In this document: in pieces, positions 1 through 64,000 of the stretch | How the letters are laid out: each line of letters opens with the position of its first letter | Numbering within the stretch: the first letter of the stretch is position 1 | Source of the DNA: Chiloscyllium plagiosum | Lineage: Eukaryota | Direction: 5' to 3' | DNA length: 64,000 nucleotides | Assembly (NCBI RefSeq): GCF_004010195.1 | Contig: NC_057752.1 | Coordinates: 7,850,835 to 7,914,834 of the forward strand | Notes under the pieces: model-generated | Told to the model about the DNA's origin: nothing | The model's database searches: none | Seen by the model: the letters and a program-made list of their open reading frames with translations, nothing else | Translations under genes and position numbers: made by a program

Positions 1-959
1 CTCAGTATTTGTGAAAGAGAGCAGTAAATCAAGTATACCATAATCTACTTAACCAGTATTTCATAAGGCTTCATTATTAATTACATGCATCTTTCTAAAA
101 TTAGTTTAATGTGTAAAGTCATGTAAAAGGCTGATTGGTAATAAATTGGTGGAATGTTGTACTATGACATGCTACTCTTTTTCCAGATGTATATGCTCCT
201 GTGAATGTTGGTTAGGTCAGGTGGCTAGACTTTGATGCAGAATGATGCTAATGGTGCAGGTTCAATCCTTTTCCAAGCTTTGATAGTTCATGAAGGACTG
301 CCTTCTTGTCTTGTCCCATGCTGATGTGATGTGTTGCCCCTCAAAGTATATCACCACTTGTTTCTTTCTAACAAAGAGAGATGCCTCTGGTTCTCTTGGA
401 CCATGGCTAATTATCTTCTATTTCCTGCACAAGCTGACTGCAATGTGGTCAACAGGGCACAAAGTGCTAATTCATGTACTATTAGAACAAATTAATTAGT
501 GAAAATACAAATGTGAACTTTGATCTACTGTAAAATGAATTGGAGGTTGATCTTGTTGATTCACAGTTTGTCACTTTGTTGCCTTCAGCATTTTAAATTA
601 TCCTCCTTTATTTTTACAAGTGAGCCTAAACAGGTAGATTGTGAATCTGTTCCTGAACTAATAGCCAGAGGATAGAGTCCATTGCCTTCTAATTGTGTAA
701 TTGGGAAGAGGGTGATGTATCAATCTTCTTGAATTTGTTTTAAGCAGATAGAATGGCTTCAGCCAAACTACACAATATTAAGTTTAAAGCACAAACCTAT
801 ATCATTCTTATCTTCCATAGCTGGTTATTGTATGAGAAATATTTTTAACATTGTGGAGTCCTCAAGTCATCAACTGCATTCAATGACCTTAAGCTTCTGG
901 TCTGTCTGGTTTAGTACTTATGTTAATAATGGAGTTTCACTGTTCTTGGCTGTCTCCAG

Positions 960-1105
960 CTTTGTTCCTTGCCAGGCAAATATCACTCCAAGTAAAGCCG
1001 AGAGTTCCTACATTCAGAATTCAGCACCTGAGATCAAGCCGCCTTTGCCACCAGAAAAAGCACAACTAGAGGTCCTACGGACTAATACCATTAAACCAAA
1101 TACAG
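960..1105 (+). CDS. TROAP: Tastin (TROAP) internal coding exon, first visible in window (FVPCQANITPSKAESS...IKPNT)
   Basis: tgtctccag acceptor, AG|gtattt donor; open frame; ends in phase 1, matching next exon. Low-conservation region, assigned by phase continuity. Confidence 0.7.
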
Positions 1106-1462
1106 GTATTTGGAATAAATACTTCAATGCAATCTCAAAGAAGGCAAAATGCATGTGGGGACATGTGTGATGGACCCATTATTTTAAGTGGGTGACCCAT
1201 GTAACCTCCAGTTGACCCAAATATACAAAACTCAAGTTCACTTTCGTTAGGATTGCCCATCCTTTATTACCAACAGATGTGATTGGCAATGTGGAGAGAA
1301 GAATTGTGGAAGCTTTGCCCTATTCCCATGCTGTGACCTCCCTTGAGTCCCAACACAAAAGTTGAATAAAAGAGAGAAATTATATTGCTCAAAGTTTGGG
1401 AGAAGATTTGTAGCTCGGGGCTCGTTGTTGTAGTTCTGTTCGCCGAGCTGGAAATTTGTGTT

Positions 1463-1502
1463 GCAGACGTTTCGTCCCCTGTCTAGGTGACATCCTCAGT
1501 GC
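1463..1502 (-). ncRNA. Minimal hammerhead ribozyme motif (opposite arm), intact core
   Basis: Reverse complement reads GCACUGAGGAUGUCACCUAGACAGGGGACGAAACGUCUGC. Confidence 0.8.
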
Positions 1503-1674
1503 TCGGGAGCCTCCTGTGAAGCGCTTCTGTGATCTTTCTTCCAGCATTTATAGTGATTTGTATCTGCCGCTTCCGGTTGTCAGTTCCAGCTGGAGATACA
1601 GCTGAAGCGGCAGATACCAACCACTATAAATGCCGGAGGAAACATCACAGAAGCGCTTCACAGGAGGCTCCCAA

Positions 1675-1714
1675 GCACTGAGGATGTCACCTCGACAGGG
1701 GACGAAACGTCTGC
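1675..1714 (+). ncRNA. Minimal type I hammerhead ribozyme motif, intact core
   Basis: GCA-CUGAGGA-U-GUCACCU(CGAC)AGGGGAC-GAAA-C-GUC-UGC: helix I GCA/UGC, helix II, palindromic ACGU helix III, GUC cleavage triplet. Confidence 0.8.
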
Positions 1715-2083
1715 AACACAAATTTCCAGCTCGGCGAACAGAACTACAACAATGGTGTTGCTTTTCAGCTGCCTTTAGGAAAAGCATAACTCTTGCTTCA
1801 TGCTATTTGTCAGTGTCATTCTCTTATTGCTTGACTGAAGGTGTGGCTGTTTTCTGTTCTGCAGAAGAAAAAAAAGGTTCAATATTAATGATGAGTTTAA
1901 AATTTAAAATCCATTATTGTAGTAAATGAAAAGATGAAGCAAGAGTGTAAAATTGTACACTGTAAACTTGCTTTTAGAATAATAATATTGATTAAAAAGA
2001 TTGATTTCAATTGTCAGAAGGTCTCTCCCATTTTGAGTCCTTCAGTCTTGTGGATTGCAACATAGTCCTGGAATCTAGATGAG

Positions 2084-2343
2084 GAGAAAGTGAGGACTGC
2101 AGGTGCTGGACATGAGAGTTGAGAGTGTGGTACTGGAAAAGCACAGCAGGTCAGGCAGCTTCCGAGGAGCAGGAGAATCGACATTTTGGGTTTTCCCCCC
2201 CCACCCCTTCCCATTTATCTCTCAGCCCCCCGGCCCACAAGCCTCATTCCTGATGAAGGGCTTATGCCCAAAATGTTGATTCTCCTGCTCCTCGGATGCT
2301 GCCTGACCTGCTGTGCTTACCCAGCAACACACTCTCAACTGGG
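2084..2343. mobile_element. Penelope-derived fold-back element (family B) with decayed hammerhead
   Basis: Inverted arms about 2117-2190 and 2266-2340; CTGATGAAGGGCTTATGCCCaAAAtGTtGA; flanking direct repeat ATCTAGATGAG at 2073-2083 and 2344-2354. Confidence 0.85.
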
Positions 2344-3124
2344 ATCTAGATGAGTTGAACATTGACTGAAAACTTGTGGCTCATTCACTACAAACGTCTG
2401 TGTGTCTAATAAATGGTAAAATTGTTCGCAGTGCAAATGCAATAATATTGGTATGGGATATTGACTTGAAAGTTTCAAATTCTAAATGTAATTGATAGGC
2501 TTTGCATAGATAACAAACTGAAGATAGCATAATAAAACTACTTGTCTGGTGCATTAAAAAATTCAGACGGTAAACGATCTAATGGAAAATTTCCAAGTCG
2601 TTTTGGCATAATTTGACCATCTAATCAGAGCACAATTTTGTGGAAAAATAGGGCAAATGTTGTTCATACCAAGTTCCACCTCCCATTCAGTTCTTTTCTC
2701 ATTCGTTTATTTGCCATGGGCTTTTTGGGCCTTCCTGTGATGTGTCAGCCAAGTTCAATGTGACCAGGTTTTCATATTATAATGAGGGCTGTTGGCACTG
2801 CAGCACCTGGTTTCCTGTTTTTACAATCCAATCATAAGGTAAGTAAAATCTGAAAATTCAATTAGACTGACTTGTGAGGATGGGACCCAATTCCTCACCC
2901 TCTTCCCCACACTGAGAGCTTTTTAGTGTAGATATGGCACGTTGTCATTATTATAGAAGAGCGGCACAGGATGGAACAAAGGGGAATTGGACAGAATTTA
3001 CTGCAAGGTCCATCTGAGCACATCTCTTTCACACCAGTGTATTACCCCACTTTCCCCTTCAAATAAATGAACATTTTTTCACCCACCCTCTCATTCTACA
3101 TTGTAACAAGAAATCAGTCATTTT

Positions 3125-3290
3125 ATTTTCTAATCAGCCTGTTAGAGATGTTATGACACACCCCTGGAGCAGTAGGACTTGAATCTGACCCTGCTTAAGC
3201 TGTTCAGAAATACCTCTGGAGCAGGTGAGACTTGAACCCAAGTCTTCTGACCCAGAGGTAGGGGCACTACCATTGCACCACAAGAATCCT
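3125..3290 (-). mobile_element. Short tRNA-derived SINE (partly duplicated); relatives at 41405-41520 (-) and 51978-52085 (+)
   Basis: Minus strand has A-box-like TGGTGCAATGG and B-box-like GGTTCAAGTC; three similar copies in the window. Confidence 0.55.
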
Positions 3291-4014
3291 AAATGAGAGG
3301 AGACTCACATGCAATGTTTTTTTAGTCAACCTGTTCATGGATGTAATCAGAGGTGGTTGGCCTTCTCATTCTCTACAGAAGAGGCATGGGTCTTGGCTGG
3401 CTGTCCTTTCATGACAATTGATCACTTTATATTGATGTTATTTCTGGACTGATACCAACTTTCATGTTTCACTGCAATGCTTGGCCTGCCCTCTCTGAAC
3501 ATGTGTTCCTGTGGCAGTATCAGGTGGGTGACCCCAGCTATTGTCATTCCACTGGATCCTTGATCTGTGTCCATTGATCAGTAAGATGGCTGAGTTAAAG
3601 GCAGCTAACAGATTCTAACATTCCCGAGAAACAACAGACTGCATTGCAGCTGCAGTGGTCTCCCCAGCCACCCACACTGATATCCTGATAAGGTGGAAAC
3701 ACCTATTGGTCTCTGGCCACTATTTAGGTGAGAGCCTGCAATAAAGTCCAGTGAACCTGACACCATCTCCATTGGTCCATTGTTCTGTAATTTGGCCAGC
3801 CTGCTCCATCAGTCTGTGCTAGATCATCAAAATGAAGGAAGTTGCCATTGACAGCGCTATCGAGTAGCCCTTGCTCAAGGAATAACCTCATTCTGTGAGT
3901 GATTTTTTTTTTAAGTATATTGCTGAAGACAAGAACTGTTGACTTAACTCTCACCTTTTAGTGTTGCACATCCTTGGATAGTTACTTGAGAGCCTTTATG
4001 CAGATATGCCATTA

Positions 4015-4415
4015 GCTGAGGATCAGTGGATAGCACTCATCACTTGAATTAGAATTAGCTATGCATACAAGTCTTAGTCCAGAGACTTCAGCACAAAATC
4101 TAGGCTGACACTTGTTACAGTACTGAAGAAACACTGCACTCTCAGAACTCACCTTGTTCGGTCCAATTTTAAACCAGAACCCTATCTTTCCCCCCCCCCC
4201 CCTCATATGGAGGGCATCTCATCTCTCATATAGGCATGAGAGAGCCTATGCCACTATTTTAATGAAGAACAGGGAAGTTCTTATGTATCCAGGCCAATAT
4301 TTCTGTCTTAACCAATATTAATAAAAACAGATTGACTGACTGTTCATTATTGTTTTGCTGTATTGCTTTGTGCAAATTGGTAGCCGCTTATTTTCTGCAT
4401 TACACCTGTGACTGC
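4015..4415 (+). mobile_element. Old Deu-domain SINE (SacSINE1/AmnSINE1-like); other pieces at about 7020-7150, 17150-17270, 35855-36240
   Basis: tRNA-like head, 'ccactatttt..gaagaacagggaagttct..ggccaatattt' core and 'tgcaaattgg..gcc..tttcc..cattac' tail; recognised from memory. Confidence 0.6.
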
Positions 4416-5578
4416 AAATGTGTTCCATTATTCACCACGTCCAGTTGCAACAATTGATGTTTATGACAAGTGGGCTCAAGGTGGGCTTGCTTGTGAAATT
4501 GCAGCATTTTGTTCACTTTTTATGTAGCAGCCTTGCTGTTTTGTTTGGCTGTATGTGACTTCTGCTAGTAATTCTTGCGCAAAAGATCAATGAAATATAA
4601 ATCAAATGGTTCATAGGCTTAGTTATCCACAAAGATGGAATCTCGGGATGGCTTGGACTTTCTCTTCGTTCACAGATTGATGCCAGTTCCATTTGCAAAC
4701 AATTTCTTATAAACCAAACATACCAATTCACTGCCATGTGTGGGGTATAATGCCTTCACTAATAATCCCGAAACAAATTGGAGAAGAGGTGAAAATATCT
4801 TGTGTGTCCTCACATTGGTTAAATTGTTCTCCATTTATGATACTAATGTGTAAAAATTCAAACTATTTTGGATGAAACAATTCACTTTGCTCGACCCTCA
4901 AAGTAATATTGTGCATGGATGACGGAGTTTGAATGCAGTATCAAATCAAGAGTCGTACTGAATGCCATTGGGTGTCATGTTCGTTTAAACTTCTTTTTAA
5001 AGGCACAATAGCTCACCAAATGTCAGATCTGTTTATCATCTGAATACTGTGATTTCCCACATGCATTTGCCTTTCACATTCATGATGGAATTTCTTATTC
5101 TCTTTCCGTAATGAGATATTAGAAGCAGCTCCCTCATCAAGTTGCAAAGTTATTCACGGCAAGCATGTTCTACATGGCTCTTCCCACAGCTGAATCTGCC
5201 GTTTTGTAACCATTTTGATTTTTAACCCCAACTATTTTTAAAAATTACCAATTTTCTTATTTCTCTCACATCAATCATCGAGATAAAGTGGTGTTATCTG
5301 TACAAATGACCCTTTATGCTTCAGATTCATGTTCTGAAATCATTTTACAATGGAAATTAATGTACTCTGGAATTCTCACAACAAAGAGACAAAAATGTGT
5401 TTCTGGCTGTTTTATATTATGTAGGCATTAAGATTGATAATTCAATATTCCTTTGAACCTCTTGAGTTGCAATATGTAGTGTAGTCCCAGTATGCTACAC
5501 TTCCAAAAGTGATGTAAAATTTGGTGTTATGTTTCCATCATGGTGATTTGAAATAACTATTTTTCTGTATAATTGTAG

Positions 5579-5740
5579 ACAATAGTGAAGATTTTGTGAG
5601 TAATCCAATGGCTCTACAGAGCATCCTATCGAATGTTGGAATTAATGTTTTTAATGTAACCAACCACAAACTCAGTCTGGCGCACACAATATCTATGAAA
5701 ATGAATAACCAAAATCACGAGCCATCTAATCCAAAATCAG
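5579..5740 (+). CDS. TROAP: TROAP exon (DNSEDFVSNPMALQSILSNVGI...NPKS)
   Basis: ttgtag acceptor, CAG|gtattt donor, 162 nt, phase 1-1; F..NP.AL.SILS resembles the tastin 'ALATILSGEG' block as recalled. Confidence 0.85.
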
Positions 5741-5877
5741 GTATTTTCCCCATTTTTGGTATCCCTTTTAAGCAACTTTTGAAATTTATTTCAAACTCAA
5801 AACATTGTTTAGATTGGAAACTGTAAAGTGACCATGGCTGTAGGTTTTATTTCATTATGTGGATTCTCTTGGTGTAG

Positions 5878-6032
5878 GTAATAACAATGGTATGACACTT
5901 GGGAATGCCCCATCAACTCTTGATGACAAGAATATTTTCAGCAACCTCTGTGGCAAACCTAGCATGACAATACGAGCCCCTGAGAAGGACAGTGCACTCC
6001 ATTGCAAGTATCCTGCGCAAAGTCCATATGTG
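5878..6032 (+). CDS. TROAP: TROAP exon (GNNNGMTLGNAPS...AQSPYV)
   Basis: gtgtag acceptor after a 137-nt intron, GTG|gtaggt donor, phase 1-0 fits both neighbours. Confidence 0.75.
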
Positions 6033-7618
6033 GTAGGTCACTTTGAAAAGAATGCAAAAGGTATTTGCTGCAAGAAATCGCACATTCTATGTTTGTAAGC
6101 ATTTTATGTTATGTTGGTTGGAGATCTTTGTCACAATTACCACTTGTACTGATTTACAAACAAAAACTTCTTAGCAAAAAAGAAAACACTGCTATGTTGA
6201 ACTTTACCAGAGCTACTCAAGTCACCAGGGCTACTCAAGTAACCGTGGTATACAATTTTAGAGGCGGTTTCTTTTGGCTCATGCATAAGGTCCAAGACCA
6301 AGCTGTAAAACAAATTTGTAGCAAAGAAGGGCAATTATTATGGGGAGCTGGGATTCCTTGAAAACAATGTTGAGTTCGTGGTAGGCTTGATTCTCAATCC
6401 TACATGAGCTCTGCATTAAGGTGTTGGTGGAATATGGTTGATTATAAGACATTGGACTTGCAATATAGAATCTTTTGAGGTGGTTAGCATGCCACAAGTC
6501 ATTCTTCCCACCACAAATGAAGGACATTTCTTGTATAGCTGATAAGGTGATTTTAGGATTTTTTTTCTCTTTCATTCATTCATTGAATGTGGGCATCACT
6601 GGCTGGGTCAGCATTTATTGCCCATCCCTAATTGCTCTTGAGAAAAATGGGAGTGAGCTGTTTGAACTGCTGCAGTCCATTTGTTATAGGTACACCCACA
6701 ATGCTATTGGGAAGGGAGTTCCAGGATTTTGACTGAGTGCTGATGGAATGAAGAAAGACCCTGTGTTTCCCAAAAAGCCATCACCAAAAAGCTGGACTGT
6801 TCAATATGGCACTTAATTTGATTCAGTTGCAGGGAGCTGAAAACATTTCTTTTCTGTGTCTCCAATAAGTATAATTAACATTTCTTGGGGTATGAAATGT
6901 ACCCGTACTGTACTTTAGCATCTGCTATCATTCATTTTTTTTGTGGCTTCTTGCTGTGAAGTACCTGGTACATGCTATCCACTTCAGGAACTGCACTGCA
7001 TTAAAACACTTGTGGAAACCCTCTGTATGCAAATTAGCTACCATGTTTTCTACATTATAACAGGAGTTACATTTCAAAAGTACTTAATTGACTGTTAGTT
7101 GTTTTGGGACATCCTAAGATTGTGAAATGTGGTTTAAGTATCTAATTTTCTTTTTGTCTGCATCTACTGATCAACTGGCAATTAACTTTCTTGAAAAAGA
7201 ATCTCTTTGTAATTATATATGGGAGATTGAAAGAGAGACCATCTTCTGTAGCATTCATTTAATCTGATACCATGCAGCTTGTATTACTTCAACACACTGT
7301 TAATGATTGAACAACTAACATGTCTCCCTTCTTCAAAAAAAGACATGTTGTTGAAGTTTGACTCATTAGGACAGAGTCGAAAGAATACCAAATCCCAAAG
7401 GGGACAAATATTGTCCTGCATGAGAAGAGGGTGCTGATTGGTTGGTAGAGGTGTTGCCATGGAGAATGTACCAGGGAACAGTTAACTGTCAAGCTTTTGT
7501 TTAAATTCAAGCACTGCAATTCAACTCTGATTCTTAAAGGCATGAAGACACTGAGTACATGAAAGTGTAACTAGCTGATATAGCACACATTGTAGGACAG
7601 CTTGAGTGATTTTCACAT

Positions 7619-7747
7619 AGGTAAAAACAAGGACTGCAGATGCTGGAAACCAGATTCTAGATTAGAGTTGTGCTGGAAAAGCACAGCAGTTCAGGCAGCA
7701 TCCGAGGAACAGGAAAATCGATATTTCGGGCAAAAGCCCTTCATCGG
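7619..7747 (-). mobile_element. Single-arm family B Penelope-derived element
   Basis: Same sequence as the 2084-2343 arms, ends at the hammerhead; perfect 11-bp TSD GATTTTCACAT at 7608-7618 and 7748-7758. Confidence 0.85.
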
Positions 7748-7822
7748 GATTTTCACATGCAGCACAAAAGTCTGGTAGCAGCGCAAGGCCTTGGGATCAA
7801 CCCAGACATACATACCTGTCTT

Positions 7823-8395
7823 AAAAACAGAAAATTCTGGAGAAACTCAGCAGATTTGGCAGCATTTGGGGAGAAAGAACCAGAATTACTGTTTAAAGTA
7901 CAACTTGACACTTCAGAGCCGAAGGAAGTAATATTAGTTGTAGAGAAGTGATGTAAATTCAGACTAGATGTTAATAACAGTCTATATAGGTCATCTCTGA
8001 AAGCATAGTCATGAATACAAGACACTAGAAGGAGGTGGGGGGAATAACATGTAGGACAGAGATCATGGTCTGAAATTATTGAACTCAAATGTTGAGTCCA
8101 GAAGGCTGTAAAATGCCTAAGTGGAAATTAAGGTGCTGTTCGTCCAGCTTGCATTGGGCTTTACTGGAACACTACAGTAGTCTAGAACAGAAAATGTGCA
8201 CATAAGAGCAAAATGGTGTATTAAAATGGCAAGTACTGGAAATCTGGGCCATTTTTACAAGCGCAACATAGGTGTTCTACAAAATGGTCACTAAGTCTGC
8301 ATTTGGCCTCTCAATGTTGAGGAGACTGCATTGTGAGCAGCAAATACAGTCAACTAAGTTGGAAAGAAAGTACAAGTAAATGTTTGCCTCACCAG
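7823..8395 (-). mobile_element. Penelope-like element 3' part: degenerate GIY-YIG endonuclease plus pLTR (family C)
   Basis: Minus strand near 8270-8350 gives YCICCSQCSLLNIE, resembling the YCIRCSxCGLLYIGET GIY-YIG motif; terminal part matches the 51331 and 56835 elements. Confidence 0.75.
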
Positions 8396-8409
8396 GAGGG
8401 GTGTTGAAA

Positions 8410-8940
8410 ATATGCTTCTATTGTATTTTTCTGAGCAACCTTGTTCAAAAATAATTTGTAAAAATGTTTTTGGACTTGTGTAAGAGCAATAACCTGTCTG
8501 ATGTGTCCACTAATGTATGAGCTACCCAAGACACACCAAAAATGATGTTCCTTTTTGTCCTATCATGTCTATGACTGGTTCTGCACAACATGAATTGGCT
8601 AAATTGTTGAGTGAGTTGCTATGAATAGTTTGGGATGGATCTTCCACAGAAATGGTAGAGGGTTTCTTCACCTTCATGAAGACCAATCAGGGCTTGCAAA
8701 TTGATACCAATATTGTTCTTGTGTGTTTGTTTGCTTTTGATAACCTATTTGCTAGTATACCACGTTACTATTGTCATGGTGGTTGAGACAATTGTCTGTA
8801 TTCGTTGAACGTATCAACTTAACTCAGGCAGCTGGAGTTCAGTTTCAATGACATAATCTATGCATGAATAGATTGTGTTGCCATGGGATTCCCTCTAGAT
8901 ACAGTTCTCACTAACAACATCGTTGATTGCCACAGGAAAC
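8410..8940 (+). mobile_element. Degenerate Penelope-like reverse transcriptase fragment
   Basis: Frameshifted remnants of LPKTH..DVP..PIMSMTGSAQHELAK, FD..LF.SIP and VAMGFPL (AMGSPL) motifs. Confidence 0.7.
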
Positions 8941-9077
8941 CTTATATCGTGAGGCACAGACAACAGTGGGTTAGTGTCTTCCCAACTGGCTCCCAATAAC
9001 TCTGAAATTTGCTGCATGCAGCTTTATTGGTATTTAATGCTAGAAAGCTACATTTTTTGCTATCTAAATTCCAAGCC

Positions 9078-10985
9078 TTGGCTTTTGCCACAAGGTTAGC
9101 TAGGTGGACGTGACAGGATATGAATTCCCTGATTGCACCGGTTAACAGTCCCAATCAGGAAAACTTGGCTGACACATAAACAGGAGTGTCAGAGATTCTG
9201 CTCATTCTCGGAGCTGGCTCTGAGGGAGCTGGGTCAGTGTCAAGGACTTTCCACCTGTAAATAAAGTATGACTTGGTGATGGGATACTGACCTCTGAAGT
9301 TATTTCAGTGGCAACAAGAGAAAAGCACGGTCCTAAAGAAATTCACTTGCAATAGTTATTTTTTGAGTTGTATCAGCATTTCTGGCATCATGCTATTATT
9401 TGGGAAGCTTGACTCATTCGATTCTGCCATCGAAGATTGGGCCCAGTATGTGGAAAGAATGCATTATTTTTTCTGGGCAAATGACAATGGGGCAGATGAA
9501 AAGCAACAAATAATTCTGACACCTTGTGGACCCACAGCTTTTTCAGTTATTAGGAGCCTAACTTTCCCTGAGATACCAGGTAAAACTTTTTTCAAAAATT
9601 GATAGATTTAGTTAAGGAATATTACAGCCCCAAGCTACCTCCTGAGACACTACTGGTTTGACCCTGCAATTCGAGAACCAGGGGAATCCATTTCGAGATT
9701 TTTGACTAGATTAAGACAACTACCAGAGGCATGTGACTTTGGTTTAACCCTTAATGAGATGCTGAGAAACTGTTTGTTTGGTACGTGGGATTAATGATGT
9801 AACCATGCAAAACCTCCTACTAGCTGAAGCCCAACTGCACTTCAAACAGTCCCTACAACTGGCTTTATCATTGGAAAATGCAGCAAGTGGAGCATATGAG
9901 TTATAGGGTATTCTGATGGAAATGACACCTTTGCCAGCCCGACTGAGCTTGGGGAACACCACTTGAGGTGAAAGCAGTTGCACAGCCTCACTCAGGAACA
10001 GATCCTGAACAGAGGGGCCCACAGTAAAACCCCAAAACAAAGCCAAGCCTCAGCCAAATGGTTAACATTTTCTTCAGGATCTGGGCTGGTAAGCCATTGT
10101 AGTTGCTGCCAGTATGTGAACTTGAGACAACAAAAGAGTCCCACTAGACCTAAATGAAGTAAGAGAACTCAGGCCAGTATCCAGGAGAGTGCACACCCTG
10201 GAAAATCATCCTACATCTGGTCTGGAACAGTTAAATTGCTTAGCAACATCCAAATCAGAACCAATCAAAATAAACATCTGGTTAAATGGTCACCCAGTTC
10301 AAATGGAGGTTGATACTGGTGCAGCTGTATCAGTGATTACAGAATCAGTCTTTAACAAAATTCACTCTGGACTCCAACCCTTAGGTTTGTGCAAGACCTC
10401 GGCTAGACTGAGAACTTATACCAGGGAACCTTTACAGATGAAGGGTACAACTTCGATTCCGGTCTCTAATGAGAAGCAGCTGGTTTCGTTCCCACCAATT
10501 GTAGTAAAAGGCTCAGGCCCTAGCTTGATGGAGTGAAATTGGTTGAGAAAGATTCACCTTGATTGGCCCCACGTTTTCCAATTAGAAAATGGCTGCCTGA
10601 GTGAAGTCCTAATTGAATACTCGGAAGCTTTTCAGGAGGTTTTAAGGACTATCACAGGAGCCAAGGCCACCTTATGTGTTGACCAGGAAGGAATTCCACA
10701 ATTCTGCAATGCCCGCACAGTGCTATTTGCCTTATGTGCAAAAGTAGAGTCAGAAATCAGGAGGCTGGCAAGTGAAAGAATCATCAAACCAGTGTAGTTT
10801 GCATAATGGGGAGCACTCGTTGTACCAATTATGAAGCCCAATGGGTCGGTTTGTCTTTGTGTGGATTTGAAACAAATGGTAAACAACTTTTCACAGCTGT
10901 ATAAATACCCAATCCCTCGCGCAGAGGATTTATACACAATGCTGGCAAGGGGAGCTGTCCTTCATGAAGCTAGACAAGCCATGCA
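9078..10985 (+). mobile_element. 3'-truncated Gypsy/Ty3 LTR retrotransposon: 5' LTR, PBS-like site, gag, protease, start of RT
   Basis: LTR ends ...TTTCA at 9307 then GTGGCAACAAG; gag FGKLDSFD...EDWAQYVERM; protease MEVDTGAAVSVI; RT start KPNGSVCLCVDLK...YPIPRAEDL; many stops. Confidence 0.9.
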
Positions 10986-12715
10986 TACATGCTGGTGTGA
11001 AGGATGCCTCAGAGAGGGTACAGAGTATTCTGAAAGGGGAGAGTGACCAGCAAGAGGTAGTTGTGCATGTTGATACCATCGACATAGGTAGGGAAAGGGA
11101 TGAGATTCTGTCAAGACAGTATAGGAAATTTAGGCAGGAGGTTAAAAAGTAGGTCCTTGAGGGTAGTAACATCTGGACTACTACTGGTGCCACATGCTCG
11201 TGAGAGTAGGAATAGGAGGATAGAGCAAATGAATGCATGACTGAGGAGCTGATGCAGGGGGTGAGGAGTCACGTTTTTCGATCATTGGGATCTCTTCAGG
11301 GGAGAAATGACCAATTTAAGAGGGACGGGTTCTGCCCAAATTGAAAGGGACCAATATCTTTGTAGGGAAATTTGCTGGTGCTACTCGGGAGGCTTTAAAC
11401 TAGTAATTGAGGGTGGGGTGGTGGGAATCAATGTGATAGTGAGAAAAGGCTGAGGCTGGTACAATAGTTAAGGGAGAACGAGTCAAATAGTCAGGGCAGA
11501 CAAGAGCTTGGCAGAGAATGAGTTAAGACTGGTAAATTAAACTGCATTTACTTAAATACAAGAGGCCTGACAAGTAAGACAGATAAACTTAGGGTATGGT
11601 TAGGAACATGGGACTGGGATATCACCGCTTTAACAGGGACATGGTTCAGGGATGGACAGACTGCCAGTTTAATGTTCTAGGGTATAGATGCTATAGGAAG
11701 GATAGAAAGGGGGCAAGAGTGATGTGGGGGGTGTGGTGTTCTTGCTTCAGGATAACATCATTACGGCTGTACTTAGGATATTCCTGGAAGATATTCCTGG
11801 AAGTGAAGTTAAATGGACGTAACTTAAGAAAGGGATGATCACCTTGTTGGAATTGTATTATAGAACCCCCATCCCACCACCAATAGTCAGCAGGAAATTG
11901 AGAAGCAAATTTGTAAGGAGGTCTCCGATATCTGTAAGAGTGTCTGGGTTGTAATAGTAAGGAATTTTAACTTTCTAGACATAGACTGGGATTGTCATGG
12001 TGTTAAGGGCTAGGATAGGAAGGAATTTAAGTGTGGACACACAAACTTTCTTTTTCAATCTGTGGATGTGCTTACTAGAGAAGGAGCAATACTTGACCTT
12101 CTATTGGGAAATAAGCAGGGGAAGTAACTGAGGTGTCAGCGGGGGAGCACTTTGGGACCAGTCACCATAATTCTATTAGTTTTAAAATAATTATGGAAAA
12201 GGATAGACTGGATTAAAAAGGTAAAGTTTTAAATTGGAGTCGGGCCAATTTTGACAGTATTCGACAGGAACTTTCAAACATTGGTTGGGGGAGGCTATTG
12301 ACGGGTTGGGAAGTGGGAGGCATTTAAGAATGAGATAATGAGAATTCAGAGACAGTATGTTCCTGTTAGTATGAAGGGCAAGGCTGGTAGGTTTAGGGAA
12401 TGTTGAATGACTAGAGAAATTGTGGCTCTGGTCAAGAAAAAGAAGGCAGATATTAGGTATCAACAGCTGGGATCGAGTGAATCCCTCGAAGAGAATAACT
12501 GCAGTAGAAGTTTACTTAGGAAGGAAATTATGAGGGCACAAAGGAGACATGATATAGCTTTGGCAAATAGAGTTAAGGAGAATTTAAAGAGAATCTACAA
12601 ATACATTAAGGGCAAAAGAGTGGCTTTGTGTGTGAGAAATCTTGTCTCACTAACTTGACTGAGTTTTTTTGAAGAGGTGACAAAGAAGATTAATGAAGGC
12701 AGAGCAGCTGACATT
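10986..12715 (+). mobile_element. CR1 LINE fragment (ORF1 esterase-like region, APE endonuclease, deleted ORF2)
   Basis: RVQSILKGESDQQEVVVHVDTIDIGR (CR1 ORF1 SGNH-like); YRCYRKDRKG, FNF.DIDW and LDLLLGN endonuclease remnants. Confidence 0.85.
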
Positions 12716-13211
12716 GTTATACTGTGTATAGCTGTAATGTAACTTTTTTTTTCTCGTCATTCCTCTATTCTGTAACTAAGGATTGTCCTGAGGTACTCTG
12801 TACCTAAGATAGTGCCATGTGTTGGTGTTTTTGTTACACTGTAACTAATCTGCAACTGAAGAAACTGTATCTTTGTACCTAAGATGGGACTGTGACTTAG
12901 AAACTTTTCATTGTACTCATTTCAGTACATGTAACAATAAAGCTCATTCAATTCAAATTCCAGCTTTAAACATTTATACAATTCCCTGTGTTTTTCTTTG
13001 CATAACTATTCATGTTTCAATAGGCGCACTATGCTTGTGGTGGATGCTAGCAATCAATGGTGTCTCCTAGTGAAACTTGCAAAGATTTGATTTTCTGTAA
13101 AACTATATTTTTTGGGATGTTTTCCTGCTGTTTTCTTTTCAAGAACAAAAAGTGACTGACTGAGAACAAGTATAGTTACCATTTTTGTTCTAACTTTCTG
13201 TTTTCTCACAG

Positions 13212-13302
13212 ATGGGAAGATCATCATACATGCCCTGCAATCGTCCTACACTTCCTCTTGCCTGGGGCCGTGCCTCCTGCATAGCTAAGCTGGGTACCAG
13301 AG
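13212..13302 (+). CDS. TROAP: TROAP exon (MGRSSYMPCNRPTLPLAWGRASCIAKLGTR)
   Basis: ttttctcacag acceptor, GAG|gtaagc donor, phase 0-1; resembles human tastin 'RASAYLAPRTPTHRLDPARASCFSRL' as recalled. Confidence 0.85.
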
Positions 13303-14946
13303 GTAAGCTGCTGTAAAAAATTGCTATATTCCATGTGTAAAATGTGATATGGTGGATTGGGAATAACAGTCCATTTTTTTCACAGCCTCATCCTGAACCA
13401 TCTCCTTAATTTTTTTTCTTCTTCTTCTTCCATTTTGTTAACTGTCTTGACTTGTCGACTTGCAGAAGAGAAAGCTTGTGGTCCAAAACTACTGTATGAC
13501 AATATAATTTGTATTCTTCATTTTAAAAAAAAATCTTTTTAGTCCAAAAATGACCAATGGTGCCAACTAATGCTCCTATTTGTAAAAATATCCAACTACT
13601 TTTAAATGGATATTTTTGACCATGTCAAGAGCTACGCCTATTATCTCCACATCAAGAACAACCTAATTCCTGAGAGTAATTCCTTGCTGAGCAATCTAGG
13701 AAGAAGAATGATTTGCCAACCAGTGTTCTACACTAAACCATTCTGCACAAAATCTGGTCATACTGTAGTGCAGCCTAACCCTGGTACTGACCTGTACGAA
13801 TCTTCTTGTGTAGATTTGGGATCAGTGCCTTTATGTCACTCTCTTCAATCCAGTAATTGTAAAGATTCCCCTAATGCTGTACACCTAGTTAAGGTCAGTT
13901 TCAACTGATGACCTTTCCAATAAATGCATCTTTTGCAACTACAGGAGATGAACTATGTAATAGGAATCCTGATGCATGTAATCTTTGAGAACTTGTGGTG
14001 TTTAATATGCAGATGGCAAATTGTAGACTTGCCCTTCATTTTTGATACTGATTCAAACCTTGGTACAGGCACCCACTGGTAGAAAATCACTTTGAGCTCA
14101 CTCCTTCTTTTATTACTGACTAAAGTTGTAGAATGCATAATCTAGCTATCTAGAATTGGGAAGGATGAACTCATTTATTCAGGCACTTGGAGATCTAATA
14201 CTCTTTTGTTGACCAACTTCTGTATATTCTTAAAGCAGAAATGTATCACAGAAATATTAGATGCCAGTAAGGAATCTCTTCTGGACTTGGAATTTTCCTC
14301 AATGCAAGGTTTACTTTGGGCTTGATTTTTAACTCTAAATGAAAAAATTGAGACCTGAACAAGATAGTATGCTGGGCCCTGTAGGAAATGAGTTGAATGC
14401 TCAAAAGCTGCAGCAAATGTTTATAACCATGACTGCGTCATTCTATCAAATTTCACTTGATCAAATGTACTTTGGCAAAGTATCGACTTGTAGTCCCCAT
14501 TGCTGAATAGGGACCTATTTTATGTTTGAGTATCTTTTTCTCATGATCGTTTTTTTTTTGCAGTTTGAACTTCTTTTCCTGCAATAGAGAAATTACCTTC
14601 CTTTATTAATGCATTTGTATTTGAGCTCTCTTTCTTGACTAGTTGTATAACATTGTATTGGCAAGGTGTCAGTCAGGCCACGAGACTCAAATTTTCACTA
14701 ATTGTGACTTGACTGCAGACCAAAAGCCCAAATGATGTTGACCAAGAACTCAATCTCTATTATAAACCTATCTTTATCCCAGCTGTGTGTCTACTCTTAG
14801 ATATCTTTTGTGCTTCTCAACTTTGTTCAGTCTCTCATTTCTGACACTAAATTGTGAAGTGTTCAAAGAACTGCAAAAGTACATTCACTTTCTGTAACTT
14901 CTGGTAAAAGAGATTTAATACTTTTGCTATTTGCTTTCCTTTTCAG

Positions 14947-15080
14947 GTGCAGGTACTGAAATAAGTTCTCCAAGTTCCATTCTTCAACCAATCAAATTAT
15001 ATAACCAAGTTAGCAGTAGACTGCACTTTTCATCCCAGAAGGCAGCCAGATGTAAACCAGATGGCCGGGACTTCAACTTG
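14947..15080 (+). CDS. TROAP: TROAP exon (GAGTEISSPSSILQPIKLYNQ...GRDFNL)
   Basis: Strong polypyrimidine acceptor (ttgctttccttttcag), phase 1 start; donor TTG|gtctgt is weak and in-phase alternatives exist at 15008 and 15104. Confidence 0.65.
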
Positions 15081-15144
15081 GTCTGTATATGTCTCTGGAT
15101 AATGGTGATAGACTATCAAACATCTCTGTATTCTTTGAAAATGA

Positions 15145-15326
15145 TTTGGAGATGCCGGTGTTGGGCTGGGGTGTACAAAGTTAAAAATCACACAACACCA
15201 GTTTATAGTCCAACAGGTTTAATTGGAAGTACTAGCTTTTGGAGCGCTGATAAAGGAGCAGTGCTCCGAAAGTTAGTGCTTCCAATTAAACCTCTTGGAC
15301 TATAACCTGGTGTTGTGATTTTTAAC
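15145..15326. mobile_element. Penelope-derived fold-back element (family D) with decayed hammerhead
   Basis: Arms about 15179-15247 and 15261-15327; CTGATaA-A-GGAGC-AGT-GCTCC-GAAA-GTTA; perfect 14-bp TSD TTCTTTGAAAATGA at 15131-15144 and 15327-15340. Confidence 0.85.
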
Positions 15327-15627
15327 TTCTTTGAAAATGAGCAGGACAATAGTTTGCGGAAACATTTCAACTGCCCACCCCTGAGCTTACAAGAGCAATG
15401 TGCTAAGGTGGCCTTGTAAATTATAAATTTGCTTGTACTCCCCTTCACCCTGCACTCCCAGTCCTCAAAACACAGCGTATCTAATCTAGGTGGTAGCTGG
15501 TTACAGTGGAAAGTTCAGAACTAAATTAGGCTGTTCATATTGAATCTAAACTCCGATTAAACTTTCGGGAGATTCCTGTGGAAGTCAGGTATCCTTTCAC
15601 TCCAGAGTCAGCTATATGTGTTCTTTC

Positions 15628-15853
15628 TGAAATGACTCCGCAGATGCCGATCTACTGTCACTAAGTAACCCTTAATTTGTATGAGAAGAGTCCTAGACAC
15701 TGGTCCAGCTTCCTCCGCTCTCAGTGAACAGAACCTCTGACACTCCTATTTCTATCTGTCAGCCAGAGCTTCCTGATTGAACCAGGTTAATAGTTCCAAA
15801 CAGGGAATTCCTATTCTGAGTTCTATCTGGCTGACCTTGTTACAATCACGACA
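15628..15853 (-). mobile_element. Solo LTR of the Gypsy family at 9078; another copy at about 22490-22722 (-)
   Basis: TG...CA ends, flanks ctttc/ctttt, reverse complement aligns with 9078-9307. Confidence 0.8.
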
Positions 15854-15947
15854 CTTTTTCCTTCCTCGTAGCTCATCTTGAAATTATGTTTGGAAAAAGC
15901 TGACCATCCTGTCCATCAAGTGGCACTGGAATACCAAAACAGACAGA

Positions 15948-16185
15948 AATCATAGAACCCCTAGAGTGTGGAAACAGGCCATTTGGCTCAACAAGTCCAC
16001 ATCGATCCTCTGAAGAGTATCCCACCCAGATCCATTACCCTCCCCTATTACTTTACATTTCCCCCTGACTAATGCATCTAACCTACACATCCCTGATCAC
16101 TATGGGCAATTTAGCATGGCCAATTCACCTAACCTGCACATCTTTGGACTGTGGGTGGAAACCAGAGCACCTGCAAGAAACCCAT
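15948..16185 (-). mobile_element. HE1-like SINE 3' part; shorter piece at 23180-23265
   Basis: Reverse complement of the 63840-64000 sequence including the CR1-type tail. Confidence 0.8.
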
Positions 16186-17054
16186 TTTTTCAACCCATTG
16201 TTTCTACTTTTCATCCTATAGGAAATACAAACTTAATTGGATTCACTGCTGCTCTGTTTTGAGGTGAAGATGTTATACAACTATTATGTTGTACATCTTG
16301 TACAAGAGCAACTGTTTTACTATGTGCCTCTTAGATGAATCAGTTGTCTCTCAGTGAAATTAACCCTCTACAAATTTTTGTAAACTTGAGTTTTGTGAAA
16401 TCTTCTTTGAACGAAGAGTTCCTATTTATCAATTTATTGTTCTGGGTCCTCATCACCAACTACTTGGGATTTATGGGTCTTTCATGAAAGGAAAATGAGT
16501 GCATTTGATCTTCTCTGTTTTGTATAACAGCTGTGCAGTTCTGAGTTTAAAGCATCGCTCTCAAATTGATCTTTGGATTCAATGGCTGTTCTGAGTATGG
16601 CAGGTGCAAAGTAGGGGGAATTAGTGCATGGCATGTGTGAACAATCAAGTTAGAAAATATACTGGCGATAGCTATGATGAATAGGGAAATTGATTTTGGC
16701 TTCCTAACACACACCATATATTTTTGGATGTTGATGAATTAAACTGGGAATTGTAAAACATTTTGTGTGAGAAAGAAGTTGGCAAAGGAATGAATAGCAT
16801 CATGTATAGATTGAGGATTGATTGTCCACACTCTAGCTTTTAAACAAATTGATCTCTACTCCAGTTCAGCCTGGTTAAGATAAACTGAAATAAATTAATG
16901 GCAGTTATTCAGATCCTGGGATCAGTGGTGCTATTGAAATCTTATTCCCCTTTGCCAAATTTACCCAATTCAATAATTTGGCCATTTTTCTTCCCTCCTC
17001 CTATTTCTCCTTGAAATTTGAACTACATAACACTTTCTTCATCTCTCTCTTCAG

Positions 17055-17142
17055 ATGGAAAGGGCTTGTGAATCGAATCGCTCTGTTGCTCCTACATTTG
17101 TTTCTGTTGGAGGTCCTGCCACTTGCAAATCAGATACCGAAG
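17055..17142 (+). CDS. TROAP: TROAP exon (MERACESNRSVAPTFVSVGGPATCKSDTE)
   Basis: ctctctcttcag acceptor, AAG|gtagat donor; 88 nt, phase 0-1, needed to reconcile flanking exon phases. Confidence 0.7.
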
Positions 17143-18168
17143 GTAGATCGAAAGAAAGACTTTTTTATATCAGCCTTTCATGACCTTTAGGATTTTCAAA
17201 AGTGCTTCACAGCTAATTAAGTACTTCGGAAAATATTTGTTGTAGTAATATTGGAAAATACAGCAGCCTTTTACTTTTGCTCTTTGTGGAATGGGATAAC
17301 GATAGGACAGTTTAGATTATCTGAATCTTCAGAATCAAATGAGTGGTGATTCCCCATTTGCTTTTTCCTGTTGTGGAATAAGCAGCGATTGCTCAGCAGA
17401 CTGAAGGCTAAACCTGGAACTTCATTCTGTTTGATATACGCTGCTAATTGAATTCAAAATCAGATACATATTCAAAGTAATCAATTTTCACACAAGGCCT
17501 AGTCTAAGTTAGATGATAGATGGCAGAGTTTTAATTAGCTTAAGTATATTCAGCATGTGAGATGGGACACCAACCAGTTGAATCTGGAGCACAGATGAGC
17601 GCTTTAGTGACTGAATTGAGGCAGCGGAGGATTTAAGTGATATTAAGGAAGTGAAAGTAGGTGGACTTTGATAAAGAAGTTGAGGTTGAAATTTCAGCTC
17701 AGCAACCAATAAGATATAGAGGCTGCAAACATTCCAGATCAGCCAGAGTTGACACATGGGAGTGGGGGTTCAGTGCTGAGGAGGTCTGCAGAAACTAAAA
17801 GTTCAGGAAGAGAGTATTATGGTGGGAGACTGGCTATTAAGTATGCATTCTGACAGTGGAGGTTTTGAGAGGTTGAGATAGAGTAGAGCAGCTTATCATC
17901 AATGTGTGAAAGCAAGAAACCTCCTCATGCTGAAGAGCTGTCAGATGCTTAACTGTATTTACCTGCCAATTATCAGTTTTGCTATTAAGGTAGGGTGTGA
18001 ATTGTGCTGAAGATCAGTAATCTTTGTCAGTGGAGATGCCAACTTCACCATTAACTGTGTTAATTTAAGACTAAACTGGGATGTAAACAATGAACTTATT
18101 GTGGTATACGTCTATGTCATTTCCCATGCTGGCCTCTTGAAGCTAATATTGTAAAAACCTCTCTTTAG

Positions 18169-18293
18169 ATCTAAGAATGCAAACACCACATAGAGTGTTA
18201 CAACCATCTAACTATCAATTCAGCAGTACACTGGCTCTATCATCTCAAAACGTACGGCATCCAAGAAATATGCCTGCTCCCCCTTCAAGTATG
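18169..18293 (+). CDS. TROAP: TROAP exon (DLRMQTPHRVLQPS...PAPPSSM)
   Basis: ctctctttag acceptor, ATG|gtaagt consensus donor, phase 1-0. Confidence 0.8.
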
Positions 18294-18399
18294 GTAAGTA
18301 AGTTTGCATTCAAATTGATGGTTTGCATGTTGGATTCTTGGTTTTTTTTGAGTATCAATGATCAAAAAGCTGTTTTTTGGCACAATAAATTAGTACCTG

Positions 18400-19405
18400 G
18401 AAAGGTTCTGAAAAGGAAATCAGACCTGACAAATTTATTAGAGTTAGAGTTCTTTGAGGAGGTAACAAGTAGGATGGATAAAGGGGATAGATAAAGTAGA
18501 TATGATATAGTTGGATTTTCAAAAGGCATCCAATAGGCACACAAGGCTACTTAATAAGACAAGAGCCCAGGGTGTTGGGGGTCATATATCCCCATGGTTA
18601 GGAGATTGGTTAACTAATAAAAGACAGAGTTAGGTAAAGGGGGCATTTTCAGGATGGCAACCTGTAACTAGTGGTATGCCACAGGGATCAGTGCTGGGGC
18701 CACAATTATTTCCAATCTATATTAATGACATGGATGACATAAGAGAAGGTACTATTGCCACGTTTGAAGATAATGCAAAAATACGTGGGAACGCAAGTGA
18801 CGAGGACAACATTGTCTCCAAAGGGTTTAGACAGGTTGAGTGAGTGGGTGAAAGATTGAATATAATGTGGGAAGATGTGAAGTTGTGCACTTTGTCAGAA
18901 AGAATAAAGAGCTGAATATTATTTAAGTGGAGAAAGAGTGCAGAAAAATGCACTGGAGAGGAATTTGGGAGACCTGGTGTATGAATCACAGAAAGCTAGC
19001 ATCCAAGTTCAGTGGGTAATGAGGATAGCAAATGCACTGTTGGCCTTTCTTTCCAAGAGAATGGAGTATAAAAAAGGCAGAGTCAAATGTTGTGGGAGAG
19101 CCTTGAACAAGAGTGCTAAGTAAGGGGTTGCCCACTTAAGACCCAAGATGAGGAGGAATTTTGTCTGTGAGGATAGTGAATCTGTGGAATTCTTTACTAT
19201 AGAGGGTTGTAGAAGCTGAATTATTAAGTATATTCAAGACTAAGATGGACAGTGTTTTAATCAGTTAGGGAGTCGAGGATTGTGGGGATAAGGCAGGAAA
19301 GTGGCATTGAGGGTTATCAGTTCAGCCATGATCAAATTGAATGGTGGAGCAGACTTAATGGGTGAATGGCCTCCTTCAGGTCCTACATCTTTATGGTCTT
19401 ATAAG
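18400..19405 (+). mobile_element. CR1 LINE RT/3' fragment
   Basis: DFQK, SGMPQGSVLGP and YINDMD remnants plus CR1 3' tail. Confidence 0.85.
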
Positions 19406-19509
19406 AACATAAGTATTAGGAGCAGGAGGAGACAATTCAGCCCCTCAAGCCTGCTTGTTTCAGTCCCAGGGTCCACCATACTATGGGATAATGAATTCCA
19501 CAGATTTCA

Positions 19510-20950
19510 TAGAATTGTAAATTTTTACAGTGTAGGAAAAGTCCATTTGACCCATCATGTCTGTACAAGTTCCTAAAAGAGCTACCCAGCTAGTCCATTC
19601 TTCAGCCCGATTTTCGTAGCCCTCTTAATTGATCACTTTCAAATATATATCCAGCTCTCATTTGAATCCTCCTATGGAAACAGTCTCTCAGGCAGCACAT
19701 TCCAAATCCTAACAACTGAGTAAAGAAGTTTTTCCTCGCCTCACTCCTTGCTCTCTTGCTGACAATCTTGAAATTGTGACCCCTAGTTACTGGTATACCA
19801 ACTAGTGGAAAGAGAATATCCTTCTTTACCCTGTTAAATCGTTCAGAATTTTGAACACCTCAATAAGGTCACCTCTTAATCTTCTCTTCTCCAAGGAGAA
19901 TAAACCCAATTTCACTAACCTTTCCTTGTATCTAAAATTCCTCATTCCTGGTACCATTCTAGTAAATCTCCTTTTATCTCTCTCAAGGGCTTAAAATAAG
20001 GTGTCCAAAACTGAACACAGTATTTCAAATGTAGTCTGACCAATGATTTGTAAATGTGTAGCATCACCTCCTTGCTTTAATACTCTATGCCTCTATTTAT
20101 TTATAAACCCAAGGCTCCCATGTGCCTTTTTAACATTTACGACCCTTTTGAGAAAAGTAATTTCTCCTCATCTCTTTTAAATCTGCCATCTCTTTGCCTA
20201 AAACTGACACCTCCTCATTCTAGATTTCCCCACAAAGGAAAACCTCAACTCTCCATCTACTTTGTCAATCCCCTTTAACATCTTGTATACCTCTAAACTC
20301 TAGTGAGTATAGGCCAAAACTGCACAATCTCTCCTCTCAAAACCAAGCCTTTCATCTGTGAACTGCCTCCAATGCAATTATATCCTTCCTCATGTAAGGG
20401 GACAAAGCTGTCCACAGTACTCCAGATGCAGTCTCACCAATCCCTTGTACAGTTGCAGCAACGCTTCCCTATTTTTATACTCCATTCCTTTAGCAATAAA
20501 TGCCAAAATTTCATTTTCCCTCCTCCATTACCTGCTGTACCTGCAGACAAGCTTTCTGTGATTCATGCACAAGGTCACCCAGATCCCTCTGACCTGAAGC
20601 ATTCTGAAGTTTCTCTCCATTTAGATGATTCCAACCAAAAAGGATAACCTCACACCACATTAATCTCCATTTGCCAAATAGTGAACCATTCATCTAACGT
20701 AACCTATCCATATTCATTTGTAAATTTGTTTTCTTCATTGCAACTGACTTTCTCACCGATTTGAGTGTCATCTGCAAATCTGGTGATAGTACATTCTATC
20801 GCTGCATCCAAATCATGAATATAGATTGTAAATAGTTGGGGCCCTGAGGACTGAACCTCGTTGCAACCCACTAGTTACAGCTTGCCAACCAGAAAAAGAT
20901 CCATTTATTTTAACTCTGTTCTGTTGGTTAGCCAATCCTTTATCCAAATA
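19510..20950 (-). mobile_element. Two or more CR1 LINE 3'/RT fragments
   Basis: Minus strand FADDTQIG, QRDLG.LVHESQK; 3' tails near 19510 and 19400-19500. Confidence 0.75.
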
Positions 20951-21897
20951 AATTGGAAACTTTGTACGGTAAACTCATTCAGTCTTGAATTTGTTTGTTT
21001 TCCTTCTCTATTTTGCCTTTTGCCATCACCCATTGTATTGTTCAAGCATTTTTCTTTTCAGTTATGTATTGGGGGTGGTGTAGGTACGGGAGGTCCAATT
21101 TCAGCCAGACCCAGTCATTCTTATTCCTTTCTATTCAATGTGTCTGAGTGCTGTGGTTAATATCAGCTCACTCAGCACAGACAAACATTCATGTGGTACC
21201 ACTCCCAAACAAGCCTGACTAGTCTGTTAACACCTGCAGTCTGGTATTGCATATTTCACATATTGCATACCCACATTTAGATGAGGTAGTGGAAAAGTGT
21301 ACAACAATACACCAGCATTAGTTGCCACCCTTACAAGAAGAGTACAATATTGGAATTTGCTCAAAATAGAATAGGAAGTTGTGTTCAAATGCTGTATACT
21401 GTCTCATACTCTTTGTCATTTATTTGTGTTAAGATGAATATGAATTTTCCTTGAACACTGCACAAATTGTTTAGTTGAATTGCATTTACAACATAATTGT
21501 AGATTCAGTTTAAAACCAGTTTAATGGAATAAAGTTGTATAAAATAGTATTCTAAAATATTGCATGCTCAATTGCTGCCACCTCACATGAACATTTAGTG
21601 ACAATGTGAGCTCAGCAATTTAATGAAGAACTTGAACATTGAATTACCATTTAGAGGTTCAAGAGCAGTTCATTACTGGTCAAAAATTCATCTTCACATT
21701 TGATGAAAAACAAACAAGGCTAGTTTGACTTCAAAAAGAGTCATTAGATGTGTTCCTGTTGCTGCTACTGATCTTAATATATTCTTTAAAAATTCCCACA
21801 AACTTGTTCAATTTGTAGAGTCCCTTCTCCAGTATGCATGTGTTATTCAGAAATTTGGTTTAGACTCTTGTTAATCTAACTTTATTCGTTCCAACAG

Positions 21898-22005
21898 GTT
21901 GCAACTTATAAACCTGTGAATTGGTCAAATCATCACTCTCTCAAGGGCAAGACAGATGGACAGAGTGCCTCAGACCATACAAAGGATGGTGAATATCTGC
22001 CAATG
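21898..22005 (+). CDS. TROAP: TROAP exon (VATYKPVNWSNHHSLKG...GEYLPM)
   Basis: ttccaacag acceptor, ATG|gtgggt donor, 108 nt, phase 0-0; end parallels human 'PALPW' preceding 'EQVAVRLF'. Confidence 0.75.
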
Positions 22006-22264
22006 GTGGGTGAAGGATAGTGAGGTTTTGTGTTATGTAACACGTTACAACTGTTTCTGTTGATGAAATTGGTAAACTATTTGTTCCGAGACTATTTAAT
22101 GTACAAGTTCTTGACTATACAGGAGTATATGTCACTGGAGTGTCTAAAAAGCTGTCTTAAAAATTGCCTTTTTGGCCAAGCTGTCAGTTACCTGTTAGAA
22201 CTCTGCCATTGTGGCTTGGATCCTCTAAAGTGCCCCCAAAAGTTATTCTCCCTTAAATTTGTCA

Positions 22265-24670
22265 TTTGAACATACAAACATCCAAATCAGAAGCTAAACT
22301 AAGCCATTTTGCCATTGAGCCTGCTCCACTGTTCAAAACGTTGATGGCTGATCTGTTTGTGTTTCAAATTCCACATTCTCATCCAACCTTGATAACCTTA
22401 CATTTTTAATTAGGAAATGCAGTCAATTTACCCCAATGACCTGCCTATACCACCTTCTGAAGCATTATGTTCCAAAGTGTCACAACCCTCAGCAAATTTT
22501 GCTTCCGTCACCAAGTCACCCTTTATTTACACGTGGAGAGTCCTTAATACTGGCCCAGCTCCCTCAGAGCCAGCTCTCAGAGTGAACAGAACCCTTGACC
22601 CCCCCCCGCCCCCCCGCTTATCTGTCAGCCAGGGCTCCCTAATTGGACCAGATTAACAGCCCCAATCAGGGAACTCTTATTCTGTGAGATTCATCTGGCT
22701 GACCTTGTTACAGTCACCACACAGTGCTTTTGTTTCCTTCATCTCAGTCATTGACATAAATTGTAAGAAGTCAAGGCCCCATCACAGACCCACTCATTAC
22801 ATCCTGCCAATCAGTAAAGGAGCCATGTATGATTAGACTCAGTTTTGTGGCTGGCAGAAATATCTATCAATGCGAGTATGTTACACCCTAGCATCATTTG
22901 ATTCCAATTTGTGTAATTACATTTTAACCATTAACACCTTGTCTTCTGGAGTCCAAGCACAGTAAGTCTACAGGCTTCCCTTTATCCACAGCACATGTTG
23001 CTCCTTCAAAGAATTCTGATAACTTGGTTAAATATGCATTTCCTTTCACAAAATACTTAGTCTTCCTGATTACCTTGAGTTTAAGTGTGCAGATATAATC
23101 TTTTTACTGATCCATTCTTAACACCTTTGCCACAACAGACATCAAGCTAACTGGCTTATAGTTTCCTGGTTTTTTTTTTAGATTAGATTAGATTCCCTAC
23201 AGTATGGAAACAGGCCCTTTGGCCCAACAAGTCCACACCGACCCTCCAAAGAGTAACCCACCTAGATATGCCTACCTCCCTTAATAGAGTTACATTTTGC
23301 TACTTTCTCGTCCAATGGAACCTTTCCAGAATCTTGGGAATTTTGGAAAATTAACACCAACATATCTACTACTTCATTCTAGGTTCATTAAAAAAAAGTA
23401 GCAAATGAAGTCGATTGGGACATAGGGACTTGTTAGTATCCAGCTCCGTCAGTTTACTCAGTCTCCCTTCCCTGGTGATTTGTAATTTCACCAAGTTCCT
23501 CTCTTCCTTCTACCTCCTGATTTACAGCTAATACTGAAATGATTTTTATATCCTCCTACAGTGAAGATAAAACCAGAATATTTGTTCATTCCACACCATT
23601 TCCTTCTTATCTACTCTTAAGACTATACGATGCTGGAGCAGAAGTAGGAGTCTGCTTCACCATTCACTGAGGTGATGGCTGCTCTGATAATCCTCCACTC
23701 CACTTCCCTGCCTTAACCCATAACCCTCGGTTCTCTTACTGATTAAAAATCTGTTTGTCTTAGCCTTGAATTTACTTAATCACCCAACCTCGACATTCCT
23801 CTACAATAAAGAATTCCACAGATTCACTATCCTCAGAGAGAGGACATTCCTCCTCATCTCGGTCTTAAATGGGTGATCAATTATTCTGAGATGATGCCCT
23901 TTGGTTCTAGACTCTCCCACAAGGGGAAACAACCCTGTCTGCATCTATTCTGTCAAGCCCCCTAAGAATCTTGCATGTTTCAGAAAGGCCTCCTCTCAAT
24001 CTCCTAAAGTCCAAAAAGTACAGGTCCAACATACTCAGCCACTCATCATAAGAAAACCCTCCATACCTGGGATCAATCTTGTGAACCTTTTCTGGACTGC
24101 ATCCAATGTTTGGTATATCTTTTCTTTAGATAAGAGAACCAAAACTGTTCCCGTTGTTCTATGTCTGGTCTAACTAGTGTCGTATATAGTTTCAGCAATA
24201 CTTCCCTACTTTTTAATACTCCGTTGTCTTTGAAATAAAGTCCACCATTCCATTTGCTTTCCCTATTTGCTGAGCTAGTTTGCTAGTTGTTTGTGATTAA
24301 GGCATGGACAACCCCAAAACCCCCTCTGCTGCACCTTTCTGCAGTCTTTCTCAATTTAAGTAACATTTTGTTCAAATGAAAGTGCTTGTGAGCACAAAAC
24401 ACAACACATTAGCATTCAGGTGCAGCAGGCAATTAAGAAGGCAAATGATACATTGACCTTTATTATTAATAGATTGGAGTTTAAAATCAGGGAAGTGTTG
24501 TTACAGCAGTAGAGAATTGGTGAAGCTGCATCTAGAGTACTATATACAGTTTCAGTCCCCTGATTTTACAATGGATGTACTGGCATTAGAGAGTTTTACA
24601 AACTGATTCACGAGGCCAATTCCTGGGATAAATGAGTTGGCTTGTCAAGAATGGCTAAACACACTTTGTT
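22265..24670. mobile_element. Cluster of decayed CR1 fragments (mostly minus; plus piece 24380-24670) interrupted by solo LTR and SINE
   Basis: CR1 3' tails at about 22270 and 23620; remnants of NYKPVSLMS and LVKLHLEY. Confidence 0.65.
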
Positions 24671-24674
24671 TTGA

Positions 24675-25455
24675 AATTCATTTGTGAGACATGGCTGCTG
24701 CTGGCTGGCCAGCATTTAATGCACGACCCTAGTTGCCCTTTAGAAGATGGTGGTGAGCTGCTGCCTTGAATTGCCGCAGTGCACATGCTGTGTGGTAGAA
24801 CCACACTGCCTTCGGGAAGGGAATTCCAGGATTTTGACCCAGCAGCATTGAAGGTGATATATGGATGTCAGGATGGTGAGTGGCTTGGGAGGAAGCTTGT
24901 AGGTGATGGTGTTCCCATATATCGGCTGGCCTTGCTTGTCCTTCTGATGGAAGTGGTTGTGGGTTTGAAAGGTGCTGTCTGAGGATCTTTGGTGAATTCC
25001 TGCAGTGCATTTTGTAGGTATTACACACTTGCTGCTACAGAGCGTTGGTGGTGGAGGGAGTGGATGCTTAGGGATGTTGTGCCAATCAAGTGGGCTGCTG
25101 TGTCCTGGATGGTGTCAAGCTTCTTGAGTGTTGTTGGAGCTCCACCCATCCAGGCAAGTGGGGAGTATTCCATCACACTCCTGACTTGTGCCTTGTAGAT
25201 GGTGGGCAGACTCTGGGGAGTCAAAAGGTGGGTTACAAGTTTCTGACCTGCTCTTGTAGCCATTGTGTTCACGTGGCAAGTCTAGTTGAGTTTCTAATCA
25301 ATGGTAACCCCCCTGGACATTGATAGTGGGGGATCCAGTGATGGTAACACCATTGAATGTCAAGGGGCAGTGGTTAAATAGTCTGTTATTAGTGATGGTC
25401 ACTTGCTGGCATTTGTGTGGTGGAAATGTTAATTGCCACTTGTCAACCCAAGCCT
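24675..25455 (-). mobile_element. 3' fragment of a second LINE family (CR1/L2/Jockey group)
   Basis: ATRAGQ...TIYKAQVRSVMEYSPLAW C-terminal ORF2 motif; related pieces at about 6570-6750, 31135-31550, 47080-47330 and 47885-48285. Confidence 0.8.
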
Positions 25456-26967
25456 GGAGATAAATTAAGGCAAAAATATAGCCCAGGGATACTGGGGATA
25501 ACTCACCTGCTCTCCTTCAAAATAGTGTCATATTTTATATCCATTTGAGAGGAAAATGGAATGGAAGATTAGTTTGAATTTCCCATTTGAAAGTAAAAGC
25601 CCTCAACATGATGTTGTGGCCATAATGGAGATGTGGGCTTCACAGGGGCAGGAATGGTTGCTAGATGTTCCAGGATTTAGAATATTTAAAAAGTATAAGG
25701 AGGTTGGAAAAAGAGGAGGGGGTGTAGCATTGCTAATTAGAAAATGCATCACAGTTACAGAAACAAAGGTTGTCAAGGAAGGTTTGTCTATTGAGTCAGT
25801 ATGGGTGGAAGTTTAAGAACAGCAAAGGAGCAGCCATCTCATTGGGGGTTTTCTGCAGACCCTCGAATAGCAGTAGAGAGATTGAAGAACTCATAGGCCA
25901 GCAGATTTTGGAAAAGTGCAGATGTAGCAGGGTTGTTGTTATGGGTGACTTCAACTTTTCCAATATTGACTGGAACCTCCTCAGTGCAGATAGTTTGGAT
26001 GGAGCTGTTTTTGTCAGGTGTTTTCAGGATGGTTTCTTTCCTCAGTATGTAGACAGGCCGATGAGGGGAGAGGCCATTTTAGATTTGGTGCTCTGCAATG
26101 AGCCAGGACAGGTATCAGATCCCGCGGTGGGAGAACACTTTTTGCTAACAGTGATCATAACTGCCTGACATGTACCATAACCATGGGAAGATATTTAATT
26201 GGGGAAAAGGAAACTATGATGCTACTGGAGTTGGGAAATACAGATTGGGAGCAATTGTTCCACAGAAAGGGCACTACAGACATCTGGAGACTGTTTGTTT
26301 AAGGAGCAGTTGTTGTGAGTGATGCACAGATTTGTTTCTCTGAAACAGGTAAGATTAAGGAGCCTTGGATGACGAGAACAGAGGAGCTTCTCGTCAAAAA
26401 GAAGGCAGCTTACATAAGGTAGAGGAAGCAAGGATCTAGCACAGCTTTAGAGGATTACAGGCTTACTAGAAAGTAGCTCAGAAATGGAGCCAGGAGGGGG
26501 CACAAAAAAGGCTTGGCAGGAAGGATTAGGGAGAATCCAAAGGCATTGTACTCATAGGTGAGGAATAAGAGAATGATCAGGGAGCAGGTAGGGCCGGTCA
26601 GGGATAGCGTAGGGAACTTGTGCATGGAGTCTGAGCAGATAGGGGAAGCCCTTAAATGAGTTTTTGCTTGGGTTTCACTCAGGAAAGGGACCTTGTTGTG
26701 AATGAGAACTTTGAGGAGCTGGGAAATAGGCTTGAACCGATCAAGATTGATGAAGTTGATGTGCTGGAAAGTTTGGCAAACATTATTGATAAGTCCCCAG
26801 GGCCAGACCAGATTTATCCTAGGTTGTTCCAGGAAGTGAGAAAGGAGTTTGCTAAGCCGCTGGCGAAGATCTTTGCTTCCTCACTCTCCACGGGAGGCAA
26901 ATGTTGTTCCTCTGTTCAGCAAGGCTAATAGGGAAATCCCTGGCAATTACAGACCAGTCAGTCTCAA

Positions 26968-27058
26968 GTCTGATGAAGGGCTTTTGCCCGAAACATCAAT
27001 TTTCCTGCTCCTCGGATGCTGCCTGACCTGCTGTGCTTTTCCAGCACCACTCTAATCA
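26968..27058 (+). mobile_element. Family B Penelope-derived element, 5' part with hammerhead; remainder at 28441-28478
   Basis: CTGATGA-A-GGGC-TTTT-GCCC-GAAA-CATC; sequence resumes as aatctaatctccagcatctgcag after the inner CR1. Confidence 0.8.
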
Positions 27059-28440
27059 TGTTGGCATAAGCAGGGAAGATGTGGTGGGTATGCTAGAGAT
27101 TATTAAGGTAGACAAATCCCCAGGACCGGATGGGATCGATCCCAGGTTGCTGAGTGAGGCAAGAGAGGAAATAGCTGGGGCCCTGACAGATATCTTTGTG
27201 GCATCCTTAAATACAGGTGAGGTGCCGNNNNNNNNNNNNNNNNNNNNNNNNNNNNNNNNNNNNNNNNNNNNNNNNNNNNNNNNNNNNNNNNNNNNNNNNN
27301 NNNNNNNNNNNNNNNNNNNNNNNNNNNNNNNNNNNNNNNNNNNNNNNNNNNNNNNNNNNNNNNNNNNNNNNNNNNNNNNNNNNNNNNNNNNNNNNNNNNN
27401 NNNNNNNNNNNNNNNNNNNNNNNNNNNNNNNNNNNNNNNNNNNNNNNNNNNNNNNNNNNNNNNNNNNNNNNNNNNNNNNNNNNNNNNNNNNNNNNNNNNN
27501 NNNNNNNNNNNNNNNNNNNNNNNNNNNNNNNNNNNNNNNNNNNNNNNNNNNNAGCAAGTTTGCAGATGACACAAAGATTGGTGGAGTAGCAGAAAGCATA
27601 AGGGACTGTCAGAGAATACAGGAGGATATAGATAGACTGGAGAGTCGGGCGGAAAAGTGGCAGATGGCTTTCAATCCAGACAAATGTGAGGGGATGCATT
27701 TAGACAAGACTAATTCTAGAGCGAATTATACAATGAATGGAAGAGCCTTGGGAAAAGTTGATGGGCAGAGAGATCTGGGAGTTCAGGTCTATTGAAAGTG
27801 GATAGAGTGGTCAAGAAGGCGGCATATAGTATGCTTGCCTTCACTGGACTGGGTATTGAGTATAAGAGCTGGCAAGTCATTGGTTCGGCCGCATTTAGAA
27901 TACTGTGTACAGTTCTGGTCGCCACATTACCAAAAGGATGTGGATACTTTGGAGAGGGTGCAGAGAAGGTTTACAAGGATGTTGCCTGGTATGGAAGGTG
28001 CTAGTTATGAAGAAAGGTTGAGTAGGTTAGGTTTATTTTCACTAGAAAAAAGGAGATTGAGGGGGGACCTGATTGAGGTTTACAAAATCATGAAGGATAT
28101 AGACTGGGTGGCTAGAGACAAGCTTTTTCCCAGGGTGAAGGATTCAATAACGAGAGGTCACGCTTTCAAAGTGAGAGGTGAAAAGTTTAAAGGGGGATAC
28201 ACACGGCAAGTACTTCACACAGAGGATGGTTGGCGTTTGGAACACGTTGCCAGCAGAGGTGGTAGAGGCAGGCACGGTAGATTCATTTAAGATGCGTCTG
28301 GACAGATGCATGAGTAGGTGGGGAGCAGAGGGATACAAATGCTTAGGAATTGACCGACAGGTTTAGACAGTACATTTGCATCAGCTCAGGCTTGGAGGGC
28401 CGAAGGGCCTGATCCTGCGCTGTAAACTTTTTGTTCTTTG
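27059..28440 (+). mobile_element. Inner, younger CR1 LINE (RT and 3' UTR), containing a 325-N gap
   Basis: KSPGPDGI.PR, KFADDTKIGG, LVRPHLEYCVQFWSP and RRLRGDLIEVYKIM motifs. Confidence 0.92.
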
Positions 28441-28933
28441 AATCTAATCTCCAGCATCTGCAGTACCGACTTCTGCCTACATTTAAATGACTGCCTGTCA
28501 TGCGCATGGACAGCAGTGAACTGAGGGGTGCGTAGGTTAGGTAATTTTATTTTAGATTAGGAATAATCCTCGGCACAGCATTGTGGGCTGAAGGGCCTGT
28601 TCAGTGCTTGACTTTTCTATGTTCTATGTTCAAACAGTGTAGCACTCGCTCAGCACTGCACTGGAGGGTTAGCATAGATTTTTGTACTCAAGCCCTGGAG
28701 TGGAACTTAACCCCAGAATATGCTCACTCAGACAAGAATGTTACCTGTTGAATCTGACTGCCAGTATTCTTCCAACATTTGTCATTGGAAGGTGCACTTT
28801 GTCAGATCACCACCAATATTTCTCAATTCTCTAGCGTAAAAATTAAGTTACATTTTACAACGTATCAAAATGAAGACGTGATGAGATTTTGCACTGCATA
28901 TATGTAATGGACGTCTCACATTCTCTATTTTAG

Positions 28934-29083
28934 GATCAGATAGTACTTCGTCTGTTTAATGATTCAGAAGAACCAAATGAAGTAGAGAAGACAACAGAAA
29001 CCGCAAGCTTAAAGGAAGAATTGGAAAGACCAAAGACTAATCAGGGTCCAAGCCTAGTTGATCTAAAGCTAGTAAAGCTAAAG
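28934..29083 (+). CDS. TROAP: TROAP exon (DQIVLRLFNDSEE...PSLVDLKLVKLK)
   Basis: ttctctattttag acceptor, AAG|gtacag donor, 150 nt; DQIVLRLF resembles human EQVAVRLF, PSL..K resembles PSLQEVK. Confidence 0.88.
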
Positions 29084-29652
29084 GTACAGGTACCACGGCA
29101 TTTAATGGTTGAGCTTTATGCACTAGTTACAAAACAGCATATTTTGTTGACGTTGTATCACTTGCTTTGTTCACAGACTGATTGATTAATTTCCTTTTCT
29201 TCTCCCAATGTTTTTCTTTTATATGGGGGTTGGTGAAAGAGAGAAAAAAAGGGGGTAACTTTGCTGTTTTCCCCCCTCTTCTCCATAATTCTTATTTTAA
29301 AAAAGAGCTGTAAACTAATAAATTAATTACACTAATTGCATTTATGGTTTTCTCACTATAAGATTCTAAAGCTAATGGGACTGTTCTTATCTTTTTTTCA
29401 AGTGTTCTCTTGGTTTTAGTTTCTTGTGTTAAATTGTTCTTTTCTGCCTGCTGACTCCTGGCTAAAAGAACAGACAGAAAAGCTGCTCAAATCTTTGCCA
29501 AGACATCTGTTCTCTACACCCTACAATGGCATGGCTAAGCATTCACTGTGAAGACAGCTTATTATGTCATCCATGATTTGAGTGGAGTGCTGTATCATTA
29601 ATAAGTTACATTTTCTTCAGGTTCTTGAGCTGTTGTAACTTTTGTTTTACAG

Positions 29653-30106
29653 AACATTGAACTTCTTTCACAACAACTTCAGAAAGAGTTGCAAGAGGTA
29701 AAGGTGATTGAGGAGACGCTCACAGAAAGCAGCTGTGAGGAAAATGTACCTGCCTTCCCAGAAGAACATCCCAATTTGCCTGGTGCTGTCTTGAAGAATA
29801 GAACAGTTGTTACAGCCTCAAAGCAGCAGGATGCTGAAGAATATATTATTTCTTCCCAATGTACACCTCTGACTCCCATTCCAACACGTAAGCTTATAGA
29901 CTGGTCACGACAGACTAACAGTGTTTCTGGAGCAGCAAATTGCCTTCCTACCATGGACCACCAATCTGAGATATTGCTCCCTTCTGCTAAGCTAACTTTG
30001 AATGTGGTGGACACATTGCCCACGTCCATTTCCCATGGATCTTCTCACTTGCACACAACGGCCCAAGAGTCGAAATTCCAATCCCCTTTTCTCAGTGGAA
30101 GCAGAG
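29653..30106 (+). CDS. TROAP: TROAP large exon (NIELLSQQLQKELQEV...FLSGSR)
   Basis: tttgttttacag acceptor, GAG|gtaagg donor, 454 nt, phase 0-1; start resembles human RIGILQQLLRQEV. Confidence 0.88.
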
Positions 30107-30156
30107 GTAAGGTGTGTGTGTCTGTGTGTGTGTCTGTTTTTTCCCTCGTCCCTATA

Positions 30157-30650
30157 GGACAGATGTTGTGAAACCTGCAAGGGTTCAGGAAGGACTTACG
30201 AGGATGTTGCCAGGGTTGGAGGATCTGAGCTATAGGGAGAGGCTGAACAGGCTTGGGTTGTTTTCCCTGGAGCGTCGGAGGCTGAGGGGTGACCTTATAG
30301 AGGTTTACAAAATTATGAGGGGCATGGATAGGATAAATAGACAAAGTCTTTTCCCTGGGGTCGGGGAGTCCAGAACTAGAGGGCTGAGGTTTAGGGTGAG
30401 AGGGGAAAGATATAAAAGAGACCTAAGGGGCAACTTTTTCATGGAATGAGCTGCCAGAGGATGTGGTGGAGACTGGTACAATTGCAACATTTAAGAGACA
30501 TTTGGATGGGTATATGAATAGGAAGTGTTTGGAGGGATATGGGCCGGGTGCTGGCAGGTGGGACTAGATTGGGTTGGGATATCTGGTCGGCATGGACAGG
30601 TTGGACCGAAGGGTCTGTTTCCATGCTGTACATCTCTATGACGCTATGAC
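30157..30650 (+). mobile_element. CR1 (HER1-like) 3' fragment about 50 nt downstream of a TROAP donor site
   Basis: TRMLPGLEDLSYRERLNRLGLFSLERRRLRGDLIEVYKIM; ctctatga tail. Confidence 0.92.
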
Positions 30651-30759
30651 TGCTGTCTTATACTATTACAGTATAATATTCACCTCACTGAGGTGGCAAT
30701 GATCTAGCTCAGCATTTGCCTATTTACTCAAGACACAGGAGGAAATGAGGTATCAAAAT

Positions 30760-31130
30760 TACAACAAAACTTGCTGTATACCAAGCTGTCATAATACCTG
30801 TCCTCCTATGTGCCTGTAAGACATAACCACCTACTCCAGACGTATTATGCTATTGGACAGATTCCACGTGAGAAACATTTGGAAAGTCATGGGTATCAAA
30901 AAGGGAGAACAAAGTTCCCAATGTGGAGGTACTTCAAAGAGCAGAAATGTTTGGAACTGAAAAGCTCATTTTCAGAGCCCAGCTGAAATAGACTGGACAT
31001 GTAAATAATAAAATATTGAAGGCAGTCATGTATCACAACTTAAACTTGAACACCACTTGTGAGATAGGCAAAGATTAAGATTCGAGCACTCCTTGAAGGT
31101 GAACATCAGAAAAAGTGGCATGTACACTAC
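30760..31130 (+). mobile_element. Old RTE-clade LINE C-terminal fragment
   Basis: Remnants of VLLCAC.T.TTYSR, LDRFH and KVPNVEVLQRAEM. Confidence 0.55.
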
Positions 31131-31207
31131 AAAGCCACTCACCGTCATGACTTGGAACTAGATCGCCATTCTTTCAATGTTGTTGAGTCAAAATCCTGGA
31201 ATTCCCT

Positions 31208-31420
31208 AAGAGAAAGTGAGGACTACAGGTGCTGGAGATCAGAGCCGAAGAGTGTGGTGCTGGAAAAGCACAGCAGGTCAGGCAGCATCGGGGGAGCAGG
31301 AGAATCGGCGTTTCGGGCATAAGCCCTTCATCAGGAAGGGCTTATGCCCAAAATGTCGATTCTTCTGCTCCTCGGATGCTGCCTGACCTGCTGTGCTTTT
31401 CTAGCACCACGCTCTTCGAC
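31208..31420. mobile_element. Family B fold-back element
   Basis: Inverted arms meeting at the hammerhead (about 31330-31340); perfect 14-bp TSD TCCTGGAATTCCCT at 31194-31207 and 31421-31434. Confidence 0.9.
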
Positions 31421-32824
31421 TCCTGGAATTCCCTCCCTGAGAGCGTTGTGGATTTACCTACAGCACATGGACTGCAGCAGTTCAAGAAGGCAATCCACCA
31501 TCACCTTCTCAAGAGCAACTAGGACCAGCCAGCAACACCGATGTCCCATTCGCAAATTTTTATTTTTTAAATTTGAAAAAATATACAAAGAACTACCTGG
31601 GATCAATCTCAAGTCATGACATTGTTTCATTTGAATAGGAAAGAATATGGGCAGCAAAGGACAAAAGATAATAAAATTAATTTCTATTAGTGAGGGAAGT
31701 TTTCAGGTTGACATGAAGCCATACAAGTATTGGGTCAGTATAAGACAGCTGCTTATCTGTGTTTATTTATACTTTCACTGGATTATTTTTGTCTGCGAGG
31801 TGTGGGCATTGCTGGCCATCCCTAATTGCCCTTGAGAAGATTCTGATGAGTGACCTTCTTCGACTGCTATAGCCCACAAGGTATAGGAACACTAACATGA
31901 CCCAGTGACAGTGAAGGAATAGCAATATAGTTCCGATTCAGAAGTATGTGTGACTTGGAGTGAACTTGCAGGTGGTGGTGCCCTCATCCTTCTGGGTGTT
32001 ACAGATTGCAGACATTGCTGTCAAAGGAGGGTTGGTAAGTTGCTGCAGTACATCTTGTATTTAGCACACACTGTGGATTGGTGATGGAGGGTGTGAATTT
32101 TGAAGGTGCTGGATGAGTTGCCAATCAAGTAAGCTGCTTTGTTGGTATTGAGCTATTTGTTAATTGTTGGCATCCATGCAAGTGGGGAATATTCTACCAC
32201 ACTGATTTGTTCCTTCCAGTTGATGGGCAGGCTTTGGAGAGTCAAAGGGTGAGTTAATCTCTGCAGTATTCCTATCTTCTGACCTGCTCTTGCAGCCACA
32301 GTATTTGTGTAGCTGGTCCAGTTCAGTTTTTGATCAATGGTAATCACCCAGGATGTGGAAGTTATAGAATTCAGTTATGGTAATGTTATTGAATATCATG
32401 AGCAGATGATTAGATTTTCTCTCGATGGAATTGGTGTTTGTGAAAAAATGTTACTTGCCACTTATCAGTCCAAGCTTGATGATGTTCAAGTTTTGCTGCA
32501 TGTAGGTGCAGACTTCTCTGATATCTGAGGAATCGGGAATGGTACTAACATTGCATTATCATTAGTGAACATCCTCACTTCTGACCTTATGGTGAAGGGA
32601 AGGTAATTAATGAAGCAGCTAAAGATAGTTGAGATAAGAAAACTATGCAAACCTCCTGCAGCGATGTCCTGGAGTTGAGATGGCTGAACTACAACAACCA
32701 CACCCATCTTCCTCTAAGCTAGGTATGACTCCATCCAGTGGAGAATGTTCCCCCGATTCCCATTCACTCTATTTTGCTAGGGCTCCTTCATGCCATACTT
32801 GCTTAAATGCAGCCTTGATGTCAA

Positions 32825-33157
32825 CTTTGAAACGGCAGGTTTCAAAGCACTTCAGTGCGGCATTCCCACAGACACCTGGGAATCACTGGCCCAAGACCGT
32901 CCTGAGTGGAGGAGGAGCATCCGGGAAGGCGTCGAGCACCTCCAGACTTGTCATCAGAGAAAAAATGGAAGCCAGATGAAAACAGCAAAAGAATCGCGCT
33001 GCCACACCAATGTCCCACCCACCCCCTTCCCGCAAGTACCACCTGCCCCAAGTGTAGCAGAACCTGCAGAAGCCCCATTGATCTGTCCAGCCGCCCACGG
33101 ACTCGCCCTGAGAGTGGAAGAGCCATCCTCATCTGTGAGGAACCACCAGTGATGATG
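32825..33157 (+). mobile_element. RTE-clade LINE 3' end with (GAT)n tail and 28-bp TSD
   Basis: DTWESLAQDRPEWRRSIREG and CPKC motifs; flanking repeats 32797-32824 and 33158-33185 with 3 mismatches. Confidence 0.8.
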
Positions 33158-33840
33158 ACTTGCTCAAAAGCAACCTTGATGTCAAGGACTCTCTCTCTCC
33201 CCTCTGGAATTCAGCTCTTTTGTCCATGTTTGAACCAAGGCTGTAATGAGGTCAGGAGCTGCGTGGCCCTAATGGAACCCAAACTGGGCGTCACTGAGCA
33301 GGTGCTACTTGATAGCACTGTTGGTGACTCCTTCCATCACTTTACTGATAATTGAGAGTCAACTAATGGGACGATAATTGGCTAGATTGAATTATCCTCA
33401 TTTTTTTATACACCAGTCATACCTGGGCAATTTTCCACATTGTCAGGTAAATGCAAGTAGCTGGATGGGCTTGGCTATGGGTACAGCAGGTTCTGGAGCA
33501 CAAGTCTTTAGTACTATTGCCAGAATATTCTGAAGGCCCATAAGCTTTTCAGTATCCAGTGTCACCAACCGTTTCTTGATATCACACAGAGTAAATTGAG
33601 TTGGCTGAAGACTGGTAACTGTGATGCTGGGGACCTGTGGAGGAGGTAGAGATGGATCATCAGCTCTGCACTTGTGGCTGAAGATTGCTGTGAATGCTTC
33701 AGCCTTATCTTTCGCACTGATGTGCTGGTCTCTTCCATCATTTAAGGTTGGGGATACTTGTGGAGCCGCCTCCTCCAGTGAGTTGTTTAATTGTCCACAA
33801 CCATTCCCAACTGGATGTGGCAGGACTGTAGAGCATAGAT

Positions 33841-34966
33841 CATAGAGTCATGGAGATGTACAGCACAGAAACAGGCCCCTTGGTCCAACTCATCCATGCC
33901 AACCAGATATCCTAAAATAATCTAGTCCCATTTGCCGGCACTTGGTCCATATCCCTCTAAACCCTTCCCATTCAAATACCCATCCAGATGCCTTTTAAAT
34001 GTTGTAATTGTACCAGCCTCCACCACTTCCTCTGGCAGCACGTTCCATACACGTACCACCCTCTGTGTGAAAAAGTTGCCCCTTAGATCTCTTTTATATC
34101 TTTCTCCTCACCCTACACCTCTGCCCTCTCATTCTGGACTCCCCACCCCAGGGAAGAGACTTTGCCTATTTATCCTAACCATGCCCCTTATGATTTTATA
34201 AACCTCTGTAAGGTCACCCCTCAGCCTCCAACACTCCAGGAAAACAGCCTCAGCCTATTCAGCCTTTCCCTGTAGCTCAAACCCTCCAACCCTGGTTACA
34301 TCCTTGTAAATCTTTTCTGAAACCTGTCAAGTTTTATAACATCTTTCCAATAGACGGGAGACCAGAATTGCACACAATATTCCAAAAGTGGCCTAACCAA
34401 TGTCCTATACAGCTGCAACATGACCTCCCAACTCCTATACTTTATGCTTTGACCAATAAAGGCAAGTGTACCAAATGCTGTCTTCACCATCCTGTCTTAC
34501 TGTGACTCCATCTTCAAGGGACTATGAACCTGCACTCCAAGGTCTCTTTGTTCAGCAACACCCCCCAGGATGTTACCATTAAGTGTATAAGTCCTGCCCT
34601 GATTTGCCTTTCCAAAATGCAGCACCTCATATTTATCTAAATTAAACTCTATCTGCCACTTCTCAGCCCTTTGGCCCATCTGATCAAGATCCCATTGTAC
34701 TCTGAGGTAACCACCTCTGCTGTCCACTACACCTCCAATCTTGGTGTCATCTGCAAACTTCCTAACTATACCTCCCATGTTCACATCCAAATCATTTATA
34801 TAAATGATGAAAAGCAGTGGACCCAGCACTGGTCCTTGTGGCACATCACTGGTCACAGGCCTCCAGTCTGAAAAGCAATCCTCCACCACCACCTCTGTCT
34901 TCTACCTTCGTGCCAGTTCTGTATCCAAATAGCTAGTTCATGTGATCTAACTTTGCTAACCAGTCT
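33841..34966 (-). mobile_element. CR1 (HER1-like) RT/3' fragment
   Basis: VPQGPVLGPLLFIIYINDLD, KFADDTKIGG and LVRPLLEYCVQFWSP motifs. Confidence 0.93.
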
Positions 34967-36446
34967 TGGGTCCATTGGTGTGGGCTCGCTTAGTTCTATC
35001 ACTTGCTGCTTATGCTGTTTGGCATGCAAGTAGTCCTGTTTGGTAGCTTCACTAGGTTGACACCTCTTGTTTCGGTATGCCTGGTGCTTCTCTTCGCATG
35101 CCCTCCTGAACTTAATGGTAATGGTTGAGTGGGGGATATGCTGGGCCATGAAGTTGCAGATTGTGTTGGATTGTGTTCAACTGCTGTTGATGGCCCACAG
35201 CACCTCCATGGATGCCCAATCTTGAGTTGCCAAATCTCTTCAATGTCTGTCCCATTTCGCACAGTAATAGTGCCACACAACACGATGGAGATTATTCTCA
35301 ATGTGAAGGCAAGACTTCGTTTCCACAAGGATTGAATTGTCACTCTCCATATCATGAACAGATGTATTTGTGGCAGGCAGATTTGGTAAGGATGAGGTCA
35401 AGTATGTTTTTCCTTGTTTGTTCCCTCAACATCTGCCACAGACCCAGTGTAGCATCTATGTTTTTTGGAACCTGACCGGCTTGATCGGTAGTACTGCTGC
35501 CGAACCACTCTTGATGGTGGATACTGAAGACCTCACCTAGAGTACATTTTGTGCCTTGCCACTCTGTGCTTTCTCCAAAAGAAAATAAAAACATTAGAAA
35601 AGATATTGAAATGGATCATGTTGTAATATCCAATACTTCAAGCATTTACAGTGTCCAGTTTAGAGTCAAGCACTTAGATCCCACCTCATTTAATTCTATT
35701 CCCTAATTAGTCTCTGAGCTAAAATAATCCAGTAGAAATTGGGAATCTTCAGTACAGCAGCTACATTTCTGAAGAGGGATAACAGTTCCTCTAGGTGTCC
35801 AGAATTATTAAAAATATTCACATCAGGTACAAAAGCAGTAATTTTTTTTTAAAGAATAAAGATTTGCATTTGTGTAGCACTTGAATATCTCAAAATGCTT
35901 CTCATTCAAAAAATGTTTGCTCTTGAAAAACATTGCTGTTGGTAACCATAGCAGTCATTTTTGAACAAAGTAAGATGCTATGAATAGCATTAAGATGAAT
36001 GGCCAGCTGTGCTGTTCAATTGGAGCTGGTTGAGGATGAAATTATGGCCAGGTTATTTAATGGATCTTTAACCTCTACCCAAACAGGCAGATGGACCCTT
36101 AGCTTAACATTTCATTTTTCACTGTTCCTCCGGCTGTCTCAATACAGCATTCAAGTATAAGCCAAGGTAGAGTCCTAGACCGATACTTGACCTCACAATA
36201 TGCTGGCTTGTGAATGTTATCAATCGAGCAAGGCTGCTCATTGATCAACTAATAACTAATGCAGTTTGATCCCACTTTTTATTATATTCATGAGTTGTAA
36301 AATCTGTTCATGGGTTCAAATTAGAAATAGTCTCCCTACCCCCCAAATCACTAACAAACAGTTGATTGTGGAGTTTTTTGGGGAAAATTAATTGAGCACC
36401 AATAGAGTTGCACTGAACTTTCAAAACTGTCTGTTTTGACTTTCAG

Positions 36447-36652
36447 ACAGAAGCACTCTGCTCTGGAGCAGCATGAAGCAGAGGTTTGGTGAGACTTTCC
36501 CTGGATATCGAAAACCTTTCCCAGAGGCACTTTTGGATGAAGAGGTTTCTTGCTGTCTCACCCGTGCCATCCAGTCACCTGATAAGATAACAAAGAAGGA
36601 AAGAAACTGTGCCAATCCAGTTGCCAAGATACTTCAGCAACAAGAAGTTATG
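36447..36652 (+). CDS. TROAP: TROAP penultimate exon, conserved C-terminal block (FPEALLDEEVSCCLTR...NCANPVAKILQQQEVM)
   Basis: actttcag acceptor, ATG|gtgagt donor, phase 1-0; matches human FHEARLDDECAFYTSR...CTNPVATLLEWQDAL as recalled. Confidence 0.92.
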
Positions 36653-37394
36653 GTGAGTAATACCAAAGAGGAATTTCCTGAATATCCTCGTGTGAATTTT
36701 GTTCCTGGGAAGAGAAAGATCAGTCTTCTATGCAATATCATTTGTGATTACAATGTGCAAATTTAGATTTGTGACTTGCACAAACATACTTCAGCAACAG
36801 TTACAATTTCACCAAAATATTTGTAAAAGTATCTAAATAACTAGCTTGATGACAGTTTCCACCTTTCCAGTCTCTCATTCCATTTTAATCTTTTTCAAAT
36901 CCACTGAAATCAAAATGAGTAGAATAAAGATGCTAGCTTTGATTCTGATTTTTTTTATTGTGGACTTCCAGTTTTAGACTGTAAGCACAGTTAGTTGTGT
37001 TGTAACCATTCAATAGAGATATCTAAATAGCCCATCAAAGTACTTTGTATTTTTTTTCTCTCCTCAAAGACTGCATAATTGGTTCAACTTAAAATCTATT
37101 TCTGGTATGAAAGGAACTACCCTGGATTCTTTGTATGAACTTGTCAGCACTTCTCTTACATAAGGTTGCTTTAAAAGGTTGCTCCTCTAAAATTTGGTTA
37201 ACTTTTTAAAACTTTCCAGCTCTATGCACAATCGTTCATTTTAACAGGTATATTGCAGTGGTCTAACTGGAAGTTAATTTTCATCCTTTTTCTCGTGGCC
37301 TTCTGAAGGTTTTTTTTTACAGCCCTTAAACTAGTCCCTGCAGTTTTTAAATTGATATTGTCTTGAATTCTAACTCTGTATTTCTGCTCCACAG

Positions 37395-37463
37395 CACTTT
37401 GTCCCAATCGAGCTGCATTACCAGCCAGAAATAGCTTCAACAATTTCTGGTGTCCTTTTGTGA
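37395..37463 (+). CDS. TROAP: TROAP last coding exon (HFVPIELHYQPEIASTISGVLL*)
   Basis: tttctgctccacag acceptor, phase 0, HFVPI resembles human CFIPV; TGA at 37461-37463. Confidence 0.85.
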   Translation, partial: HFVPIELHYQPEIASTISGVLL

Positions 37464-38061
37464 AGAGCCAACAAGTCCTGCCCTATTGTTATGAACCTTA
37501 TTCTTCTTTTTTTCATCATCTGTATTAGTGTGTCTTATAACCTGAGGAGACAGGTCTAGTTGTGGACACTTAAAGAGCTTCACTCACTGCTTCAGGGTAT
37601 ATTACCAGTAGATTAGCTGCTTTTCAGTTTTGTTATAATAGAAAAGCTGTGTTTTGTCTACATAATACTCGAGCAGCTCTGCTTGCATTAGAGAACATCT
37701 TGCGGTTTGTTAACTATATAAACTGCCCAATTAGCACAAGTATGCTGAAGGCATGACCTGCTTCTGGTTGATCTCATAACTGTATAAATTGTCTAATGTT
37801 CAAAATATACTCTCCCTTCAATCAGAACTGATGTGCACTCTGTCATGAAGATTTTCATTCTAGCATCAGTTTCTGTCTTGTGCTGCTGTCCTTTTTAAAG
37901 GTCTCCAGCTATAAACAATAGAATTAATTTTGCTCCTCATGCTTGAACTCTCATAATTAACACTAATACCCTTTTTAACCAGTTAGTTCAGAGTTTTTGT
38001 GGGTTTTTATTTTTTAAAATTTGTGATATTAAAAAGATATGATTAGAAAAATTAGTTTGTA

Positions 38062-38340
38062 AAGCGAGACATGTTGCTGAATCTTTTTACCTTGCACTCA
38101 TCAGGACAAATGCAAGAATGCCAAATTTCAAACAATTGCATCAATTTAAATTCTGATCAACCAAGGCATTGGCACAGAGAAAGCAATGGGAACTATAGGT
38201 GCCCCTATGGTTCAATGTACAAACTAATCAGCACGCTTTCTTCCCAAAGTATAAATTGTTGCAATAATTCGATATTTGACATTCTAGTGTTTTGTTCTGA
38301 TCAGTGCAAGACAAAAAGGTTCAGCAATGTGTCTCTTTCT
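38062..38340. mobile_element. Old inverted-repeat element with degenerate hammerhead-like arms (family E); related piece at about 7335-7530
   Basis: Arms about 38062-38132 and 38268-38338; left arm minus strand GTC-CTGATGA-GTGCAAG..., right arm TTCTGATCAGTGCAAGACAAAAAGGTTC. Confidence 0.55.
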
Positions 38341-39157
38341 TTTCACCAGGTTTCAAGAAATATTACTGCAAATGTTTGTCCTTGTTTAAATATCACAGTG
38401 CTCCCAAGGTTTCTCAATCTTGAATTGCATCAATTAAATAAAATGTTCCCAATAAACAACAGGCAGAAATATGATGACTGCCACACAATTAAAGAAAGCT
38501 CTTGGCAGTTTTCACACTGTATATTGCCTCATTTAACTTTATTTGCAGTACAAAAGCAAGCTTTTTATTCACAATAACTAGTCTTTTGTGCCACCACCAA
38601 ACCACCATGAATTCAAATTAGGCAAAAAAACGTTTGTTCTCCATTTCTGCATTGCTTGGTGTGACTGCAAGCTATAAGAGGACATCATTTTGCATCAGTG
38701 CTAATCTTTGTTATGGAAATGTGGACTTGCTACAAACCTTGAAAACCTTTTCTCTCAACAAAGATTGAATTTTAATACTTCTGACAATTGCAGTTAACAA
38801 TTTACTAATAAGTAAATGACCTAATAAAGCTGTTCCACTACACTTCGTAGATCAAAAATATTCAGGTCCCAAGTTCATCCTTTAATGCTTGGTTAGGCAT
38901 TTGTAGAACCTTAAAACTTGCATAACAAATAGAAACTCCACTGAACTATTTTGAGCTGCAAATGGTTGGTTTGTCTGTTAACTTCTCCTAACGATTCTGG
39001 TCAACCCTGTTCATGTCAACCATCGTTTTAAGATTTGGTGGGTAGTTTAACGGCCAGATTGCAGCTAAGATTCTCCATTTATCTGGACTAGGGCCTGGCA
39101 CTGATACACACACACTGGCCTGCCTACATCAGTGCTTGGGTTCTTTTGTAGCCACTT

Positions 39158-39374
39158 GGAGATAGTGAGAACTGCAGATGCTGGAGAGTCAAAGTGGATA
39201 AAGAATGGAGCTGGAAAATGTATGGCAGGTCACACAGCCTCAGAGGAGAAGGGGAGTTGACATTTCAGGTTGTAGCCTTTCATCAGGACTTCATTTGTCC
39301 TGAAATGTCAACTCCCCTTCTCCTCTGATGCTGGCTGACCTGCTGTGCTTTTTCCAGCTCCACTCTTTATCCAC
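39158..39374. mobile_element. Older family B-related fold-back element
   Basis: Inverted arms; flanking repeat TTCTTTTGTA(G/T)CCA at 39141-39154 and 39375-39388. Confidence 0.75.
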
Positions 39375-40046
39375 TTCTTTTGTATCCAACAAGCCATAGA
39401 GTGGGACTTGGGGGGGGATTGGTTACAAAAAGGGCCTTCCAGCTCAGAAACAGAAGAATTGCCCACTTTAGCTTTTATTTTGAACTTTAAACACTTTCTG
39501 TAGATGAACCATTCCAATCTTGTGTATTCTGCTTTTGATTTTAATCTTTGCATTACAAAGGAAACTACACTGTAGCCTGACTCTCCACTGTAGGATAGTT
39601 TTAGAAGTTCTTAACTGAAACATTCAGATTTTCCATTCATATTGTAATACCTTATTGTAAATGTCTCTGCTAAATCTGATAATTTATCTGCAAAGTTTAT
39701 CTTTCATCTTTAGCCATCTTATGATTGCCTTTGTTATTACACTGGTCTGTTCAGGACTTTTGTATGCTGTGTACATTTTGTATATTAACTACTATGCAAA
39801 TAAAGCTTTATTGTATATTTATTTATTTGCTCCTTTGTACTTTTTTTGAAATAGGATTTATTTGTGAAGTCTAGTTTACATTGTTGAACCTGTACCAATC
39901 GATAGTCACTATAAAGAGATATCAGGCTTCTGGTATATGTTTTGTCTATTTTTTCTGAGAAAAGCAATGCATAGAAATTATAACTATTATTTACTGAGGA
40001 GCCAAGATTTGATCCCTGAATCAGCAGTAAAATATATCCATGCATA

Positions 40047-40238
40047 CAGGTAGTTCTGCTATTACGCGGTAGTTCTGTTCCTGTGCAAACCCGTGCTATA
40101 CGAAAATTGAGCAATACAAATACACTTGAAGTGTCAGTGATATAATTGCATTATAGCCAATGTGCACTTTAAAAGTTCACATTTTAGAAACACAGCCAAT
40201 TTGTGTTAACAGAAGACACATTATAGCAGAACTACCTA
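40047..40238. mobile_element. Tc1/mariner (Tigger-like) MITE; related copy at 49160-49377
   Basis: TIR CAGGTAGTTCTGCTAT / ATAGCAGAACTACCT, flanked by TA on both sides. Confidence 0.75.
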
Positions 40239-41655
40239 TATTTTTTCTTCCATTCCCACTTTGATCGGTGAAGAGGTTGTTAATGGTAAATGGTAAGTAC
40301 TGAAACAGTGATGTAAACTTCATTTAATTTACCAATCAAAATAAGACCCCTCAAGTAAGCAAGTTAAGCCTCACAATCCAACTTGACTATTACCTAAGAG
40401 GGTTCAATCCTTGTACAGTGTTGTTCTTCAAAGTTCTGCTAAAGGGAGAGTTCTGGTGTTCGATTTTTAGACCAAAGGAAGAGAATTTGTATATGTGATA
40501 TTATTGATGATTTCTTAAATTCCTTTCATCCAAATTACAGCAAGTCCGCAGCTTGCCTTCTTCTCAGAAGTAACGTCTTTGCTCCTTGTTACATTTGGCC
40601 TTAATTGTCTGTTTGAAGACACAACTTTCCTGAGATTAACTCCTTACATTCTTCTGCAGGCCAATCTTTGTCCTTTGTGGCAATAAAGCATCCAATTTAA
40701 TCAGGTGTCTAAGCAGTTTTATTTATGTAATCTCAACTCCCTCCTTCCATGGCATGGCTCACTTGCTTTCAATTCCTGTGTAAGTTTGTTCTTGCTTTTA
40801 ATATTTTATTCCAGACCGAAAGAACTGATTCTTTCAGTGTGTAACAGTTTACCCTTGTCCATTCAATCAATCCGTGAACAGTTATTAAAGTTTTGCGTCT
40901 ATAATATCACAGAGGGAATCTGGTTTGGCGGTGGAGTTTGAACATTACTTGAACCATAAGGAAGACTACAAAATAGTGCTTCGTAAGTATCAACTAGAAT
41001 TCTGGTCTTTCACATTTTGTAAAATTTCAATAAGACACGTAGGAAAGTCTCATTGGCAGTTAAACAAACGCTGTAAGATCTTTTGCATCGACCCAGTAGA
41101 ACTAATGGGGCCTCTGGTGTACTTTCTGGTGGACAGTGTGTTCAGAAGTGCAGAACTCCCTCAGTGCTATGTTTGGAGTTCAGATTCAGTTTAGATTTTT
41201 TCACTTGGATCTTTTAACTGAGGTATGAACTCCTGGCCCTCTGACTCCAGTGAGATGCGAACACGCTCAGCAGCAAGGAAAGTGTCAAAGAGAACTCCGA
41301 CCATATGGTGGTCTGCTGCATCAAGCCAAAATAATTCAACACAAAATGACAATCAAACTTCCATTCTGTGGTATTCAATTTTAAAAAAAGTTTTGATTTA
41401 ATCTATTTTCTAATCAACCTGTTCAGAAATGTTATTATACACCTCTGGAGCAGGTGGGACTTTGAACCTGGGCCTCCCAGTCCAGGGATAGGGACACTAC
41501 ACTGTGCCACAAGAGGGCCCTTCAGTGGTGTTCAGTTGCTCCGTATTTAATTATGAGAACCTAGTATCTGTTGAGTGATTAATTGAGACTGGATATGGTA
41601 ACTGAGAAAAAGAACATAAGTTGCAGGCAAGCACTAATGAGCATTAGAGCAGACA

Positions 41656-42447
41656 GAGTCATAGAGATGTACAGCACAGAAACAGACTCTTCGGTCCAAC
41701 TCATCCATGTCAACCAGATATCCTAAATTAATCTACTCCATTTGCCAAAATTTGGCCCATATCCCTCTAAACCTTCCTATTCATATACCCATCCAGATGC
41801 CTTTTAAATGTTGCAATTGTACCAGCCTCCACCACTTCCTCTGGTAGCTCATTCCATACATGCACCACCCTCTGTGTGAAAAAATTGACCCTTAGATCCC
41901 TTTTATATCTTTCCCCTCTCACCCTAAACCAATGCCCTCTAGGTTTGGACTCCCCCACTGTGGGAAAAAGACTTTGGCTATCTATCCTATCCATCCCCTC
42001 TTGACTTTATAAACCTCCATAAGGTCACCCCTCAACCTTTTACACTCCAGGGAAGATAACCCCAACCTATTCAGCTTCTCCCTATAGCTCAAATCCTCCA
42101 ACCCTGGCAACATCCTTGTAAATCTTCTCTGCACTCTTTGAAGTTTAGTTACATCTTTCCTACAGCAGGGAGACTAGAACTGAACGCAGTATTCCAAAAG
42201 TGGCTGAACCAGTGGCCACAATCTAACATCCCAACTCCTCTACTCCATGCACTAACAAATAAAGGCATGTGTACCAAATGCCTTCTTCATTATCCTGTCA
42301 ACCTGTTACTCCACCTTCAAGAACAATGAACCTGTACCCCAAGGTCTCTTTATTCAGCAACACTTCCCAGGACCTTACTATTAGGTGTATAAGTTCTGTC
42401 CTGATTTACCTTACCAAAATGCAACACCTTATTTATCTAAATTCCAT
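41656..42447 (-). mobile_element. CR1 (HER1-like) 3' fragment
   Basis: RYKRDLRVNFFTQRVVHVWNELPEEVVEAG. Confidence 0.92.
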
Positions 42448-42607
42448 TTAAAAGTATCAAATGAAACTTGCACACAGAGATAATTTGGAGTGTCTCCTCT
42501 CTGGAGATCTCTGAAGCATAAAACTTATTCAAACTGAGCTGTCAGGGAGCTCTGATTTAACAGAACCCCTCATCACTGCACTGGTGGATGGGATCTATGT
42601 AAAACTA

Positions 42608-43107
42608 NNNNNNNNNNNNNNNNNNNNNNNNNNNNNNNNNNNNNNNNNNNNNNNNNNNNNNNNNNNNNNNNNNNNNNNNNNNNNNNNNNNNNNNNNNNNN
42701 NNNNNNNNNNNNNNNNNNNNNNNNNNNNNNNNNNNNNNNNNNNNNNNNNNNNNNNNNNNNNNNNNNNNNNNNNNNNNNNNNNNNNNNNNNNNNNNNNNNN
42801 NNNNNNNNNNNNNNNNNNNNNNNNNNNNNNNNNNNNNNNNNNNNNNNNNNNNNNNNNNNNNNNNNNNNNNNNNNNNNNNNNNNNNNNNNNNNNNNNNNNN
42901 NNNNNNNNNNNNNNNNNNNNNNNNNNNNNNNNNNNNNNNNNNNNNNNNNNNNNNNNNNNNNNNNNNNNNNNNNNNNNNNNNNNNNNNNNNNNNNNNNNNN
43001 NNNNNNNNNNNNNNNNNNNNNNNNNNNNNNNNNNNNNNNNNNNNNNNNNNNNNNNNNNNNNNNNNNNNNNNNNNNNNNNNNNNNNNNNNNNNNNNNNNNN
43101 NNNNNNN
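42608..43107. other. Assembly gap of exactly 500 N (other gaps: 27228-27552 and 63534-63788)
   Basis: Direct count; a round number suggests a scaffolding placeholder. Confidence 0.95.
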
Positions 43108-44530
43108 GATTTCTCCTTCATAAACCCAAGTTGACTCTGTCCAGTCAGACAGTTCTTTTTCTAAATATTCAAAAATCTTTATAATAGGTTCTAGTATTTT
43201 CCCTGATGACATCAGGCTCACAAGGTCTATTGTCCCTGTTTTGTCTCTCTGACTTATTTTAAACAGTGGGGTTACATTTGAAATCTTATCTGCAGGCACT
43301 GTTCTAGAATGAGTAGAACTTTAGATGATCATCAATGCATCTACTATCTCTCTAGTCATCTCTTTCAACAGTGTAGGATGAAGGTCATTAGGTCATGAGG
43401 ATTTGTCAACTTTTAGTCCTATTAATTTTTCTAATGCTATATTTGTCCTAATACTAATTTCTTTCAATTCCATGCTCTTGCTAGAACCTTGGACCTTAAT
43501 TATTTAGGGAAACATCATGTGTCTTCCTCTATGAAGACAAACACAAAGCACTTACTTAGCTTCTCTGCCATTTCTCTTTCCTATTCTAAATTCTCCTGTC
43601 TCTGCCTATGATGGAACTATATTTATCTTTGCTAACTTTTTTTTCCTTTTTACGTACCTATGGAAGCTTTTTCAATGTTTTTGCTATTTTACAGTTGTAT
43701 TCTATTCTATTTCTCATCATTTTCTTGATCCTCCTTTACTGAATTCTAAAATTCTATCAATACTCAGGCTCACAACATTTTTGGCAACTTTATAAATTTT
43801 CTCCTTTGATATAATGTTTATATTTATGTTTAATTTCCCATGTTAGCCATGGCTGCCTCACATTGCTTGTTGAATATTTTTGCCTTAAAACATCTTGTAT
43901 GCTTTTTGAAAGTCAAGCATTAATTCATTTAATAGGCCATTGCCTAACTAGAATATATTTTTCCAATCCACCACTGTCAAATTCATCCTCTTACCTTCAT
44001 AACTGCCCTTGTTTAGATTTAAAACTCCAGTTTCAAACTGAACTGCATCTTTTTCAAATTTAATGCAAAATTCTGTCATACTGTGGTCACTATTGCCTAA
44101 AAGTTCTTTTACAACAAGATTACTGATAATCCCTTTCCCGTTGCATTATAGTGGATCTAAAATAGCCTGTGCCCTAGTTCACTCCTCAACATATTGCTCA
44201 GAAAATAATCTCAAACGCATTGCAGGAATTCTTCCTCTACAGCATCAATACTCACCAGTTTTACTCAATCTATATTTAGATTGGAGTCACGTATAATAAC
44301 TGTCCTCCCCTTGCTGCATTCACCTGTAATTTTGTAAGTATAACCATACCCTACATTACCACTATAGCTGGTGGTCTATAAACCATTCATTCCAATATTT
44401 GCTGTCCCTTGTGTTTCTTAGCTCCACTCAAATAGATTCTACATCCTGTTCTTTCAAATGGAGATCCTCAGTCACTGGTATACTGACCCATCCCTTATTA
44501 GCGCTCTACACCATCTCCTTTTCATTTTTG
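43108..44530 (-). mobile_element. Old CR1 ORF2 fragment (endonuclease to RT start)
   Basis: NVTPLFK...VSLMS.GKILEPII and VYRPP remnants. Confidence 0.7.
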
Positions 44531-44599
44531 CCAATGGAGTGAGTGTTGCCAATGCCAAGATGGCTGGCAAAGATGAGTCGCACCTGCACGCGTGCAGAT

Positions 44600-45700
44600 G
44601 GTGCTAGTGATGTCTCACTACCATGACCGTGCCTTTTTCACCAGGATGCATTTGCACTTGTGTGAATGGAAGTCCCTCCACCTTCCTGAATGTGGGGAGC
44701 ATTGGCTTGGAGCTGAAGGGGTCCACAATCAAGGCTGACCCCCATTTCACCCCATTGTCTGCCCATTGCTCTGCCCATTGTCTGGATCAAATTTTATTTA
44801 ATCATGTACAAGAGATATAGAGCGTTTAATTTGGAACCAATCAACTTATCCCTACATACCAGGAGAAAGCCTCAATTACAAGAGGTCTGTTGGCCCTCAG
44901 CTGTAAGTTCACCCAGTCTGTGGTTTGGTATATATTTGCCCAAGATTTATGAACTTTCTCCTCCCATTTCTTTCTTTTTTCTGGATTCCTGACCTCCTGC
45001 TTTGCCTGACTTAATTTGGTTACATTTTTTCCCAGAGTAAATTCTTTGCTTCTGTTGTACAGGGGGGCCTCCAATAGTACTTGGCAATTGTGGGTGAGAG
45101 TACATCCATGCCCCTTTCTACCCAAAGCAGTTTGGAGTGGGGGCACAGAGAGAAGGCACGGGTAAGGGACAAAGATTTGAGGAGAAGGCCATACCCTCAA
45201 ACAGCGCAAATTCTGTGCATTGTTGCAGAATAAAAGTATTGGGAGTTCTCCATTGGGAACCACTAATAATATATAGATTGGCACTGATGTAGTGGGACGT
45301 TAACAGAGTGATACCCCCTTCCTCTATGTTGGCACTGTATTTATTGTGGGGAGCATTTGTGCCTATATGGGTGCCATCTAAGTCCCTCAGATGGCAAATT
45401 CCTGTGTGCTCTCCAGTCAATTCCTTTACTGGAAATTGCAGCATCTTTTGTGTGTGAACAAATTGCAGCTGGTTAATCTTGATGATGCCTTTTAGGTTGT
45501 CCTGGAAGGATTAATTTAGCAGCCATTTTGGTAGCAACAGGAAGAATACCCCAGTTTGTATGATCTGCAATCTAATGTATAGACCTTGCCTGAAAATCAG
45601 GCAGCAGTGGAGCGGAGGTGTGGCTCATTGGACATGTCTAGGTAGCAGTGGCAGATGCATAAGTGCTCTTGAGGTACCTTTGGATCTGCAGATTCTGTCT
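44600..45700 (-). mobile_element. Decayed PIF/Harbinger transposase remnant
   Basis: LDGTHIGTNAP (cf. IDGTHI.I.AP) and LGRKGHG (cf. LGDKGY) HARBI1-type DDE motifs in correct order; frameshifted; boundaries approximate. Confidence 0.6.
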
Positions 45701-46606
45701 CTGCCTTAACTGGTCCTCCCTATCCAGAACATGTAGCCGTCTGGCAGTAGATACTGCATCTAAACCTGCCAACCCCCCCTGGGTGTCATTTGCATCTACA
45801 TTTACTGCTTGAAATGCTACACCACGCAGAAAAAGGGATGGTTATGTAAAAATACAGCATTAGGGGAAAACAAGCTTCAAAATGTTCAAAGAACCTCCTT
45901 CAAAGTCTCCCAGAAACAAAAGTGGATTTGAAAATCTAGCCAAAGCAACAAGCTTTATGTGGACTTTCTGGGGCAGGCTTATATTAGGATTAAGTACCTC
46001 ATTGGCTGGGCAGTGCTTTGGGATGCCCTAAAAGCAAATCTTTCTTTCTTTCTTTCCATAGAATTTCTTACATGTTTGACTGTATTTTTGCATTGATGTA
46101 ATGTATCTCACAAGTAAAGTGAAAAAAATAAAATGTGTTTTTATAACTTGGTTTGGACAGTTTTTAAATTATCAAAATTAGAGGAAAAACTACAATGAAT
46201 GTATTTTTCCATTTTCCTTAGTCCACCCACTCTCAACACCATCACTGCATGATAAGGCAGTTAGTGTCATACTCCTGGCTTCTGCCCTACACTGCTCTAC
46301 AATTGGCCTGTGGCAACTGTGGAAACCCCTCAGAGCTTACCTTCAACAGCCCGGTTGAAGAAAATCTGCTCGCACTTATGAATTTTTGAAACGGCTACTC
46401 TGTGTTCAGGATTTTGAATCTAGAGATCTCTGATCAAACACAGCATTCAACTCCCTAACTGATGAATCCTCGATCACAACTGAATGGATTATCCAAACAA
46501 TCCCAAACAAATGACACAGTTTTGTCCCCATGTTTTTGAAACCAGAATACTGTACACTTCCAGATTCTCTAAAATGGGGTTTCCTCTGTTGTCTTTTCCT
46601 CTGTAG

Positions 46607-46679
46607 TTACATTGGTGACTGTGAAATCAATGTTGAAGTGAAGAAGTATTTCTGCAAAGCTGGAGTGAATGGTATCCAG
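46607..46679 (+). CDS. ESYT1: Extended synaptotagmin-1 exon, SMP domain (YIGDCEINVEVKKYFCKAGVNGIQ)
   Basis: tcctctgtag acceptor, CAG|gtaggt donor, 73 nt; matches ESYT1 YVGDVQIDVEVKKYFCKAGVKGMQ. Confidence 0.95.
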
Positions 46680-48559
46680 GTAGGTCATTTGATGGGAAAT
46701 AGTAAAGCTCAGTACACCTTGCAAACCTGTACACATTTCATAGTACATTTATTGACACTTGAAAAGAAATTCTATTCTATTTAAAATGTCACCTTCAATG
46801 GCTCAGTGGGCACATACATCATCAGGCACAGTTCTAAGCCACACAGATTTGGATGGCTTGATCCCTGGCCTGTGCTCAAATCACTTGTAGAAGCTAGTGT
46901 AACAGTGAAGGCATGACTCCTGCCCTCAGTATCTCCACGCTAGAGAAAGGGCAAACTGGTCAAGATTCCCAGTCAAGGGACTGTAAATGGAAACTACGTG
47001 GGTGGAAGTATGAGGTTCCATCAGATTTGTTGGCAATGGCTTTAGCTCATCAAGCCTCATATGATAACACCTTGTAAATCTGCAACCTCTGTCACCTAGA
47101 AGGGCAAGGGCAGTAAAAGCATGGGAACATCAATATCTACTACTTGCCCTCCAAGCCACATAATGTCATTGGTATTTCTTCACAATTGCTGGATCAAAAT
47201 CCTGGAACTCCCAAACAGCTCTCTGGGTTTACCTACACCACAAAGTAGTTCAAGAAGGCTCACCACAAGTTCTCCAGGTCAGTGAGTGATGGGCAATAAT
47301 TGCCAGTGATGCCCACATCCTGTGAATGAACAAAAAGGATATCTATTTAACAATTCAATACATTTCTCCAATTATATTGAAGAGAGAATCATCAGAGCTG
47401 TTAAGACCCTGCATTGTTATTAGCTTTCAAATAAAGGAATAAACAGCATGAGGTTGAACTGGAAGGAGTCATGTAAGACTGTAAGTTGCGTAAACAAATA
47501 TCAATATTGTAAGGTATAGAAGCCATTATTGAAGTGGATCAGCGGACACTGAACAAAGCAGGCCATTATTATATATTGACTTCTATAGTACTTTTAGCTG
47601 AACAGCTTTTTCTGGCGATTTCTCCTGGATTAAACTTTTCCATAACATCAGTGCTTGCCAGCACAGATTTGTCATAATCCCAAGGAGGTTGTAGTATAAT
47701 CATGTGCTATGCAATACTCTGACAATGCATTTCCTTGTTGCAGTAATAAGTGACAATCCTGACCACTTAGTCATTCCAGCCAAAAATAAATAATGTGGGT
47801 GTGAGGAAATTATGAAATAAGGATAACTGGTTTTGAGAAATAAAATGAAAAGCTGTATTTCCTCATTAAGAATATTGAATACTTTAATTCACCTGTGGAA
47901 CATAGGTGTCACTAACTAGCTGGCATTTATTGCCCATCCCTGATTGCCCCTTTAGGAAGTGGTGGTGTGCTACCTTCTTGAACTACTGCAGTACATGTGC
48001 TGTGGGTTGATCCACAATGCTGTTAGAGAATGAATTCCAGGATTTTTACCCAGTGACAGCAAAGGAACAGCGATATATTTCCATGTCAGGACGGTGGGTG
48101 GCTTGAAGGGGAACTTGCAGCTGGTGGAGTTCCCATGTATCTGCTGCGCTTGTCCTTCTAGATGGAAGTGGTCGTGGATTTGGAAGACTGTCTCAGGATC
48201 TGTGGTGAATTTCTGCAGTGCATCTTGTAGATGGTACACACTGCTGCAACTGAGTGTTGGTGGTGGAGGGTGTGGATGCTTGTGAAATACTGTTCATGTA
48301 CCAGCAGCCAATCCACAGTCAGCAACATACAGCCAGCTTGCAAGATATGCCTATTAGCCAAGCACCAGCTGCTATTCACTCACCCAGCACCAGCTGGATT
48401 TCAGTAGTCAGTGGAGCTGACAGTCTGCTGCCTGGAGAAAAATGTTTTTGGTTCAAATGGCACAGTATTCTGTGGATTGCAAATAAGGTATCATGAACAA
48501 GGCCAATATCATCTAATGATGTCATCAGCAGCCAAACTGCAGACAGTCATCAAAAACCA

Positions 48560-48725
48560 ATCTGACAGTTTGGAAAGGAAAATAGAATTAACCTTTCAGG
48601 TTAATGAACTTTCATCATACATTAACTATGTTTCTCTACCTGCACATACCTACTGACCTGTTGAGTATTTCCAGCACTTTATATTTTTATTTCAGCCCTC
48701 CAGTATCTGCAGTATTTTGCTCTTT
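48560..48725. mobile_element. Old Penelope-derived pLTR fragment (family C-like)
   Basis: ctgacctgttgagtatttccagcactt...ccagtatctgcagt tail shared with the 51331 and 56835 elements; short inverted start. Confidence 0.6.
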
Positions 48726-49472
48726 AACCAGCAGCTAATCTACAAATAGCCGCCAGCAGTTAATCCGCCGCAGCTGATCCGCAACCAACCACATGCAGCC
48801 AATCAGCAATCAGTCCCTATCAGGCAATCATTAGCCAACCAGCAGCTGCTATTCACTCACTCAGCATTAGCTGGGTTTCAGAAATCAGTAGAGCTGGCAG
48901 TCTGCTGCCTGGGGCAAAACTATCTGGGTTCAGATGGCTCAGGTTACAAAAGCATTGATGGACTGAAAGACTTTTGACTGGAAATGACAGCAAGTGGGTA
49001 ACAGTACTGTGAATGGAAGGGGGAGAACTGGAACAGTTAACTTTGATAGCAAATTTCTAACTAAATACTGAAATGTGGTTGACACAACAGATCCATGTGA
49101 GGCAAGCTTAAGGAGAAAGCTACAGGTCTATAAGTAATCTTGTTATGAATTAACTAATGCAGGTTGTTCTGCTCTAATGTGTTTTATTAATATGAATTTG
49201 CTGTAACATGATTTAAAAATTGGGGACACTGGTTCTAAAGCGCAAACTTTTAAAATATGTATTGGTTATAACATAATTCTGGCCTTGTTAGGTTAAATGG
49301 TGCTGCTAATTTGATATTCTGACAACATGGGGTTGCATGAAAACAGAGCTATTGTGTTATAGCAAAACCCACTACTGTATGTAACACATTTCTCTTGAGG
49401 TGTTGCAGCATTTATTATTCAAGTGTCTATTCCTTCATTCACTGACTTTTTTTTTCACCATCTCTCCTACAG

Positions 49473-49562
49473 CTTCATGGGATGCTTCGTGTGATCCTTG
49501 AACCATTGATTGGACAGATGCCATTAGTCGGAGCAGTGACTTTGTTCTTTGTCCGCCGCCCA
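49473..49562 (+). CDS. ESYT1: ESYT1 exon, SMP domain (LHGMLRVILEPLIGQMPLVGAVTLFFVRRP)
   Basis: ctcctacag acceptor, CCA|gtaagt donor, 90 nt. Confidence 0.96.
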
Positions 49563-49584
49563 GTAAGTGTGTGTATGTAATATT

Positions 49585-49905
49585 ATTGGTAGACTATTGA
49601 TCTGGAATCTCAGCTAATCTTCTTGGAATTTGGGTTTGCGTCCCACCATGGCAGATGGAGGAATTTGCATTTAGTAAAAATCTGAAATTGAGAGTCTAAT
49701 GATGACGTGAATCCATTATTGATCATCAGAAAAACCCATCTCATTTGCTAATGTCCCTTAGGGAAGGAAACTGCCAATGTCACTTGGTCTGGCCTGCATG
49801 TGACAGCCCTACAGCATTGTGATTGACTCTTAACTCAATTAGGGATTGGCAATAAATGCTGGCTGAGCCAGTGATGCCCATGTCCCATGAGTGAATATAT
49901 ATTAA
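49585..49905 (+). mobile_element. tRNA-derived SINE whose 3' tail matches the second LINE family
   Basis: B-box-like GGGTTTGCGTCCCACCA; tail caattagggattggcaataaatgctggc...gatgccca.gtcccatga equals LINE ends at 59490-59547 and 47290-47330. Confidence 0.7.
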
Positions 49906-50909
49906 AAACAAAGAGATTAATACAGGAGAACTTAACTAAGGATTTAAGTCAATAATCTTGATTTGGGATTATTGTAGCTTTTTGCTAAATGATTTTGGCT
50001 GTATTCTAGACATGATTCAGAATGAGTTAAGTCTTATGCAATGTGTCTAACACATTTAGCTTATTATTTGCTGCTAAATCACTCCCATTATTAGGAGTTG
50101 TGGTGCAAGGTAGTGAAAGGAAGGGATGCTATGAGTATTCAGGTTGACTCTGAGTCAGTGAGTGCTATGACAGGCTGGTGATATAGCCTGGTGTGTCCCT
50201 GAGCACACAGTGTCCTTAATGCAGCATTACTGTGAGAGTTACCAGTACAGCCTGAGGTGGGGCATTGATGAGCAGAAGTGTCCTGTAAGTGAACCGGAGA
50301 TGTGCCATGAGGGTTCTCACAGGCTGGCACATTGGATGCCAATGTCTGTGGATGTGGGGTGTCTGTAGCTGGTGACCATGGAGCGTGTCCTGAGATGTTG
50401 GTACCTCATGGTACAAGGAGGTTGTCCTGAGATGTTGGTACAAGGAGGTTGTTTGGAGCAAGCAGTGAGCTGAATTCACCAGGTACACACTCTGATTTCT
50501 ATGGTGAGAATTCTTGGCATCTAGTTTGTTTAGTGAGTTTGGGAAGGCAGGAAGCTGAATATTAATGAGGTGAATTGTAACATTGATAAAGCATTTAACA
50601 AACTATAATCCTCCTTAAGTAGCAACTCTCTGCTGCCCAGCAGGAAACTCCCCCTGCTCCTTGGCAATTTCATAAAAGATGCTACAAGTTGCTCCTAAAA
50701 TCGAAATAGGCCTCGCCAGACTTCTCTCTAGATTCTACCACAAATTCGGCCATAGCCGACTTTGCTCAGATCCCTATAAGGTTCCACCCTGTGTTTGAGT
50801 CTTCAATCTGATACGGAAAGGGTCTGTGTTGATTTGACGAATCTGATGCACATGAAATTGAGGTGGTTTTAAATTCTGGAAGTGATTTAGACTTTTTGTG
50901 TCCTTTCAG

Positions 50910-50965
50910 GTACTTGACATAAACTGGACAGGACTTACCAACCTGTTGGATATTCCAGGACTGAG
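50910..50965 (+). CDS. ESYT1: ESYT1 exon, SMP domain (VLDINWTGLTNLLDIPGLS)
   Basis: tcctttcag acceptor, AG|gtattg donor, 56 nt, phase 0-2. Confidence 0.96.
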
Positions 50966-51330
50966 GTATTGATCGATCATAGGGGCAAAACAGAATTAAT
51001 CTGTTCAGGATCAAAACTAATCCAAAGCATTTGGAAGATAATTCTAAGACCCACACAACTTACCTTCTGGAGTTTGGGATTTCTTTTTACCTTTTTTCCC
51101 CACAAATTTTACATCTCATATCCAAACAAAACTAACACACGTTAGAAAATGTAAGCAATAATTTCACAAATATGCAGTATTTTGAGAATTATGACTTGTT
51201 CAGAATTTAATATTTTGTTTAAAAGACAACGACCGCAGGATCCTACAGGGAATCCTGTCAATAGATAGTTTTGAAAGTAGCATGTTCGGAAACACTGCAA
51301 ACAGCTAGAAATACCAGAGAGTTTCCCTGG

Positions 51331-51526
51331 AACAAAAATGGAAATTGCTGGAGAAACTCAGCAACTCTAGCAGTGTTTGTGGAGAGAAAACAGTTAACGT
51401 TTGAGTCCATAGTTCTGAAGAAATCATACTTAACTTGAAACGTTAACTCTGTTTCCTGATTTGCTGAGTTTCTCCAGAAATTTCTGGTTTTGTTTCAGAT
51501 TTCCAGCATCTGCAGTTCTTTGTTTC
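51331..51526. mobile_element. Family C fold-back Penelope-derived element with decayed hammerhead
   Basis: aattgctggagaaactcagca / tgctgagtttctccagaaattt arms; CTGAAGA...GAAACGTTA at about 51415-51445. Confidence 0.75.
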
Positions 51527-51696
51527 AGGTGTACTCAAATAAAACATTTCAGTAAAAGTATTTGCTTTTCATAGGCCTGACCTTTAGATAGCTTTGTGCC
51601 TTTTAAGTTTATATCCATTATATTTTTTTATCCCTTTCTCCTCACTGTCTCGCCCTTATCTCTCTCCTGTCTTCTCTATCTTTTCTCCTTGGACAG

Positions 51697-51817
51697 CTCA
51701 AAGTCTGACACAGTACTTATGGACACCATTGCTTCTTTCCTGGTTTTGCCAAACCGAATCACCTGCCCTCTTGTTGGAGAACTCCGTGTGGCTGAGCTCC
51801 GTTCTCCCCTGCCTCGG
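51697..51817 (+). CDS. ESYT1: ESYT1 exon, end of SMP domain (SKSDTVLMDTIASFLVLPNRITCPLVGELRVAELRSPLPR)
   Basis: Long pyrimidine tract plus ggacag, CGG|gtatgt donor, 121 nt; LRSPLPR is ESYT1-type (ESYT2 has LRFPVPK). Confidence 0.95.
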
Positions 51818-52500
51818 GTATGTATCACACTGTATGATTTCACCAAATTACTGCCAATAAAATTGCTTCTTGTGTTGCGAATACCTAGTTTGTGGACTTA
51901 ATATAACAAGTAATTAAGATTAGAACAGAAATAGATGATGGCTCTTAATTGATTATTTGATGCCTGGATATGTAAAGGAGCTATCATAGTGCAGTGGTAA
52001 TGTCCCTACCTCTGAGCCAGGAGACCTGGTTTCAAGTCTCAAATGCTTCAGATGTGCACAATAACACCACCTGAACAGGTTGGTGTTGTTTGTTTTTTTT
52101 AAGAACAGGGTAAAAGCTGGGACTGGGAGAGAGGTTGGCCTTTTATGGTCAGTAATCTGCACAAAGGAAGTCTGTCTCTTAGTTTGAATCTAATTAACAA
52201 TGGTTCATGTGTTTTAATATATCACTTTTTTAGTTTAAGGAATTAAATTTTAATGATAGAGTATGGGATAAATGCAATTATAGCAATGAAAGACTGGTGC
52301 ATATTTAAATGTTTGGGGTCATGTTTCTTTAAGAGGATAACAGCTAGGAAGTTCAGGGTTAGTGTTGGGCTTTAGTAATTGCAAAATTGCAACTGGTTGA
52401 TTAGAACACCTAAACAAAAGGCAGTACATATTTGTTTGATAGAATTGTATTACACAGGATTGATTTTACATGTTGTACTTTACCCATGGAAGGTAAGATT

Positions 52501-52835
52501 TCAATTCACCTGACCTGCACATCTTTGACTGTGGGAGGAAACCGGAGCAAACCCAGAGGGAGAATGTGCAAACTCCACACAGACAATTGCTTGAGGTGGG
52601 AATTGAACCTGGGTCCCTGGTGCTGTGAGGCTGCAGCGCCAGGGACCCAGGTTCAATTCCTGCCTCAAGCAATTGTCTGTGTGGAGTTTGCACATTCTCC
52701 CTCTGGGTTTGCTCCGGTTTCCTCCCACAGTCAAAGATGTGCAGGTCAGGTGAATTGACAGAGGGAGAATGTGCAAACTCCACACAGACAATTTCTTGAG
52801 GTGGGAATTGAACCTGGGTCCCTGGCACTGTGAGG
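52501..52835. repeat. HE1-like SINE inverted triplication (-,+,-) forming a ~258-bp near-perfect palindrome
   Basis: 52501-52625 is the reverse complement of 52634-52758; 52759-52835 repeats 52553-52629. Confidence 0.9.
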
Positions 52836-52867
52836 TACATTAGTAGGTAAAGTTTCTTACACAAGAC

Positions 52868-54455
52868 TGAGTCCAGTGACCCTTCGTCAGATCTGGAGAC
52901 GGGCCTCAGAAACATCCACCTTTTTTTTTTTTCCTCAATCGAGGATTCCCCACTATCCCCACAGCTCTCAGCTGCGTCTGACCTCTTTCTGTATTTCTAA
53001 TCTCACCTTTCCCTTGCCTTCCCTCCCACAATGATAGAGTTCCCCGGTCCTCGCCTATCATCTCACTAGCCTCCACAACCAAAGGCTCATAAGCTGCCAT
53101 TTCTTCCCCCACCAGCAGGATACTATCACCACACACACAATTTCCCTCCCCACCTTTGTCAGCCTTCCATAGGGACCACTCCCTCCAGGACACCCTGGTC
53201 CAGCCCTCCTCTGCTCCCATCACCTTCCCATACCCCCATAGCACTTTCCAATGCAATTGAGGAAAGGATAATATTTACACATTTACCTCCTCCGTACCTA
53301 CATGATCCAAGGCCCTGACACACCCTACTGGGGAAGCAATGACTTAGCTGCACTTCACACAATCTAGTCTACTGTATTCGCTGCTCATGATGTGGTCTCC
53401 TTTACATCGGGCAGACAAAGCACTGACTGGGTGACGATTTTGCAAAACTCCTATTCTACCATAAAAATGACCCTGCGCTTCCAGTTTTCTGCTACTTTAA
53501 CACGCTGCCATGTTCCTTGGCCAACATCTGTCTCAGGCTAGCTGAAGTGCTCCAGTGAGGCTAAGTGCAAGCTGGAAGAACAGCATCTTATCTTCCACCT
53601 TACATCCTTCGGGACTCAACATTGAGTTTGACACATTCAGAATGTGATCACCCTCTGCCACCGCTAGGTCCCGTCCAATATGGGCTGCTCCCAGCACAGT
53701 CAACCCACTTTAAATCATTACACTTCTTGACAGCACTCAACCATGCTATTATCTCCCACGACTTACCAGCAATCTCTTTATTTGCCTATTCATTGAGTCA
53801 TAGTCATACAGCACGGAAACAGACCCTTCCTTCAGTTCAACTCGTCCATGCCAACCAGGTTTCCCAAACTAAACTACTCACATTTGCCTGCATTTCATCC
53901 ATATCCTTAATGTTTCCTAGTCATGTACCTGTTCAAATGTCTTTTAAATGTTGTGACTACCTGCATTTACCACTTCCTCTGACAGTTCATTCCATATACG
54001 CACCGTCCTGTGGAAAAAGTTGCCCCTCCGTTCCCTTTTAAATATGATTCCCCTACTTTTGAACTCCCCCACCCTAGGAAAAGAACTTTGCTATTCACCC
54101 TATCCATGCCCCTCATGATTTTATAAATCTCTTAGGTGACCCTCAACTTCCTACACTCCAGAGGAAAAGAAAGCCTATACTTATAACTCAAACCTTCCAG
54201 TTCAGTAACATCCTTGTAAATATTTTCTTCACCCTTTCCAATTTAATAATATCCTTTCTATAACAAGGCAACCTGAACTGTATGCAATTCCACACCCCCA
54301 CCCCATTATTAGTATAAATTCCACCTTTCCCCAGCTATCTTCAGTTCTGACAATGGGTCACTGTACTGCAAACATTAACAGATGCTGCCAGACCTGCCCT
54401 GCTTCTCCACACTGTTTTTCAGATTTCCAGCATCTGCATTTCTATGTCTCTATTT
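52868..54455 (+). mobile_element. 5'-truncated Penelope-like element with GIY-YIG endonuclease remnant, inverted 5' pLTR piece and 3' pLTR; CR1 inserted at 53795-54290 (-)
   Basis: TSHNLVYCIRCS*CGLLYIGQTKH*LGDDF at about 53352-53442; gagtccagtgacccttcgtcaga (52869-52891) is inverted relative to tctgacaatgggtcactgtact (about 54346). Confidence 0.85.
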
Positions 54456-55640
54456 TGGAATTGGAGCTGAATTAGTTTAAAAGCAATCAGTAAATCCGAG
54501 AAGTCAGTTTGAAGATAGCAAAGCAGACCGTGTCATCATGGAGGTTAACAATGTTCTCTTAGAGTCATACAGATGTACAGCATGGAGTTTCAATGGAGCT
54601 GCCTATTTGTTGGGAGAGGTGTTCACTTGCAGTTTGGAGCTGGGCAAATGCTAAAGCAGAACTAGTAGCTCCAAGCAGCACAAGTTTTGTTAGCAGACTC
54701 CAGGTAGTTTGGGCTCAGGAAAGGTCCCAGGGTGTGATTGCTCCATACCATAGAACGTAGCTCAGGCTAACTGGAAGCCATTGATTGTTCAGTACAGGTA
54801 AGAGAAGGAGTGCCAACCACCGTGCCACCTAATATACAGTGTATGTGGTTTTAAATTCTTGTCCTATCTGTTTAGTCATTATTATTTTTTATTTGTTTTG
54901 TTCAAGTTTGAATACTTAAGATTTTTGGGCATTTCAATTCAACTTTGAATTCCTGCTACTAATTTTTCTGACCCTTGTTCTTCCACATGTTGTTGTATTC
55001 TTACTGTCTATCAAGCCAGATCCCAACAAGGATCTAGTTTGTCTGGTATTCTTTTCACTGGGATCATAACTCCTGTGGTGGGATTGCTCCAAGATGGTGC
55101 TGCTTTGGTGTGCAAGCAGCAAAATCCCTCACCAACCAATTATAGCATTATAGTTATGGTTTGATTTGTTTGTGTGGATAGACATTTTTAACTTCACCAC
55201 TTGAGTGCTAACCAGATGGGGCACATTGTAAGGTGTTTGTTCATTGATTTCAGTGGGATACAACGTCTGCCAACTAACTGCCTATATGGTGATGAAAATG
55301 GTCCTGACCCCACCAGTCTACTTTTGAACTGATGCTCCTCCAGATAGAACATTTTTCAATGCCACAAGTACCAGGAAACTAGAGTGGCATAATTTCTCTG
55401 GGAAGTATACTCTACTCTAGTGATAACAGTAGCAGAAAGGGTGAAAACTAGTGCTGCTGCCATATTATTTGACGAAGTCCTGTGTTATTGCTAACACCAA
55501 ACAAATACCTCATGCCATGCAGAGTATGTGGCTTGTACTCAGTTAATTTTTATTTCTACACTCCACAGCATTTCTTTATTCCATGTGAAATAATCCAGTC
55601 CTTCAGAAAGGAAATCTTAAACTTGTCTATTTATCCCTAG

Positions 55641-55817
55641 GGAATAGTGCGGATCTATCTAATTGAAGCAGCAAGCCTGGAATCAAAGGACACCTACGTT
55701 AAGGGATTCATTAAAGGAAAGTCTGATCCATATGCAATTGTACGAGTGGGCACACAGGCATTCATGAGCAAGACTGTCAGTGAAACAGTGAATCCCAAGT
55801 GGAATGAAATGTATGAG
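55641..55817 (+). CDS. ESYT1: ESYT1 exon, C2A domain (GIVRIYLIEAASLESKDTYVKGFIKGKSDPYAIVRVG...PKWNEMYE)
   Basis: ttatccctag acceptor, GAG|gtgggt donor, 177 nt; GKSDPY and PxWNE C2 motifs. Confidence 0.97.
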
Positions 55818-56834
55818 GTGGGTGAATATGATTGCATGTCTCATAGTCATTTCAACCTTTTTAACCAGCAGCTTAAAATATGACTTCTGCAATTCCCAGG
55901 AAAACAGTTTTGTGATATACTGGCTGTAGAGGTTTAAAATCTGAAGCAGGACTCAAATTTGTGAATGTCAGGGAATTCTGGCATTTTCACCCTGAACCTA
56001 CAAATGCAACTTAGCCTGGTCAATCTCGCAGAGCCCTCCTAACCAACACCTGCACGCTTGTCTCACATTTGAAAGAACTGTCCCACAGACTCAGTGACTG
56101 CCTGGCATTGTAAGGTGTGATTCCATGAGTATGACTGTGTCACAGGCACTACCATCACCAACTCTGGACAAACCCAGCAGAGATGATGGCATAGTGATAC
56201 ACAGTCATGAACGAGGTGCTCTCGGTGTTCACAACATTAATTCTGACACCTCCATGGTATTGGTTTGGACATTGGGTAGGAAACCTGCTGGTTACCACGC
56301 ACCATCCTCCCTTGGCCGATGACTCTGTGCTCCTCCACATTGAACAGTAGTTTCAACAAGCACTGAGGGTGGCAAGGGCACAACATACACAAGGTAGGAG
56401 ATTTCGATGTCCCTCATCAAGATTGGCTCGGCAGCAGCCCTACTGACTGAGCTGGCCGAGTCTGAAAGGGCATAACGAGACTGGGCCTGCGACAGGCAGT
56501 GAAGAAAAACAGGAGGAAAAAACCTACTTGACCTACACCTCAATTTTCCCAGCAGAGATGCGTTCATCTGTGACAATATCAATAGGAGTGACCATTGCAC
56601 AGTCCACGTGGAAATGAAGTTCTGTTTCTACATTGAGGATACCTTCCATCATGTTGTGTGGCATTATCACTGAGCTAAATATGACAGACTTTGAACAGAT
56701 CTAGCAACTAAAGAAGGCATCCATGAGGTGCTGTGGGCCACCATCAACAGCAGAATCATACTTGGCACAATTTTTGTAAACTTTTTACCAGGCATCTCCC
56801 TCACTCTACTGCTCCCATTAAGCCATGGGATCAA

Positions 56835-57027
56835 AATCGGAAATTGCTGGAGAAACTCAGCAGGTCTGGCAGCATCTGTCAAGAGAAATCTGAGTTAATG
56901 TTCTGAAGAAGGATCACTGGATCCAAAAACATTTACTCTGCCTCCTCTCCCCAGTTACTGGCAGTCCTGTTGAGTTTCTCCAGAATTTTTTTCTTTCCAA
57001 TTCCAGCAGCTGCAGTTCTTTAATTTT
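56835..57027. mobile_element. Family C fold-back element
   Basis: Inverted arms; CTGAAGA-A-GGATC-ACTG-GATCC-aAAA; TSD AGCCA(T/A)GGGATCAA at 56821-56834 and 57028-57041. Confidence 0.82.
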
Positions 57028-58744
57028 AGCCAAGGGATCAACCCTGGCTCAATGGGGAGTGCGCGATGGCATGCCAAGAGCAGCACCGAGCACACCTAAA
57101 AATGAGGCGTCAACTTGTGAAGCTACCAAACTTGTATGGAAAAGGAGCATATTGTAGAGAGAACTAAGTATTCCACAACCGATGGATCAGATCTAAGCTC
57201 TGCAGCCCTGGCAAATCTAGTTGTAAATGGTGGCAGGCAAATAAACATTTCACTGGAGGAATAGGCTCCAAACATCTCCACTGTCAACAATGGTGGAGCA
57301 CAGCACATCAGTGCAAATGATAAGGCTGAAGCATTTCTCACACTCTTCAGCCAGAAGTGTCGATCCATTTTGGCCTCCACCAGAGATCCCCATCATCACA
57401 GATGCCAGTCTTCAGCCAATTCGATTCAAGAAATGATTGGAGACGCTGGATACTACAAAGGCTATGGGTCCTGACAACATTCTGGCAACAGTACTGAAGA
57501 CTTGTGCTCCAGAACTTGTCGCTCCCCTAGCCAAGCTGCTCCAGTACAATTACAATACTGGCATCTACCCAACAATGTGGAAAATTGTCCAGCCCTGCCT
57601 TGTCCACAAAACGTAGGGCAAATCCAATCCACCCAATTACCACCCCATCAGTCTACTCTCAATCATCAGTAAAGTGATGGAAAGGATCATCAACAGTGAT
57701 ATCAATCAGCATTTGCAAAGATATAATCTGCTCAGTTTTGGTTCTGTCAGGATCATTCTGACCTCATTATAGCCTTGGTTCAAATATGGACCAAAGAGCT
57801 GAATTCCAGATGGGAGGTGAGTGACTGCCCTTGACATCAAGACCACAGCATTTGAGTGAGTATGGCATCAAGGAGCCTAGCAAAACTTTAGTCAGTGAGG
57901 ATTGCGGGAAATCCCTCTGCTGGTTGGAGTCCCATTTAGCACAAAGCAGGATAGTTTTTGTTGGAAGTTAATCATCATCTGAACCCTCAGATCTCTGCAG
58001 GCATTCCTCAAGGTAGTGTCCAATCTGCTTCATCAATGACTGCTCCTACATCAGAAAATGTAGATGTCAGTGGGGATGTTTGCTGATGATTGCACAATGT
58101 TTTGGAGCATTGTGACTTCTCTGACTTATTGAAACAGTTTGTGCCCACAGCAAGATCTGCACAATTTTTGTGCTTGGGCTGATAAGTGGCAAGTAACATT
58201 GCCTGGCACATGAGACAAAACTGACCATCTCCAATGAGAGAATCTAACCATTGTCCCTTGACATTCAATGGTTTTACCAACAGTAAATCTTCCACTATCA
58301 AAATCCTGAGAGTTACTATTGACAGAAACTAAACTGGACTGGCCGTATAAATTCTATGGCTGAAAAAGTAGGTCAGAGGCCAGGAGCCTGTGGTGAGTAA
58401 TTGACCTCCTGACTCCCCAAAACCCATCTATTGAAAAGGCACATGTCAGGAGTGTGATAGAATTCTCCCCACTTGTCTGGGTGAATGCAACTCGAACACC
58501 ACACAAGAAGCTTGACACAATTGAGAAAAAAGCAGCCTGCTTGACGGAACCTCGTGCATCACCTCCACCATCCTCTCTTTCACTACTGATACTTACTTAA
58601 TAGTGGCAGTATGTACTATCTACAAGATGCACTGCAGAAATTCAAGGCTTCTTCCAAGCCCATGACCACTTCCAGAAAAGCAAGGGCAGCAGTACAAGGG
58701 AACACCACCACATCAAAGCCCCTCACCATCCTGGCTTGGAAACA

Positions 58745-59366
58745 CAGAGGAACCTCCAATTATCCAAATTTCGGATTATCCAAAGAAGATTTCAAGGTCC
58801 CACAAAAGTGTTGTATCAAAGAAGTAAGTGTGTTTGATTTACCTGTACTGAAGAACATGTGAAAACGCTGGCAAAAACAAAGATTCAAGCATCAGCGACT
58901 GGACTTTTTTTTTAAGGTAAGGGTTGTTACACAGCCTTTTGCAAAAGTAAGTGTTTTACAGCACGGGGTATTCCTGTCACTTTACCAGGCCATTCACTAA
59001 AAACAAAATGGCCACGAACGTGAATGCATGCACGAGGCAGTGTTTCTGTCTTTCTATCGTGAGACTGAGTTCCCGGAAACTGACAAATCCTCTTGCGATT
59101 GTAGAAGCTGTTCAGGACCTTTGTTTGATGCTGGGATTTGATATACGGTATTAGTGATGCTGAGTCCTTCTCAGTTTAACCTGAAATTTGCAGACTGCAA
59201 GGATTGTTTAAATGACACACACACACTCATTAAAATTATAGATTTAAACTAATTCTCTAGTCGAGCACAGCTTTCGATCAGTATGGCTTCCCTTGTTTAA
59301 GGTAAAATCAATTATCTGAACGAAATAGTGCCCGCCCATCTCATTCAGATAATCGACGTTCCTCTG
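58745..59366. mobile_element. Tigger-like non-autonomous DNA transposon inserted in the LINE 3' region
   Basis: TIR CAGAGGAACCTCCAATTATC / GATAATCGACGTTCCTCTG followed by TA; host LINE sequence resumes after it. Confidence 0.75.
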
Positions 59367-59684
59367 TATATTGCAGTTCCTTCACTTGCTGGATCGAAAT
59401 CTTGGAGCTCTCTTCCTAACAGCATTATAGGTCTACCTACACCGTGGATTGCAGCATTTCTACTGAAGGCATACCACCACCTTCTTGAGGGCAACTAGGG
59501 AAGACAATAAATGCTGGCTAAGCCAACAATACCCACATCCCATGAATGATTTTCTTTAGACAAATGTTTCAGTGTTCACTTATCTTTGTTTTTAAAATGG
59601 CCGTCTCTCGAAGTTCTAAGTCTGTCTGTCCTCTTTCCCTGTCTCTCTGGGCCATAGACTACACAATACTTGAGATGTTTGGTG

Positions 59685-59951
59685 CTGAAAATGTGTTGCT
59701 GGAAAAGCACAGCAGGTCAGGCAGCATCCAGGGAACAGGAGAATCGACGTTTCGGGCATAAGCCCTTCTTCAGGAATCTTCCTAACAGCATTATAGGTCT
59801 ACCTACACCAAGTGGATTGCAGCATTTCTACTGAAGGGCTTATGCCCGAAACGTCGATTCTCCTGTTCCCTGGATGCTGCCTGACCTGCTGCGCTTTTCC
59901 AGCAACACATTTTCAGCTCTGATCTCCAGCATCTGCAGACCTCACTTTCTC
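59685..59951. mobile_element. Young family B fold-back element with captured genomic loop
   Basis: Near-identical inverted arms; perfect 16-bp TSD CTTGAGATGTTTGGTG at 59669-59684 and 59952-59967. Confidence 0.92.
59744..59775 (-). ncRNA. Minimal hammerhead ribozyme motif, intact core
   Basis: Minus strand UC-CUGAAGA-A-GGGC(UUAU)GCCC-GAAA-C-GUC-GA. Confidence 0.78.
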
Positions 59952-60134
59952 CTTGAGATGTTTGGTGACCTGTGTATTCTTTGTCACGAACAGTATGGGA
60001 GAAAGGAGCAATATTCCATCAAAGGTCATTATCTTTTTTTTCCTCAGTATCTTAGCTAGCATCATATTCGAAATGGAGAATATTCTCCAATTTCAGCATA
60101 GTCTGGAACTGCGTAGACTCACACACCATTAACT

Positions 60135-60485
60135 CTATCTACACCCTTTTATTATTTTATAAACTTCCTTCAGGTCACCTCTCAACCTCCTACGCTTCAG
60201 TGAAAAAATTCCCAGCATTTCTTTATAATTCAAACCTTCCATACCCAGCAATAGCCTGGTAAATCTCTTCTGAATAACCTCTAGTTTAATAATATCCTTC
60301 TTATAACGGGTGACCGGAACTGGACACATTATTCCAGAAGAGGCCTCACCCATGTCCTGTACAATCTCAACATAATGTCCTAACTCATGTACGCAAAGGT
60401 CTGAGCAATGAAGGCAAATGTGCTAAATGCCTTTTTAACTACCCTGTCCATATGTGACATAAATTTTAAAGAATTATGTACCTGA
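60135..60485 (-). mobile_element. CR1 fragment
   Basis: IQKRFTRLLLGMEGL...RRRLRGDLKEVYKII. Confidence 0.85.
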
Positions 60486-61658
60486 AACAGTTACTTTTTT
60501 AACTGGTAAGTTTTTTTTTAATCCGGACTGGAAGATTCAAGTCATGAAAATCTTTCAATAAAGTCGGAGTGCAAGAATGTGTGTTTCCTGTAGAACAAGA
60601 GTTGCCCCACTGGCATCAACCCTTTTGACCATAGCATATTGCACATCATGCAAAAGCAAATGATTTGCACTACATGATGAAATAAGGCATATTGAAATAA
60701 ACCACAGCAATATTACAATTGTGGATATATAACTGCAAATAAACAAAAGCCACACATTTCATTTTTGGGAGGGGACATTACTGAAAAAGAATCATTTTCA
60801 CGTTATGTTGCCAGCAATCAGTTCCAAAAATAAAATGTCAAGAGATCCAGAAGTACATGTGACTAGAAAGGCTATTCTATAATGAAAGAGGGAAGCAAAA
60901 CTAAGTGTCACCCTAAAAAGAAATCAGCTTCTGCAATGTACTGGTACCATCTGTATGACATTGAAATTAATCGCATTATCTCTAATGCTGCTGAAATGCT
61001 TTTCCATCAGTCATGCTTGTCAGTGACTATTTCCCTATTTACTCGCTTAAGAGGTTACACAACAATTCAACCTAGCTTTTCACTTAGGTGAGTGATGATG
61101 TGAAACAAGTTTTGAGACTCCCTTGTATGCGTCACCAAATAGCACTGCAGTCCCTCCTATCCACTATACATGATATACGCTGTCCACAGATAAAGGGTGG
61201 AGTATGAGCAGTGTGCATATAGATGCTCCAATGACATTATTGATCAGCAAAGCAGTTTTTGTAATTTGTGCATAGAATCCCCTCAGTTAATATTTCTTTC
61301 TCACCTGCTGTATTTGTCTTTAACTCAGCAACAGCCACAAACATCTCCTGCATATCCTTTGTTACTGTTGTCCAATTTTGCCCCAGTGAGCACATTGCTG
61401 ATATCTAGCGCTAGATAGTGATATGACAGAATTATACTCTGCTTTGGAATTAATTTTTTTTTTCCATTTGCTAATTTTAGTGTATTATGATCACAAAGTG
61501 GGCAAAATCACCCATTGATTTTGAGAGAATGAAACAACTTCTGGGAGATGGAAAAACTAAATTTCTATGTTGTTGGAATTTATAGAAAAGGATAGTTTTG
61601 AATAGCAGTATATCCTGTGAGTTCTCTTTTCTGACCCTTGAGTTTCTACACTTCACAG

Positions 61659-61741
61659 GTGATTGTCCATGAAGTTCCTGGTCAACTGTTGGAAATTGAG
61701 ATATTTGATAAAGACCCAGATCAGGACGATTTCCTGGGCAG
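61659..61741 (+). CDS. ESYT1: ESYT1 exon, C2A domain (VIVHEVPGQLLEIEIFDKDPDQDDFLGR)
   Basis: cttcacag acceptor, AG|gtgaga donor, 83 nt; VHEVPGQ, FDKDPD and FLGR are ESYT1-type; Ca2+-binding aspartates present. Confidence 0.96.
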
Positions 61742-62714
61742 GTGAGAGCACTAAACATCTGTGTACATGTATGAGTCAGTATTAATGGTCATGCATCTAG
61801 GACTGTATGAGCATATGTGCGTTCATTTGGCTTTATATTAATACTTTGTCTCCAAATACCACCTGTCACATCCCTCATTACTTGCCTCTGCAAGTGTACA
61901 TTTTCATCCTCAAACTGTTTACTGCCCCTGTAATCTAGCACCCCAATCATAAACAACAAATCTGTATCACAACCATGGAATGAATATAATGAAAACTCGG
62001 GATAATCTATGCTTCGCAATCAAGTCAGTCTTGCAGATCACCATCCAAGCAATGTCAAACCAAACAGGAATGTAACCTGTTGCGCATTGGGTTGTGCAAT
62101 TCATGTTTATAAAGCAACATATCATCTATGCTATGGAAGAAATGCTAAATTTAAAATAAAACTTACAGGGGAAATTGATAAAGTATCACAAGATGGAGAT
62201 ACATGTGGCAATGTTTGTGTCCAGTGTTACTGTAACTAAAAATATTGTTGCAATACTCAATATATCAGAAGCAAACTCAACAAGGGTTGCCACTTAACGA
62301 GCTCAATATTAGGAAAATTAGCTCCATGAATAATATCAGGTTATGGTATAATAAAGAGTTATTTTGAGCCCTCTTAAAAAGAAACCATTTGACTTGGACA
62401 CTAAATACTGCTACTTTTAAACTAAATTGAATGAGATTTGGTAAAATCTCAAACGAACACTCGAGCAATAATAAAATAAACAGGTTTTCCATTGCAGTAT
62501 ATCAACAGAAAACATGTAGAAAATAGTAACCTCTCCCTTTGTACTTTTACAGATCACTTCCCCATCATTTATCGTACACTCCTTTGCTTCCCCCCCCTTA
62601 TTTGATTCTTGTTTTTTGTGAATGTTTAGAGGGGCCTTGATTGTTTCTTGTTCGAACACCAGTGTGCTTGGAATGGGTGTGAGAGGGTGATATGAGTATT
62701 TCTTTTGCTTTCAG

Positions 62715-62763
62715 AATGCAGCTGGACCTTGGGGAAGTAATGAAAAATCAAATAGTGGAAGAG
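62715..62763 (+). CDS. ESYT1: ESYT1 exon (MQLDLGEVMKNQIVEE); gene continues beyond the window
   Basis: ttttgctttcag acceptor, GAG|gtaagg donor, 49 nt, phase 2-0. Confidence 0.92.
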
Positions 62764-63175
62764 GTAAGGAGTTGCGGAGATGCTGACATAACTGCTGGCC
62801 AAAGGGAAGAAGAATAAAAGGGCACTGTCTTCATGAAAAATCTAGACAAAACTAAAGAGTGCAAGTTATTTTTGGTGATGTTATCATATGAATGTATGAC
62901 AAAATTCTACCATTTTAGAAGTGACCTTAACAAATTTAGAATAAATAGATTAACATCTCCATTAAAACAAAGAAATTTGACCGGAATGCATTAAACAGTC
63001 ATGGGATGATGTCATTCTGTCATTTCTAGTCATATGCTGTTTGAGGAAGGATTGCATCATTTGTGGCATGTTTATATCACACATTAATTGCGTTTTGGGC
63101 TTGTGTTATGATACAACGGTGAACCCCTCTGTTAATTAAACCAAACACCCAGAAAAGCTCACCTTGCCTCATGAT

Positions 63176-63344
63176 GGGCGGCACGGTGGCACAGTGGTCA
63201 GCACTGCTGCCTCACAGCGCCAGAGACCCAGGTTCAATTCCTGCCTCAGGCGACTGACTGTGTAGAGTTTGCACATTCTCCCCGTGTCTGCGTGGGTTTC
63301 CTCCGGGTACTCCGGTTTCCTCCCACAGTTACAAAGATGCAGGT
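63176..63344 (+). mobile_element. Young HE1-like tRNA-derived SINE 5' part, joined to a CR1 RT fragment (63345-63533)
   Basis: GGGCGGCACGGTGGCACAGTGG (A box), GGTTCAATTCC (B box); followed by LYKALVRPHLEYCVQFWSP. Confidence 0.85.
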
Positions 63345-63788
63345 TGAGTCTGTGATTAAGAAAGCGAATGCAATGTTGTCAATTATCTCCAGAGGGTTGG
63401 AATATAAAAGCACTGTTGTGCTACTGAGACTTTATAAAGCTCTGGTTAGGCCCCATTTGGAGTACTGTGTCCAGTTTTGGTCCCCACACCTCAGGAAGGA
63501 CATACTGGAACTGGAGCGTGTCCAGCGGAGATTNNNNNNNNNNNNNNNNNNNNNNNNNNNNNNNNNNNNNNNNNNNNNNNNNNNNNNNNNNNNNNNNNNN
63601 NNNNNNNNNNNNNNNNNNNNNNNNNNNNNNNNNNNNNNNNNNNNNNNNNNNNNNNNNNNNNNNNNNNNNNNNNNNNNNNNNNNNNNNNNNNNNNNNNNNN
63701 NNNNNNNNNNNNNNNNNNNNNNNNNNNNNNNNNNNNNNNNNNNNNNNNNNNNNNNNNNNNNNNNNNNNNNNNNNNNNNNNNNNNNNNN

Positions 63789-64000
63789 CCTCAGGCGACT
63801 GACTGTGTGGAGTTTGCACGTTCTCCCTGTGTCTGCGTGGGTTTCCTCCGGGTGCTCCGGTTTCCGTGTGTTATGGTCTTATGTGCAGGCCAGGTGAATT
63901 GGCCATGCTAAATTGCCCGTAGTGTTAGGTAAGGGGTAAATGTAGGGGTATGGGTGGGTTGCGCTTCAGCGGGTCGGTGTGGACTTGTTGGGCCGAAGGG
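63789..64000 (+). mobile_element. HE1-like SINE body and CR1-type tail, cut by gap and window end
   Basis: Matches 63244-63320, then ggccatgctaaattgccc...ggacttgttgggccgaaggg. Confidence 0.85.

Follow-up and report, generated by a model that had tools for sequence, protein, structure and literature searches.

Penelope-like elements (PLEs) that bear an endonuclease, known from the Neptune and Penelope/Poseidon clades, carry a hammerhead in the pseudo-LTR (pLTR), an inverted 5' copy, a one-sided tail of 30–40 bp, target-site duplications (TSDs) of variable length and, at the C-terminus, a GIY-YIG domain with two cysteines between its motifs, as far as the available sections of PMC8557442 and PMC3846280 describe them, and the elements considered here resemble them in these respects. 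That tail and two start sites for reverse transcription (RT) have been described for PLEs (PMC11167929, PMC8557442, both in part), and inverted pLTRs, one-sided tails and opposite-strand pairs of hammerheads have already been published (parts of PMC8557442, PMC11167929 and PMC4209133). The transposition cycle of Penelope and the origin of the inverted structure have been called undefined (PMC8557442). In PAc, a Poseidon element of Anolis carolinensis, both strands are cut and extended, the tail lies between two internal RT starts, the substrate in vitro is uncleaved RNA and the ORF starts at stem II (PMC11167929, available sections).

The minimal hammerheads of metazoan PLEs, like those found here, have an extra base between A9 and 10.1, a short helix I and a palindromic helix III; metazoan hammerheads occur as opposite-strand pairs 100–700 bp apart and as thousands of dispersed singles ascribed to truncated PLEs, and large numbers of such motifs have already been recorded in vertebrate genomes (PMC4209133, in whose available sections cartilaginous fish are not named and junctions, tails and TSDs are not analysed). 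Non-LTR retrozymes are likewise non-coding, hammerhead-bearing and related to pLTRs (PMC7229834; bioRxiv 10.64898/2026.07.22.740005); they form head-to-tail tandems with at least two same-strand ribozymes (PMC7229834), whereas the elements described here are head-to-head pairs or singles.

The present analysis covers 62.9 kb of one window (the whole stretch of DNA) from Chiloscyllium plagiosum. A preliminary description had listed 11 short sites, one of them (38062) as possible; all are real, lie within about 10 nt of the coordinates it gave and are PLE pLTR pieces, and the elements as it portrayed them are a known kind of element. Its list was incomplete, since five further PLE pieces, two with endonuclease remnants, had been missed. 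PLE pieces make up about 7% of the window (4.4 of 62.9 kb, with bounds set by hand). They, and the template of one filler, are as follows, with arm positions numbered relative to C3 of the hammerhead and fold-backs given without a strand:

1390..1752: family B fold-back (site 1398), Poseidon-like by layout, no TSD; 12 nt of filler separate the tailed arm 1390-1591 (-) from the short arm 1604-1752 (+); two minimal hammerheads are intact (C3 at 1499- and 1678+), and each arm has a TATA box at -53
2068..2354: family A fold-back 2084-2340 (site 2084); TSD 2068-2083 / 2339-2354; tailed arm ends at +18, short arm reaches about -59
7337..7460, minus: single family E pLTR remnant with a CCAAT-like box (nhmmer E 0.002); missed previously
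7608..7758, minus: single tailed family A arm 7619-7747 (site 7619), not a fold-back; 11-bp TSD
7819..8414, minus: 5'-truncated PLE copy, a decayed GIY-YIG end and then a family C pLTR whose end is the short, tail-less site; missed previously
15131..15340: family D fold-back 15143-15328 (site 15145); 14-bp TSD; arms overlap by 3 nt of microhomology at C3; core mutated at G8
26968..27057, plus: single tail-less family A arm between two LINE pieces; no TSD
28430..28478, plus: weak tail-only A/C fragment (nhmmer E 0.001), adjoining a LINE 3' end
31194..31434: family A fold-back 31208-31422; 14-bp TSD; 3-nt overlap between the arms, which extend to -3 and +6
38060..38340: family E fold-back (site 38062); tail-less, with arms 68% alike and without a convincing TSD; its junction lies upstream of the promoter motifs, and there are mutations in both cores
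39141..39388: fold-back of a divergent family A subfamily, 39158-39376; 14-bp one-mismatch duplication, 3 nt off the left end of the element
48550..48723: an old fold-back of family C (nhmmer E 1e-11 and 0.3); left arm weak; possible 13-bp two-mismatch duplication; missed previously
51327..51525: family C fold-back (site 51331), no TSD; tailed arm starts at -4; hammerhead (51415+) needs a weak helix II to fit the strict descriptor
52866..54449, plus: 5'-truncated PLE with an inverted 5' pLTR stub (52866-52899, minus); coding part about 52897-53644 (decayed RT-thumb/linker/GIY-YIG); later LINE insertion about 53790-54292; then a tailed family C pLTR with TATA box at 54313 (-34), initiator-like A at 54343 (-4) and C3 at 54347; missed previously
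56821..57041: family C fold-back 56830-57026 (site 56835); TSD of 14 bp with one mismatch; arms extend to -3 and +25, with a 3-nt overlap
59411..59469, plus: template of the filler at the 59685 junction (identity 59/59 over the aligned bases, with a single 2-nt gap)
59669..59967: family A fold-back 59684-59951 (site 59685); 16-bp TSD; the short arm extends to -4 and keeps its hammerhead intact (59773-); between it and the tailed arm, which begins at +5, lie 61 nt of filler (59777-59837)

The fold-back architecture that had been ascribed to the sites in common is present at nine of the 11 (1398, 2084, 15145, 31208, 38062, 39158, 51331, 56835 and 59685), those at 7619 and 26968 being single arms. 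The left arm is antisense and the right arm sense in all nine, and with 48550 included the layout is head-to-head in 10 of 10; these ten and the stub at 52866-52899 all have the inverted, 5'-truncated copy at the 5' end. The unpaired tail is seen, as reported, in eight of the nine listed fold-backs, 38062 being without one. Where measurable, the one-sided tail is 28–37 nt long across families A, B, C and D (that of 51331 is affected by an internal deletion in the tailed arm) and is absent from family E. In family A the outer end falls at +88..+95 in 5/5 short arms and at +124..+129 in 5/5 tailed arms, and the short end also terminates two single-armed copies (26968 and 7819); both the tail length and the two fixed outer ends match the published tail and pair of RT starts. 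What sets the window apart from described endonuclease-bearing PLEs is that most of its insertions consist of pLTR alone, as head-to-head pairs shorter than 370 nt.

Among the listed sites family A has six members and family C two, families B, D and E being 1398, 15145 and 38062. Families A and C are related (cross-family nhmmer matches with E from 1e-5 to 1e-11), while the five family models gave no cross-family match for B, D or E, so that the claim of at least four dissimilar families holds only if 38062 is counted. As in PAc, an ATG at A9 of family B opens a frame, here of 34 codons, that runs through the tail, and the short end of this family lies in an AC-rich run, by eye like that in Fig. 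S1 of PMC11167929 (available in part).

Flanking direct repeats of 11–16 bp occur at 7/11 listed sites, in agreement with the preliminary description. They are exact at 7619 (11), 15145 (14), 31208 (14) and 59685 (16), and count 11 exact or 16 with one mismatch at 2084, 10 exact or 14 with one mismatch at 39158, and 8 exact or 14 with one mismatch at 56835; none was found at 1398, 26968, 38062 or 51331, nor at the two endonuclease-bearing copies. Among 600 random site pairs, none reached 11 exact and one reached 13 with one mismatch. The duplications are longer than the 8–10 bp of the rotifer PLE cases in the available sections of PMC3846280, and the AT-rich (ATT) cut preference reported for PAc (PMC11167929, in part) is not evident by eye in these seven.

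The link to a GIY-YIG ORF that had been sought exists in the window for family C, whose repeat is joined to a decayed endonuclease, with CxxC between its two motifs and upstream of the 3' pLTR, in two longer copies; family A is tied to it because it resembles family C, and a Penelope origin is thus supported directly for C and by similarity for A. Matches by tblastn came from 27/151 fetched proteins at 7819..8414 (span 8088-8414) and from 144/151 in the 53000-53499 bin of 52866..54449. Pfam GIY-YIG matched one of three remnant pieces, below cutoff (E 0.074). Seven long relative proteins were scanned (E<=0.001): five have RT plus a C-terminal GIY-YIG and no other domain, one adds C2H2 fingers and one has GIY-YIG only, RVT_1 being present in 6/7. 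The CX2-5CxxC linker, decayed in the window, is present in 3/3 long relatives compared, and the telomerase-like RT is represented by its thumb end only, also decayed. The window holds no intact element, no RT-coding remnant beyond the thumb end, and no ORF link for families B, D and E.

With a strict minimal descriptor, four intact hammerheads were found in three elements (1499-, 1678+, 51415+ and 59773-), as against a mean of 0.02 and a maximum of 1 in 200 shuffles. They have the minimal type I form, with a CUGANGA / GAAA / UH core, an extra base after A9, a palindromic helix III and a short helix I, and their helix sequences vary between families yet still pair. Most ribozymes in these elements are decayed, all core bases being kept in 6/16 arms examined; the hammerhead core reported earlier is therefore real but mostly broken, and calling hammerheads very abundant overstated four intact motifs in 62.9 kb. 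There was no hammerhead among the 20 Rfam matches at E<=10, and the lowest-energy fold, as monomer or dimer, is not the hammerhead. The same search gave sub-threshold miRNA matches for 59685 and 15145. A SINE identity was rejected, no listed element having a tRNA, 7SL or 5S-derived head (Rfam, E<=10).

Many breakpoints fall within ribozyme stems; the earlier placement of the junction at or near the ribozyme fails at 1398 and 38062, where it lies about 70–95 nt upstream. All four family-A fold-back junctions differ, arms overlap by 3 nt at three junctions (31208, 15145 and 56835), and the 61-nt filler of 59685 was copied from 300 nt away (match score 111, next best elsewhere 52). Since each copy has its own junction and one holds locally copied filler, the hairpins arise at insertion.

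Taken together, the inserts are probably products of endonuclease-bearing PLEs (Neptune-like for C and hence for A, Poseidon-like for B), each formed afresh at its own site with both target strands priming RT and the cDNAs being joined, a reading to which we give a probability of about 0.75. The GIY-YIG nuclease would nick both target strands some 11–16 bp apart, to judge from the TSDs, and each target 3' end would prime reverse transcription on uncleaved element RNA, one start lying at the tail-end site and the other about 33 nt inside; two starts are proposed because there are two fixed outer ends here and two start sites in vitro for the anole element. The inward-pointing cDNAs may then undergo trimming and be linked through microhomology, in some cases with filler copied from nearby, presumably by a repair route, and a single arm would result when only one strand primes. 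LINE-1 twin priming is comparable in that two target primers give an inversion joined by microhomology; there the two parts are not known to overlap, whereas both arms here copy the same segment.

The furthest-reaching arm stops within -4..+2 of C3 in 9/11 ORF-less A/C/D inserts. Simulated P for this clustering runs from <1e-5 to 4e-4, under an arbitrary uniform model picked after seeing the data and with copies that are not independent. Overlap, TSD, filler or flank bounds the limit at -6 or closer in 8/9 and at -12 in 39158. All A/C/D arms of the listed elements and 48550 start upstream of the cleavage site (the closest at +25, against +28/+30), in line with uncleaved RNA as substrate in vitro (PMC11167929, in part). 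An initiator-like A stands at -4 in three of the four A/C copies that extend upstream, preceded at 30 nt by a TATA box in one of the four, and these motifs suggest a start site at -4; Penelope of D. virilis has a TATA-less internal promoter (PMC2377424). Arms ending at -4..+2, at the predicted start, suggest in this one window that A/C/D inserts are run-off copies of the RNA's 5' leader. Priming would occur in the transcript's 5' pLTR, and the enzyme would run off the RNA 5' end at about -4, which is the most likely reason for the short cDNAs, at roughly even odds; the hammerhead would be a passenger at that end and its cleavage would not set the junction. Minus-strand strong-stop DNA of LTR elements is also a short cDNA off the RNA 5' end; it is not known to be inserted by itself. 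The sites 1398 and 38062 and the short arm of 2084, the sole source of family-A upstream sequence, pass the proposed start, and so need another template or plain truncation.

The same insertion chemistry could act on a dedicated non-coding pLTR RNA of about 130 nt, from start to tail, transcribed from solo or 3' pLTRs that bear a promoter and moved in trans as a SINE-like non-autonomous Penelope unit. ORF-less pieces exceed ORF-bearing ones by 14 to 2, some copies retain TATA/CCAAT motifs, rotifer pLTRs alone mobilised a host gene in trans (available sections of PMC3846280), and the same -4 boundary is predicted; however, A/C/D inserts ending at -4 are without the upstream TATA region and would need an internal promoter to spread further, and an autonomous transcript with the same leader accounts for the products without a new element, so this is a possible but rather unlikely account. 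Random 5' truncation, or later middle deletion of longer inverted-pLTR copies, with an enzyme that merely stalls at ribozyme structure, is a less likely one: 5' truncation with an inverted 5' copy is usual for PLEs (PMC8557442), 52866-54449 is such a copy, and 1398, 38062 and 2084 extend upstream, but the upper limit at -4 in 9/11 is sharp, an enzyme travelling 3' to 5' would come to it only after passing the ribozyme, on its 5' side, and no spacer holds an ORF remnant.

Snap-back self-priming, in which a single cDNA, folded back at a palindrome (helix II), serves as its own template for the inverted arm, has been proposed for PLE inverted junctions with palindromes (PMC3846280, in part). The short arm is indeed contained in the tailed arm in 5/9 tailed fold-backs, and breakpoints do fall in ribozyme stems, but in the other 4/9 (three firm, 48550 weak) each arm holds sequence absent from the other, and the short end is fixed even in single-armed 26968 and 7819, which makes this improbable. 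The preliminary description had left a choice between pLTR-only insertion products, which fit, and retrozyme- or MITE-like units copied whole, which do not, because ends are unequal, TSD lengths vary, head-to-tail arrays are absent, family-A junctions differ and filler is local. Retrozymes bear type I hammerheads and have their origin in pLTRs (bioRxiv 10.64898/2026.07.22.740005), but spread through circular RNA is very improbable here, given no head-to-tail array among the nhmmer matches of the five family models, motifs that are minimal, mostly broken and face opposite strands, and arms that start elsewhere than at the cleavage site. MITEs of the DNA-transposon kind, with terminal inverted repeats, resemble the inserts in their short, non-coding fold-back shape; against them, ends are unequal by 28–37 nt, single arms have TSDs, and the GIY-YIG ORF link is direct. 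That identity is refuted, with neither fixed terminal-inverted-repeat ends nor a constant short TSD found, and no shared internal sequence.

For the elements as the preliminary description portrayed them, the main use is correct repeat annotation, as hairpins of this sort are open to confusion with MITEs, SINEs or microRNA precursors. The pLTR-only fold-backs, their junctions and the pile-up of 5' ends are not described in the available sections of PMC11167929, and the halt of the furthest arm near C3 in A/C/D inserts suggests a new lead: inner ends that stop at almost one base hint at how the copying enzyme makes the inserts. The inserts are short, and offer a cheap genome-scale test of two-primer insertion against snap-back, and of the RNA 5' end as the limit of the cDNA. 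More tentatively, and at somewhat less than even odds, most PLE insertions in the genome may be paired complete copies of the 5' leader, with two internal starts in the upstream pLTR, run-off at a capped 5' end that is the first base of helix I, and products joined head-to-head. If so, thousands of copies would preserve, for each family, where transcription begins, where the two RT starts lie and how far apart the nicks fall, and the promoter would set the short helix I of the ribozyme.

The sequences considered here are pieces of Penelope-like elements (PLEs), named by their start positions, in which the PLE pseudo-LTR (pLTR) occurs either as a single arm or as two inverted arms, a longer one with a tail and a shorter one without. 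The window has a GC content of approximately 40% with three N gaps, and LINE remnants fill it. It holds 16 PLE pieces in all, 11 of them listed in a preliminary description, and the fold-back architecture claimed there was recovered locally at nine of the 11 sites by self-comparison and inverted-repeat search; 7619 and 26968 are single arms. Aligning the arms in ribozyme-sense orientation yields five families: A (2084, 7619, 26968, 31208, 39158 and 59685), B (1398), C (51331 and 56835), D (15145) and E (38062). Profile searches relate A to C, while B, D and E each stand alone, and all five family models gave 0 matches in the reversed window used as a control. The inverted repeat at 19348-19455 was rejected as a Penelope piece, since it looks like two LINE 3' ends meeting and is matched by no family model. 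The listed elements are real, and they are Penelope-derived.

Two longer PLE copies that the preliminary description did not contain carry coding remnants:

52866-54449, PLE copy with an inverted pLTR stub, then a frameshifted RT-thumb, linker, GIY-YIG, a LINE that inserted later and, with its tail, a family-C pLTR
8414-7819, minus strand, shorter PLE copy, the second coding remnant

The expected link to a GIY-YIG Penelope ORF stands for family C, whose pLTR is joined to GIY-YIG remnants in both copies, but not for families B, D and E, which have no ORF in the window and whose PLE membership rests on architecture. Pfam gave one GIY-YIG match below cutoff (E 0.074) for three remnant pieces, the other two being blank. 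A whale shark gene model matches the coding remnant at 63% and, used as a query, retrieved 1542 proteins at E<=0.001. A word-index protein search for long relatives passed 0 of 123 candidates; an exhaustive search recovered such relatives, and the best 150 of the 1542 were taken further. Of 151 proteins compared, 144 match the first remnant in its main bin and 27 match the second remnant; none matches the short elements, so there is no protein evidence for an ORF start inside the arms. RT plus a C-terminal GIY-YIG is present in six of seven long relatives, and all three inspected have a cysteine linker of the Neptune type, as defined in PMC8557442. Family B has an ATG at A9 that opens 34 codons running through the tail, a layout resembling the one described for an anole element (PMC11167929), and it looks Poseidon-like. 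Among the matches listed, the named proteins closest to the coding remnants are whale shark, stingray and little skate gene models (six of nine proteins looked up), which makes an elasmobranch host most likely, and a PLE expansion in whale shark introns has been reported (10.1101/443036). Three public ray or skate gene models (P0004, P0005 and P0007, named 'mucin-2' or 'uncharacterized') have Penelope endonuclease sequence; these protein annotations contain transposon remnants.

The neighborhood of these pieces holds other features. A near-perfect hairpin of a SINE-like unit (52501-52835; arms of 125 nt with 98% complementarity around an 8-nt loop, and a partial third copy), apparently of the shark HE1/V-SINE type, adjoins the inverted stub of the PLE at 52866-54449, whose outer part is missing; it could be a true SINE fold-back or an assembly artefact. 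On the plus strand, 55641-55820 is exon-like with a C2 domain (Pfam E 2e-10), which we take to resemble extended synaptotagmin; if this reading is right, the nearby PLE pieces would be intronic. Also on the plus strand are a region of decayed LTR retrotransposon that matches an aspartyl protease (about 9300-11150) and four stretches that run 83-180 codons without a stop and match nothing in Pfam (29629-30168, 28934-29182, 36440-36763 and 733-1167), possibly host-gene exons.

An Rfam scan returned 20 matches and no hammerhead family among them. A strict minimal descriptor of our own found four motifs, all within listed elements (mean 0.02 in 200 dinucleotide shuffles). The complete set of core bases is kept in six of 16 core-spanning arms, many of the others having CpG-type changes; the sequences of helices I and II vary among families but keep their pairing, an extra base follows A9 in 14 of 16 arms, and helix III consists of a palindrome alone. 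These features match the minimal hammerheads of metazoan PLEs as described in PMC4209133. Judged by its sequence, the motif is real and ancestral. None of seven stretches folds more stably than its shuffles (z -1.0 to +1.3), and the dimeric hammerhead fold lies 9-24 kcal/mol above the cofold minimum in three of three motifs, so folding energy does not support activity. Dimer cleavage has reportedly been worked on by Lunse et al.; a summary appears in PMC6765202. The listed sites number 11 per 62,920 called bases, or one per 5.7 kb, but just four ribozyme motifs are intact and one window does not scale to the genome; the proposal that hammerheads are very abundant, at more than one element per 7 kb, is overstated.

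The outer ends of the arms are fixed. Numbering from C3 of the hammerhead core (+1), family-A arms stop at +88 to +95 when short and at +124 to +129 when tailed; the tail measures 28-37 nt in families A, B, C and D. The flanking repeats of 11-16 bp at seven of 11 listed sites were confirmed and lie far above chance (an exact match of 11 occurs in 0 of 600 random pairs); no convincing target-site duplication (TSD), allowing <=2 mismatches, was found at 1398, 26968, 38062, 51331, 7337, 7819 or 52866. A perfect palindrome of 6-8 bp lies in three of the seven TSDs (2084, 31208 and 56835; P ~0.01-0.05 by three statistics, with random stretches of the window as the comparison), which may be a dimeric nuclease signature or chance.

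All ten fold-backs (nine listed plus the family-C fold-back 48550) have their 5' ends inside. No two of the four family-A junctions examined are alike, a 3-nt overlap occurs at 31208, 15145 and 56835, and the 59685 junction (59777-59837) holds a 61-nt filler copied from 59411-59469 (59 of 59 aligned bases identical, a single 2-nt gap); overlaps of 1 and 6 nt mark the two ends of the filler. Locally templated filler at an inversion junction is typical of end-joining repair or of a template jump. It follows that the fold-back junction arises at the target site instead of descending from a master hairpin. No arm in the window starts at the ribozyme cleavage site, and the arm-start and junction positions exclude a junction there. 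At 39158, the junction (39288-39303) can be read by eye as a small hairpin and, after it, a loss of 18 nt between two 5-nt repeats of the short arm; on that reading the short arm would start at -3 instead of +18.

A snap-back origin, offered for rotifer elements (PMC3846280), would have one arm copied from the other, and in five of nine tailed fold-backs the short arm is indeed contained in the long one. In the other four (2084, 15145 and 59685 firmly, 48550 weakly) it is the tail-less arm that extends further in the 5' direction, so neither arm can have been copied from its partner. Snap-back is therefore disfavored, and the pattern of arm reach favors two separate priming events, which would give rise to the two arms. 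This reading fits the in vitro behavior of the anole element, in which both strands are cut and extended, starts occur at two internal sites bracketing the tail, and uncleaved RNA is used (PMC11167929).

Several of these features have precedents: PLEs as a rule have inverted 5' copies and a tail of 30-40 bp (PMC8557442, PMC8969392), and a 2014 paper described opposite-strand minimal hammerhead pairs 100-700 bp apart, along with dispersed motifs by the thousand in the genomes of vertebrates (PMC4209133). Retrozymes are defined as tandems (bioRxiv 10.64898/2026.07.22.740005; PMC7229834), an arrangement not seen among the hits of the five family models, and the defining features of MITEs and of SINEs were not found either. 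The openly accessible literature, outside which most subscription journals lie, yielded no paper on elasmobranch pLTR fold-backs and none describing 5' ends that pile up at a start site, a matter to which Fig. S2 of PMC11167929, with its images of pLTR coverage in the genome, may be relevant.

The inner boundary is sharp. In nine of 11 ORF-less A, C and D insertions (counting 48550 and the tail-only A/C piece 28430, and leaving out the B and E elements and both endonuclease-bearing copies) the furthest-reaching arm stops at -4 to +2, the exceptions being 2084 (about -59) and 28430. Reach was scored in family A by a walk against one upstream reference and read by eye in C and D; the limit is independent of that reference, since arm overlap, TSD, filler or flank allows eight of the nine to reach no further than -6, and 39158 no further than -12. 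Under uniform nulls, nine of 11 within 7 nt has a P from 0 of 300,000 to 4e-4, for by-eye positions, post hoc and with non-independent copies. By the generally known motif definitions, an initiator-like A occupies -4 in three of four A/C copies extending upstream; in one copy a TATA box precedes this A by exactly 30 nt, and a second has only a weak TATA-like run at -36.

From these motifs we infer that -4 is a putative transcription start. Priming in the upstream pLTR of the transcript would then produce run-off cDNAs about 90 and 125 nt long, and joining would trim one of them; B, E and the 2084 short arm, which include promoter-side sequence, would derive from the downstream pLTR or reflect plain truncation. 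A start at -4 is at odds with the Penelope of D. virilis, which uses a TATA-less internal promoter (PMC2377424), and the products would be no different if a short non-autonomous RNA served as template. In family C, where a pyrimidine run precedes CAG, the boundary could be set by an intron that ends at helix I, as in D. virilis (PMC4209133), but in family A an AG is missing at this position, and the junctions show no upstream exon. The probability that the run-off model is both true and new is put at roughly 0.4, and the sharp inner boundary is the part worth following.

What the first reader, a model, noticed from the sequence alone, without database searches (positions are those of the whole stretch)
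59411..59967. Fold-back element whose loop is a copy of host DNA from about 200-260 bp upstream of the insertion site
Seen: the spacer between the two arms (59777-59837) duplicates 59411-59469 except for a 2-nt indel, and joins the right arm through a CTGAAG(G) microhomology with the hammerhead core; the element has a perfect 16-bp TSD. Inference: the polymerase switched template from element to neighbouring chromosome and back during integration. This is a mechanistic footprint of how the inverted pLTR forms and shows these elements can capture host sequence.
Basis: partly seen in the sequence, partly recalled or inferred. Interest (0 to 1): 0.7.

Follow-up and report, generated by a model that had tools for sequence, protein, structure and literature searches.

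The report
Flank copy inside Penelope fold-back
A short, dead, hairpin-shaped insertion of a Penelope-like jumping gene holds, where its two mirror-image halves meet, a 61-base copy of DNA from about 200 bases away; it is a real and well-preserved trace of a polymerase borrowing a nearby template, a kind of event already known from other retrotransposons.

Summary
59777-59837 copies 59411-59469 (59 of 59 aligned bases, plus AA) inside a 267-nt Penelope-like inverted-pLTR stub with a 16-nt TSD. It lies in an intron of an extended-synaptotagmin gene. The donor is itself an old repeat, but the spacer matches the local copy (59/61) far better than 4 paralogues (41-46/61). The AA looks ancestral, so the donor lost it after the duplication, which argues against an assembly artefact. 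The in-register microhomology is GAAGG (5 nt), the nearest such site to the break. Each arm has sequence the other lacks. Best model (0.6): two separately primed cDNAs, one of whose 3' ends annealed 200 nt into the opposite flank, copied 61 nt and was then end-joined. Later repair of the palindrome centre (0.22) and a switch onto intron RNA (0.12) remain open. Templated insertions are known for L1 and polymerase theta, and host DNA between pLTRs is known from a rotifer. No listed contig spans the spacer junctions and the empty site was not seen. Real, locally informative, not a new system.

The parts
59411..59469 (+). Donor of the spacer (59 nt now; 61 nt before a 2-nt loss after 59443)
   Evidence: AA present in one organism-C contig
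59379..59554 (+). Old dispersed repeat (3'-end-like piece, family not identified) that contains the donor; window paralogues 68-80% identical
59465..59469 (+). GAAGG microhomology in the donor; the only GAAGG on the + strand in 58700-59777
59669..59684 (.). Left target-site duplication (16 nt)
59685..59777 (-). Short inverted arm (pLTR end without tail); reaches 9 nt further upstream in the element than the long arm
59746..59773 (-). Minimal hammerhead-like motif with a complete core, a 4-bp stem II and no real helix III (sequence reading only; no Rfam hammerhead hit)
   Evidence: motif definition in PMC4209133
59777..59837 (+). Spacer: 61-nt templated copy of the donor in direct orientation; first base shared with the short arm, last 5 shared with the long arm
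59833..59951 (+). Long arm (sense pLTR end), hammerhead core truncated at the junction
59917..59951 (+). One-sided tail of about 35 nt
   Evidence: similar tail in the other 3 fold-backs of the family
59952..59967 (.). Right target-site duplication (16 nt)
55818..61658 (+). Host intron (GT-AG, about 5.8 kb) between two C2-domain exons of an extended-synaptotagmin-like gene; holds both donor and element
   Evidence: Pfam SMP_LBD and C2 hits on + strand; exon edges

Best explanation
A templated insertion made while a Penelope-like insertion was being sealed. SHOWN: TSD, head-to-head arms, one-sided tail, local origin and direct orientation of the spacer, 5-nt and 1-nt microhomologies. INFERRED: (1) the element's endonuclease nicked both strands about 16 nt apart and both ends primed reverse transcription, one at the outer start site (long arm with tail, bottom strand) and one at the inner site (short arm, top strand). 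(2) The two cDNAs were both antisense and could join only through microhomology. (3) The bottom-strand cDNA end paired through its last 5 nt with the nearest GAAGG on the top strand of the left flank, about 310 nt in from that strand's 3' end, exposed by normal 5'-to-3' resection or by strand invasion. (4) A polymerase (host polymerase theta or the element's RT; not distinguishable here) copied about 56 more nt and let go; had it not, about 200 nt of flank, the short arm and one TSD would have been lost. (5) The extended end was joined to the short-arm cDNA with 1 nt of homology and filled in. (6) Later the donor lost 2 nt and one arm base changed. The product is a dead stub; the spacer has no evident function.
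For: Spacer matches the local donor at 59/61 against 41, 44, 44 and 46/61 for 4 paralogues, and shares the donor's state at 11 columns where at least 3 of 4 paralogues differ (6 of these in the well-aligned core 59427-59457). The insert sits exactly at the arm-arm junction and both TSD copies are intact. Microhomology of 5 nt or more arises at 0.38% of random junctions, and this GAAGG is the only one on the + strand in 58700-59777. Neither arm is a subset of the other here or in the copy at 2082-2347. Centres differ among the 4 window fold-backs: clean 3-nt join, 9-nt filler, element-derived extension, host copy; contigs of 4 runs show many different joints and fillers (15 shown, 1133 more; 12 fillers shown, 788 more). 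A purified PLE protein cuts and extends both strands, from two RT start sites that define the tail (PMC11167929). L1 inversion junctions are resolved by end-joining (PMC11702581) and L1 insertions with flank-templated pieces are known (10.1101/2024.08.27.596794). Arms (1 change in 85), TSDs (0 in 16) and spacer/donor (0 substitutions, one 2-nt indel) are all about equally young.
Against: One locus cannot date the spacer relative to the insertion; similar low divergences allow either order. Polymerase theta insertions are generally under 25 bp (PMC12426944) and L1 templated pieces typically come from within 15 bp of the site, whereas this is 61 nt from 200-258 nt away. An intact TSD suggests that the end was protected from processing (argued for L1 in PMC11702581), which sits uneasily with long resection. 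A spacer-free join through the 3-nt GAA, as in the copy at 31210-31415, was available, so a spacer-free precursor is possible. No listed contig spans either spacer junction (32 pieces shown, 325176 not shown).
Confidence: 0.6

Rival explanations
1. The element inserted as a near-perfect palindrome; the centre later extruded, was cut, and was repaired with a templated insertion from the resected left flank. The spacer would then say nothing about integration.
For: Palindrome centres break and are stabilised by asymmetric changes in mouse and cell lines (review PMC8701086). The strand folds at -113.8 kcal/mol, z -26. Removing the spacer leaves a centre like that of the copy at 31210-31415. The geometry (bottom-strand end annealing into the left overhang) is the same as in the best model.
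Against: In the same review 93% of 118 centre rearrangements were deletions, spacer inclusion was uncommon, and those palindromes were kilobases long. An older spacer-free fold-back of this family persists in the window (31210-31415, arms 88% alike), so 85-bp arms need not be unstable. The spacer predates the donor's AA loss, which is shared by contigs of two runs of organism A (no AA at depth 11.3 and 18.2), so it is not very recent.
Confidence: 0.22
2. The element's RT jumped from its own RNA onto nascent host pre-mRNA (the + strand intron) at GAAGG, copied 61 nt of RNA, and the cDNA was then joined to the second arm.
For: Donor and element lie in one intron of a + strand gene, so pre-mRNA has the right polarity for the bottom-strand cDNA; no resection is needed, which fits the intact TSD. 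Earlier unchecked scan notes describe two similar cases with intronic donors. Template jumps were proposed for rotifer Penelope elements (PMC3846280).
Against: RNA and top-strand DNA have the same sequence, so there is no positive sign of RNA. The donor is the nearest matching site on the side and strand that DNA end-annealing predicts; an RNA template could lie anywhere in the transcript. Whether the gene is expressed in the germ line was not examined.
Confidence: 0.12
3. The spacer came from another copy of the old repeat, or was already in the source element and is shared by many copies.
For: The donor belongs to a dispersed repeat with 6 paralogous hits in this window alone.
Against: 59/61 to the local copy against 41-46/61 to the 4 paralogues aligned, with shared derived states. 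The other 3 fold-backs lack it. Loose ends behind 59777 (232, 192 and 141 contigs in 3 runs) give a consensus unlike the spacer, agreement 0.37-0.42.
Confidence: 0.02
4. Assembly artefact caused by the hairpin in a gapped assembly.
For: The window has three N gaps; PLE inverted structures trouble short-read assemblies (PMC8557442); no listed contig spans the spacer junctions, and an X15 contig runs through 59411 without a break.
Against: The spacer has two bases that the present donor lacks but that all 4 aligned paralogues have at those columns and that one organism-C contig has as the same AA (depth 3.1, single contig); copying donor reads could not supply them. An X1 contig starts exactly at 59411, where a fork is expected if the segment exists twice (weak; depth 4). 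Contigs with haplotype differences from the window run into the element at the left end (X1, 17 nt) and right end (X15, 21 nt), short of the tool's 31-letter bridging rule.
Confidence: 0.04

Closest known systems
Inverted-pLTR insertions with a one-sided tail of endonuclease-bearing Penelope-like elements (PMC3846280; PMC8557442; PMC11167929)
   Same: Head-to-head arms, TSD, 30-40-nt tail on one arm, minimal hammerhead-like motif in the repeat.
   Different: Here only the pLTR ends are present (267 nt, no ORF), and the junction holds a mapped copy of flanking DNA; the passages read describe palindromes or overlaps at this junction.
Templated insertions in L1 retrotransposition (22 instances among about 3,600 solo L1s, 10.1101/2024.08.27.596794; also PMC11702581)
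   Same: A short non-element segment that duplicates nearby genomic DNA is built into the insertion; proposed to arise when the cDNA leaves its RNA and pairs with nearby DNA.
   Different: Different element class (no poly-A priming, overlapping arms); donor 200-258 nt away rather than typically within 15 bp; insert at the inversion junction.
Polymerase theta templated insertions at double-strand breaks (review PMC12426944)
   Same: Priming by a few paired bases on the other end's flank, aborted synthesis, re-joining.
   Different: 61 nt is longer than the usual under 25 bp; the enzyme was not identified here.
Host DNA between pLTRs in Adineta vaga (Pen1 spacers, NRPS gene; PMC3846280)
   Same: Non-element DNA enclosed by pLTRs within a TSD.
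   Different: There the captured DNA is 0.9-1.5 kb or a whole gene, lies between direct pLTRs and is thought to be mobilised; here it is a 61-nt local duplication with no sign of onward movement.

Membership tests
EN+ Penelope-like element | ORF with telomerase-like RT and GIY-YIG endonuclease | not testable with these tools
   The copy is a 267-nt non-coding end; no genome is held. No GIY-YIG Pfam hit among 207 of 249 window ORFs of 62 aa or more scanned; the two RVT_1 hits lie in other repeats.
EN+ Penelope-like element | Inverted 5'-truncated pLTR joined head-to-head to a direct pLTR | tested here: met
   Arms 84/85 complementary; 4 fold-backs of the family in the window.
EN+ Penelope-like element | 30-40-nt tail on one end only | tested here: met
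   About 35 nt here and a similar tail in the other 3 fold-backs.
EN+ Penelope-like element | Target-site duplication | tested here: met
   16/16; candidate TSDs of 13-16 nt (one mismatch allowed) at 4 other copies. Empty site not seen.
EN+ Penelope-like element | Minimal hammerhead motif in the pLTR | tested here: inconclusive
   Core bases, the extra unpaired base and a 4-bp stem II are present on the left arm (definition), but no Rfam hammerhead model hits, folding z is -0.44 and cleavage was not tested.
Templated insertion (retrotransposon junction or polymerase theta type) | Insert maps to DNA flanking the same break | tested here: met
   59/61 local against 41-46/61 for paralogues.
Templated insertion (retrotransposon junction or polymerase theta type) | Microhomology at the priming junction | tested here: met
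   5 nt, chance 0.38% per junction; other junction 1 nt.
Templated insertion (retrotransposon junction or polymerase theta type) | Dependence on polymerase theta or on the element's RT | not testable with these tools
   Needs genetics or biochemistry.
Templated insertion (retrotransposon junction or polymerase theta type) | Formed in the same event as the insertion | tested here: inconclusive
   Arm, TSD and spacer divergences are all near zero; no spacer-free or empty allele among the listed joints.
PLE-mediated transduction of host DNA | Captured sequence moved to new loci with the element | tested here: not met
   Spacer absent from the other 3 window fold-backs and unlike the loose-end consensus at 59777; no genome-wide search was possible.

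The most novel reading that the evidence does not exclude
The head-to-head junction of Penelope-like insertions is routinely made by joining two independently primed cDNAs, and their free 3' ends search hundreds to over a thousand bases of the target locus (resected DNA or nascent intron RNA) for microhomology, possibly by the PLE RT itself. Fold-back spacers in this genome would then be a large natural record that decides between the self-priming model and two-ended priming plus end-joining.
Probability: 0.25. Interest if true: 0.55.

Novelty: new member of a known kind. Interest (0 to 1): 0.33.

Why it matters
How PLEs build their inverted pLTR is not settled: self-priming was proposed from genome structure (PMC3846280), while in vitro both target strands are extended (PMC11167929). 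A junction that holds flank-templated DNA shows that a free, extendable 3' end existed at the centre. One locus cannot settle the mechanism, but 78,047-88,270 contigs per run matched this 901-nt stretch, with depth concentrated on the arms, and earlier unchecked scan notes list similar cases, so a survey of spacer side, orientation, distance and age is feasible. The event itself has no apparent biological consequence.

Tried and rejected
Whole-genome survey of spacers: no genome is held for this window, so the frequency rests on 4 fold-backs. Rfam: 0 hits at gathering score in the window; 7 sub-threshold hits in 59600-60050, six microRNA-precursor models and one cis-regulatory model, rejected as reflecting the hairpin or chance. 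Empty allele: not among the 15 joints shown (1133 hidden); organisms B and C have little or no cover of the unique flanks (bins with depth 22 and 23 of 30), which proves nothing. Spacer junctions: no listed piece spans them. Depth in the donor bin (8-36, against 10^6-10^7 on the arms) was not used as a copy number, because contigs that fit two places may be laid on the spacer. Protein atlas on the ORF at 29629-30108: no usable hit. The repeat holding the donor was not classified (no Pfam hit on its ORFs). Two of 6 paralogous hits (47168-47239, 49836-49894) were left out of the alignment because they do not span the donor. The arm comparison printed was off by one base and was redone. Look-ups of earlier findings by sequence, by words and near this place returned nothing. 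Literature: searches showed no paper listing flank-templated spacers at PLE inversion junctions; the library lacks most subscription papers and I saw only listings for most hits.

Full report
Observation. 59411-59443 and 59444-59469 recur exactly at 59777-59809 and 59812-59837, with AA between them. A 16-nt direct repeat flanks 59685-59951. The arms pair at 84 of 85 positions and the strand folds at z = -26. Among 2956 random 61-mers of the window, the only ones with a 33-nt exact match within 2 kb were 3 drawn from this locus.

The element. It is one of at least six copies of a short repeat in the window, four of them fold-backs (59685-59951, 31210-31415, 2082-2347, 39158-39376). All four have a long arm ending in a tail of about 35 nt and a short arm stopping within a few bases of the same inner point. 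This is the 'inverted pLTR plus tail' pattern of endonuclease-bearing Penelope-like elements (PMC3846280, passages and Discussion; PMC8557442, passages). In PMC11167929 (parts 1-2 of 4: abstract, main text, part of methods) a purified PLE protein cuts and extends both target strands, and the tail is the stretch between two RT start sites. The left arm carries a complete minimal hammerhead-like core at 59773-59746 on the minus strand, of the type described in PMC4209133 (part 1 of 4; also passages of PMC6155905); Rfam models do not detect it. No PLE ORF could be tested, so membership rests on architecture. That the genome is a shark's comes from earlier scan notes and recall; I did not test it. 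The site is in a 5.8-kb intron of a + strand gene with SMP and C2 domains; the name extended synaptotagmin is my reading of that domain pair.

Is the donor really local? The donor lies in an old dispersed repeat with six paralogous hits in the window, so this needed testing. The spacer matches the local copy at 59 of 61 positions and the four paralogues that span it at 41-46. Donor and spacer share a state against at least 3 of 4 paralogues at 11 columns, 6 of them in the well-aligned core. The other three fold-backs have no such spacer, and contigs that run on past 59777 give a consensus unlike it. The origin is local.

Polarity of the indel. All four paralogues have two bases where the donor has a gap. 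One contig of organism C (172 nt, depth 3.1, 10 substitutions and 4 gap letters over 59371-59538; a single low-depth contig and only probably orthologous) has AA at exactly this place, while the two organism-A runs and the organism-B run show no AA there. So the spacer most likely preserves the older state and the donor lost two bases afterwards. An assembler copying donor reads could not have produced this. The same contig has G at 59429 like all paralogues, whereas donor and spacer have A, so the duplication followed that change. Contigs of two organism-A runs from two studies, each with differences from the window, enter the element at its left (17 nt) and right (21 nt) ends; this is short of the tool's bridging rule, and either run may be related to the assembly's source. 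No listed piece spans the spacer junctions, one X15 contig crosses 59411 unbroken, and no empty allele was among the joints shown.

Junctions. The left has 1 nt. Five or more occurs at 0.38% of random junctions, and this is the only GAAGG on the + strand from 58700 to 59777, hence the nearest to the break. The longer homology marks the likely priming side (inference): the bottom-strand cDNA of the long arm extending leftwards on a + sense template. The short arm has 9 nt of upstream element sequence that the long arm lacks, and the long arm has the tail; the copy at 2082-2347 shows the same with about 80 nt, while in the copies at 31.2 and 39.2 kb the extra bases are on the long arm. Simple self-priming of the tailed cDNA would put them always on the long arm, unless later deletions intervened.

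Mechanism. Most likely (0.6) both target ends primed cDNA, the bottom-strand end paired with the flank of the opposite end, was extended, released and end-joined to the second cDNA. This parallels L1, where inversion junctions are closed by end-joining (PMC11702581, passages) and 22 templated insertions were found among about 3,600 solo insertions, typically under 250 bp and from within 15 bp of the site (10.1101/2024.08.27.596794, passages and section 4). That paper's supplementary figure on distances was not seen and may show cases as far away as this one. It also parallels polymerase theta insertions, though these are generally under 25 bp (PMC12426944, passages). A later break at the palindrome centre gives the same geometry (0.22; PMC8701086, passages), and removing the spacer leaves a centre like that of the 31.2-kb copy. 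A jump of RT onto the host intron RNA has the right polarity and would explain the intact TSD (0.12). Which polymerase acted is not shown.

Novelty. Both ingredients are known: flank-templated pieces in retrotransposon insertions, and host DNA between pLTRs (PMC3846280). Searches showed no paper on flank-templated spacers at PLE inversion junctions, within a library that lacks most subscription papers. Earlier scan notes on this genome describe similar single cases (236 nt from about 1 kb; 143 nt from 1.3 kb); they are unchecked AI notes, not support, but they suggest that a survey would find more. Verdict: a real, unusually clean fossil of a known kind of event; interest 0.33. It becomes more interesting only as one of many, if a genome-wide table of such spacers separates the models of inverted-pLTR formation.

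Noticed in passing
window 31210-31415: A spacer-free fold-back of the same family inserted into another copy of the same old repeat, a few bases before the position homologous to the spacer's start; TSD about 14 nt; centre joined through 3 nt. Probably coincidence given both repeats' abundance.
   Followed up: partly
window 2082-2347: Fold-back whose tail-less arm carries about 80 nt of upstream element sequence missing from the tailed arm.
   Followed up: partly
window 39158-39376: Older, diverged fold-back of a related subfamily with a 9-nt filler at the centre.
   Followed up: partly
window 1425-1752 and 15178-15328: Fold-backs of two other repeat families with hammerhead-like cores; the first has an 11-nt filler at the centre that repeats adjacent words.
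   Followed up: partly
window 52501-52835: Palindrome (96% alike arms) of a SINE-like repeat followed by a 77-nt direct duplication of part of it (52554-52630 = 52759-52835).
   Followed up: no
window 46515-62830, + strand: Exons of an extended-synaptotagmin-like gene (SMP domain near 46.6 and 51.7 kb; C2 domain near 55.7, 61.7 and 62.7 kb).
   Followed up: partly
window 29629-30171: 180-aa open frame on the + strand that looks like a large exon; no Pfam or atlas hit.
   Followed up: partly
window 48353-48465 and 48830-48942: 113-nt local direct duplication, 83% identical, not found elsewhere in the window.
   Followed up: no
window 25526-28290, 34500-34901, 10126-10533: Broken retroelement pieces: endonuclease and RT fragments of LINE type, and an aspartyl-protease fragment.
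   Followed up: no
window 59308-59356: Small imperfect inverted repeat (19-nt arms) with high contig depth in all four runs, 55 nt left of the donor; probably a remnant of another repeat.
   Followed up: no
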